Below are positions 1-32,000 of a stretch of 32,000 nt of DNA, piece after piece (position 1 is the stretch's first letter; every line of letters starts with the position of its first letter). The notes beneath the pieces were generated by a model. That model made no database searches, had not been told where the DNA came from, and saw only the letters and a program-made list of their open reading frames with translations. This stretch comes from Cupriavidus necator (lineage in GTDB: Bacteria; Pseudomonadota; Gammaproteobacteria; Burkholderiales; Burkholderiaceae). Where the stretch lies: the NCBI RefSeq assembly GCF_016127575.1, contig NZ_CP066019.1:630001-662000 (forward strand), in the 5' to 3' direction. The position numbers were made by a program, and so were the translations under genes.

Positions 1-23
1 TGCCCTGAGTCCTGACCACACCA

Positions 24-989
24 ATGACACGCTACTTTGCCTTCAACGGCGACGCCGACGGCCTGTGCGCCCTGCAGCAGCTGCGCCTGGCGCAGCCCGG
101 CGACGCCACGCTGGTCACCGGCGTCAAGCGCGATATCCGGCTGCTCGAGCGCATCGACGCCGGGCCCGGCGATACCGTGACCGCGCTGGACATCTCGCTG
201 GAGCAGAACCGCGATGGCCTGATGCGGCTGCTCGGCGCCGGTGCGCGGGTGGACTACTTCGACCACCACCATGCCGGCGAACTGCCCGGGCATGCCGGCC
301 TGTGCGCGCATATCGACGAGGGGCCGGAGGTCTGCACCAGCCTCCTGGTCGACCGCCACCTGGACGGCTGCCACCGGCGCTGGGCGATCACCGCCGCGTT
401 CGGCGACAACCTGGGCAGCGTGGCGCGCGCGCTGGCGGCGCAGGCCGGGCTGGGCGAGCGCGAAACCGCGGTGCTGGAACAGCTGGGCACGTGCCTGAAC
501 TACAACGCCTATGGCGAGTGCGTGGCGGACCTGCATTTCGATCCCGCCGAGCTGGCGCGGCACATGCTGCCGTTTGCCGACCCGCTGGCGTTCGCCGCGC
601 AATGCGGGGCCTATGCGGTGCTGTGCGACGGCTATGCGGACGACATGGCCCGCGCGCGCTGCCTGGCGCCCGCGCACGAAGTGCCCGGCGCCGCGCTGCT
701 GGTGCTGCCTGACGCGCCGTGGGCCCGGCGCGCGATCGGCGTGCTGGCCAATGAACTGGTGCGCGGGCGGCCCGGCGACGCCATCGGCCTGCTCTCGCCG
801 AAGTCCGGCGGCGGCTTTGCCGTCAGCGTGCGGGTGCCCGCCCACAGTCCCACCGGGGCGGCCGATTTCTGCCGCGGCTTCGAGACCGGCGGCGGCCGGC
901 GCCTGGCAGGCGGCATCAACCACCTGCCGGACGCCGAAGTGGAGCGCTTCACGCGCTGCTTTGCAGATTGCTTCGGTCCCCGTTCCTGA
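24..989 (+). CDS. DHH-family phosphoesterase-like protein
   Basis: 321-aa ORF from ATG 24. It has FNGDADGLCAL (DxDG, RecJ/NrnA-like motif) and DYFDHHH (DHH motif). Codon usage matches its neighbours. It converges on the next gene, with stops 4 nt apart. Confidence 0.6.
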   Translation: MTRYFAFNGDADGLCALQQLRLAQPGDATLVTGVKRDIRLLERIDAGPGDTVTALDISLEQNRDGLMRLLGAGARVDYFDHHHAGELPGHAGLCAHIDEGPEVCTSLLVDRHLDGCHRRWAITAAFGDNLGSVARALAAQAGLGERETAVLEQLGTCLNYNAYGECVADLHFDPAELARHMLPFADPLAFAAQCGAYAVLCDGYADDMARARCLAPAHEVPGAALLVLPDAPWARRAIGVLANELVRGRPGDAIGLLSPKSGGGFAVSVRVPAHSPTGAADFCRGFETGGGRRLAGGINHLPDAEVERFTRCFADCFGPRS

Positions 990-993
990 TAAT

Positions 994-2091
994 TCAGCAC
1001 GGCGGCACGAACTCGGTGACCTCCAGGTCGAAGCCGGTGACGGCGCGATACGGCACCGGGTGGCTGAGCAGGCGCAGCCTGTGCGCCCCCACATCGCGCA
1101 GGATCTGCGCCCCGACCCCCAGCGCGCGTTGCGCGAAGGCCGGCGCCGGCGTGGCGGCGGCCGGCGCTGCCAGCCGCTCCAGCCGCTGCTGCGGCGATTC
1201 GCGCTCATCCAGCAGCACCAGCACCCCACAACCTTCGGCGCCGATGCGGGCGAGCGAGCGCTCCAGGTTCCAGGCGGGCAGGGCCGGCGCGCCGAAGCCG
1301 AGCACGTCGCGCTGCATTTCCACTGCCTGCACGCGCGTCAGCACCGGGCGCTGCGGGTCGGGCTGACCCAGCACCAGCGCCAGATGGAGCGCATCGACCG
1401 GCGCGTCATGGTAGGCGTGCACGGTGAAGCATCCATAGGGCGTAGCCAGTTCCGTCGAATGCGTGCGGCACAGTGCGCTTTCGGTCAGCAGCCGGTGGTG
1501 GATCAGCCCGCTGATCGAAACCGCCGGCAGGCCGTGGTGCCGCGCGAAGGCCAGCAGGGCGGGGCCGCGCAGCAGGTCGCCGTCGTCATCGAGCAGCATC
1601 GCGTAGGCGCCGGCGGCCACGCGCCCGGCCAGCGCCGGCAGGTCGGAGCAGGCCTCGGCAAAGCCCGCGCGGCGCAGCACGCCGTCGGGCTGGGCCACCA
1701 CCGGGAAGATGTGGCCGGGCTGGACCAGGTCATGCGGCTGCGCGCGCGCTGCCGCCGCCACGCGCAGCGTGAGCGCGCGGTCGGCGGCGGAGATGCCGGT
1801 GCTGACGCCGCTGGCCGCTTCGATCGACACCGTGTAGCGCTCGCGCTGGCGGTGGTTCGCGGCCATCGGCGGCAGCTGCAGCAGCGCGCGGCGCGCCTCG
1901 GTGATTGCCATGCAGACCAGGCCGCGCGCCTCGGCGGCCATGAAGTTGACATCGGCCTCGCTGGCGCGCTCGGCGGCAACCAGGACGCAGCCGGTGGCCT
2001 CGTCGGTCTCGTCCTCGATCACCAGCACACGCTGGCCCGCGGCCAGTGCCGCGAGCACGTCGGCCATCGGCGGCAGTGTGGTGGCGCTCAT
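994..2091 (-). CDS. RibBA-like protein (DHBP synthase domain fused to a GTP cyclohydrolase II-like domain); catalytic motifs appear degenerate
   Basis: I trimmed the 484-aa track ORF to Met at 2091 (MSATTLPP...), preceded by GGAGG. The ATGA overlap with the upstream esterase stop (2088-2091) supports this start. The N-terminal half aligns to RibB (PGHIFPV, GVSTGISAADR). The C-terminal half aligns to RibA (GVGAQILRDVG). Confidence 0.85.
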   Translation of the reverse strand: MSATTLPPMADVLAALAAGQRVLVIEDETDEATGCVLVAAERASEADVNFMAAEARGLVCMAITEARRALLQLPPMAANHRQRERYTVSIEAASGVSTGISAADRALTLRVAAAARAQPHDLVQPGHIFPVVAQPDGVLRRAGFAEACSDLPALAGRVAAGAYAMLLDDDGDLLRGPALLAFARHHGLPAVSISGLIHHRLLTESALCRTHSTELATPYGCFTVHAYHDAPVDALHLALVLGQPDPQRPVLTRVQAVEMQRDVLGFGAPALPAWNLERSLARIGAEGCGVLVLLDERESPQQRLERLAAPAAATPAPAFAQRALGVGAQILRDVGAHRLRLLSHPVPYRAVTGFDLEVTEFVPPC

Positions 2092-3044
2092 GCTGCCTCC
2101 TGCCGGCTGGTACTGCCGAAGGCCTGGCGCAGCGATGCCGCGGCCGCATCCAGTGCATCGCTGGCGGCATCGATCATCCCCTGCATGCTGATAAAGCCGT
2201 GAAACTGGCCGGGCCAGCGGCGCACGGTGGCGCTGCCGCCCGCGCGCTGCAGGGCCTCGCCATAGGCCTCGCCCTGGTCGCGCAGCGGGTCGTATTCGGC
2301 GGTGATGATGGTGGCTGGCGGCAGGCCATGCAGCTCGCGCTGGTGCAGCGGGCTGGCGCGCACATCGGTGGCGTCCGCCGGGTTGGCCAGGTACTGGGCG
2401 CGATACCAGTCCAGTTCCGCGGCACTGAGGAAGTAGCCCTGCGCGCATTCGCGGTAGCTGGCGCTGGTGGCCGCGGCGTCGCTGCAGTCCAGGTAGGGGT
2501 AGAGCAGCAGCTGGTGCCGCAGCGCGATGGCGCTGCCGCGCAGCTGCTGGCAGGCAACGGCGGCAAGGTTGCCGCCGGCGCTGTCGCCGGCCACGGCAAG
2601 GCGGGCCGGGTCGGCGCCCAGTTGCGCCGCATGCGCGGCGGCCCAGCGCACGGCCGCGACGGCGTCGTCGGCCGCGGCCGGGAAGCGTGCCTCCGGCGCG
2701 AGCCGGTAGTCGACCGACAGCACCAGCGCGCCGCTGCGGCGCGCCAGGCCGCGGCAGATGTTGTCGTGCGAATCGAGGCCGCAGAGGACAAAGCCGCCGC
2801 CATGGAAATAGACCACGAGCGGCAGTGCGGTGCCGTCGTCGGGCCGGTACAGGCGGGCCTTCAGCGGGCCTGCGGCGCCATCGATGGTGAGGTCTTGCTG
2901 CGCGGCGACGGTGTCGCCGGGCGCGAACGCGGGCATGGCAGCCAGCGCGGCACGGTAGTCGGCCGCGCGCAGCGCGGAAAAGTCGGGGCTGGGCATGGCG
3001 GCCATGGCTTCAAGCACGGCGCGGGCCTGGGGATCGAGCGGCAT
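2088..3044 (-). CDS. alpha/beta hydrolase, HSL/Aes-type esterase-lipase
   Basis: 318 aa with the HGGGF oxyanion motif and the GDSAGG nucleophile elbow. It is translationally coupled to the downstream RibBA-like gene. Confidence 0.88.
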   Translation of the reverse strand: MPLDPQARAVLEAMAAMPSPDFSALRAADYRAALAAMPAFAPGDTVAAQQDLTIDGAAGPLKARLYRPDDGTALPLVVYFHGGGFVLCGLDSHDNICRGLARRSGALVLSVDYRLAPEARFPAAADDAVAAVRWAAAHAAQLGADPARLAVAGDSAGGNLAAVACQQLRGSAIALRHQLLLYPYLDCSDAAATSASYRECAQGYFLSAAELDWYRAQYLANPADATDVRASPLHQRELHGLPPATIITAEYDPLRDQGEAYGEALQRAGGSATVRRWPGQFHGFISMQGMIDAASDALDAAAASLRQAFGSTSRQEAA

Positions 3045-3077
3045 GGGGTCTCCTGGATTGCAGTGGGGAAATCGGTG

Positions 3078-3893
3078 TCAGAGCGCGAACGCCGGCGCGG
3101 TGCCGGCGGCAATGCCTTGCGCGCGCGCAAGCGCCGCATGCACGGCCTGCTCGTGTGGCAGGATCCAGAACTGGCCGGCCGAGACCCCGTCCAGGATGTA
3201 GCGCGCGACCGCGTCCGGCGTGATGCCGGCGGCAATGCCGCTGCGCAGCGCGCCGTTCATGTGGTCCACCTCCTGCGCGCCGCCGCCGTCGAGGCCGGCA
3301 GCGATGCCGGTGGCCACCGGACCGGGGCAGACCACGGACACGCCCAGCGGCAGGCCCGCCGCCTGCAACTCCAGCGCGAGCCCTTCGCTGAGCGCCACCA
3401 CCGCTTGCTTGGACAGCGTGTAGGGGGCCAGCCACGGCCCCACGGCCAGGCCGGCCATCGAGGCCACGTTGACGATATGGCCGGCGCCTTGTGCCGCCAT
3501 GCGCGGCACGAAGCAGCGCAGCGCGTGCAGCACGCTCCACAGGTTGACGCGCATCACGTGGTCGAACACTTCCGGCGGCAGCTCCCAGCAGCGGCCGGTG
3601 ACGAGCACGCCGGCGTTGTTGACCAGCAGGTCCACACGGCCCAGGCGCAGGAAGCTCTCTTCACATAGGTGCTCGATCTGCCGCGCGTCGCAGACATCGG
3701 TGGGGACGGCGATGACGTTCGCCCCCTGGCCGGCAAGCGCCTCGCGCACCGCTTCAAGCGCGCCGGCGTCGATATCGGCCAGCGCCAGCGCGTAGCCTTG
3801 CGCTGCCAGCGCCTGCGCGAGCGCGCGGCCGATGCCGCTTGCCGCTCCGGTGATCACTGCGGCCTGCTGCCGCGGGTTTGCCGCCATGGTCAT
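3078..3893 (-). CDS. SDR family oxidoreductase
   Basis: Start trimmed to MTMAANP at 3893, with RBS GGAGA upstream. It has TGAASGIGRA (Rossmann), NNAG and YTLSK (YxxxK). 271 aa. Confidence 0.85.
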   Translation of the reverse strand: MTMAANPRQQAAVITGAASGIGRALAQALAAQGYALALADIDAGALEAVREALAGQGANVIAVPTDVCDARQIEHLCEESFLRLGRVDLLVNNAGVLVTGRCWELPPEVFDHVMRVNLWSVLHALRCFVPRMAAQGAGHIVNVASMAGLAVGPWLAPYTLSKQAVVALSEGLALELQAAGLPLGVSVVCPGPVATGIAAGLDGGGAQEVDHMNGALRSGIAAGITPDAVARYILDGVSAGQFWILPHEQAVHAALARAQGIAAGTAPAFAL

Positions 3894-4046
3894 GGTTCTC
3901 CGTGAAAAGAAGGCGGCGGGGATCGCCGCGCATGGCTGACTTGTAGCGGCAGCGCGGCGGCACGGCATCGTCTGTTTGGGTAGGACAGGGTGGCATCACA
4001 CGGCGTGTAGGGGTTTGCCCTTGAACGGCCGGGACGGGTCTGTCCT

Positions 4047-4064
4047 TAGTCTGTTTGGAGTATG
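4047..4064 (+). promoter_or_regulatory. cluster motif site TAGTCTGTTTGGAGTATG (candidate operator or activator site)
   Basis: One of 7 full matches to T[AC]GTC[CT]-N4-[GA]GA[CG][GT]A-TG. It lies in the divergent intergenic region between the SDR (3893, minus) and LuxR-1 (4290, plus). Confidence 0.4.
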
Positions 4065-4189
4065 TGTTCGGCCCGCCGGCGCGTGAGGATTGGCCTGTCC
4101 CGCAGGACTAGTCCGGCCAGCGTGTGCAGCCGGTCTTGCCTAGGGCAAACCACGAAGGCGGGGGCAAGCCGCGACCCCTTTGCCGTCCC

Positions 4190-4195
4190 TATAAT
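4190..4195 (+). promoter_or_regulatory. candidate -10 box (TATAAT) for LuxR-1
   Basis: A perfect TATAAT lies inside the 10-mer CCCTATAATC, which is identical to the one upstream of the paralogous regulator at 21761-21771. It is 95 nt upstream of ATG 4290. I see no convincing -35. Confidence 0.45.
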
Positions 4196-4289
4196 CAGGG
4201 CACAAAAAAGGGCCACAGAGCCCGTAGCAGGCCAGCGCCGACCCGGCACGCCCGAAGCGCTGCGCACGCCACAATGGAGACAGAGGAAA

Positions 4290-5474
4290 ATGCTGATGGA
4301 GGTTAGCCAGAACCAGGCGGCCGCACACCTGTTCGCGCAGGCGACGGTGTCGCTGTCGGAGTTCAGCACATTGCTGGGCAATATCTACCAGGGCCCGATG
4401 GAGCAGGTGCCCTGGGGCAAGGCACTGGAACAGATCCGCCGCCAGCTCAATGCCAACTATTGCACCCTGATCCTGCGCTCGCCGGCCACGGACCGGCCCG
4501 GGCTGATGATCAATGCGTCCGAGCATGGCTCGACCTTGCCGGGCGAGACCTCCTACAACAACTACTACTACGCGCTCGACCCGTTCATCGGCCTGCCGTC
4601 GGACCGGGTGGTGACCATCGATGAGCATCTCGGGCCCGGCGCCTGGTGCCAGAGCGAGCTCTACCAGCAGTTCCTCAAGGACATCGGCATCCGCTACATC
4701 CTTGGCGCGGACCTGCGTACCGATGACGGCGTCGAATGCCGCTTCCGCGTGTGCCGCGAGCATGACGGACGCGACTTCTCCGCCGCGGACAAGGCGCTGT
4801 GCACCGCGCTGCTGCCGCACCTGAAGCGCGCGGTGGACCTGCACTCGCGCATCGACGTGGTTGAATCCGAGCGCACCGTCTATGCCAGCGCCATCGACCG
4901 CATGCTGGTCGGGATGGTGATCCTGGACGAGTCCGGCACCATCATCAAGACCAATGCCGCCGCCGATGAAATCCTGGGCGCCAAGGATGGCATCCGTGTC
5001 GCCAAAGGCAGCCTGGACGTGGAATACGGCCAGGAGAACCGCAAGTTCCAGCGCCTGCTGCGCCAGGCCATGATGGGCCACCTCGGCACCACGCCGGCGC
5101 TGATGGAAGCGATGTCGATCACGCGCCCGTCCGGCAGCGCCAGGCTGGGCGTGCTGATCCGCACCATCCCGCTCAGCGAGTGGTCCGAGGACAACCGCAA
5201 GCGCCCCGCCTGCGTGGTGTTCATCCGCGACCCCGAGCGGCGCTCGCAGGCCTCGCACGAGGTCGTGCGCCAGCTGTTCGACTTCACCCCGGCGGAGACG
5301 CAGCTGGCGCTGCAGCTGGCCAACGGGCTCACGCTCGATGAGGCTGCGGACGAGCTCGGCATCAGCAAGAACACGGCGCGCGCGCACCTGCGCGCGATCT
5401 TCTCCAAGACCGGCGTGACCCGGCAGGCCACGCTGGTGCGCATGCTGCTGAGCAGCGTGATTTCTCTCGGCTAA
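4290..5474 (+). CDS. LuxR/GerE-family transcriptional regulator, TeiR/TesR-like (paralog 1)
   Basis: Start trimmed to MLMEVSQ at 4290, with RBS GGAGACAGAGGAAA. 394 aa. The C-terminal GerE HTH reads TPAETQLALQLANGLTLDEAADELGISKNTARAHLRAIFSKTGV. It is collinear with the ORF at 21839-23026 over its whole length. Confidence 0.88.
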   Translation: MLMEVSQNQAAAHLFAQATVSLSEFSTLLGNIYQGPMEQVPWGKALEQIRRQLNANYCTLILRSPATDRPGLMINASEHGSTLPGETSYNNYYYALDPFIGLPSDRVVTIDEHLGPGAWCQSELYQQFLKDIGIRYILGADLRTDDGVECRFRVCREHDGRDFSAADKALCTALLPHLKRAVDLHSRIDVVESERTVYASAIDRMLVGMVILDESGTIIKTNAAADEILGAKDGIRVAKGSLDVEYGQENRKFQRLLRQAMMGHLGTTPALMEAMSITRPSGSARLGVLIRTIPLSEWSEDNRKRPACVVFIRDPERRSQASHEVVRQLFDFTPAETQLALQLANGLTLDEAADELGISKNTARAHLRAIFSKTGVTRQATLVRMLLSSVISLG

Positions 5475-5489
5475 ACCACGTAACGCACG

Positions 5490-5834
5490 TCAGGGCTTTG
5501 CGCTGAGCACCAGCGCAAAGCCTTCCGGCGTTTCCAGCACCGCGCGCGTCTCATGCGGCCCCTGCGCCGCGGGCAGCGTCACGCCGGCACCGGCACCCAC
5601 CAGCCGCGCCATTGCCGCGGCGATATCGTCACCCTCATCCACCTTGAAGGCCAGCGCGGGCTGGTCCACCAGGCGTTCCTCGCCGGCCACCAGCGCCAGC
5701 GTCAGCGCGCCCGCGTCGAGCGCGCAATAGCGGTTTCCGTCGCGAAACTTCACCGGTAGTCCGAGTCCTTCCGTGAAGAACGGCAGCGCGGTGTCGATGT
5801 CCGCGACGGGGTAAAGCAGCAGCCTGGCTTGCAT
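5490..5834 (-). CDS. VOC (glyoxalase/bleomycin-resistance/dioxygenase) family protein
   Basis: Start trimmed to MQARLLLYPV at 5834, with RBS AGGAGGA. 114 aa, a single-domain betaalphabetabetabeta-type sequence (LYPVADIDTALPFFTEGLGL). Confidence 0.75.
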   Translation of the reverse strand: MQARLLLYPVADIDTALPFFTEGLGLPVKFRDGNRYCALDAGALTLALVAGEERLVDQPALAFKVDEGDDIAAAMARLVGAGAGVTLPAAQGPHETRAVLETPEGFALVLSAKP

Positions 5835-5908
5835 GATGTCCTGATCCTCCTGGTGAAAGCGGGCGTGATGCCCGCGGCCAATGATAGGGATGCTCCATGT
5901 CCTGTTCA

Positions 5909-5926
5909 TAATCCAATCAGACGATG
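5909..5926 (+). promoter_or_regulatory. cluster motif site TAATCCAATCAGACGATG
   Basis: Full motif match, 120 nt upstream of the LLM monooxygenase start and in the same orientation as that gene. Confidence 0.4.
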
Positions 5927-6045
5927 TTGCAACGCCTTGCGCCGACCACACTGCGATCACACAGGCCGTTTCGGGCCGGTGGCGCGGCAACGGGCGGCGC
6001 CCCGGCGGCGGTCCTGAACCATCAATGCCAGACAAGGGGACTGCA

Positions 6046-7197
6046 ATGCGTTTTTCACTGATCTATGAAGCCCAGACCGTCGATGCCTCGCGTGCCGGCG
6101 ACCACAAGGTGTTCGATGAAATCATGGAACAGGTGGTGCTGGCCGAGGACATGGGCTTTGACGTGGTCTGGGCGGTCGAGCACACCGCACTGACCAACTA
6201 TGCGCACATGAGCGCGCCGGAAACCTTCCTGGCCTTCGTCGCCGGGCGCACGCAGCGCATCGGCATCGGCCACGGCGTGGTGTGCCTGCCGCCGGCGATG
6301 AACCATCCGGTCAAGGTGGCCGAGCGCATCGCCACGCTGGACATCCTGTCCGGAGGCCGCGTGCACTTCGGCGTGGGCAAGGGCGGCACCCAGCAGGAGG
6401 CCGGCACCTTCGGCTACGACCTGAACAGCCTGCACCCGATGATCGACGAATCGATGTACCTGATCCCGAAGATCATGACGCAGGACGAGATCGAGCACGA
6501 CGGCGAGTTCATCAAGATCCCGCGCCGCCCGATCCACCCCAAGCCGCGCCAGGACCCGCACCCGCTGATGTACCTGGCCTGCACCAATGCCGACACGCTG
6601 CAGCGCGCCGGCGCGCGCGGCATGGGCGCGCTGGTGCTTGGCTTTGGCGGCCCCGAGGATGTCGCCAAAAAGAACGAGATCTACCGTACCGCGTGGGAGA
6701 CCCGCAAGCCTGAGGACCAGGTGGGCTTCCGCCCGCACCAGCACCTGGCCGCGCTGTGCCCGACCATCGTGCTGGAAGACGGCCTGGCCGCGCGCAAGAT
6801 CGGCATCAAGGGCCAGCGTTATTTCATGGAGTCGCTGTCGTACTGGTATGCCGGCGGCGAGCGGCCCGACCCGTCCACCTGGGACGACGAGCATGTCACC
6901 GCCACGGACGCGCAGGGCAAGGCCGTCATCAACACCAAGTTCGCCTCAGAGAAGGTCTCGGTGGATTTCAGCGACCCGTCGATGATGATGCTCAACCCCA
7001 ACCATGCCTACGGTACCGTCGAGGACTGTATCGGCTACGTGCAGCGCCTGATCGATTCCGGCGCCGACGAGATCCTGTTCATCTGCCAGATGGGCACGGT
7101 GCCGCAGTGGGCGCAGCTGGAAACCATCCGCAATATCGGCGAGCACGTGATCCCGCACTTCCGCAAGCAGGGACGGAAGCTGCGCGCGCTGGCTTGA
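6046..7197 (+). CDS. LLM-class (luciferase-like) flavin-dependent monooxygenase/oxidoreductase
   Basis: Start trimmed to MRFSLIYEAQ at 6046, with RBS AAGGGGA. 383 aa. Typical LLM N-terminus (FSLIYE...AEDMGFDVVWAVEHT) and C-terminal EILFICQMG. A REP hairpin follows the stop. Confidence 0.85.
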   Translation: MRFSLIYEAQTVDASRAGDHKVFDEIMEQVVLAEDMGFDVVWAVEHTALTNYAHMSAPETFLAFVAGRTQRIGIGHGVVCLPPAMNHPVKVAERIATLDILSGGRVHFGVGKGGTQQEAGTFGYDLNSLHPMIDESMYLIPKIMTQDEIEHDGEFIKIPRRPIHPKPRQDPHPLMYLACTNADTLQRAGARGMGALVLGFGGPEDVAKKNEIYRTAWETRKPEDQVGFRPHQHLAALCPTIVLEDGLAARKIGIKGQRYFMESLSYWYAGGERPDPSTWDDEHVTATDAQGKAVINTKFASEKVSVDFSDPSMMMLNPNHAYGTVEDCIGYVQRLIDSGADEILFICQMGTVPQWAQLETIRNIGEHVIPHFRKQGRKLRALA

Positions 7198-7223
7198 TCG
7201 GCGCTATGCAAGCCTGCGGGTTT

Positions 7224-7267
7224 GCTCCCCTCTCCCGCTTGCGGGAGAGGGGCCGGGGGAGAGGGCC
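7224..7267. repeat. REP-like palindromic element, copy 1
   Basis: Perfect inverted repeat CCCCTCTCCCGC-tt-GCGGGAGAGGGG (7227-7252), then GGGGAGAGGGCC. It shares the exact 19-mer CCCGCTTGCGGGAGAGGGG with the copy at 16578-16624. It starts 27 nt after the LLM stop. There is no T-tract. Confidence 0.7.
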
Positions 7268-7308
7268 AGAGCATCCACGAAGTCCCACTCACCAAATCGC
7301 GACATAGC

Positions 7309-7326
7309 TAGTCCCAACAGACGATG
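7309..7326 (+). promoter_or_regulatory. cluster motif site TAGTCCCAACAGACGATG
   Basis: Full motif match, 65 nt upstream of the hsaA-like GTG start. An extra left half-site AGTCCCACT lies at 7281-7289. Confidence 0.45.
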
Positions 7327-7390
7327 GCACCCGGCCCCACCGGTGCAAACATCAAGGCCAGCTACAAGACCAAGCAACAAGGAGACCGCG

Positions 7391-8584
7391 GTGCATCACG
7401 ACAACAATCCCAAGGAACTGGCGGCACGGCTGATCGCGCGTGCCGAGCAGATGATTCCGGTGCTGGCCGAGCGCGCCGCGCAGGCCGAGGCCGAAGCGCG
7501 CATTCCCGCCGAGACCATTGCCGACATGCAGGCCGCGGGCTTCTTCAAGGTGCTGCAGCCCCGCCGCCACGGCGGCTACGAACTCGATCCGCAGACCTTC
7601 TTCCGCATCCAGATGGCGCTGGCCAAGGGCTGCATGTCCACCGCCTGGGTCTATGGCGTGGTCGGCGTGCACAACTGGCAGCTGGCACTGTTCGACGAGC
7701 GCGCGCAGCAGGAAGTGTGGGGCAGCAACCCTGCCACGCTGATCGCCTCGACCTATATGCCGGTGGGCAAGGTCACGCCGGTCGAAGACGGCTATCGCTT
7801 CTCCGGCCACTGGAAGTTCTCCAGCGGCAGCGAACTGTGCGACTGGATCTTCCTGGGCGGGCTGGTGCCGCCGGCCGAGCCGGGCGGCGCCTATGACTAC
7901 CGCACCTTCCTGCTGCCGCGCTCCGACTACAAGATCGTGCGCAACTGGGATGTGCTGGGCCTGCGCGCGACCGGCAGCCACGATATCGTGGTCGAGGACG
8001 TGTTCGTGCCCGAGTACCGCACCCACCGCGCCGTCGATGGCGCCATGGGCACCAGCCCGGGGCTGGCGGTCAATGACGTTCCGCTGTACCGGCTGCCGTT
8101 CGCGCAGATCTTCGTGCGCGCGGTGTGCACCGCCTGCATCGGCGCGCTGGAAGGCACGCTCGATGACTTTGTCGCCTATGCCGACGGCCGCGTCAGCAGC
8201 AACGGTGGCGGAAAGACCGCGGAAGACGGCGGCGCGCAGATGGCTTGCGCCAACGCGCAGGTCGCCATCGACGAGATGCGGACCATCCTTGAGCGCAATT
8301 TCGACGAGCTGCTGGCCGTTGCGCGTGAAGGCGGCCAGGTGCAGACCCCGCGCCGCCTGCATTTCCGCTACCAGTCCGCGCAAGTGGCCGAGCGCTGCGC
8401 GCAGCTGGCCAACGGCCTGCTGCGCTATGCCGGCGGCAACGGCATCTACCGCAGCAACCCGATGGTGCGCCGCTTCCTCGACCTGCATGCGGCCCGCGCC
8501 CACTACGCCAACAACCTGGACCGCTTCGGCCAGAACCTGGGCGGCGTGATGATGGGCCGCGCCAACACTGACTTCTTCATTTGA
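7391..8584 (+). CDS. hsaA: acyl-CoA dehydrogenase-fold flavin-dependent monooxygenase, oxygenase component (HsaA/TesA1-like)
   Basis: I chose the GTG start at 7391, preceded by AAGGAGAC with a 6-nt spacer. 397 aa. The block LQPRRHGGYELDPQTFFRIQMALAKGCMSTAWVYGVVGVHNWQLALFDERAQQEVWG closely resembles Mtb HsaA as I recall it. Confidence 0.85.
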   Translation: MHHDNNPKELAARLIARAEQMIPVLAERAAQAEAEARIPAETIADMQAAGFFKVLQPRRHGGYELDPQTFFRIQMALAKGCMSTAWVYGVVGVHNWQLALFDERAQQEVWGSNPATLIASTYMPVGKVTPVEDGYRFSGHWKFSSGSELCDWIFLGGLVPPAEPGGAYDYRTFLLPRSDYKIVRNWDVLGLRATGSHDIVVEDVFVPEYRTHRAVDGAMGTSPGLAVNDVPLYRLPFAQIFVRAVCTACIGALEGTLDDFVAYADGRVSSNGGGKTAEDGGAQMACANAQVAIDEMRTILERNFDELLAVAREGGQVQTPRRLHFRYQSAQVAERCAQLANGLLRYAGGNGIYRSNPMVRRFLDLHAARAHYANNLDRFGQNLGGVMMGRANTDFFI

Positions 8585-8609
8585 GCCGCGCGCCGCACGG
8601 AGATCCAAT

Positions 8610-10364
8610 ATGAGCCAGAGCAGAGCGCGCATGCAGCCCAGCGAGTTCGACGTGGTGGTGGTCGGCTCGGGCGCCGGCGGCATGCTGGCCGCCTGCCGCG
8701 CCGCGGACCGCGGACTGTCGGTGGTGGTGCTGGAAAAGAGCAGCCAGTACGGCGGCACCTCGGCGGTGTCCGGCGGCGGCATCTGGATTCCGCTCAACCA
8801 CCATATCGCGCCGGCGGGCGGGCGCGACGACTACGCCACGGCGCTGGAATACATCCTGGCGTGCGCCGGCGAGCACGGCGATCCACAGCGCGTGCGCGCC
8901 TATCTTGAGCAGGCGCCCCGCATGCTCCAGTACCTGGAGCAGCAGGCCGGCGTGCGTTACTACACGCTGCCGCGCTACGCGGACTACTTCCAGAAGGTTC
9001 CGGGCGCGATGCCGGGCTACCGCGCGCTCGACCCGATGCCGTTCGACGGCGCGCAGCTGCGCGAGGAATTCGCACGGCTGCGGCCGCCGTCGCCGGGCAC
9101 GCTGGTGGGCGGGCGCGTGGCCGTGACCTCGGCCGAGGCGCATGCGCTGCTGTGCCGCGCGCCCGGCTGGCTGGGCCTGGCGGTGCGCCAGTTTGCCCGC
9201 TACTGGCTGGACCTGGGCTGGCGCCGCAAGACCCGGCGCGACCGCCGGCTCACGCTCGGCAACAGCCTGGTCGGCGGCCTGCGGCGGGCCATGATGGACC
9301 GCGCGATTCCGCTGTGGCTCGACACCGCGCTGCAGGACCTGATCGTCGAGGATGGCACCGTGCGCGGCGTGCGCGCGGTGCAGGACGGGCGCGTGGTGGA
9401 GATCCGCGCGCTGCGCGGCGTGATCCTGGCCGCCGGCGGCTTCGAGCGCAACCAGGCCATGCGCGAACAGTACCTGCCGCAGCCGACCCAGGCCGCCTGG
9501 AGCGCGACCCCGCCCAACAACACCGGTGACGGCATCCGCGCCGCCCAGGCCGCCGGCGCCGGCGTGGCGCTGATGTCCCACGTCTGGGGCGCACCCACCG
9601 TGCATGTGCAGGGCGAGGAAAAGCAGCGCGCGCTCTTTATCGAGCGCGCCATGCCCGGCTGCCTGGTGGTGAACGGGCAGGGCCGGCGCTTCGTCAACGA
9701 GGCCGCGCCGTATTCCGAGTTCGTTCCCGCCATGTACCGCGACCACGAGAAAACCGGCAGCAGCGTGCCGGCGTGGATGGTGTTCGACGCCGCCTTCCGC
9801 CACAAATATCCGTGCGGGCCGATCCTGCCCGGCTCGGTCATGCCGGACCGCAGCATTCCGGCAAGCCTGTCCGGCATCCTGGTGCGCGCCGACTCGCTGG
9901 CGCAGCTGGCGCAGCGGATCGGTGTCGATGCCGGCGGCCTGGCCGACAGCGTGGCGCGCATGAACCACTATGCTGCCACCGGCGTGGACGAGGAGTTCGG
10001 CAAGGGCGACAACCTGTTCGATACCTACTACAGCGACCCGGCAGTGCGGCCCAACCCGTGCCTGGCGCCGATCGGCAAGGCGCCGTTCTACGCCGTGCGC
10101 ATCGATGCCGGCGACATCGGCACCAAGGGCGGCCTGGTGACGGACGCCAGCGCGCGCGTGCTGCGCGACGACGGCAGCGCCATTGCCGGGCTGTTCGCCA
10201 TCGGCAATACCAGTGCCTCGATGATGGGCACCAGCTATCCCGGCGCGGGCTCGACACTGGGCCCGGCCATGACCTTCGGCTTTATCGCTGCCGACGTGCT
10301 CTCTCAGAACGCGCGCCAGCCTGCCGCCGCGCCCCATGCTCAAACCGTACAGGAGGCCCTATGA
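8610..10364 (+). CDS. kstD: FAD-binding 3-oxosteroid 1-dehydrogenase (KstD/TesH-like)
   Basis: 584 aa with a GGAG RBS 7 nt upstream. It has DVVVVGSGAGG (FAD) and the blocks GGGIWIPLN, RRKTRRDRRLT, AGGFERNQAMREQYL, VPAWMVFDAAFR, GDIGTKGGL and GAGSTLGPAMTFGF. These match the C. testosteroni enzyme as recalled. Confidence 0.88.
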   Translation: MSQSRARMQPSEFDVVVVGSGAGGMLAACRAADRGLSVVVLEKSSQYGGTSAVSGGGIWIPLNHHIAPAGGRDDYATALEYILACAGEHGDPQRVRAYLEQAPRMLQYLEQQAGVRYYTLPRYADYFQKVPGAMPGYRALDPMPFDGAQLREEFARLRPPSPGTLVGGRVAVTSAEAHALLCRAPGWLGLAVRQFARYWLDLGWRRKTRRDRRLTLGNSLVGGLRRAMMDRAIPLWLDTALQDLIVEDGTVRGVRAVQDGRVVEIRALRGVILAAGGFERNQAMREQYLPQPTQAAWSATPPNNTGDGIRAAQAAGAGVALMSHVWGAPTVHVQGEEKQRALFIERAMPGCLVVNGQGRRFVNEAAPYSEFVPAMYRDHEKTGSSVPAWMVFDAAFRHKYPCGPILPGSVMPDRSIPASLSGILVRADSLAQLAQRIGVDAGGLADSVARMNHYAATGVDEEFGKGDNLFDTYYSDPAVRPNPCLAPIGKAPFYAVRIDAGDIGTKGGLVTDASARVLRDDGSAIAGLFAIGNTSASMMGTSYPGAGSTLGPAMTFGFIAADVLSQNARQPAAAPHAQTVQEAL

Positions 10365-10885
10365 GCGCCAACCCCGAACCCAGCACCGCGCTGCGCGAAG
10401 ACATGCTGATGGCGATGCGCCGCATGGCGCGCTCGGTGGCGGTGATCAGCTGCCGCCATGGCGAGCGCCGCTATTCGATGTCCGTGACCGCGGTCGATTC
10501 GCTGTCCGCGGACCCGCCTTCGCTGCTGATCTGCATCAACCGCAATTCTTCGATCTACCCGCCGCTGGATGCCGGCGCGGACTTCTGCATCAACCTGCTG
10601 GCAGCCGACCACCGCGATATCGCAGTGGATTGCAGCGGCCGGCTCAAGGGCGAGGAACGCTTCACCAGTGGCGAGTGGGAGGACGATCTGCTCGGCGTGC
10701 CGTGCCTGCGCGATGCCCAGGCGAACCTGGTGTGCCAGCAGGATGGCCGCTTCGACTACGGCACGCACGCGGTCTTCATCGGACGCCTGCGCGAGGTAAA
10801 GCTGGCTGGCGAGGTGTCGCCGCTGGTCTATGTCGATGGTGCCTACACCACGTCCGCGCCGCTTGGCGCACTGTGTTCGGCCTAA
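10361..10885 (+). CDS. hsaB: flavin reductase family protein (HsaB/TesA2-like)
   Basis: The start overlaps the kstD stop (ATGA at 10361-10364) and follows an AGGAGG RBS. 174 aa, flavin_reduct-type sequence (MRRMARSVAVISCRHGERRYSMSVTAVDSLSADPPSLLICINRNS). Confidence 0.85.
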   Translation: MSANPEPSTALREDMLMAMRRMARSVAVISCRHGERRYSMSVTAVDSLSADPPSLLICINRNSSIYPPLDAGADFCINLLAADHRDIAVDCSGRLKGEERFTSGEWEDDLLGVPCLRDAQANLVCQQDGRFDYGTHAVFIGRLREVKLAGEVSPLVYVDGAYTTSAPLGALCSA

Positions 10886-10904
10886 GCCGGGAGCGCAAGC
10901 CAGC

Positions 10905-12611
10905 ATGTACCCTCCGACCGATTCCGCCACGCCGGTCCACGCGCCGCTGCGCCTCGACGATCCGGACGCACACCCGTGGCAGGCCGCCTGCGATGCCGTG
11001 GTGGTGGGCTTCGGCGCCGCCGGGGCCTGCGCCGCGCTGGAGGCCGCGCATGGCGGCGCGCGCGTGATCGTTGCGGAACGCTTCGAAGGCGGGGGCGCCA
11101 GCGCCAAGAGCGGCGGGGTGGTCTACGCCGGCGGCGGCACGCCCTACCAGTCTGCCGCGGGCTATGCCGATACACCGCAGGCGATGGCGGACTACCTGCG
11201 CCAGGAGACGGGCGGGGTCGTCAGCGATGCCACGCTGCAGGCGTTCTGTCAGCGCAGCCGCGAGATGATCGGCTGGCTTGAAGGCCTGGGCGTGGGCTTT
11301 GCCGCCACCGTGCCGCCGCGCAAGACCTCGTATCCGGCGCAGCCCTACTACCTCTACTACTCCGGCAACGAAGCGGTCGCCGCCTACGCGCAGCATGCCG
11401 CGCCCGCGCCGCGCGGTCACCGCGTGAAAGGCCCCGGCATGTCCGGCCGCACGCTGTACGCCGTCCTGCGCGCCGCCGTGCAGGCCCGGCCGGAGGTGAC
11501 GGTGATGCGCCAGACCGCGGCAAGGCGGCTGATTCTCGACCAGGACGGCGCGGTCGTCGGCATCGAGCTGTGGCAGCTGCCGCCGGGCCGCCACCAGAAA
11601 CGCCACGCCCGCCTGGCGCGCCTGGCCGAGCGCCTGCACAACGTAGCGCCTGCGCTGGCCGACCTGCTGCGCGAGCGCGTGCTGCAACTGGAACTGCGCC
11701 ATGCGCGCCCGGTCGCGGTGCGCACCGGCGCGGTGGTGCTGGCCACCGGCGGCTTTATCTTCAACCGCGCCATGGTGGCGCGCCACGCCGGCAAATACCT
11801 GCAGAACTGGCGCCTTGGCGCGACCGGCTGCGACGGCAGCGGCATCCGCCTTGGTGAGTCGGCGGGCGCGGCCACGCGGCACCTGGAGCGGGTCTCGGCA
11901 TGGCGCTTCATCAATCCGCCGTTCGACTGGGCGCGCGGCTGCGTGGTCGATGCGCAGGGTGCGCGCATCGCCAACGAGGAAACCTACGGCGCCACCCTTG
12001 GCCACGCCATCTGCGAACAGCACGGCGGGCGGGCCTGGCTGGTCCTGAACCGCGAACTGGCGCGCGCCGCGCTGCGTGAATGCCTGGGCGGCCGGCTGTG
12101 GGCCTTCCAGGCCTTGCCCGCGGCGCTGCTGATGCTGGCGGGGGCGCGGCGTGCCTCCAGCCTCGAAGCGCTTGCCGGCAAGCTGGGCATGCCCGGCGCG
12201 GCGCTGCGGGCCACCGTCGATGCCTATAACGCCGCGGCCCGCGGCGAGATCCCGGATCCGGCCGGCAAATCGGCGCCGATGTGCGCGTCGCTCGAAACCG
12301 GGCCGTGGCTTGCCATCGACATCTCGGCCAACAGCCGCGTCTTTCCGTGCCCTGCCATCACGCTGGGCGGATTGTCGGTGGAAGAGTCCAGCGGCCGTGT
12401 ACTGGCCGCCGCTGGCGGGGCGCCCATTCCAGGGCTCTACGCCGTGGGCCGCACTGCCGTTGGCATCGCATCCAACCATTACGTAAGCGGCCTGTCGCTT
12501 GCCGACTGCATCTGGTCGGGGCGCAACGCGGGCCGCCATCTGACACGACAGCCTGCCGGCGACCGGCAGGCACACACCAACGAGGAGACCACCCATGAGC
12601 CAACGTACTGA
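10905..12611 (+). CDS. FAD-binding dehydrogenase of the KstD/fumarate-reductase flavoprotein family; candidate 3-oxo-5alpha-steroid 4-dehydrogenase (TesI position)
   Basis: Start trimmed to MYPPTDS at 10905. It has AVVVGFGAAGACAA (FAD) and GLYAVGRTA near the C-terminus. The specific function is inferred only from family and position beside kstD and hsaB. Confidence 0.75.
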   Translation: MYPPTDSATPVHAPLRLDDPDAHPWQAACDAVVVGFGAAGACAALEAAHGGARVIVAERFEGGGASAKSGGVVYAGGGTPYQSAAGYADTPQAMADYLRQETGGVVSDATLQAFCQRSREMIGWLEGLGVGFAATVPPRKTSYPAQPYYLYYSGNEAVAAYAQHAAPAPRGHRVKGPGMSGRTLYAVLRAAVQARPEVTVMRQTAARRLILDQDGAVVGIELWQLPPGRHQKRHARLARLAERLHNVAPALADLLRERVLQLELRHARPVAVRTGAVVLATGGFIFNRAMVARHAGKYLQNWRLGATGCDGSGIRLGESAGAATRHLERVSAWRFINPPFDWARGCVVDAQGARIANEETYGATLGHAICEQHGGRAWLVLNRELARAALRECLGGRLWAFQALPAALLMLAGARRASSLEALAGKLGMPGAALRATVDAYNAAARGEIPDPAGKSAPMCASLETGPWLAIDISANSRVFPCPAITLGGLSVEESSGRVLAAAGGAPIPGLYAVGRTAVGIASNHYVSGLSLADCIWSGRNAGRHLTRQPAGDRQAHTNEETTHEPTY

Positions 12612-13359
12612 AGGAAAGATCGCCATCGTCACCGGGGCCGCCAGCGGCGTCGGCAAGGAAGACGCGCTGCTGCTGGCGCGCGAGGGCGCGCGCGTGGTGC
12701 TGACCGACCTCAACGAGGAGGCGGGCCATGCGTTGGCGCGCGAGATCGGCGAGACCGCGCTGTTCGTGCCGCATGACATCGCCAGCGAAGCCGGCTGGCA
12801 GCAGGTAATGGCGCGCACCGAAAAGCAATTCGGCGCCCCCAGCGTGCTGGTCAACAATGCCGCCATCCTGTTGCTGGGTTCGGTCGAGGACGCCACGCTG
12901 GAGCAATGGCAGCGCGTGATGCGCATCAATGCCGACGGCTACTTCCTCGGCTGCAAGTACGGCGTGGCCGCGATGAAGGCGGGCGGCGGCAGCATCGTCA
13001 ATATGTCGTCGGTGGCGGCGCTGGGCGGCATGGGCGCGTTCTGCGCCTACAGCGCGAGCAAGGGCGCGGTGGCTGCGCTCACGCGCGCGGTGGCGGGGCA
13101 CTGCAAGCAGAGCGGCTACCGGATCCGCTGCAACTCGATCCACCCGGACGGCATCCTTACGCCGATGACCGCGGCCTTCCTGCCGGGCGGTGCCACGGCC
13201 CTGCCGGAGGAGGTGGGTGGCGCCGAGCCGATGCAGCGCATGTGCCATCCGCGCGACGTGGCCAACCTGGTGCTGTTCCTGGCCTCCGACGAATCGCGCT
13301 TTATCAACGGTGCGGAACTGCGTATCGACAACGCGCAGACCATCATGGGCGTGGCCTGA
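12595..13359 (+). CDS. SDR family oxidoreductase, 3beta/17beta-hydroxysteroid dehydrogenase-like (paralog 1)
   Basis: RBS GAGGAGA. 254 aa with TGAASGVGK, NNAA and YSASK. The blocks FVPHDIASEAGW, GYRIRCNSIHPDGILTPM and LVLFLASDES resemble C. testosteroni 3beta/17beta-HSD as recalled. Confidence 0.85.
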   Translation: MSQRTEGKIAIVTGAASGVGKEDALLLAREGARVVLTDLNEEAGHALAREIGETALFVPHDIASEAGWQQVMARTEKQFGAPSVLVNNAAILLLGSVEDATLEQWQRVMRINADGYFLGCKYGVAAMKAGGGSIVNMSSVAALGGMGAFCAYSASKGAVAALTRAVAGHCKQSGYRIRCNSIHPDGILTPMTAAFLPGGATALPEEVGGAEPMQRMCHPRDVANLVLFLASDESRFINGAELRIDNAQTIMGVA

Positions 13360-13387
13360 CCCCGCCCTCAAGCAATAGAAGGACATC

Positions 13388-14455
13388 ATGGCGCCAGTGC
13401 AATTCCACCGGCTGCAGATCGCCGAAGTCGTCACGGAAACGGACCAGGCGCATTCGCTGGTATTCGCGCTGCCGGACGGCCTGCGCGATGCGTTTGCCTA
13501 CCGTCCCGGGCAGTTCCTGACCCTGCGCGTGCCCGTGGACGGCGTGCCGCTGCAGCGCTGCTATTCGCTGTCGAGCACGCCTGAGGTGGACAACGCCCTG
13601 CGCGTGACGATCAAGCGCGTGCAGAGCGGGCGCGTGTCCAACTGGATCTGCGACCACCTGGGCGCGGGCGATACGGTCGAGGTAATGCCGCCCGCCGGGG
13701 TGTTCACCCCGCCCGCGCTGCATGGCGATTTCCTGCTGCTGGCCGGCGGCAGCGGCATCACCCCGGTGCTGTCGATCGCCAAGGCGGCGCTGCGCCACGG
13801 GCGCGGCGCGGTCACGCTGGTCTATGCCAACCGCGACGAGCGCTCCATCATCTTCCGCGAGGCGCTTGCGGAACTGGCGCGCAACCACCCCGGCCGGCTG
13901 CGCGTGATCCACTGGTTGGACAGCGTGCAGGGGCCGCCCACGCAGCGCCAGATCGAGGAACTGGTGCGGCCGTGGAGCATGGCGCAATGCTTTGTCTGCG
14001 GGCCCGGCCCGTTCATGGACGGCGCCCAGGCCGCGCTTCAGGCCCTGGGGGTGCCGCGCGGGCAACTGCACGTCGAGCGCTTCGTGTCCTTGCCCGATGT
14101 GCCGGCGGCCAAGGCACCGGCAAGCGGGGCCGCCAGCGCGGGGGACACCGCCACGGCATCGCCCGCGCCCGCGATGCGCGGCGCCGCACTGACCGTGCAG
14201 CTCGACGGCGAGATCCACCACGTCGGCGTGGCGCTGGACGAAACCGTGCTCGACGCGTTGCAGCGCGCCGGCGTGGCCGCGCCCAATTCCTGCCGCGCCG
14301 GGCTGTGCGGCGCCTGCATGTGCCAGGTGACGCAGGGCGACGTGACGCTCGGCGAGAACCATGTGCTCGACCGCGCCGACCTGGAGGCGGGCTGGACCCT
14401 GGCTTGCCAGGCCCGCCCGTCCAGCGCCGAAATCCACCTGAAGTTCCCGGATTGA
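13388..14455 (+). CDS. ferredoxin-NAD(P) reductase with C-terminal plant-type 2Fe-2S domain (KshB/PaaE-like oxygenase reductase)
   Basis: RBS AGAAGGA. 355 aa. It has an RCYSLSS flavin-binding motif, GGSGITP for NAD binding, and the cluster motif CRAGLCGACMC. Confidence 0.85.
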   Translation: MAPVQFHRLQIAEVVTETDQAHSLVFALPDGLRDAFAYRPGQFLTLRVPVDGVPLQRCYSLSSTPEVDNALRVTIKRVQSGRVSNWICDHLGAGDTVEVMPPAGVFTPPALHGDFLLLAGGSGITPVLSIAKAALRHGRGAVTLVYANRDERSIIFREALAELARNHPGRLRVIHWLDSVQGPPTQRQIEELVRPWSMAQCFVCGPGPFMDGAQAALQALGVPRGQLHVERFVSLPDVPAAKAPASGAASAGDTATASPAPAMRGAALTVQLDGEIHHVGVALDETVLDALQRAGVAAPNSCRAGLCGACMCQVTQGDVTLGENHVLDRADLEAGWTLACQARPSSAEIHLKFPD

Positions 14456-14456
14456 C

Positions 14457-16097
14457 ATGACCCCATCTGACATCATCGACGCCATTGCGGCACCGGCCGG
14501 CCTCGACCTCGACCTCGCCGCCGCCAACGACGACATTGCCGCGACCATTCCCGAGCTGGTGCGGCGCGCGGCCAGGCGCCACGGCGAGCGCATCGCCATC
14601 CAGGAGGACGGGCTGCGCCTCACCTACGCCGCGCTCGACGCCAGCCGGATACAGGCGGCCCGGGCGCTGATGGCGCTGGGCGTGCAGCCCGGCGACCGGG
14701 TTGCCATCTGGGCGCCGAACTTCTCCGAATGGATCATCGCGGCGCTGGCCACGCACAGCATAGGCGCGGCGCTGGTGCCGCTCAACACGCGCATGAAGGG
14801 GGCCGAGGCCGGCGCCGTGCTGGCCGACAGCGGCGCGCGCCTGCTGCTCTGCGTCGACGCTTTCCTCGGCGAAAGCTATCCGCAGATGCTGGCGCCACAC
14901 CGCCCCGCCACGCTGGAGCGGCTGGTGATCCTGCGCCCCGGGCAGGGCCGGACGCCCGGCCCCGACGAGCTGGCCTGGGAAGCCTTCCTCGCGCTGGCGC
15001 CACAGGCGGACATGGCGGCGTTCGCCAAGCGCGAGGACGGGGTGCGCGGCGACACGCTGATGGACATCATGTTCACCTCGGGCACCACCGGGCGTCCCAA
15101 GGGCGTGATGACCGCCCACGCGCAGAACCTGCGTGCCGTCGACGGCTGGGCCGCCATCACCGGGGTGCGGCCGGGCGACCGCTACCTGATCGTCAATCCG
15201 TTCTTCCATACCTTTGGCTACAAGGCCGGATGGCTCGCCGCGCTGTCGCGCGGGGCTACGGTGCTGCCCCACCTGGTGTTCGACGCCGAGGCCGTGATGA
15301 CGCGCGTGGAGAACGAGCGCATCACGGTGCTGCCCGGGCCGCCGACGCTCTACCAGACCCTGCTTAACGCGCCGCGCCTGCGTGAGTTCGACCTGTCGTC
15401 GCTGCGTGTCGCGGTGACCGGTGCCTCGGCGATCGCGCCCGCGCTGATCCAGCGCATGCGCGACGAACTGGGCTTCGACACCATCATCACCGGCTACGGC
15501 CTGACCGAGTCGTGCGGCTTTGCCACGCTGACCCGCGCCGGCGACGACGCCGAAACCGTCGCCGCCACCTCCGGCCGCGCCATGCCGGGCATCGAGATCC
15601 GCTGCATCGATGGGCAGGGGCAGCCGGCCGCCACCGGCGAGGCGGGCGAGGTGCTGGTGCGGGGCTACAACGTGATGCAGGGCTACTTCGGCCTGCCCGA
15701 AGCCACCGCCGAAGCCATCGACAGCGAAGGCTGGCTGCATACCGGCGATGTCGGCACGCTCGATGCGCGCGGCTACCTGCGCATCACCGACCGCATCAAG
15801 GACATGTTTATCGTGGGCGGCTTCAACTGCTATCCGGCGGAGGTGGAGAAGCTGCTGGTGGCGCATCCGGCCGTGGCCCAGGTGGCGGTAGTGGGCATCC
15901 CGCACGAGCGGCTCGGTGAAGTGGGGCGTGCCTACGTGGTGCTGCGCCACGGCGCGCGCGTGGACGCCGAAGCCCTGATCGCCTGGGCGCGCCGGCACAT
16001 GGCCAACTACAAGGTGCCGCGCGAGGTGCTGTTCGTGACGTCGCTGCCGGTCAGCGCGGCAGGCAAGGTGTTGAAGTACCAGTTGCGTGAAGCCTGA
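14457..16097 (+). CDS. AMP-dependent acyl-CoA synthetase/ligase (FadD3/ScdA-like candidate)
   Basis: 546 aa. The ATG lies 1 nt after the upstream stop. The AMP-binding motif is IMFTSGTTGRPKGV, and GYGLTES and YLRITDRIKDMFIVGGFNCYP are also present. Confidence 0.88.
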   Translation: MTPSDIIDAIAAPAGLDLDLAAANDDIAATIPELVRRAARRHGERIAIQEDGLRLTYAALDASRIQAARALMALGVQPGDRVAIWAPNFSEWIIAALATHSIGAALVPLNTRMKGAEAGAVLADSGARLLLCVDAFLGESYPQMLAPHRPATLERLVILRPGQGRTPGPDELAWEAFLALAPQADMAAFAKREDGVRGDTLMDIMFTSGTTGRPKGVMTAHAQNLRAVDGWAAITGVRPGDRYLIVNPFFHTFGYKAGWLAALSRGATVLPHLVFDAEAVMTRVENERITVLPGPPTLYQTLLNAPRLREFDLSSLRVAVTGASAIAPALIQRMRDELGFDTIITGYGLTESCGFATLTRAGDDAETVAATSGRAMPGIEIRCIDGQGQPAATGEAGEVLVRGYNVMQGYFGLPEATAEAIDSEGWLHTGDVGTLDARGYLRITDRIKDMFIVGGFNCYPAEVEKLLVAHPAVAQVAVVGIPHERLGEVGRAYVVLRHGARVDAEALIAWARRHMANYKVPREVLFVTSLPVSAAGKVLKYQLREA

Positions 16098-16114
16098 TGA
16101 ACAAGGAACCGATC

Positions 16115-16561
16115 ATGACCGACATTGCCGCCATTGCCGACCGCGTCGCGCGGCTGGAAGCCGCGGAGGCGATCCGCGCGCTCAAGCTGCGCTACCTGCG
16201 CGCTTGCGATGACAAGGACCCTGACGCGATGCGCGCCTGTTTCGTGCCGGACAACGCGCATATCCACTATGACCGGATCGGCAGCTTTGCCGGGCGCGAG
16301 GCACTGGTGCAGTGCTTTGCGGAACTGGCGTGCCGGCCGACGCTGCGGGAGATGCATTTTGCGGGGCAGGGGGATATCCGTGTGCTGGATGACAATCTGG
16401 CGCAGGGCAGCTGGGATCTGGCCTACCTGGCGCTGGATGATGCCAGTGGTTCGCGTACCTTTCTAACGGGACGTTATGCGGATGAGTATGTGCGGATCGA
16501 TGGTGCGTGGCTGATTCGCTCGACGATGTTCACGACGGGGTTGGTGTCGCAGGGAGGGTAG
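16115..16561 (+). CDS. nuclear transport factor 2 / SnoaL-like protein (BaiE-like fold)
   Basis: I preferred ATG 16115, with AAGGA 7 nt upstream. The alternative ATG 16097 overlaps the ligase stop (TGATG). It has Y-x4-D (RYLRACD) and a downstream MH, as in SnoaL_4/BaiE-type proteins. Confidence 0.75.
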   Translation: MTDIAAIADRVARLEAAEAIRALKLRYLRACDDKDPDAMRACFVPDNAHIHYDRIGSFAGREALVQCFAELACRPTLREMHFAGQGDIRVLDDNLAQGSWDLAYLALDDASGSRTFLTGRYADEYVRIDGAWLIRSTMFTTGLVSQGG

Positions 16562-16577
16562 GAGGCCGCGCTTGTTT

Positions 16578-16624
16578 GCACCCCTTTCCCGCTTGCGGGA
16601 GAGGGGTGCGCATGCGAGAGGTGG
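16578..16624. repeat. REP-like palindromic element, copy 2
   Basis: Inverted repeat CACCCCTTTCCCGC-tt-GCGGGAGAGGGGTG, a 14-bp stem with one G-T pair, then GCGAGAGGTGG. It lies between convergent genes (stops at 16561 and 16658). Confidence 0.7.
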
Positions 16625-16657
16625 TGGCAATTTCCAACGCTCGCGCGCGCCCAATTC

Positions 16658-17524
16658 CTATTCCACAATCGCCGGATGCACCGGCGGGGGCCCGCCCAGT
16701 GTCTGCCGGTACGACGGCGGCTGCACCCCCTCCGAATCGACGATGCCATAGGCCAGCGCCGCTTCGGCGCTAATCAACACCCGGCCGGACTTTTCCATCA
16801 GCGCAGGGTCGCGGTACAGCGCATCGATAATCCTCCCCGTGAACTCCGGCGTCTCCGCCACCGGCGCGAAGCCCGCGTACTTGTCCGGATGCTTTTCCCA
16901 TACCCGCAGTGTGCGCGCAGTGCGCAGCGGCCCCATCCACAGCGACACCGCCGCGACGCCGTAGGGCCGCAGGTCGACCGCCATGTCGTGCGCGAACTTG
17001 TCGATGCCCGCCTTCTGCGCGCCGTAGGCCGGACCGTGCATATAGCAGTTGGCACCGAATGACGAGGTGAACACGATCAGCCCGCGGCCCTGCGCGGCCA
17101 TCATGGGCGCGGCATGCCAGCTGGCGACGTAGCCTGAGCGCAGGCCCACGTCGAGGATGCCGGCCATCTCCAGTGGCTTCTGCCAGAACGGCCCCGGCAT
17201 GATGAGCTCGTCGTGCAGGAAGGTCGCATTGTTGACCAGGATGTCGATCCGACCGGATTCCTCTCGCACCCGCGCGAACAGACGCGCCACCTGCGCATCG
17301 TCGCGATGATCGCACGCGAGCGCGATGCCGCGCCCGCCCAGCGCATCGATCTCGCGTGCGGTGGCGTGGATGGTGCCGGGCAGCGGCGCGCTGCCTTCCT
17401 GCTCGGTGCGTCCGGTCACGTACACCGTGGCGCCTGCCGCACCGAGCGCCAGTGCGATGCCCTTGCCGGCACCGCGCGAGCCGCCCGTGACGACGGCGAC
17501 GATGGCCTGTTCCGCCTGCTTCAT
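16658..17524 (-). CDS. SDR family oxidoreductase
   Basis: Start trimmed to MKQAEQAIVAVVTGG at 17524, with RBS AAGGAGA. 288 aa with TGGSRGAGKG, NNAT and YGAQK. Confidence 0.85.
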   Translation of the reverse strand: MKQAEQAIVAVVTGGSRGAGKGIALALGAAGATVYVTGRTEQEGSAPLPGTIHATAREIDALGGRGIALACDHRDDAQVARLFARVREESGRIDILVNNATFLHDELIMPGPFWQKPLEMAGILDVGLRSGYVASWHAAPMMAAQGRGLIVFTSSFGANCYMHGPAYGAQKAGIDKFAHDMAVDLRPYGVAAVSLWMGPLRTARTLRVWEKHPDKYAGFAPVAETPEFTGRIIDALYRDPALMEKSGRVLISAEAALAYGIVDSEGVQPPSYRQTLGGPPPVHPAIVE

Positions 17525-17577
17525 GTGTGTCTCCTTCATTGATGTCATCGAAGCTTGGAACGGGCACGGCATCGCGA

Positions 17578-17595
17578 CATCCTTCGTTCGGACTA
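17578..17595 (-). promoter_or_regulatory. cluster motif site TAGTCCGAACGAAGGATG (read on the minus strand)
   Basis: Full motif match oriented toward the minus-strand SDR, 54 nt upstream of its start at 17524. Confidence 0.4.
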
Positions 17596-17613
17596 AGCGA
17601 TACCCGGTCCGGA

Positions 17614-17631
17614 TACTCCACGCGGACGATG
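17614..17631 (+). promoter_or_regulatory. cluster motif site TACTCCACGCGGACGATG
   Basis: Full motif match oriented toward the plus-strand SnoaL-SDR-HSD operon, 99 nt upstream of ATG 17730. A left half-site TAGTCCCC lies at 17657-17664. Confidence 0.4.
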
Positions 17632-17729
17632 GCCCCCGGCGCGGCAAGGCCGACGATAGTCCCCATCCCAACGACTGCCCGCGCGGCGTATCGCGGCGCT
17701 GGCGGTCACAACAAGGAGTGAGACTGGCC

Positions 17730-18149
17730 ATGTCTGAACTGGAGTGCAAGGAAGCCATCCATGCCCTGACCTGCCGCTATGCGCAGGCGGTGGACCGGCG
17801 CGATTTCGCGAAACTGGCAGCGCTGTTCACGGCGGACGCATGGCTGAGCGGGCCGGGCTTCCGCATGGACGGAGCGCAGGCGATTGCTGACGGCATGGCA
17901 TCGCTCGGCCAGTACAGCGCCACGCAGCATCACGTGCACCAGCAACTGGTCGAAGTCGATGGCGATACCGCGACCGGCGAGACCTATTGCGTGGCCAACC
18001 ACCTGTACGAACAGGACGGCGTGCCGCGCAAGCTGGACTGGGGCATCCGGTACCAGGACCGCTTCGTGCGGCGCGACGGCCAGTGGCGCATTGCCGCGCG
18101 CGAGCTGGTGGTGGACTGGACGCAGGACCTGCCGCTGCGAGGGGCATGA
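17730..18149 (+). CDS. nuclear transport factor 2 / SnoaL-like protein
   Basis: Start trimmed to MSELECKEAIHALTCRY at 17730, with AAGGAG upstream. 139 aa with Y-x4-D (RYAQAVD) and a QHHVH segment. It is coupled to the next gene by an ATGA overlap. Confidence 0.75.
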   Translation: MSELECKEAIHALTCRYAQAVDRRDFAKLAALFTADAWLSGPGFRMDGAQAIADGMASLGQYSATQHHVHQQLVEVDGDTATGETYCVANHLYEQDGVPRKLDWGIRYQDRFVRRDGQWRIAARELVVDWTQDLPLRGA

Positions 18150-19003
18150 TGACGACGACCCGTGTACTGGAAGGCAAGACAGCCCTAGTCACCGGCGGCG
18201 CCGGCGGCATCGGTGCGGCCAGCGCGCTGGCGCTGCTGCGCGACGGCGCGACGGTGGTCCTCATGGGGCGGCGGGGCGAAGCGCTGGAAGCGGCACGGCG
18301 CAGCCTGTGCGCGCAGGTGGCCGGCGCCACCGTGGCAATCAGCGTCGGCGACGCGTGCCGCGAGGATGACGTGCAGGCCGCGCTGCAGCAAGCCTGGGAG
18401 CTGCAGCGGCGCCTCGATATCGTGGTCGCGACCGTTGGTGGGGGCGGCTTCCGTCCGCTGCTGATGCATGACGCGGCCTCGCTGATGGCGGAGCTGGAGC
18501 TGAACATCGCCAGCGCATTCCTGGCGGTGCGCCACGCGTCGCCGCTGATGGCACCGCATGGCGGCACCATCGTCTGTATCTCGTCGAACGCGGCGCGCAT
18601 GACCTGCCGGTGGCTGTCGGCGTACTGCGCCGCCAAGGCGGGGCTGGAAGCGTTCGTGCGCGCCGCGGCCGAGGAGCTGGCGGGATGCGGCATCCGCGTC
18701 AATGCGGTGCGGCCGGGGCTAACCCGCTCCGGCGCGACCGGGCCGATGTTCGACAACCCGGCCATCCTCGACAAGTTCGTCGCGCAGATGCCGCTGGGGC
18801 GCGCCGGCGAACCGGACGACATTGCCAGTGCGGTGCGCTACCTGGCGGGGCCGGAATCGGGCTGGGTGACCGGCCAGAGCATCGCCGTGGACGGTGGCAG
18901 CGAGCTGCGCGGCAATCCCATCCTCGATGAAACCGTGGCTGCGGTGTATGGCGAAGCCGCGCTGCAGGCCGTGCTGGCCGGCAGGATTCCCGAAGCCGGC
19001 TGA
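18146..19003 (+). CDS. SDR family oxidoreductase
   Basis: The start overlaps the upstream stop (ATGA at 18146-18149). 285 aa with TGGAGGIGAA and YCAAK. Confidence 0.85.
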   Translation: MMTTTRVLEGKTALVTGGAGGIGAASALALLRDGATVVLMGRRGEALEAARRSLCAQVAGATVAISVGDACREDDVQAALQQAWELQRRLDIVVATVGGGGFRPLLMHDAASLMAELELNIASAFLAVRHASPLMAPHGGTIVCISSNAARMTCRWLSAYCAAKAGLEAFVRAAAEELAGCGIRVNAVRPGLTRSGATGPMFDNPAILDKFVAQMPLGRAGEPDDIASAVRYLAGPESGWVTGQSIAVDGGSELRGNPILDETVAAVYGEAALQAVLAGRIPEAG

Positions 19004-19028
19004 AGCCGGCAACTCAAGGAGAGAAACG

Positions 19029-19787
19029 ATGCATCAAGTCAGGGACAAGGTTGCGCTGGTCACCGGCGCGGCCAGCGGGGTAGGGCGCGCCGACGCGCTG
19101 ATGCTGGCGGCCGAAGGCGCGCGCGTGGTCATCAGCGATGTCAACCAGGAGGCCGGGCAGGCACTGGCCCGCGAGATCGGGGATGCGGCCATGTTCGTGC
19201 GCCACGACATTGCCAGCGAGGAGGACTGGCGCAAAGCCATGGCCGCCACGCAGGACCGCTTCGGCCGGCTCGACGTGCTGGTCAACAATGCGGCCATCTG
19301 TCCGCTCGGGTCAATCGAGGAAACCTCGCTCGACAGCTGGCGGCAGGTCATGCGCGTCAATGCCGACGGCTATTTCCTGGGCTGCAGGTTCGGTGTGCAG
19401 GCAATGAAGGGCAACCCCGCCGGGGGCTCCATCGTGGTGATGTCGTCGGTGGCGGCGCTGGGCGGGCTGCCCATGATGTGCGCATACAGCGGCGCCAAGG
19501 GCGCCGTTACCGCGCTGACGCGCAGCGTGGCCGTGCACTGCAAGCAGAACGGCTACCGGATCCGCTGCAACTCGATCCATCCCGATGGCGTCTGGACGCC
19601 GATGACGCAGGCGCTGGTGCCGGACCTGGATCCGGCCACGCTTGGTATCGGTACGGACCCGATGGCACGCATGTGCCTGCCGGAGGATGTGGCCAACCTG
19701 GTCCTGTTCCTGGCTTCGGACGCGTCGCGCTTTATCAATGGCGCGGAATTGCGCATCGATAACGCGCAGTTGATCTCGGGGCTGTAA
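19029..19787 (+). CDS. SDR family oxidoreductase, 3beta/17beta-hydroxysteroid dehydrogenase-like (paralog 2)
   Basis: RBS AAGGAGAG. 252 aa with TGAASGVGR and YSGAK. It shares GYRIRCNSIHPDG and ANLVLFLASD.SRFINGAELRIDNAQ with the paralog at 12595-13359. Confidence 0.85.
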   Translation: MHQVRDKVALVTGAASGVGRADALMLAAEGARVVISDVNQEAGQALAREIGDAAMFVRHDIASEEDWRKAMAATQDRFGRLDVLVNNAAICPLGSIEETSLDSWRQVMRVNADGYFLGCRFGVQAMKGNPAGGSIVVMSSVAALGGLPMMCAYSGAKGAVTALTRSVAVHCKQNGYRIRCNSIHPDGVWTPMTQALVPDLDPATLGIGTDPMARMCLPEDVANLVLFLASDASRFINGAELRIDNAQLISGL

Positions 19788-19791
19788 GGCC

Positions 19792-19827
19792 CGCTGCGGC
19801 GGCCCGCGCAAGCAGGCTGCCGCAGCG
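19792..19827. terminator. stem-loop between convergent genes (possible bidirectional terminator)
   Basis: CGCTGCGGC (19792-19800) pairs perfectly with GCCGCAGCG (19819-19827), giving a 9-bp stem and an 18-nt loop. There is no T-tract. It sits between the stops at 19787 and 19833. Confidence 0.35.
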
Positions 19828-19832
19828 CCGGG

Positions 19833-20732
19833 CTAACTGTACTGCGTCACGATCTCGCCGACCGTGCGCAGGATGTCGCGGCGGCGATAGCCGAGCAGGG
19901 CGGCCTCGGCCGCGTCCGGCTCATAGTAGAGGGTGTTGCCCCGGCCGAAGCAGATGGCCGAGTCCGGCAGCAACGGATGCTCCTGGTCGATGACAGGCGG
20001 CACCGGGCGGCCCGCGTCGCGGAAGAAGGCACCGAAATAGTCCTGGAACGACAGGTTCTCGTCCCCTACCAGGTAAGCCTTGCCGTTTTCACCGCGCAAC
20101 AGCGCGCCTTCGATCGCTTCCGAGAGCGAAGTGGCCGAGATGAAGTTGACGCCGCCGGGTGGCGCGAAATCCGGCATCGGCGCAAAGTTGCCGCGCGCGT
20201 AGTCGGTATAGGCCTTGAACATCGGCACCATCAGGCCCGGCACCGTGCCCACGACGAACGGCGCGTTCACGCTGCTCACGCGGAAGGCATCGGTGGCCAG
20301 CGCGCGAACGCCTTCGTCGGCCAGCTTGCGCGAGCGGATATAGGCGTTGTCCTCGGCCAGCTGCGGCTGTGCCTGCGGGTAGAAGCTGCCGACGTAGACG
20401 GCGACCCGGATCCCGGCAGCGCGCGCCGCGCGCAGGAAACGCGGCACGCCCTCGATGTTGGCGCGCTCCCAGTGCGCGGCTTCGTCGCCGCCGGGCGGCA
20501 CGTGGCGCACATCGTTGCCGGCGGCGAAGACCAGCGCGTCGAAGGCGCCGAGCTGCGCGGCCGGCACGTCGTTGGCGATGTAGTCGCAGCGCAGGAAGTC
20601 CAGCCCGCCCAGCGTCGTGCCGGGCGCGGGGCGGTTGCGCCCCGCGATGGTGACGTCGTGCCCGCGGCTGCGCAGGTGCAGGGCCGCGTGGCCCCCGATC
20701 ATGCCGGTGCCGCCGACGATCAGTATCTTCAT
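19833..20732 (-). CDS. NAD(P)-dependent epimerase/dehydratase-type (extended or atypical SDR) oxidoreductase
   Basis: 299 aa with RBS AAGGAGA and the N-terminus MKILIVGGTGMIGGH. The active-site region reads YIRSRK rather than the strict YxxxK. Confidence 0.8.
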   Translation of the reverse strand: MKILIVGGTGMIGGHAALHLRSRGHDVTIAGRNRPAPGTTLGGLDFLRCDYIANDVPAAQLGAFDALVFAAGNDVRHVPPGGDEAAHWERANIEGVPRFLRAARAAGIRVAVYVGSFYPQAQPQLAEDNAYIRSRKLADEGVRALATDAFRVSSVNAPFVVGTVPGLMVPMFKAYTDYARGNFAPMPDFAPPGGVNFISATSLSEAIEGALLRGENGKAYLVGDENLSFQDYFGAFFRDAGRPVPPVIDQEHPLLPDSAICFGRGNTLYYEPDAAEAALLGYRRRDILRTVGEIVTQYS

Positions 20733-20775
20733 GCTTGTCTCCTTGGTGGGGTGGTGTGGCCGCGGTGCGCGGCCA

Positions 20776-21606
20776 TCAGAGGTTCATGCCGTTGCCGCCG
20801 ATGACCGGCATGTTGGTCCACGTGCCCTTGGGGTCGCGATACCAGCCGGCCGCGGCCAGCGCGCCGCCATTGACATGCAGCGCCGTGCCGGTAATCCAGG
20901 CCGCGCGCTCGCTGGCCAGGAACAGGATGCCGTCGGCAATGTCGCGCGGCGTGCCGAAGCGGCCCAGCGGAATCCAGCGCGGGATATGGTGCTGGTGTTC
21001 CGCAGCGACCATCTGCGACACCGGAACCTGCGGCGTTTCGGTGGTCTCGGGGGCGATCAGGTTGACGCGGATCCCCGCCGGCGCCAGCTCCAGCGCCAGG
21101 CTCTGCGTGAAGCCGGTGATGGCGGCCTTGAAGGCGCCGTAGACGCTGCAGTAGGGAATGCCGCGGAAGGCCTCGATCGACGACACCGTGACGATGCTGC
21201 CGGCGCCACTGCGCCGCAGCAGCGGCAGCATGGCGCGCGTGACGGTGAAGACGTGGCCCAGGTTGGCGGCGTACAGGCTGGCGATCTCGTCGTCGGCATA
21301 GTGCTCGAACGGCTTGGCGATGCGCAGGAAATCGCCGACGTTGTTGACCAGCACGTCCAGCACCCCGAAACGCTGTTCGACCTGCGCAGCCAGTTCGCGC
21401 ACGGTGCCGGCATCGGTGGCATCGCCCTGTACCACCAGCACTTCCGTGCCGGGCTTGTTCAACAACTCCCGGGCTTGCCCGGCGCGCTGTGCTTCGATCT
21501 CGATCAGCGCCACGCGCGCACCCTGTTCCAGGAAGGCTTGCGCGGTGGCGAGCCCGATGCCGGCGCCGCCGCCGGTGACCAGCACGGTCTTGTCGGTGAA
21601 ATCCAT
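20776..21606 (-). CDS. SDR family oxidoreductase
   Basis: Start trimmed to MDFTDKTVLVTGGGAGIG at 21606, with RBS AAGGAGA. 276 aa with NNVG and YGAFK. Confidence 0.85.
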   Translation of the reverse strand: MDFTDKTVLVTGGGAGIGLATAQAFLEQGARVALIEIEAQRAGQARELLNKPGTEVLVVQGDATDAGTVRELAAQVEQRFGVLDVLVNNVGDFLRIAKPFEHYADDEIASLYAANLGHVFTVTRAMLPLLRRSGAGSIVTVSSIEAFRGIPYCSVYGAFKAAITGFTQSLALELAPAGIRVNLIAPETTETPQVPVSQMVAAEHQHHIPRWIPLGRFGTPRDIADGILFLASERAAWITGTALHVNGGALAAAGWYRDPKGTWTNMPVIGGNGMNL

Positions 21607-21764
21607 CTGAGTCGTTCTCCTTCGGTTGCCCTGTGGTGTGCGGCCATTTGATCGGCGGCAGGCGGGACCGGCATCGTCCGATTGCAGGTCAGGGAAAACA
21701 CTTAGATGGTGCAAACCAGGGCGAACAAGGGCGCCGCGCGCCGGACATCGGCAGGCAGCCTCCC

Positions 21765-21770
21765 TATAAT
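21765..21770 (+). promoter_or_regulatory. candidate -10 box (TATAAT) for LuxR-2
   Basis: It lies inside CCCTATAATC, identical to the 10-mer upstream of LuxR-1. A possible -35, CGGACA, sits 17 nt upstream. It is 69 nt before ATG 21839. Confidence 0.45.
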
Positions 21771-21838
21771 CTGCGCTGCTCAGGTGCCGCAGAGCACCGG
21801 CCAGTCCATGCATGGGGCGAGGAAACAGGAGACAGACA

Positions 21839-23026
21839 ATGTTGATGGCGACCGTTGAGGCGCAAGGGGTGGCGTCGCCCTGGTTTGCGCAGTCCGGACT
21901 GAGCCTGCCGCAATTCAGCGCGCTGCTGGCGGCGGTCTACGAAGGGCCGATGGAACCCGTGCCCTGGGGCCGCGCGCTGGAAATGCTGCGCAAGCAACTT
22001 GGTGCCAGCTATGTGAGCTTCATCCTGCGCTCGCCCGCGAGCGACCGCAGTGGCATCGCGGTGCACGCGTCGCAGGACGGCACTTCGCTGGAGGCCGAGG
22101 CGTCGTACAACACCTACTACTACGCCATCGATCCCTTTATCAACCTGCCCACGGACCGGGCCGTGACGGTCGACGAAGCGATGGGCGCCGGCAACTGGTG
22201 CCGCAGCGAGATCTACCGGCAGTTCCTGCAGCCGCTTGGGGTGCGCTACCTGCTGGGCGCCGACATCCGCACCGAAGACGGGGTCGAGTGCCGGCTGCGC
22301 GTCTGCCGCCAGCACGACGCGCAGGACTTCTCCGAGGTGGACAAGGCGGCGTGCGCCACCATCCTGCCGCACCTGAGGCGCGCGGTCCGGCTGCATTCCA
22401 GGCTGGATGTGGTCGAATCGGAGCGCAGCCTCTATGCGGGCGCGATCGACCGCATGCTGGTGGGCATGGTCATCCTCGACGCAGCCGGTGCAATCCTGAA
22501 GAAGAATGCGGAAGCCGACGAGATCCTGGCGGAGAACGACGGCATCCGCCTCAACGGCGCCAACTTCGAGATCGCCTACGCACAGGAAAGCCGCAAGTTC
22601 CAGTACCTGCTGCGCCGCGCCCAGATGGGGCATCACGGCAGCGCGCCGGCGCTGGCCGAAGCCATGTCGATCACCCGCCCCTCGGGGCGCGGCAAGCTGG
22701 GCGTGCTGATCCGCACCATTCCGCTCAGCGAATGGTCCGAAGACCACCGCCATCGCCCGGCCTGCGCGGTCTTTATCCGCGATCCCGAGCGCAAGTCGCG
22801 CGCCTCGCACGAGGTGGTGCGCAAGCTGTTCGACCTCACGCCCGCCGAGACCGCGCTGGCGCTGGTGCTTGCCGACGGCATGACGCTCGACGAAGCCGCC
22901 GAGGCGCTGGGCACCAGCAAGAACACGGCGCGCGCCCACCTGCGCGCGATCTTCTCCAAGACCGGGGTCACGCGGCAGGCCACGCTGGTGCGCATGCTGC
23001 TGAGCAGTGTGGTGACGCTCGGCTGA
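21839..23026 (+). CDS. LuxR/GerE-family transcriptional regulator, TeiR/TesR-like (paralog 2)
   Basis: I chose the start at MLMATVE (21839) by analogy with paralog 1. The RBS is AGGAGACAGA. 395 aa. The last roughly 45 residues are nearly identical to paralog 1. Confidence 0.88.
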   Translation: MLMATVEAQGVASPWFAQSGLSLPQFSALLAAVYEGPMEPVPWGRALEMLRKQLGASYVSFILRSPASDRSGIAVHASQDGTSLEAEASYNTYYYAIDPFINLPTDRAVTVDEAMGAGNWCRSEIYRQFLQPLGVRYLLGADIRTEDGVECRLRVCRQHDAQDFSEVDKAACATILPHLRRAVRLHSRLDVVESERSLYAGAIDRMLVGMVILDAAGAILKKNAEADEILAENDGIRLNGANFEIAYAQESRKFQYLLRRAQMGHHGSAPALAEAMSITRPSGRGKLGVLIRTIPLSEWSEDHRHRPACAVFIRDPERKSRASHEVVRKLFDLTPAETALALVLADGMTLDEAAEALGTSKNTARAHLRAIFSKTGVTRQATLVRMLLSSVVTLG

Positions 23027-23100
23027 GCGCCAGGGCGTCATCCACGCACGCGTGTTCCAGGGCACGCGTAACTCCCTCGTGGCCCGACGATCGGTTCTCC

Positions 23101-23118
23101 TAGTCCGAATGGAGGATG
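23101..23118 (+). promoter_or_regulatory. cluster motif site TAGTCCGAATGGAGGATG
   Basis: Full motif match, 165 nt upstream of ATG 23283. It is immediately followed by a further GAGTCCC half-site. Confidence 0.4.
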
Positions 23119-23282
23119 AGTCCCGCCATGCGCGCCCCTAGCATGCATCCGACAAGCGGGCGCGGCACACGGATGGCACCTCAGACGGACGCGGCGACGC
23201 GTGCTGTCCGCGCTTGGTCCTGTTCCGCGCACGCATCAACCTGTCCGGCCCCGGCCGGCACCTGTACCAGGGAGCGTGGAGC

Positions 23283-23999
23283 ATGGAAAAAGTCATCTAT
23301 ATCGTCTGGCGCGATTCTCAGACCGAGCCGGGGGAGTTCGCGCGCCGGCTGCGCACGACGCTTGCGGACAAGCTATTGGCGCTGGGCGCGCGCGGACTGC
23401 AGGTGAACGTGGCCGATGACGCGGTGTTGCCGGCCGCGGGCCTGCGCCAGGCGAATACCCGCCCGCAGATGGACGGGCTGGTCTCGGTCTGGATGGACAG
23501 CGCCATCGACCGCCAGCGGCAGCCGTTCGACCAGGCGATCGCGGCCGCCGTGGGCCGCATGGCCGGCTACCTCGTGACCGAGTCCCAGCCCATTCGCAAT
23601 ACACGTTTCCCGGCCGCGCCCGGCGAACGCACGCCCGGCTTCGCGCAGCTTGCCTTCCTTACCCGGCCGCCCCGGCTTACGCCGCAGGCCTGGCTGGACA
23701 TCTGGCACAACCACCACACGCCGGTGGCGGTCGAGACCCAGGACAACTTCCTCTACGTGCAGAACGTGGTGGTGCGGCCGCTCACCTACGCCGCGCCGCA
23801 CTACGACGCCATTGTCGAAGAGGGCTTCCCCGATGCGGCGATGACCGACCCGCAGGCGTTCTTCGACGCGGCCGGCGACGAAGACAAGTTCCAGCGCAAC
23901 CTGCAGGCCATGATGGAAAGCTGCCAGCGCTTCATCGACTTCGACAAGATCGACGTGATCCCCACCAGCCAGTACCTCGTGCGCCCGGCAGCGGCGTGA
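23283..23999 (+). CDS. conserved protein of unknown function (possibly two EthD-like / dimeric alpha-beta-barrel-like halves)
   Basis: Start trimmed to MEKVIYIVWRD at 23283, with GGAG motifs upstream. 238 aa with coding-like codon bias. I could not recognise a catalytic motif. Confidence 0.65.
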   Translation: MEKVIYIVWRDSQTEPGEFARRLRTTLADKLLALGARGLQVNVADDAVLPAAGLRQANTRPQMDGLVSVWMDSAIDRQRQPFDQAIAAAVGRMAGYLVTESQPIRNTRFPAAPGERTPGFAQLAFLTRPPRLTPQAWLDIWHNHHTPVAVETQDNFLYVQNVVVRPLTYAAPHYDAIVEEGFPDAAMTDPQAFFDAAGDEDKFQRNLQAMMESCQRFIDFDKIDVIPTSQYLVRPAAA

Positions 24000-24017
24000 C
24001 GCCCGCGCCGGACCGGC

Positions 24018-24035
24018 TAGTCCCACTGGACGATG
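24018..24035 (+). promoter_or_regulatory. cluster motif site TAGTCCCACTGGACGATG (best palindrome)
   Basis: Full motif match, 70 nt upstream of the extradiol dioxygenase ATG 24105. The core is GTCC-N4-GGAC. Confidence 0.45.
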
Positions 24036-24104
24036 TGCCGGGCTCCAGCGCACGGAAGAATGGTCCCATCAGCCAGCAGTGGCAACGAACCTGAGGAGAC
24101 CGGC

Positions 24105-25001
24105 ATGTTGGATATCCGTGCGCTTGGCTACATCGTGGTCGAGTCCACCGACCTGGGGCAATGGCGGCGCTATGCCGAACAGGTGCTGGGCATGACCTGT
24201 TCCGGCGCCCCCGGCGGTGCGCTGTACCTGAAGATGGATGAGCGCGATTACCGCTACCTGGTGGTGCCGGGCGCGCGCGACCGCTACCTGGCATCGGGCT
24301 GGGAGCTTGCCGACGAGCCGGCCTACCGCCATGCGCTCGACACGCTGCGCCAGGCGAACGTTGAGGTCGTGCACGCCAGCGCCGCGGAACTGGCACAGCG
24401 CCGCGTGCAGGCCATGGCCTGGTTTGCCGATCCCTCGGGCAACCGCCATGAGATCTCCTGGGGCATGCGCTCGGACTTCCTGCGCTTTATCTCGCCGGTG
24501 GGCGTGCCGCGCTTCGTCACTGACCCGATGGGGGCGGGCCATGCGGTCCTGCCCGCGCCGGCCTTCGACGAGACCTATGCCTTCCTGTGCGAGGTGATGG
24601 GTTTCGGTTTGTCCGACATCTTCCGCGTGCGCTTTACCAATGACCCGGCCGAATCGGAAAAGCGCATCCACTTCCTGCATTGCGGCAACGCCCGCCACCA
24701 CAGCCTGGCGATCTTCGAGATGCCGTCGGAAGCGGGCTGCATCCACGTGATGGCCGAGGTTCCGGACATGGCCGAGGTGGGCCGCGCGCTGGACCGCGCG
24801 CAGCAGCACGGCGTGAAGCTCTCGGCCACGCTGGGCCAGCACTGCAATGACCGCATGACTTCCTTCTACATGAAGACCCCCGGCGGCTTCGACCTCGAGT
24901 TCGGCCACGGCGGCCTGGAGGTGGACTGGAGCCACCACGCCGCCTACGAGGCCACGCGCGTCAGCCTGTGGGGACACGACTTCAGCATCGGATACCGCTA
25001 A
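24105..25001 (+). CDS. hsaC: type I extradiol ring-cleavage dioxygenase (VOC superfamily; HsaC/TesB/BphC-like)
   Basis: Start at MLDIRALGYIVVES (24105), with RBS GAGGAGA. 298 aa, two-domain. Candidate Fe ligands are in HAVL, HFLHCGNARHHSLA and FYMKTPGGFDLEFG. Confidence 0.85.
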   Translation: MLDIRALGYIVVESTDLGQWRRYAEQVLGMTCSGAPGGALYLKMDERDYRYLVVPGARDRYLASGWELADEPAYRHALDTLRQANVEVVHASAAELAQRRVQAMAWFADPSGNRHEISWGMRSDFLRFISPVGVPRFVTDPMGAGHAVLPAPAFDETYAFLCEVMGFGLSDIFRVRFTNDPAESEKRIHFLHCGNARHHSLAIFEMPSEAGCIHVMAEVPDMAEVGRALDRAQQHGVKLSATLGQHCNDRMTSFYMKTPGGFDLEFGHGGLEVDWSHHAAYEATRVSLWGHDFSIGYR

Positions 25002-25008
25002 ACACATC

Positions 25009-25899
25009 ATGACCAAGACAATCGACAAGATCATGAGCGCGGCCGACGTGGTCGGCCAGCTCGCCGACGGCATGACCATCGGCATCGGTGGGTGGGGCCC
25101 GCGCCGCAAGCCGATGGCGCTGGTGCGCGAGATCCTGCGCTCGCCGCTGAAGGACCTGACCGTGGTCGCCTACGGCGGCCCCGAGGTGGGCATGCTGTGC
25201 GCGGCCGGCAAGGTGCGCCGGCTGGTGTTCGGCTTCGTCTCGCTCGACGTGATTCCGCTCGAGCCCTACTTCCGCCAGGCGCGCGAGCGCGGCGTGCTGG
25301 AAGTGATGGAGCTTGACGAAGGCATGCTGCAGCTGGGCCTGCGCGCCGCGGCCGCGCGCCTGCCGTTCCTGCCGACGCGCGCCGCGCTGGGCACCGACGT
25401 GCTGGACATGAACCCCCAGCTGAGGACGGTGCGTTCGCCCTATGCCGATGGCGAAGTGCTGTTGGCGATGCCGGCGATCGAGCTCGATGCCGCGCTGCTG
25501 CACGTGAACGACAGCGATGTGCTCGGCAACACCCGCATCGACGGGCCCGATCCGTTCTTCGATGAATGGTTCGCACGCGCCGCGCACCGCTGCTATGTGA
25601 GCTGCGAAGCGCTGCACCTGCGCCTGGAGGATGAAGACCTGGCGCGCGCGCGCAACAACGCCTTCGAGCGCTCGCTGGTAAGCGGCGTGGTGCACGCACC
25701 CGGCGGCGCCCATCCCACTTCCTGCGCGCCGGCCTACGGCTGGGACCTGCCCGCGCTGAAGGCGTACTGCGCCGGCGCCGAGGCCGAGGACGGCTTCCGT
25801 GCCTACCGCGACGAGGTGGTGGGCGCGAGCGAAGCGGCCTACCTGGAGCGCATCGGCGGCCTTGGCCACGTGCACGACCTGCCGCTGCCGGTACTTTGA
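25009..25899 (+). CDS. ipdA: CoA-transferase family subunit A (IpdA/ScdL1-like)
   Basis: 296 aa. The stretch GMTIGIGGWGPRRKPMALVREILRSPLKDLTVVAYGGPEVGMLCAAGKVRRLVFGFVSLD closely resembles Mtb IpdA as recalled. Confidence 0.85.
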   Translation: MTKTIDKIMSAADVVGQLADGMTIGIGGWGPRRKPMALVREILRSPLKDLTVVAYGGPEVGMLCAAGKVRRLVFGFVSLDVIPLEPYFRQARERGVLEVMELDEGMLQLGLRAAAARLPFLPTRAALGTDVLDMNPQLRTVRSPYADGEVLLAMPAIELDAALLHVNDSDVLGNTRIDGPDPFFDEWFARAAHRCYVSCEALHLRLEDEDLARARNNAFERSLVSGVVHAPGGAHPTSCAPAYGWDLPALKAYCAGAEAEDGFRAYRDEVVGASEAAYLERIGGLGHVHDLPLPVL

Positions 25900-25922
25900 A
25901 CCCGCCAACCCAAGGAGCGACC

Positions 25923-26723
25923 GTGAGCGCCACTTATGAATTCACCCGCGCCGAGCTGATGATTGCCGCCGCCGCCCGCGAATGGCGCGACGACGGCGAG
26001 GTGCTGGCCACCGGCATCGGCACCGGCCCGCGCATCGCCGCCAGCCTGGCGCGGCTTGCGCACAACCCGGGCCTGCTGCTGACCGACGGCGAGGCCTACC
26101 TGGTGGAAACGCCGGTGCCGCTGGGCCCGCGCGAGCCCGGCTACAAGGTGCGCGCCAGCGGCTGGATGGGCTACTCGCGCGTGTTCGACTGCCTGTGGGG
26201 CGGGCGGCGCCATGCGCTGGTGATGCCGACACAGATCGACCGCTTCGGCCAGGCCAATATTTCCTGCCTGGGCGGCACCCATGCGCAGCCCAGGACCCAG
26301 CTGCTGGGCGCGCGCGGCTTTCCCGGCAACAGCATCCACCACGCCAATTCCTTCTTCGTGCCGGCGCACAGCACGCGCGCGTTCGTCGCCGGTGAAGTCG
26401 ACATGGTCTGCAGCGCCGGCTACAACCCGGCCCGCCGGCTGGAGGGCATGCGCAGCTTCGTTGACCTGCGCGTGATTGTCACCGACCTGTGCGTGATGGA
26501 TTTCGGGGGGGCTGACCATGCCATCCGCGTGCGCTCGCTGCACCCGGGGGCGAGCTTCGACCAGGTACAGGCGGCCACCGGCTTTGCGCTGGCGAACACG
26601 CCCGGCGAGGCCCTGCCGGAGACGGCGCCGCCGACACCGGAAGAGCTGCGGCTGATCGCCCAGCTTGATCCGCACAACCTGCGCGCGGCCATCGTGCGCG
26701 GCAATCCTTCCGGACGCGTGTGA
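25923..26723 (+). CDS. ipdB: CoA-transferase family subunit B (IpdB/ScdL2-like)
   Basis: I preferred GTG 25923, with AGGAG 5 nt upstream, over the track start TTG 25896. 266 aa. It sits immediately downstream of subunit A. Confidence 0.8.
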   Translation: MSATYEFTRAELMIAAAAREWRDDGEVLATGIGTGPRIAASLARLAHNPGLLLTDGEAYLVETPVPLGPREPGYKVRASGWMGYSRVFDCLWGGRRHALVMPTQIDRFGQANISCLGGTHAQPRTQLLGARGFPGNSIHHANSFFVPAHSTRAFVAGEVDMVCSAGYNPARRLEGMRSFVDLRVIVTDLCVMDFGGADHAIRVRSLHPGASFDQVQAATGFALANTPGEALPETAPPTPEELRLIAQLDPHNLRAAIVRGNPSGRV

Positions 26724-26730
26724 GGCCGAC

Positions 26731-27618
26731 ATGACAACGCCAGCTACCGAAGCCATCAGCCTTGGCCCCAATGCCGAGGTGCTCTACCAGGTCGCGGACG
26801 GCATTGCCACCGTGACCATGAACCGGCCGCAGTTCCACAACGCGCAGAACTCAAAGATGACCTACGCGCTGGACGAGGCCTACCGGCGCGCCGCCGCGGA
26901 CGACGCGGTCAAGGTGATCGTGCTGCGCGGTGCTGGCAAGCATTTCTCGGCCGGGCACGACATCGGCACGCCGGGGCGCGACATCAACGAGTCGTTCGAG
27001 CGTGCCTCGCTCTGGTATGACCATGTCAACAAGCCGGGCGGCGAGTTTCTCTATGCCCGCGAGCAGGAGGTCTACCTGGGCATGTGCCGGCGCTGGCGCG
27101 AGCTGCCCAAGCCGACCATCGCCATGGTGCATGGCGCCTGCATCGCCGGCGGGTTGATGCTGGCATGGGTATGCGACCTGATCGTGGCGTCGGACGATGC
27201 CTTCTTTGCCGATCCGGTGGTGCGCATGGGCATTCCCGGCGTCGAGTACTTCGCGCATCCCTACGAGCTGCATCCGCGCATCGCCAAGGAGTTCCTGTTC
27301 CTGGGCGAGCGCATGGGCGCCGAACGCGCCGAGCGCATGGGCATGGTCAACCGCGTGGTGCCGCGCGACGCGCTGGAAGACACCGTCTACGGCATGGCCG
27401 CCAAGGTCGCGCAGATGCCGCGGCTGGGCCTGACGCTGACCAAGCAGGCGGTCAACCATGTGGAAGACCTGCAGGGCAAGCGCACCGCGATGGATGCGGT
27501 GTTTGCCTGGCACCACTTCGCCCATGCGCACAACGAGCTGGTCAGCGGCGACAAGCTCGGCGGCTATGACGCGCGCGCCATGGCCGCTTCGCAACGCACC
27601 GGCGAGGACAAGGCATGA
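26731..27618 (+). CDS. enoyl-CoA hydratase/isomerase family protein (EchA20-like)
   Basis: Start at MTTPATEAIS (26731). 295 aa. Crotonase signature VIVLRGAGKHFSAGHDI and HGACIAGG. Confidence 0.82.
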   Translation: MTTPATEAISLGPNAEVLYQVADGIATVTMNRPQFHNAQNSKMTYALDEAYRRAAADDAVKVIVLRGAGKHFSAGHDIGTPGRDINESFERASLWYDHVNKPGGEFLYAREQEVYLGMCRRWRELPKPTIAMVHGACIAGGLMLAWVCDLIVASDDAFFADPVVRMGIPGVEYFAHPYELHPRIAKEFLFLGERMGAERAERMGMVNRVVPRDALEDTVYGMAAKVAQMPRLGLTLTKQAVNHVEDLQGKRTAMDAVFAWHHFAHAHNELVSGDKLGGYDARAMAASQRTGEDKA

Positions 27619-28697
27619 GCCCCGCGAGCCTGCACACCGTGCTGTGCGACCTGCTGGGCTGCCGCTACCCCATCGTGCAGACGGCGATGGGCTGGGTGGC
27701 GGATGCGAAGCTGGTCGCGGCCAGCGGCAATGCCGGGGCCTTCGGCTTCCTGGCCGGCGCCACCATTGCGCCCGGCGAGGTCGAGCGCGAGATCCTGCGC
27801 GTGAAGGCGCTCAGCGACCGGCCCTTCGGCATCAACTTCCACATGTTCCAGCCCAACGCGGATGAAGTGATCGAGATGGCGATCCGCCACCGGCTGCGCG
27901 CCGTCAGCTACGGGCGTGGCCCGGACGCGAAGATGATCGGCAAGCTCAAGGCGGCCGGCGTGGTCTGCATGCCGACCGTGGGCGCGGCCAAGCATGCGGC
28001 CAAGGCCGTGGAACTGGGTGCGGACGTGGTCACCGTGCAGGGCGGCGAGGGCGGCGGCCATACCGGCGGCACGCCGACCACGCTGCTGCTGCCGCAGGTG
28101 CTGGACAGCGTGAGCGTGCCGGTGGTGGCCGCCGGCGGCTTCTTCGACGGCCGCGGACTGGCCGCGGCACTGGCCTACGGCGCGGCCGGCGTGGCCATGG
28201 GCACGCGCTTCCTGATGTCGGCCGAATCGCCGGTGCCGGCGCCAACGCTGGAGCGCTACGTCAAGGTGCGCGACCCGGCCAGCATCCGCGTGTCGCTGGC
28301 CATTGACGGCCTGCCGCAGCGAATGATCGACAACGACCTGCTGCTGGCGCTGGAGAAGGCCGGTCCGCTGCGGCGCACCTGGCTGGCGCTGGCGGCCGCG
28401 CGCAAGTGGCAGGCGCGTACCGGCATGCGCAGCGCGCAGATGCTGGCCACCGCCTGGCGCGCGATGCGCGAGCAGGACTACAGCGCCGCCCAGACCCTGA
28501 TGGCCGCCAACGCGCCGGTGCTGATCCAGCGCGCGATGGTCGAGGGATGCCCCGATGAAGGCGTGCTGCCCAGCGGCCAGGCCGCCGCGGCGATCCGGGC
28601 CATCGAATCCTGCGAGCAGATCGTGGCCGGCATGGCCGCGCAGGCACAGGCGCGCCTGGCGGCGCTGGCTGGCGCCGGACTGGCTGCAGCGGCCTGA
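27615..28697 (+). CDS. nitronate monooxygenase (NMO) family FMN enzyme; IpdC-like enoyl reductase candidate
   Basis: The ATGA overlap with the upstream stop sets the start. 360 aa. It has PIVQTAMGWV, VTVQGGEGGGHTG and AAGGFFDGRGLAAALAYGAAGVAMGTRF. Confidence 0.85.
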   Translation: MSPASLHTVLCDLLGCRYPIVQTAMGWVADAKLVAASGNAGAFGFLAGATIAPGEVEREILRVKALSDRPFGINFHMFQPNADEVIEMAIRHRLRAVSYGRGPDAKMIGKLKAAGVVCMPTVGAAKHAAKAVELGADVVTVQGGEGGGHTGGTPTTLLLPQVLDSVSVPVVAAGGFFDGRGLAAALAYGAAGVAMGTRFLMSAESPVPAPTLERYVKVRDPASIRVSLAIDGLPQRMIDNDLLLALEKAGPLRRTWLALAAARKWQARTGMRSAQMLATAWRAMREQDYSAAQTLMAANAPVLIQRAMVEGCPDEGVLPSGQAAAAIRAIESCEQIVAGMAAQAQARLAALAGAGLAAAA

Positions 28698-28716
28698 CCC
28701 ACAGACAGAGGAAACC

Positions 28717-29508
28717 ATGCAAACGAACAAAAAGACCGGGCCGTTCCGCATCGACACCGCCGATGGCATCGCCGAACTGGTGATCGACCATGCGCCAGTC
28801 AATGCGCTCGACTGCGCCGGCTGGCATGCGCTGGCCGCCGCGATCGACCAGCTGGGCACCGATCCCGCCGTGCGCGTGATCGTGCTGCGCGGCGAAGGCC
28901 GCGGCTTCTGCGCCGGCGTCGACATCAAGGAGCTGGCCGCGCACCCGCAGCGCATCGTCGATGTCAACGCCGGTAACTACGCCACCTTCCGCGCCGTGCA
29001 CCGCAATCCCAAGCCGGTCATCGTGGCCGTGCACGGCTTCGTGCTGGGCGGCGGCATCGGCATCTGCGGCGCGGCCGACATCATCGTGGCCGCAGATTGT
29101 GCGCGCTTTGGCGTGCCGGAGATCGACCGCGGCGCCATGGGCGGCGGCGCCCACCTGCAGCGCATGTTCGGCGTGCAGAAGGTCAGGGCGATGTACTTCA
29201 CCGGCGAGATGATCGATGCCGCCGAGGCGTACCGGCTGGGCGCGGTCGAGCGCGTGGTGCCGCGCGCAGAGTTGCGCGAGGCCGCCATGACGCTGGCCCG
29301 CCAGATCGCCGCCAAGAGCCCGGCCATGCTGCAGCTGGCCAAGGAAGCGCTCAACGGCGTGGAAGACGGCAACTTGGAGGACAAATACCGCTGGGAACAG
29401 GGCTTCACGCTGCAGGCCTACATGAGCGCCGATTCCGGCGAGGCGCGCGCCGCCTTTGTCGAAGGCCGCGAAGCCCGCTTTGCGCAGGGAGAGCGCGATG
29501 CAGCTTGA
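28717..29508 (+). CDS. enoyl-CoA hydratase/isomerase family protein
   Basis: Start at MQTNKKTGPF (28717), with RBS AGAGGAAA. 263 aa. It has VIVLRGEGRGFCAGVDIKE and HGFVLGGG. Confidence 0.82.
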   Translation: MQTNKKTGPFRIDTADGIAELVIDHAPVNALDCAGWHALAAAIDQLGTDPAVRVIVLRGEGRGFCAGVDIKELAAHPQRIVDVNAGNYATFRAVHRNPKPVIVAVHGFVLGGGIGICGAADIIVAADCARFGVPEIDRGAMGGGAHLQRMFGVQKVRAMYFTGEMIDAAEAYRLGAVERVVPRAELREAAMTLARQIAAKSPAMLQLAKEALNGVEDGNLEDKYRWEQGFTLQAYMSADSGEARAAFVEGREARFAQGERDAA

Positions 29509-30664
29509 ATACACCGACGCCCAGCGCGCCTTCCGCGCCGAGGTGCGCGACTGGATGGCCGCGCACGTGCCGCGCACGCCGCTGGCGAGCTTCGATACCG
29601 AAGCGGGCTTCGCCCAGCACCGCGCGTGGGAGGCCACGCTCAACCAGGGCCGCTGGAGCATGGTCACGTGGCCGGCCGAGCTGGGCGGGCGCGGCTGCGA
29701 CCTGATCGAGTGGCTGATCTTCGAGGAGGAGTACTGGCGTGCCGGCGCGCCGATGCGCGTCAACCAGAACGGCATCTTCCTGCTCGGGCCCACGCTGATG
29801 GAATTCGGCACCGAGGCGCAGAAGGCGCGCTTCCTGCCGCGCATGGCCTCGGGCGAGCATGTCTGGGCGCAGGGCTGGTCCGAGCCGAGCGCAGGCTCGG
29901 ACATGGCCGCGATCCGCTGCAGCGCGATCCGGCAGGGCGATGACTATGTGATCAACGGCCAGAAGATCTGGTCGACGCGGGCGGTGTGGGCGGACTGGCT
30001 GTTCGGCCTGTTCCGCACCGACCCGGCCTCGACCCGACACCATGGCCTGACCTTCATCCTGATGCCGCTGGACACGCCCGGCATCATCGTGCGCCCGATC
30101 CGCCAGCTCAACGGCCAGACCGGCTTTGCCGAGATCTTCTTCGACGACGTGCGCGTGCCGGTGGAAAACCGCCTGGCCGCAGAAGGCGCCGGCTGGCAGG
30201 TGGCCATGGCCACCGCCGGCTTCGAACGCGGCCTGATGCTGCGCTCGCCGGCGCGCTTCCAGGAAACCGCGCGCGCGCTGGTCAGGCTGTACCAGGCCAA
30301 CCGCGAGGCGGCGGACCGCGACCCGTCGCTGCGCGAGGCGGTGCTGCGCGCCTGGATGGACGCCGAGGCCTACACGCTGTCCACCTACGCCACCGCGAGC
30401 CGCCTGGTGCGCGGCGGCCATATCGGCGCGGAGTCGAGCACGAACAAGGTGTTCTGGTCCGAGCTGGACATCCATATGCACGATACCGCGCTGGCCATCC
30501 TGGGGCAGTCCGCAGAGGTCGCGCCCGACGGCCAGCCGCCGGGTTCGCTCGGCCACTGGCTGGATGGCTTCCTGTTCTCGCAGGCCGGGCCGATCTATGC
30601 CGGCACCAACGAGATCCAGCGCAATATCGTCGCCGAGCGCCTGCTCGGCATGCCGCGCGCATGA
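29498..30664 (+). CDS. acyl-CoA dehydrogenase family protein (first of an adjacent pair)
   Basis: Start at MQLEYTDAQRAF (29498), with RBS GGGAGAG and an 11-nt overlap with the upstream gene. 388 aa. It has GWSEPSAGSD and IYAGTNEIQRNIVAERLLG. Confidence 0.85.
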   Translation: MQLEYTDAQRAFRAEVRDWMAAHVPRTPLASFDTEAGFAQHRAWEATLNQGRWSMVTWPAELGGRGCDLIEWLIFEEEYWRAGAPMRVNQNGIFLLGPTLMEFGTEAQKARFLPRMASGEHVWAQGWSEPSAGSDMAAIRCSAIRQGDDYVINGQKIWSTRAVWADWLFGLFRTDPASTRHHGLTFILMPLDTPGIIVRPIRQLNGQTGFAEIFFDDVRVPVENRLAAEGAGWQVAMATAGFERGLMLRSPARFQETARALVRLYQANREAADRDPSLREAVLRAWMDAEAYTLSTYATASRLVRGGHIGAESSTNKVFWSELDIHMHDTALAILGQSAEVAPDGQPPGSLGHWLDGFLFSQAGPIYAGTNEIQRNIVAERLLGMPRA

Positions 30665-30684
30665 CGGCACCCGGGGAAAACACC

Positions 30685-31752
30685 ATGGATTTCGCATTGA
30701 CCGAAGAGCAGGAGCAGTTTGCCGAGGCGATCCGGCGCTTCCTGATGACCGAGATGACGCCCGAACTGACGCGCGAGCTGTGGGCCACCGAGTCTGGCCG
30801 CTCCGACGCGCTGTGGCGCCAGCTTGCCAACCAGGGCCTGACCGCGGTGATGGTGCCGCAGGAGCAGGGCGGACTGGGGCTGGGCGAGGTCGAATGGGCG
30901 CCGCTGGCGCAGGCCTGCGGCTACTTTGCGCTGCCCGAGCCTTTGCTGGACACTGCGCTGGTCGCGGCCGGGCTGCTGCGCGATGCGCTCGCGGCGGCGC
31001 CGAACGCCTCGGCGCACGAACGCTGCGCCACGCTGCTGGAGCGCATCGCCGCCGGCGATGCCCGCGTGGCGGTGGCGCATCCGCAAGAGCGGCTGGTGGC
31101 CGACGCCCATGTCGCCGACGCGATCCTGTGCGCGCACGAAGGTGCCGTGCACCTGCTGCGGCCCGACCAGGCCGTGCTGACGGCGCGCACCGGGCTCGAT
31201 CCTTCGCGCCGCCTGTTCGAGCTGGCGTGGACGCCGGCCGCGGAGTCCGAACTGATCCCGTCCGGTAGTGGCCTGTGGAGCAGCGCGCTGAACCGCGGCG
31301 CGCTTGGCGTGGCCGCGCAGCAGCTGGGCCTGACCCAGCGCATGCTGGACCTGGCGATCGACTACAGCGCGCAGCGCAAGCAGTTCGGCAAGGCCATCGG
31401 CGCCTACCAGGCGGTCAAGCACCTGCTGGCCGACGTGGCGATCCAGCTCGAGTTCGCCCGGCCGGTGCTGCTGCGCGCCGCCGCCGCGCTGGCGCACGGC
31501 CTGCCCGATGCGGGCCTGCATGTCTCGCACGCCCGCGTGGCCGCCGCGCGCTGCGCGTGGAGCGCGGCGCGCCAGGCGATCCAGGTGCATGGCGCAATGG
31601 GCTACACCTGGGAGCTGGACCTGCAGATCTTCACCAAGCGCGCCTGGGCCCTGGCGGGAAGCTGGGGCGACCGTGCCTTCCACAAGGCGCGCATGGGCGC
31701 GCACATCCTTGACGGCGTGCATGAGATCGGCGCCGGCGCCACCTTCGCCTGA
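30685..31752 (+). CDS. acyl-CoA dehydrogenase family protein (second of the pair)
   Basis: Start at MDFALTEEQEQF (30685). 355 aa. It has QRKQFGKAIGAYQAVKHLLAD and HGAMGYTWELDLQIF. Confidence 0.82.
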   Translation: MDFALTEEQEQFAEAIRRFLMTEMTPELTRELWATESGRSDALWRQLANQGLTAVMVPQEQGGLGLGEVEWAPLAQACGYFALPEPLLDTALVAAGLLRDALAAAPNASAHERCATLLERIAAGDARVAVAHPQERLVADAHVADAILCAHEGAVHLLRPDQAVLTARTGLDPSRRLFELAWTPAAESELIPSGSGLWSSALNRGALGVAAQQLGLTQRMLDLAIDYSAQRKQFGKAIGAYQAVKHLLADVAIQLEFARPVLLRAAAALAHGLPDAGLHVSHARVAAARCAWSAARQAIQVHGAMGYTWELDLQIFTKRAWALAGSWGDRAFHKARMGAHILDGVHEIGAGATFA

Positions 31753-31772
31753 ATCCAAAGAGAACCAAGACC

Positions 31773-32000
31773 ATGAAAGACGCCTATATCGTTGATGCCC
31801 TGCGCACGCCCACCGGGCGCCGCAAGGGCGGACTGTCGCACATGCACGGCGCCGACCTGGGCGGCTTCGTGCTGGCCGAGCTGGTGCGCCGCAACGGCAT
31901 TCCCGCCGAGGATTATGACGACGTGGTGTTCGGCTGCGTCGACACCATCGGCCCGCTGGCCGGCAATATCGCCCGCAGCGCGTGGCTGGCCGCCGGCCTG
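31773..32000 (+). CDS. thiolase (acetyl-CoA C-acyltransferase family), truncated at the 3' end by the window
   Basis: Not in the ORF track because it runs off the window. ATG 31773 gives MKDAYIVDALRTPTGRRKGGLSHMHGADLGGFVL...GCVDTIGPLAGNIARSAWLAAGL, a typical thiolase N-terminus. Confidence 0.75.
   Translation, partial: MKDAYIVDALRTPTGRRKGGLSHMHGADLGGFVLAELVRRNGIPAEDYDDVVFGCVDTIGPLAGNIARSAWLAAGL

What the first reader, a model, noticed from the sequence alone, without database searches (positions are those of the whole stretch)
3966..24035. Recurrent quasi-palindromic 18-bp motif upstream of nearly every transcription unit of the cluster
Reading the intergenic DNA I find seven full copies of T[AC]GTC[CT]-N4-[GA]GA[CG][GT]A-TG. 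They are 4047 TAGTCTGTTTGGAGTATG, 5909 TAATCCAATCAGACGATG, 7309 TAGTCCCAACAGACGATG, 17578(-) TAGTCCGAACGAAGGATG, 17614 TACTCCACGCGGACGATG, 23101 TAGTCCGAATGGAGGATG and 24018 TAGTCCCACTGGACGATG. Weaker matches are 3966(-) CTACCCAAACAGACGATG, 21672(-) ACCTGCAATCGGACGATG, 4109 TAGTCCGGCCAGCGTGTG, AGTCCCACT at 7281, TAGTCCCC at 17657 and GAGTCCC at 23119. The half-sites TAGTCC and TCGTCC (the reverse complement of GGACGA) form a 6-N4-6 inverted repeat. All full sites are intergenic, although intergenic DNA is only a small fraction of the window. Each points the same way as the downstream gene and lies about 54-226 nt before its start codon. In the 17525-17729 divergent region, two sites face outward toward the two operons. 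The 10-mer GTCTGTTTGG occurs exactly twice in the SDR/LuxR-1 divergent region (3970-3979 and 4049-4058). This looks like the operator or activator box of one regulon covering the LLM gene, the hsaA operon, the SDR/NTF2 units, the unknown-protein/hsaC operon, LuxR-1 itself, and perhaps the SDR-esterase-RibBA-like operon. The TeiR-like LuxR paralogs are obvious candidate binders, but a regulator outside the window is equally possible. It does not resemble the actinobacterial KstR or KstR2 boxes as I remember them.
Basis: seen in the sequence. Interest (0 to 1): 0.75.

Follow-up and report, generated by a model that had tools for sequence, protein, structure and literature searches.

The report
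Steroid-regulon activator box in promoters
A 16-bp palindrome fused to a weak promoter sits in front of nearly every operon of a testosterone-degradation gene cluster in Cupriavidus necator and is conserved in related bacteria, so it is very probably the docking site through which a steroid-sensing LuxR-type activator switches the pathway on.

Summary
The window is Cupriavidus necator H16 chromosome 2, a betaproteobacterium, not an actinobacterium. All seven full sites and two of the weak ones (3966-, 21672-) lie in the 6.5% of the window that is intergenic, each pointing at the first gene of a transcription unit. The same box is conserved at orthologous promoters in 80 loci from Cupriavidus, Ralstonia, Paraburkholderia and Burkholderia while the flanks diverge, and it is absent upstream of operon-internal genes. 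The "18-mer" is composite: a 16-bp dyad TAGTCC-N4-GGACGA, whose last base plus "TG" starts a weak -35 hexamer (ATGnnn). A -10 hexamer (nAnnAT) follows after a 17-18 nt spacer in 89% of 79 non-redundant sites. This puts the dyad centre near -42.5, the class II activator position. An unbiased metagenome scan for the composite found it directly upstream of distant steroid-gene homologs in 45 of 122 matches, and it fills the operon-leading gaps of Comamonadaceae tes-like clusters whose last gene is the same regulator type. The likely binder is the tandem-sensor LuxR-type regulator (two paralogs here). Binding, activation and orthology to Comamonas TesR/TeiR remain inferred. I found no earlier description of this box.

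The parts
3966..3983 (-). Degenerate box of the SDR1-esterase-RibBA operon promoter (CTACCCAAACAGACG-ATG). -10 TACAAG at 3940-3945, predicted TSS about 3933, start codon 3893.
   Evidence: Composite score 20.7. Proximal half-site, ATG and -10 are invariant in 8 Cupriavidus/Ralstonia relatives. Coordinates.
4047..4064 (+). Box of LuxR-1 promoter P1 (TAGTCTGTTTGGAGT-ATG). -10 GAGGAT at 4085-4090, predicted TSS about 4097, LuxR-1 start 4290. Implies positive autoregulation.
   Evidence: Conserved in Cupriavidus relatives.
4096..4116 (.). Invariant block TGTCCCGCAGGACTAGTCCGG at the predicted +1 to +20 of LuxR-1 P1. Contains a box-like core cTGTCC-CGCA-GGACTA (4095-4110) and the perfect palindrome GGACTAGTCC (4105-4114). 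Possible auto-repression operator; function unexplained.
   Evidence: Alignment of 9 intergenic regions. Sequence check.
4190..4195 (+). Conserved TATAAT (in CCGTCCCTATAATC), a candidate box-independent promoter P2 of LuxR-1.
   Evidence: The paralogous element lies upstream of LuxR-2.
4290..5474 (+). LuxR-1: 394-aa regulator with tandem PAS/GAF-like sensor modules and a C-terminal GerE/LuxR HTH. Candidate binder.
   Evidence: Pfam GerE only. 68% identical to LuxR-2. Public gene call. Model and fold search.
5907..5926 (.). One box shared by two divergent promoters (CATAATCCAATCAGACGATG). LLM-facing: 5909-5926(+), -10 CACACT 5947-5952, TSS about 5959. glx-facing: 5907-5924(-), -10 TATCAT 5881-5886, TSS about 5874.
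   Evidence: Both strands end in ATG with a -10 at the right spacing. The generic sigma-70 scan independently calls TGAACA-16-TATCAT on the minus strand. 62 of 62 LLM orthologs carry the box. The glx-facing strand scores only 9.8 on the composite model.
7309..7326 (+). Box of the hsaA-kstD-flr-FAD2-SDR-kshB-fadD3-SnoaL operon promoter. -10 AAACAT 7347-7352, TSS about 7359, start 7391.
17578..17595 (-). Box of the SDR3 promoter. -10 CAAGCT 17552-17557, TSS about 17545, start 17524.
17614..17631 (+). Box of the SnoaL(NTF2)-SDR4-SDR5 operon promoter. -10 GACGAT 17652-17657, TSS about 17664, start 17730. Back to back with the SDR3 box.
21672..21689 (-). Half-degenerate box of the SDR6-epimerase operon promoter (ACCTGCAATCGGACG-ATG). 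-10 TCAAAT 21646-21651, TSS about 21639, start 21606.
   Evidence: Invariant in 12 Cupriavidus/Ralstonia sequences, including the non-matching distal part. Composite score 13.1.
21742..21770 (+). Box-independent, near-consensus sigma-70 promoter of LuxR-2 (CGGACA-17-TATAAT). LuxR-2 has no box.
   Evidence: TCCCTATAAT is invariant in relatives. 0 of 13 LuxR-2 orthologs have a box.
21839..23026 (+). LuxR-2: 395-aa paralog of LuxR-1 with an identical recognition helix (SKNTARAHLRAIFSKTGVTRQ).
23101..23118 (+). Box of the EthD-domain gene promoter. -10 TAGCAT 23139-23144, TSS about 23151, start 23283.
24018..24035 (+). Box of the hsaC-ipdAB-echA20-NMO-ECH-ACAD operon promoter. -10 AAGAAT 24056-24061, TSS about 24068, start 24105.

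Best explanation
Each site is a composite, activator-dependent sigma-70 promoter. A dimer of the cluster's tandem-sensor LuxR-type regulator (LuxR-1 and/or LuxR-2) binds the 16-bp dyad TAGTCC-N4-GGACGA. The dyad's promoter-proximal end abuts a weak -35 hexamer (ATGnnn), and a -10 hexamer (nAnnAT) follows 17-18 nt later, so the dyad centre lies at about -42.5. From there the steroid-loaded regulator recruits RNA polymerase (class II activation) and switches on ten transcription units of the testosterone/progesterone catabolic cluster. These include LuxR-1 itself, giving positive feedback. LuxR-2 is made from a box-independent TATAAT promoter and would supply the basal sensor. Shown here: the sites, their statistics, their conservation, the fixed geometry relative to the -10, the enrichment next to steroid genes, and the co-occurrence with this regulator family. 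Inferred: the transcription start sites, which protein binds, the direction of the effect, and the ligand.
For: (1) Box statistics and exclusive intergenic location. (2) In 80 loci from four genera, a box scoring 15 bits or more is present upstream of LLM 100%, hsaC 100%, EthD 92%, Sno2 85% and hsaA 80%, and upstream of none of the kstD1, flr, SDR2, kshB, fadD3, SDR4, SDR5, ipdA, ipdB and other operon-internal genes. The coding background is 9.6 bits at the 99th percentile. The box is nearly invariant while the flanks diverge. (3) In 79 non-redundant sites the only conserved signal outside the 18-mer is A40 (60/79), A43 (49/79) and T44 (63/79). An A2/T6 hexamer starts at position 39 in 67% and at position 40 in 22%, against 5% or less at other offsets and 14% or less in the reverse orientation. 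(4) All ten predicted TSSs precede the start codons by 21-193 nt. (5) The box promoters fail a generic sigma-70 consensus scan, except the glx promoter and the box-less LuxR-2 promoter, as expected for activator-dependent promoters. (6) In the unbiased metagenome scan for the composite, at least 40 of 120 stretches carry steroid-gene homologs at only 45-65% identity, 45 of 122 matches lie 40-244 nt upstream of such a gene in the same orientation, and 8 stretches encode LuxR homologs of 41-47% identity. (7) The recognition helix [KR]NT[AS]RAHLR..FSKTGV.RQ is conserved in those distant homologs but altered in a Novosphingobium homolog whose locus lacks the box. (8) Comamonadaceae tes-like clusters that end with this regulator type carry the same boxes in operon-leading gaps, including a back-to-back divergent pair. 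(9) Literature: TesR/TeiR of Comamonas is a LuxR-type positive regulator required for induction of the tes clusters (PMC6678751, PMC6895838). A LuxR-family gene paired with an LLM in Caenibius is itself induced by progesterone (PMC12239570). C. necator ATCC 17699 grows on testosterone (PMC4810484). (10) From memory: the lux box is a 20-bp dyad centred at -42.5, and the NarL heptamer TACYYMT resembles the half-site TA(G/C)TCC.
Against: There is no experimental TSS, binding or expression data for these promoters, so the -42.5 position depends on the inferred -10. All 80 genome loci were selected for carrying the LuxR gene, so co-occurrence there is partly by construction; only the metagenome scan is unbiased. 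Many loci are phylogenetically related, so the counts overstate the number of independent events. Two promoters (SDR1, SDR6) keep only one good half-site. Some promoters in Paraburkholderia and Burkholderia replace ATG with AGG, TCG or AAG. TeiR has been described as a membrane-associated kinase (PMC6678751), which sits uneasily with a simple one-component DNA-binding activator, and orthology of the H16 regulators to TesR/TeiR could not be tested. Sphingomonad homologs of 30-35% identity do not have the box.
Confidence: 0.72

Rival explanations
1. The dyad is a repressor operator. The LuxR-type protein, or another protein, sits on the -35 region without steroid and leaves when steroid or a metabolite binds.
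For: The dyad overlaps the -35 position. A second, invariant box-like palindrome lies at the predicted +1 of LuxR-1 P1, a typical repressor position. LuxR-type repressors of steroid genes have been reported in Comamonas (PMC6678751).
Against: The -35 hexamers are poor (only xTG is conserved), and the promoters fail a consensus sigma-70 scan, so they would be weak even when unoccupied. The strictly fixed distance to the -10 in all promoters and lineages is typical of class II activators; repressor operators usually vary in position. TesR/TeiR are positive regulators (PMC6678751, PMC6895838).
Confidence: 0.12
2. The box is real, but it is bound by a regulator encoded elsewhere in the genome, not by LuxR-1 or LuxR-2.
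For: No binding data exist. The genome loci were chosen through the LuxR gene, which biases co-occurrence.
Against: No other regulator gene was found among the window genes annotated. In the unbiased scan, LuxR homologs appear on 8 short contigs found through the box alone. The regulator sits at the end of box-bearing tes-like clusters in Comamonadaceae. The recognition helix is conserved across 41-100% identical homologs that share the box. Dyad symmetry and the half-site sequence fit GerE-type HTH dimers (from memory).
Confidence: 0.1
3. The motif is a core promoter element for an alternative sigma factor and not a transcription-factor site.
For: It has a fixed distance to a downstream hexamer and strict orientation.
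Against: The element is a dyad, and one copy serves two divergent promoters. The downstream hexamer and the 17-18 nt spacing from xTGnnn are the sigma-70 pattern. The conserved block extends 15 nt upstream of the -35 position, too far for a sigma contact. It does not fit the sigma-54 or ECF patterns (recalled from memory, read off the sequences).
Confidence: 0.03
4. The motif acts as an RNA element (hairpin, leaderless start or small upstream ORF) or is a dispersed repeat with no regulatory role.
For: Every copy ends in ATG, and GTCC/GGAC could pair as a short stem.
Against: The ORFs opened by these ATGs translate to junk and are mostly out of frame with the genes. Changes in one half-site are not compensated in the other (sequences). 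The box lies upstream of the predicted TSS. There are no Rfam matches in the window. Conservation is confined to promoters of steroid genes.
Confidence: 0.02

Closest known systems
lux box / LuxR-TraR type class II activator sites of quorum-sensing promoters
   Same: A dyad-symmetric site of 16-20 bp, centred about -42.5 and overlapping a poor -35, bound by a dimer with a C-terminal GerE/LuxR HTH. One site can serve divergent promoters. The regulator gene is autoregulated. The position and architecture of the lux box are from memory; the geometry here is.
   Different: The sequence is different (TAGTCC-N4-GGACGA). The regulator has no autoinducer-binding domain and instead has tandem PAS/GAF-like modules. 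The regulon is steroid catabolism, not quorum sensing.
TesR/TeiR, the LuxR-type positive regulator of steroid degradation in Comamonas testosteroni
   Same: A LuxR-type HTH regulator of about 390 aa encoded in the steroid cluster and required for induction of the tes/scd operons (PMC6678751, PMC6895838). In Comamonadaceae loci fetched here, the same regulator type is the last gene of an scd-like cluster, as tesR is, and the box fills the operon-leading gaps.
   Different: The passages I searched in the held papers define no DNA site for TesR/TeiR. Sequence orthology to the H16 proteins could not be tested, because Comamonas was never among the listed hits. TeiR was described as a polar membrane kinase.
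LuxR-family regulator EGO55_13855 next to the LLM Baeyer-Villiger monooxygenase in the Caenibius tardaugens pdc (progesterone) cluster
   Same: A LuxR-family regulator adjacent to an LLM gene in a steroid degrader. The regulator is mildly induced by progesterone and was suggested to be an activator (PMC12239570). The same LuxR-LLM pairing occurs in the window and in Novosphingobium ES2-1.
   Different: The sphingomonad homologs I could fetch are only 30-35% identical, and their loci lack the box. No site has been described for that regulator.
NarL 7-2-7 heptamer sites (TACYYMT-N2-AKRRGTA)
   Same: The half-site TA(G/C)TCC and the 16-bp inverted arrangement match the NarL heptamer pair almost position for position, consistent with recognition by a GerE-type HTH (from memory, not tested).
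   Different: NarL is a phosphorylated response regulator with variable site positions. Here there is no receiver domain, and the position is fixed.
KstR/KstR2 TetR-type operators of actinobacterial steroid regulons
   Same: A palindromic cis-element repeated in front of the steroid catabolic operons of one cluster.
   Different: Different phylum, different protein family, different sequence, and repression instead of the activation geometry seen here.

Membership tests
Class II activator-dependent sigma-70 promoter with a LuxR/GerE-family dyad (lux-box type) | Dyad-symmetric site of 16-20 bp | tested here: met
   T1/A16, G3/C14, T4/A13, C5/G12 and C6/G11 are conserved in 79 non-redundant sites.
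Class II activator-dependent sigma-70 promoter with a LuxR/GerE-family dyad (lux-box type) | Fixed position abutting or overlapping the -35, centre about -41.5 to -42.5 | tested here: inconclusive
   The distance to a -10-like hexamer is fixed (89% at a 17-18 nt spacer) and gives a centre at -42.5 if the TSS is 7 nt after the hexamer. No TSS has been mapped.
Class II activator-dependent sigma-70 promoter with a LuxR/GerE-family dyad (lux-box type) | Poor core promoter that depends on the activator | tested here: met
   Only xTG of the -35 is conserved. The box promoters fail the generic consensus scan, except the glx-facing one.
Class II activator-dependent sigma-70 promoter with a LuxR/GerE-family dyad (lux-box type) | Bound by a GerE-HTH protein that activates transcription | not testable with these tools
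   Needs EMSA or footprinting, mutants and reporters.
Quorum-sensing LuxR (autoinducer-binding) regulators | N-terminal autoinducer-binding domain (PF03472) | tested here: not met
   Pfam finds only GerE. The model shows tandem PAS/GAF-like modules. TraR, RhlR and SdiA match only weakly (TM 0.3).
Response-regulator NarL/FixJ family | N-terminal receiver (REC) domain | tested here: not met
   No REC domain in Pfam or NCBIfam. Response-regulator models match only the C-terminal HTH, residues about 330-390.
TesR/TeiR regulon of Comamonas | Regulator orthologous in sequence to TesR/TeiR | not testable with these tools
   No TesR sequence was obtainable. Comamonas is absent from the three lists of the best 120 hits, and the TeiR paper is not held.
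TesR/TeiR regulon of Comamonas | Regulator encoded at the end of the scd (tesB-to-tesR) cluster, next to tes operons | tested here: met
   Met for the Comamonadaceae loci L209-L211 (Simplicispira psychrophila and a Limnohabitans-type contig), which carry the same boxes. In H16 the regulators sit inside the cluster.
KstR/KstR2 operators | TetR-family repressor with motif TnnAACnnGTTnnA or AnCAAGnnCTTGnT, in Actinobacteria | tested here: not met
   The genome is Cupriavidus. No TetR gene was found among the window genes annotated. The motif is different; the KstR motifs are quoted from memory.
Structured RNA / riboswitch | Match to a known RNA family, or compensatory changes in a stem | tested here: not met
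   No Rfam hit. Half-site changes are uncompensated. The box is upstream of the predicted TSS.

The most novel reading that the evidence does not exclude
This box is the missing cis-element of the proteobacterial steroid-catabolism regulon, that is, the DNA target of the TesR/TeiR family. It would be used with the same class II geometry from Burkholderiaceae to Comamonadaceae and, on one low-GC contig, possibly beyond. In H16 it would be wired into a two-paralog circuit: LuxR-2 as a constitutive sensor, LuxR-1 as a positive-feedback amplifier, and a +1 palindrome as a brake. If so, the disputed mode of action of TeiR (kinase or DNA-binding activator) becomes directly testable, and steroid regulons and biosensor promoters can be predicted from sequence.
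Probability: 0.5. Interest if true: 0.68.

Novelty: new member of a known kind. Interest (0 to 1): 0.6.

Why it matters
Regulation of steroid degradation in Proteobacteria is much less well understood than in Actinobacteria, where KstR and KstR2 are characterised. TesR/TeiR has been known genetically since 2004, but the papers I could search define no DNA target for it. A defined box with fixed promoter geometry has several uses. It lets regulons be predicted from genome or metagenome sequence; here it already flags extra members such as a PAPS-reductase/sulfotransferase pair and a glyoxalase-like gene. It gives exact mutations and TSS positions to test. It offers compact steroid-inducible promoters for biosensors and for engineering C. 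necator H16, a widely used chassis. It also corrects a gene start (SDR3) and marks the LLM-esterase-SDR module as co-regulated, which fits a progesterone to testosterone-acetate to testosterone entry route.

Tried and rejected
1. The ATG at the 3' end as a real start codon or leaderless mRNA start. Rejected: the ORFs are junk and mostly out of frame with the genes, and the public gene starts lie 54-226 nt downstream.
2. An RNA hairpin. Rejected: there are no compensatory changes, no Rfam hit, and the box is upstream of the predicted TSS.
3. An actinobacterial context with KstR-type operators. Rejected: the window is C. necator H16 chromosome 2.
4. Extending the box to sphingomonad homologs (Sphingobium TomMM7A, Novosphingobium ES2-1). 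No convincing sites; there was one marginal 15-bit hit in a divergent SDR gap.
5. Reaching Comamonas TesR/TeiR. This failed by every route: the TeiR paper is not held, the Bergstrand supplements have no H16 or tesR entries, and three protein searches never listed Comamonas.
6. The 4109 site as a third LuxR-1 box. Rejected as such: its right half is not conserved and it has no -10. It overlaps a different invariant palindrome.
7. Literature searches for the motif strings returned only unrelated primer sequences.
8. The half-site fragments at 7281, 17657 and 23119 show no independent conservation.

Full report
**Source and gene map.** The window is identical to Cupriavidus necator H16 chromosome 2 (AM260480.1, about 704,663-736,662). 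Locus L001 from that record matches window 3388-24455 exactly. It is therefore a betaproteobacterial steroid cluster, not an actinobacterial one. Pfam and the public gene calls give the following order:
- RibBA-like 994-2448(-), esterase 2088-3044(-), SDR1 3078-3893(-)
- LuxR-1 4290-5474(+)
- a 114-aa glyoxalase-like gene, glx, 5490-5834(-)
- luciferase-like monooxygenase LLM 6046-7197(+)
- hsaA 7391-8584, then kstD-like, flavin reductase, a second FAD_binding_2 protein, SDR2, kshB-like, fadD3-like and SnoaL, ending at 16561
- SDR3 16658-17524(-)
- SnoaL/NTF2 17730-18149, SDR4 and SDR5, ending at 19787
- epimerase and SDR6, 19833-21606(-)
- LuxR-2 21839-23026(+)
- EthD-domain gene 23283-23999
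- hsaC 24105-25001, then ipdA, ipdB, echA20, NMO, ECH and ACAD, to at least 30664

C. necator ATCC 17699 grows on testosterone but not on cholate or cholesterol (PMC4810484). That this strain is H16 is my own knowledge.

**Checking the observation.** The degenerate pattern with up to two mismatches gives 16 matches against 1.73 expected, and none of 100 shuffles reaches 16. A PWM built from the seven sites scores them 21-29 bits, against 12 for the best unrelated position. Intergenic DNA is 6.5% of the annotated part of the window (1997 nt). Every hit of 12 or more on a composite model lies in it, and 20 shuffles gave no hits. Distances to start codons are 54-226 nt, as claimed.

**The ATG is not a start codon.** Every copy ends in ATG, and several of these ATGs open long ORFs. 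Those ORFs translate to arginine/alanine-rich junk and are mostly out of frame with the genes. The ATG is therefore part of the DNA signal.

**Phylogenetic footprint.**
- I aligned 22 LuxR homologs and fetched 80 genomic loci from Cupriavidus, Ralstonia, Paraburkholderia and Burkholderia. I mapped orthologs of the window genes with tblastn.
- I then took the best PWM hit, in gene orientation, within 300 nt upstream of each ortholog. A box of 15 bits or more is present before LLM in 62 of 62, hsaC in 12 of 12, EthD 92%, Sno2 85% and hsaA 80%. It is also present before the esterase, where that gene leads the operon, in 62%.
- It is never present before kstD1, flr, SDR2, kshB, fadD3, Sno1, SDR4, SDR5, the epimerase, ipdA, ipdB, ech20, NMO, ech2 or the ACAD.
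- In 1610 same-size windows from coding DNA, the 99th percentile is 9.6 bits.
- In the alignments the 18-mer is almost invariant from Cupriavidus to Burkholderia while the flanks are free to change.
- These loci were chosen through the LuxR gene, and many are related, so the counts are not independent events.

**Anatomy.**
- I reduced the 282 sites to 79 whose flanks differ by more than 35%, and computed the information content from -60 to +80.
- Outside the 18-mer there is exactly one conserved feature, at positions 39-44 counted from the first T of the box: A40 in 60 of 79, A43 in 49 of 79, and T44 in 63 of 79. That is nAnnAT, the strongly conserved positions of a sigma-70 -10 hexamer.
- A hexamer with A2 and T6 starts at position 39 in 67% of sites and at position 40 in 22%. 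Every other offset gives 5% or less, and the opposite orientation gives 14% or less.
- Positions 16-21 (ATGnnn) are therefore the -35 hexamer, with only its TG conserved. The spacer is 17-18 nt. With a start 7 nt after the -10 (position 51, where A is mildly enriched), the centre of the dyad (positions 1-16) falls at -42.5.
The motif is asymmetric: the distal half is TAGTCC, while the proximal half is GGACGA followed by TG. It always points at the gene. The TG is as conserved as the palindrome.
- It also explains the two weak sites. At 3966(-) and 21672(-) the promoter-proximal half-site, the ATG and the -10 are retained and invariant in relatives, while the distal half-site is degenerate.

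**One box, two promoters.** The 5907-5926 element reads ...ATG on both strands, and each side has a -10 at the right distance: CACACT towards LLM and TATCAT towards glx. The generic sigma-70 scanner independently calls TGAACA-16-TATCAT at exactly that place. On my composite model the glx-facing strand scores only 9.8, so this promoter rests mainly on the scanner call and on conservation of TATCAT in relatives.

**Weak core promoters.** In the two stretches scanned (3900-7450 and 17450-24150), that scanner's only other hit is the box-independent LuxR-2 promoter, CGGACA-17-TATAAT. None of the other box promoters reaches consensus quality, as expected if they need an activator.

**Predicted starts.** The ten predicted transcription starts are 3933(-), 4097, 5874(-), 5959, 7359, 17545(-), 17664, 21639(-), 23151 and 24068. 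All lie 21-193 nt upstream of the start codons.

**Unbiased test.**
- I scanned metagenome contigs for the exact composite TAGTCC-N4-GGACGATG-N21-ANNAT, with no reference to any gene.
- At least 40 of them carry non-SDR homologs of the window's steroid genes at 45% identity or more, mostly only 50-65% identical, so they come from other taxa.
- 45 of the 122 matches lie 40-244 nt upstream of such a homolog in the same orientation: flr 10, hsaA 8, SDR5 7, ipdA 6, hsaC 4, kstD 3 and others.
- Eight stretches also encode LuxR homologs of 41-47% identity.
- The steroid-positive contigs carry 19 further non-exact composite boxes in 254 kb, against 12 in 471 kb for the rest.
- Many of the remaining hits are on low-GC contigs without homologs, consistent with chance matches.
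The enrichment is very strong.

**Comamonadaceae.**
- One of those distant regulators, from L175, retrieves proteins named from Polaromonas, Variovorax, Simplicispira, Limnohabitans and Caldimonas.
- I fetched the Simplicispira psychrophila locus (L209) and two assembly contigs carrying the Limnohabitans-named protein (L210, L211). In these the regulator is the last gene of a long scd-like cluster (ECH, ACADs, thiolases, SDRs, MaoC). That is the published position of tesR in the tesB-to-tesR cluster.
- In L210 and L211 a tesDEFG-like operon and a divergent hsaA-kstD unit lie nearby.
- The PWM built from the H16 sites finds composite boxes in the operon-leading gaps: L209 at 7309(+), and L210 at 7360(+), 11193(+), 19405(-) and 19477(+). 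The last two form a back-to-back pair like the window's 17578(-)/17614(+).

**The candidate binder.**
- LuxR-1 and LuxR-2 are 68% identical.
- Pfam sees only the C-terminal GerE HTH. NCBIfam has no model for the family and gives a weak PAS hit. No PDB sequence matches.
- An AlphaFold model (mean pLDDT 75) shows two alpha/beta sensor-like modules joined by a long helix, then a four-helix HTH.
- Foldseek matches phytochrome PAS-GAF tandems. For sensor plus HTH it matches VqmA, EL222, RhlR, TraR and SdiA, all at low global TM-scores of 0.2-0.35.
- The protein is thus a one-component ligand-sensing LuxR-type factor. It is neither a quorum-sensing LuxR nor a response regulator.
- Its recognition helix is conserved in box-associated homologs down to 41% overall identity, and it is changed in the Novosphingobium ES2-1 homolog, whose locus has no box. 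This supports the link but does not prove it.

**Circuit.**
- LuxR-1 has a box-dependent promoter (4047; predicted TSS 4097) plus a conserved TATAAT at 4190-4195.
- LuxR-2 has only the paralogous TCCCTATAAT promoter, and no box in any of 13 orthologs.
- An invariant block TGTCCCGCAGGACTAGTCCGG (4096-4116) lies at the predicted +1 to +20 of LuxR-1 P1. It contains a box-like core and the perfect palindrome GGACTAGTCC.
- A reasonable but untested reading is basal expression of both sensors, positive feedback on LuxR-1, and a possible brake at +1.

**Comparison with what is known.**
- In the papers I could search, TesR/TeiR is described as a LuxR-type positive regulator needed for induction of the Comamonas steroid genes, and also as a membrane kinase. 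The passages I searched define no DNA site.
- One paper states that tesR-like genes were reported only in C. testosteroni (PMC6895838). The family found here is in fact widespread in Burkholderiaceae and Comamonadaceae.
- I could not obtain a Comamonas sequence, so orthology is inferred from synteny only.
- The Caenibius pdc cluster pairs a LuxR-family gene with an LLM that converts progesterone to testosterone acetate (PMC12239570). The window's LuxR-1/LLM/esterase/SDR1 module has the same composition, and all of its units carry the box.
- The geometry (dyad at about -42.5 over a poor -35) is that of the lux box, and the half-site resembles the NarL heptamer. Both comparisons are from memory.

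**Verdict.**
- The feature is real and conserved. It is best explained as the activator box of a steroid-responsive LuxR-type regulon, embedded in class II sigma-70 promoters. I put this at about 0.72.
- The main rivals are a repressor operator (0.12) and a different binder (0.10).
- It is a new member of a known kind of system. The cis-element itself appears undescribed in the literature I could search, and it makes the mode of action of the TesR/TeiR family directly testable.

Noticed in passing
window 4096-4116: Invariant block TGTCCCGCAGGACTAGTCCGG at the predicted +1 to +20 of the LuxR-1 box-dependent promoter. It contains the box-like core cTGTCC-CGCA-GGACTA (4095-4110) and the perfect palindrome GGACTAGTCC (4105-4114). 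It may be an auto-repression operator. An earlier count gave coordinates 1-2 nt off.
   Followed up: partly
window 4008-4020 and 4141-4151: Inverted-repeat pair TAGGGGTTTGCCC / TAGGGCAAACC flanking the LuxR-1 box region about 130 nt apart, conserved in most Cupriavidus. A similar CTAGGGCAAACCACGAA block occurs upstream of LuxR-2 in some relatives. Function unknown.
   Followed up: no
window 4190-4195 and 21765-21770: Both LuxR paralogs carry a paralogous, invariant TCCCTATAAT element (a consensus -10) 70-95 nt upstream of the start codon, followed by a GC-rich hairpin-like sequence. These are probably box-independent basal promoters.
   Followed up: partly
window 17524-17572: The public H16 gene call starts SDR3 at 17572 (304 aa), which is upstream of the predicted TSS (about 17545). 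The 288-aa version starting at 17524, used in other assemblies, fits the promoter.
   Followed up: partly
window 994-2448 (-); L043 6659-7882 (-): A RibBA-like gene (DHBP synthase plus GTP cyclohydrolase II) ends the SDR1-esterase operon, and one also lies next to the cluster in Paraburkholderia. This is an odd companion for steroid genes and may relate to flavin supply for the many flavoenzymes.
   Followed up: no
L007 2189(-) / 2236(+), and the same in about 15 other Cupriavidus loci; in H16 this would lie roughly 3.5 kb upstream of the window's first base: A divergent pair of boxes ending in AAG/AGG lies between a PAPS-reductase gene and a 759-aa protein with a sulfotransferase domain, followed by an SDR. 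This suggests the regulon includes sulfur or steroid-sulfate chemistry.
   Followed up: partly
window 2088-7197: The LuxR-1, LLM, esterase and SDR1 genes have the same composition as the progesterone entry module of Caenibius (an LLM Baeyer-Villiger oxidation to testosterone acetate, PMC12239570). H16 may therefore also use progesterone-type C21 steroids.
   Followed up: partly
L101 2217-2260 (+), metagenome contig with 46% GC: An exact composite box (-10 CATAAT) lies 69 nt upstream of a 42%-identical hsaA homolog on a low-GC contig. This hints that the box extends beyond Burkholderiales.
   Followed up: no
window 21690-21708: Upstream of the degenerate SDR6 box, the sequence GTGTTTTCCCTG (minus strand) is invariant in all relatives although it does not match the distal half-site. 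It could be an UP-like element or a site for a second factor.
   Followed up: no

What the first reader, a model, noticed from the sequence alone, without database searches (positions are those of the whole stretch)
6046..32000. Steroid-nucleus (9,10-seco pathway) catabolic cluster with tes/scd- and hsa/ipd-type gene content
The gene content is hard to explain otherwise. One operon holds an HsaA/TesA1-like oxygenase, KstD/TesH, an HsaB/TesA2 flavin reductase, a second KstD-family flavoprotein where TesI sits in Comamonas, a 3beta/17beta-HSD-like SDR, a KshB/ORF17-like reductase and a FadD3/ScdA-like ligase. A later operon holds an HsaC/TesB-type extradiol dioxygenase, IpdA-IpdB, an EchA20-like hydratase, an IpdC-like NMO enzyme, a crotonase, two ACADs and a thiolase. 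The neighbourhood tesA1/tesH/tesA2/tesI/ORF17/ORF18 and the run starting at tesB recall the C. testosteroni TA441 cluster as I remember it. Several expected genes are absent from this window: the KshA Rieske oxygenase, the HsaD/TesD MCP hydrolase and TesEFG. The only alpha/beta hydrolase here is an HGGG esterase, which is not HsaD-like. The cluster therefore probably continues past 32000. Steroid catabolism in betaproteobacteria is characterised mainly in Comamonas. I am not aware of an experimental description in a Cupriavidus/Ralstonia-type host, but I cannot verify that here.
Basis: partly seen in the sequence, partly recalled or inferred. Interest (0 to 1): 0.65.

Follow-up and report, generated by a model that had tools for sequence, protein, structure and literature searches.

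The report
Known Cupriavidus necator steroid-degradation cluster

Summary
Window 6046-32000 encodes TesA1/HsaA, TesH/KstD, TesA2/HsaB, a Δ4-(5α)-dehydrogenase-like TesI, a 3β/17β-HSD-like SDR, a KshB-type reductase and a FadD3/ScdA ligase. A second run holds TesB/HsaC, IpdAB, two crotonases, an NMO enzyme, an ACAD pair and a thiolase.

The window is 100% identical to Cupriavidus necator H16 chromosome 2 (AM260480.1). The "missing" genes were located. The scd genes continue past 32000. KshA lies about 11.5 kb beyond the window end, as seen in 99%-identical strains.

Bergstrand et al. 2016 (mBio) list this replicon as a predicted steroid degrader. They also showed that C. necator ATCC 17699 (= H16) grows on and completely removes testosterone, but not cholate or cholesterol. 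I found no gene-level genetics for Cupriavidus. Verdict: real and correctly interpreted, but already known; low interest.

The parts
4290..5474 (+). LuxR-type regulator 1 (C-terminal GerE HTH). Possible TesR-like activator. Paralogue of 21839-23026.
   Evidence: Pfam GerE. 68% identical to the second LuxR. Gene call in H16. Regulatory role is inferred.
6046..7197 (+). Luciferase-like (flavin-dependent) monooxygenase, 193 bp upstream of tesA1. Accessory gene, role unknown.
   Evidence: Pfam Bac_luciferase 158 bits. No NCBIfam family reaches its cutoff.
7391..8584 (+). TesA1/HsaA-type oxygenase subunit of 3-HSA 4-hydroxylase
   Evidence: NCBIfam HsaA is the best hit, 377 bits (cutoff 450), against 219 for the C2 hydroxylase. 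PDB 2RFQ/3AFE 249/246 bits against C2 165.
8610..10364 (+). TesH/KstD 3-ketosteroid delta1-dehydrogenase
   Evidence: PDB 7P18 (3-oxosteroid 1-dehydrogenase) 674 bits and 4C3X 305 bits. NCBIfam best hits are 3-oxosteroid 1-dehydrogenase models at 582/555 bits, below their cutoffs.
10361..10885 (+). TesA2/HsaB-type flavin reductase. Its start overlaps the kstD stop by 4 bp.
   Evidence: Translation. Pfam Flavin_Reduct on the called gene. NCBIfam gives generic flavin reductases: RutF 100, HpaC 90, HsaB 67 bits. The subfamily is not resolved; the role is inferred from position.
10905..12611 (+). TesI-like 3-ketosteroid delta4-(5alpha)-dehydrogenase-family flavoprotein
   Evidence: Best PDB hit is 4AT0 (3-ketosteroid delta4-5alpha-dehydrogenase) at 183 bits, next family 89. 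NCBIfam NF005511 814 bits, above its cutoff of 466.
12595..13359 (+). 3beta/17beta-hydroxysteroid dehydrogenase-like SDR
   Evidence: Best PDB hit is 1HXH (3beta/17beta-hydroxysteroid dehydrogenase) at 246 bits, next 181.
13388..14455 (+). KshB/ORF17-type reductase (FAD_binding_6 + NAD_binding_1 + C-terminal 2Fe-2S)
   Evidence: Pfam domain architecture. NCBIfam best hit is PaaE at 269 bits, below its cutoff. The assignment as KshA's partner is inferred from context.
14457..16097 (+). ScdA/FadD3-type HIP-CoA ligase
   Evidence: NCBIfam 'FadD3 family acyl-CoA ligase' 772 bits, above its cutoff of 657.
16097..16561 (+). SnoaL_4 (NTF2-fold) protein, last gene of the tesA1 run. Role unknown.
   Evidence: Pfam SnoaL_4. 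Its start overlaps the ligase stop by 1 bp.
16658..21606 (.). Central block of oxidoreductases: SDR 16658-17572(-), SnoaL_4 17730-18149(+), SDR 18146-19003(+), second 3beta/17beta-HSD-like SDR 19029-19787(+), epimerase-type SDR 19833-20732(-), SDR 20776-21606(-)
   Evidence: Pfam. Gene calls in H16. The 19029-19787 SDR is 66.5% identical to the 12595-13359 SDR. Steroid substrates are inferred, not shown.
21839..23026 (+). LuxR-type regulator 2, upstream of the tesB run
   Evidence: Pfam GerE. Gene calls.
23283..23999 (+). EthD-domain protein, 105 bp upstream of tesB. Role unknown.
   Evidence: Pfam EthD. Gene call.
24105..25001 (+). TesB/HsaC extradiol dioxygenase (3,4-DHSA 4,5-dioxygenase)
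   Evidence: NCBIfam HsaC is the best hit at 302 bits (cutoff 450), BphC 265. PDB 2ZI8 260 bits against BphC 161-164.
25009..26723 (+). ScdL1L2/IpdAB ring-opening hydrolase (CoA-transferase fold): alpha 25009-25899, beta 25923-26723
   Evidence: PDB 6CO6/6CON alpha 257 bits against glutaconate CoA-transferase 95. Beta 172 against 51.
26731..27618 (+). Crotonase in the ScdN/EchA20 position
   Evidence: NCBIfam NF006140 466 bits, above its cutoff of 280. The best PDB hits are two unnamed enoyl-CoA hydratases, 3OME and 3T3W, at 241/237 bits, next 128. EchA20 identity is inferred from position beside IpdAB.
27615..28697 (+). NMO-family flavoenzyme in the ScdK/IpdC position
   Evidence: Pfam NMO 227 bits. 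No specific NCBIfam model. Role inferred from context.
28717..29508 (+). Second crotonase (ScdY-like position)
   Evidence: NCBIfam NF005925 388 bits, above its cutoff of 260.
29498..31752 (+). Pair of adjacent, overlapping acyl-CoA dehydrogenase genes (29498-30664 and 30661-31752), as in the heteromeric steroid ACADs
   Evidence: Pfam ACAD domains. The second protein's best NCBIfam hit is IpdE2 at 136 bits, below its cutoff. The called gene lacks an Acyl-CoA_dh_M hit.
31773..32000 (+). N-terminus of a thiolase (383 aa in full). The operon runs on beyond the window.
   Evidence: NCBIfam thiolase models. The full gene is seen in L001.

Best explanation

Proposed route; the steps are inferred from homology to the Comamonas tes/scd and actinobacterial hsa/ipd systems.
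1. Testosterone is oxidised at C17 by a 3beta/17beta-HSD-like SDR.
2. It is desaturated by TesH/KstD, and by the TesI-like enzyme for 5alpha-saturated substrates.
3. It is 9alpha-hydroxylated by KshA together with the KshB-type reductase. KshA is encoded about 11.5 kb beyond the window end. The B ring then opens and the A ring aromatises to give 3-HSA.
4. TesA1A2 hydroxylates 3-HSA, and TesB cleaves the resulting catechol.
5. A TesD-type hydrolase and TesEFG-type enzymes, encoded 31-37 kb upstream, release HIP plus a dienoate that is converted to pyruvate and propionyl-CoA.
6. ScdA/FadD3 activates HIP to its CoA ester. The tesB-linked run then degrades rings C and D. That run comprises IpdAB, the EchA20-like and second crotonases, the IpdC-like reductase, heteromeric ACADs and thiolases, and it continues downstream.

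LuxR-type regulators and, in the upstream block, a TetR regulator probably control expression.

Shown: gene content, family assignments, genome identity, and (from the literature) growth of this strain on testosterone. Inferred: every individual substrate assignment, the operon structure and the regulation.
For: Genome identity: the window is 100% identical to AM260480.1 (C. necator H16 chromosome 2) and to CP196536.1.

Discriminating comparisons all fall on the steroid side: HsaA, HsaC, KstD, delta4-(5alpha)-dehydrogenase, IpdA and IpdB, 3beta/17beta-HSD. The FadD3-family model is passed above its cutoff.

Tight gene spacing is consistent with two operons.

Downstream continuation in H16: thiolase, SDR, two ACADs, SDR, MaoC, thiolase, a BNR protein and an MMPL/sterol-sensing transporter. 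In 99%-identical C. necator strains these are followed by OYE, KshA, an SDR, DUF1329, two ACADs, a ligase and TctC. That KshA scores 378-387 bits to solved KshA structures, next family 60.

Upstream in H16: TesG/F/E-type aldolase, dehydrogenase and hydratase, DUF1302, an SDR, a TesD-type MCP hydrolase, an SDR, a protein that sources name steroid delta-isomerase, and TetR.

Literature: NC_008314 (H16 chromosome 2) is in the list of predicted steroid degraders. C. necator ATCC 17699 grows on testosterone with complete removal, and not on cholate or cholesterol (PMC4810484). ATCC 17699 = H16.
Against: Several best hits (HsaA, KstD, HsaC, IpdE2) are below NCBIfam's equivalog cutoffs. The flavin reductase, the KshB-type reductase, the NMO enzyme and the crotonases are not resolved to steroid-specific subfamilies by sequence.

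The H16 TesD-type hydrolase scores about equally to HsaD and BphD (185 vs 177 bits) and is nearer to BphD and MhpC than to HsaD among solved structures.

KshA was seen in 99.2%-identical strains, not read directly in H16 DNA. No expression or knockout data link these particular genes to the growth phenotype. I could not run a direct comparison with Comamonas Tes/Scd sequences; only the 3beta/17beta-HSD structure 1HXH was available.
Confidence: 0.92

Rival explanations
1. A non-steroid aromatic catabolic cluster: a two-component phenol or hydroxyphenylacetate hydroxylase plus a biphenyl-type extradiol dioxygenase, placed next to generic fatty-acid beta-oxidation genes.
For: The HsaA-like protein also matches the C2 hydroxylase (219 bits NCBIfam; 165 bits PDB). 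The TesB-like protein matches BphC (265 bits). The flavin reductase scores higher to RutF/HpaC than to HsaB. The reductase's best NCBIfam hit is PaaE.
Against: In every head-to-head comparison the steroid enzyme wins by a wide margin. KstD (674 bits), a delta4-(5alpha)-dehydrogenase homologue, a 3beta/17beta-HSD homologue, a FadD3-family ligase above its cutoff and IpdAB have no role in a phenol or biphenyl pathway. KshA is in the same gene region. The strain grows on testosterone.
Confidence: 0.02
2. The cluster's main natural substrates are not androgens. They could be bile acids, or other polycyclic compounds such as plant or fungal sterols or other hydroxylated steroids. The many SDRs would serve as hydroxysteroid dehydrogenases that feed these compounds into the same core pathway.
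For: The window holds at least eight SDR-type genes, two SnoaL_4 proteins, an LLM and an EthD protein beyond the canonical set. One SDR has a weak 7alpha-HSDH match, 132 bits, below its cutoff. An OYE-type flavoprotein with a weak BaiCD match sits beside KshA. A sulfotransferase/PAPS module is adjacent.
Against: H16 (ATCC 17699) did not grow on or metabolise cholate or cholesterol, and Cupriavidus lacks most cholate side-chain genes (PMC4810484). No side-chain module was found within about 50 kb, apart from one ChsH2-like/SCP2-thiolase pair.
Confidence: 0.05
3. The window genes are a partly redundant or decaying copy, and the growth on testosterone is due to genes elsewhere in the genome.
For: TesD/TesEFG are separated from the window by about 30 kb that includes unrelated genes. 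No expression data exist for these genes.
Against: All ORFs are intact and have the coding signature of high third-position G+C. The region is conserved across Cupriavidus, Ralstonia, Paraburkholderia and Burkholderia. [quoted passage not shown]
Confidence: 0.01

Closest known systems
Comamonas testosteroni TA441 / C. thiooxydans CNB-2 tes-scd steroid degradation mega-cluster
   Same: Same enzyme set for A/B-ring opening: TesH, TesI, TesA1A2, TesB, an ORF17-type reductase and ScdA. Same tesB-led run: ScdL1L2, crotonases, an NMO enzyme, paired ACADs and thiolases. LuxR-type regulator(s) are nearby. Also a betaproteobacterial host. The 2026 TA441 preprint reports tes and scd counterparts in C. 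necator NH9.
   Different: The gene order differs. By my recollection, tesD-tesEFG follow tesA1A2 in TA441. In H16 they sit in a separate block 31-37 kb upstream with DUF1302, SDRs, a steroid-isomerase-like protein and TetR. KshA lies downstream of the scd genes, after an MMPL transporter and an OYE protein. No chs (C17 side-chain) cluster was found, and Cupriavidus lacks most cholate side-chain genes and does not grow on cholate. Extra genes (LLM, EthD, two SnoaL_4, several SDRs) are interleaved. I could not compute percent identities to the TA441 proteins.
Actinobacterial hsa/ksh/kst and ipd (KstR2-regulon) genes of Mycobacterium tuberculosis and Rhodococcus jostii RHA1
   Same: Homologues of HsaA, HsaC, KstD, the delta4-(5alpha)-dehydrogenase, IpdAB, FadD3 and KshA are the best solved-structure or NCBIfam matches.
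   Different: Scores fall below the NCBIfam equivalog cutoffs, so these are the divergent proteobacterial branch. The regulators are LuxR- and TetR-type proteins whose relation to KstR/KstR2 was not tested. There is no Mce4-type uptake system and no cholesterol side-chain genes; an MMPL/DUF1302/DUF1329 set is present instead.
Predicted steroid clusters of Burkholderia/Paraburkholderia/Ralstonia (Bergstrand et al. 2016)
   Same: The MMPL transporter next to the scd genes is 74-97% identical across about 80 Burkholderiaceae genomes. These genera also lack the cholate side-chain genes.
   Different: In Paraburkholderia silviterrae the TesD-type hydrolase and the TesF/TesG-type genes sit directly beside the transporter. 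In Cupriavidus they are in a distant block.

Membership tests
Aerobic 9,10-seco steroid-nucleus catabolic cluster (tes/scd; hsa/ksh/ipd) | 3-ketosteroid delta1-dehydrogenase (KstD/TesH) | tested here: met
   8610-10364: 674 bits to 7P18 and 305 bits to 4C3X. NCBIfam KstD models are the best hits, though below cutoff.
Aerobic 9,10-seco steroid-nucleus catabolic cluster (tes/scd; hsa/ksh/ipd) | 3-ketosteroid 9alpha-hydroxylase: KshA Rieske oxygenase plus KshB reductase | tested here: met
   A reductase with the KshB-type domain architecture is at 13388-14455. KshA (Rieske + KshA_C; 378-387 bits to 4QDF/4QDC/2ZYL, next family 60) lies about 11.5 kb beyond the window end in C. necator strains that are 99.2% identical over the overlap. 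For H16 itself the evidence is that synteny plus the published HMM screen, which required KshA.
Aerobic 9,10-seco steroid-nucleus catabolic cluster (tes/scd; hsa/ksh/ipd) | Two-component 3-HSA hydroxylase (HsaAB/TesA1A2) | tested here: met
   Oxygenase 7391-8584: HsaA is the best hit in NCBIfam (377 bits vs 219 for the C2 hydroxylase) and in PDB (249 vs 165). An adjacent flavin reductase is at 10361-10885, but its subfamily is not resolved.
Aerobic 9,10-seco steroid-nucleus catabolic cluster (tes/scd; hsa/ksh/ipd) | Extradiol dioxygenase of the HsaC/TesB type | tested here: met
   24105-25001: HsaC is the best hit in NCBIfam (302 vs 265 for BphC). PDB 2ZI8 260 bits vs 161-164 for BphC. Below the NCBIfam cutoff of 450.
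Aerobic 9,10-seco steroid-nucleus catabolic cluster (tes/scd; hsa/ksh/ipd) | MCP hydrolase HsaD/TesD | tested here: inconclusive
   Absent from the window. An MCP hydrolase with a GNSLGG elbow lies 31 kb upstream in H16 (L102:9089-9961). It scores HsaD 185 vs BphD 177 in NCBIfam, and BphD 171 > MhpC 142 > HsaD 136 in PDB. Its context supports a TesD role: a protein named steroid delta-isomerase, SDRs, TesEFG-type genes, and relatives that some sources name as the steroid hydrolase.
Aerobic 9,10-seco steroid-nucleus catabolic cluster (tes/scd; hsa/ksh/ipd) | Hydratase, aldolase and acylating aldehyde dehydrogenase (TesEFG/HsaEFG) | tested here: met
   These lie 34-37 kb upstream in H16 and pass the generic NCBIfam equivalog cutoffs: hydratase 432, dehydrogenase 469, aldolase 553 bits. 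They are not steroid-specific, and published work notes that they are often outside steroid clusters.
Aerobic 9,10-seco steroid-nucleus catabolic cluster (tes/scd; hsa/ksh/ipd) | HIP-CoA ligase (FadD3/ScdA) | tested here: met
   14457-16097: NCBIfam 'FadD3 family acyl-CoA ligase' 772 bits, above its cutoff of 657.
Aerobic 9,10-seco steroid-nucleus catabolic cluster (tes/scd; hsa/ksh/ipd) | C/D-ring module: IpdAB with IpdC-, EchA20- and heteromeric-ACAD-type genes | tested here: met
   IpdA 257 and IpdB 172 bits to 6CO6/6CON, vs 95 and 51 to glutaconate CoA-transferase. The NMO enzyme, the crotonases and the ACAD pair are adjacent. IpdC and EchA20 identity is by position only.
Aerobic 9,10-seco steroid-nucleus catabolic cluster (tes/scd; hsa/ksh/ipd) | The host grows on or degrades a steroid | not testable with these tools
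   From the literature: C. necator ATCC 17699 (= H16) grows on testosterone with complete removal (PMC4810484 Table 2; strain identity). The phenotype has not been tied to these genes.
Comamonas tes/scd cluster (orthology, gene by gene) | Reciprocal best hits to TA441/CNB-2 Tes and Scd proteins | not tested
   No TA441/CNB-2 protein sequences were available here. The exception is 1HXH, the 3beta/17beta-HSD structure, which I recall is from C. testosteroni; it is the best hit of the 12595-13359 SDR. Bergstrand et al. ran reciprocal BLASTp against CNB-2 on genomes that included H16.

The most novel reading that the evidence does not exclude
The non-canonical genes that sit inside or beside the Cupriavidus steroid region could form an uncharacterised peripheral steroid-modifying module. 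Examples would be steroid sulfation or desulfation handling, a flavin-dependent (type II Baeyer-Villiger-like) oxygenation that uses the TesA2 reductase, or funnelling of hydroxylated steroids other than testosterone. The genes concerned are:
- the luciferase-like monooxygenase ahead of tesA1;
- the EthD protein ahead of tesB;
- two SnoaL_4 proteins;
- the block of extra SDRs;
- the sulfotransferase/PAPS-synthesis genes just upstream, which in another C. necator strain lie directly between the TesD block and this region.
Probability: 0.12. Interest if true: 0.45.

Novelty: already known. Interest (0 to 1): 0.15.

Why it matters
C. necator H16 is a major chassis for CO2-based and waste-based bioproduction. 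Its ability to mineralise androgens therefore bears on bioremediation of endocrine disruptors and on steroid biotransformation engineering. That capacity and its genomic basis were published in 2016, so this finding adds no new biology.

What this check adds is a gene-by-gene map of the H16 region. The core window is flanked by a TesD/TesEFG/isomerase/TetR block 29-37 kb upstream, and by scd genes, a transporter and KshA extending about 18 kb downstream. The check also notes that I found no gene-level genetics for Cupriavidus in the searchable literature.

Tried and rejected
1. Sigma-70 promoter and intrinsic terminator scan of 3900-23890. Counts were close to the shuffled controls (2 vs 1.9 promoters; 15 vs 9.5 terminators), and the terminator-like sites listed fall inside genes. 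It was not informative, so the operons are inferred from gene spacing only.

2. None was found up to the TctC gene. Beyond that come a transposase (in strain H850) and an unrelated Htd2/HpcH/PrpD/CoA-transferase set.

3. A motif scan (G[NH]SxGG) of 90 fetched loci for MCP hydrolases. It found them beside the transporter only in Paraburkholderia silviterrae and Caballeronia sp., not in Cupriavidus. This redirected the search upstream.

4. CP196549.1 and CP196451.1 were first taken to be H16 derivatives. BLAST showed only 99.2-99.5% identity to the window, so H16 coordinates were taken from AM260480.1.

It was worked around through cluster-member ids.

6. The HGGG esterase (2088-3044) was considered as a non-orthologous replacement for TesD. 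This was rejected because a proper MCP hydrolase exists in the upstream block.

7. Literature search for gene-level work by H16 locus tag (H16_B06...) together with 'ketosteroid': no papers.

Full report
**What is there.** The window is about 70% G+C. I picked real genes by third-position G+C and checked them against the gene calls stored for loci covering the window. This gives 32 genes, all intact.

From 7391 to 16561 on the + strand, nine genes lie 28 bp or less apart or overlap:
- an HsaA/TesA1-type oxygenase;
- KstD/TesH;
- a flavin reductase whose ATG overlaps the kstD stop;
- a second FAD_binding_2 flavoprotein;
- an SDR;
- an FNR + 2Fe-2S reductase;
- a FadD3-family ligase;
- a SnoaL_4 protein.

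A luciferase-like monooxygenase (6046-7197) sits 193 bp ahead of this run.

From 24105 to the window end, nine genes lie 23 bp or less apart or overlap:
- a TesB/HsaC-type dioxygenase;
- a two-subunit CoA-transferase-fold enzyme;
- a crotonase;
- an NMO-family enzyme;
- a second crotonase;
- two ACADs;
- the start of a thiolase.

An EthD-domain gene sits 105 bp ahead of this run.

Between the two runs are four classical SDRs, one epimerase-type SDR, a second SnoaL_4 protein and a LuxR-type regulator. A 68%-identical LuxR paralogue, an SDR and an HGGG/GDSAG esterase lie to the left of 6046.

I ran that test against curated NCBIfam models and against all solved structures.

| Window gene | Steroid-enzyme hit | Rival or next hit |
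|---|---|---|
| Oxygenase 7391-8584 | HsaA 377 bits (NCBIfam); 3-HSA hydroxylase oxygenases 2RFQ/3AFE 249/246 (PDB) | C2 hydroxylase 219 (NCBIfam); 165 (PDB) |
| Dioxygenase 24105-25001 | HsaC 302 (NCBIfam); 2ZI8 260 (PDB) | BphC 265 (NCBIfam); 161-164 (PDB) |
| CoA-transferase-fold alpha / beta | 6CO6/6CON subunits 257 / 172 | Glutaconate CoA-transferase 95 / 51 |
| KstD 8610-10364 | 3-oxosteroid 1-dehydrogenase 7P18 674 | next family 143 |
| Second flavoprotein 10905-12611 | 3-ketosteroid delta4-(5alpha)-dehydrogenase 4AT0 183 | next 89 |
| SDR 12595-13359 | 3beta/17beta-HSD 1HXH 246 | next 181 |
| Ligase 14457-16097 | FadD3-family model 772 (cutoff 657) | — |

2ZI8 is deposited as "probable BphC"; by my recollection it is M. 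tuberculosis HsaC. Likewise I recall 6CO6/6CON as the IpdAB structures.

Some assignments are weaker:
- Several best hits (HsaA, KstD, HsaC, IpdE2) fall below the NCBIfam equivalog cutoffs. I read this as a divergent proteobacterial branch.
- The flavin reductase, the KshB-type reductase, the NMO enzyme and the crotonases are not resolved to steroid subfamilies. They are assigned by position only.

**Where the window comes from, and the "missing" genes.** Exact-protein look-ups place the window on Cupriavidus necator H16 chromosome 2. It is 100% identical to AM260480.1 and CP196536.1. Window coordinate w corresponds to AM260480.1 position 704,662 + w.

Downstream in H16 the tesB run continues with a thiolase, an SDR, two ACADs, an SDR, a MaoC hydratase, a thiolase, a BNR-repeat protein and an MMPL/sterol-sensing transporter. 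In three C. necator-type strains, one of them 99.2% identical to H16 over the 8.2-kb overlap, the transporter is followed by:
- an OYE-type flavoprotein;
- KshA (Rieske + KshA_C; 378-387 bits to solved KshA structures, next family 60);
- an SDR and a DUF1329 protein;
- two ACADs, a ligase and TctC.

After TctC come a transposase (in strain H850) and an unrelated pathway. By synteny KshA sits at about window 43,550-44,650.

TesD and TesEFG are not downstream. A Paraburkholderia TesD-type hydrolase found beside the transporter there served as a query. It led to Cupriavidus orthologues and, through cluster members carrying H16 accessions, to the H16 locus itself.

The upstream block lies at AM260480.1 667,763-675,986, which is about window -36.9 to -28.7 kb. 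It holds, in order: aldolase, acylating aldehyde dehydrogenase, hydratase, DUF1302 and an SDR on one strand. On the other strand are the MCP hydrolase (673,221-674,093), an SDR, an NTF2-fold protein that sources name steroid delta-isomerase, and a TetR regulator.

The hydratase, dehydrogenase and aldolase pass their generic NCBIfam cutoffs. The hydrolase has the GNSLGG elbow, but sequence does not separate HsaD from BphD: 185 vs 177 bits in NCBIfam, and BphD > MhpC > HsaD among structures. Its steroid role therefore rests on context.

Between this block and the window, H16 carries unrelated genes (a peptidase, TctC, LysR, glycerate kinase and others) and a CysD/CysNC/sulfotransferase set. In another C. 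necator strain the TesD block abuts that sulfotransferase set much more closely.

**How it most likely works.** The route follows the established Comamonas and actinobacterial pathways (Horinouchi preprint; Bergstrand et al.).
1. 17beta-oxidation of testosterone by the HSD-like SDR(s).
2. delta1 (and delta4) desaturation by TesH and TesI.
3. 9alpha-hydroxylation by KshA with the reductase at 13388-14455, followed by spontaneous B-ring opening to 3-HSA.
4. Hydroxylation by TesA1A2 and meta-cleavage by TesB.
5. Hydrolysis by the upstream TesD-type enzyme to HIP plus 2-hydroxyhexadienoate, which TesEFG convert to pyruvate and propionyl-CoA.
6. Activation of HIP by ScdA/FadD3, then degradation of rings C and D by the tesB-linked beta-oxidation-like genes, including the IpdAB ring-opening hydrolase.

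Gene content and family membership are shown here. Substrates, operons and regulation are inferred.

**What is already known.** Bergstrand et al. 2016 (PMC4810484) screened 8,277 genomes with HMMs for eight key enzymes and required KshA and HsaC/TesB. Their Table S1 lists NC_008314 (R. eutropha H16 chromosome 2) among the 265 predicted steroid degraders. They report several relevant points:
- Cupriavidus, Ralstonia and Burkholderia lack most cholate side-chain genes.
- tesEFG homologues are often outside steroid clusters.
- C. necator ATCC 17699 grew on testosterone as sole organic substrate with complete removal, but did not use cholate or cholesterol.

ATCC 17699 is H16. A 2019 review lists the strain as a testosterone degrader. 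A 2026 preprint on TA441 reports tes and scd counterparts in C. necator NH9. Searches for gene-level work on this H16 region found nothing.

**Verdict.** Two points need correcting: TesD/TesEFG are upstream, not past 32000, and experimental evidence in this very strain exists. This is an already known, correctly annotatable catabolic cluster, and interest is low.

The only open corner is the set of accessory genes inside the region: the LLM, EthD, the SnoaL_4 proteins, the extra SDRs and the neighbouring sulfotransferase/PAPS genes. Their roles are unknown and nothing here shows they are unusual.

Noticed in passing
upstream of the window in H16: L003 13037-19213 (about window -6,170 to +8): An SDR, a sulfotransferase (PF00685/PF13469), DUF1214, CysD and a CysN-CysC fusion (PAPS synthesis) lie immediately left of the window. 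In another C. necator strain (L090) the CysNC, CysD, DUF1214 and sulfotransferase genes lie only about 4 kb from the TesD/TetR block, so they are embedded in the steroid gene region. A link to steroid sulfation is possible but untested.
   Followed up: partly
window 6046-7197 (+): A luciferase-like flavin-dependent monooxygenase sits 193 bp ahead of tesA1. No NCBIfam family reaches its cutoff. It could draw reduced flavin from the TesA2 reductase. It has no counterpart that I can name in the canonical tes/hsa set.
   Followed up: partly
window 23283-23999 (+); 16097-16561 (+); 17730-18149 (+): An EthD-domain protein lies just ahead of tesB. Two SnoaL_4 (NTF2-fold) proteins are also present: one is the last gene of the tesA1 run and the other heads a pair of SDR genes. 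Their roles are unknown.
   Followed up: no
window 4290-5474 (+) and 21839-23026 (+): Two LuxR-type regulators are 68% identical at the protein level and about 78% at the DNA level. One sits ahead of each main run, which suggests a duplication. Two 3beta/17beta-HSD-like SDRs (12595-13359 and 19029-19787) are likewise 66.5% identical.
   Followed up: partly
window 994-2091 (-) and 24-989 (+): A RibBA fusion (DHBP synthase + GTP cyclohydrolase II) overlaps the stop of the HGGG esterase gene by 4 bp, so riboflavin synthesis sits next to a flavoenzyme-rich cluster. Next to it is a 321-aa protein with no Pfam hit.
   Followed up: no
L102 (H16, AM260480.1 664,133-684,918), genes at 1-1101; L095 1-2015: A TPP-dependent enzyme, a ChsH2-like zinc-ribbon/OB-fold (DUF35) protein and an SCP2-type thiolase lie about 2.5-4.5 kb beyond the TesG-type aldolase. 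DUF35/thiolase pairs of this kind occur in steroid side-chain cleavage systems, yet the strain is reported not to use cholate.
   Followed up: no
L086 2097-3338; L098 8684-9925 (about window +42.2 to +43.5 kb by synteny): A 413-aa OYE-family flavoprotein lies between the MMPL transporter and KshA. It has weak matches to the N-terminal domain of the BaiCD bile-acid flavoenzyme and to bilirubin reductase. It may be an enoate or steroid ene-reductase.
   Followed up: no
L004 and L095 (CP196549.1); L098 (CP196451.1): These two complete C. necator chromosome-2 records have assembly accessions close to that of the H16-identical CP196536.1. They are only 99.2-99.5% identical to the window or its downstream extension, so they are different strains and not H16 derivatives.
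   Followed up: yes
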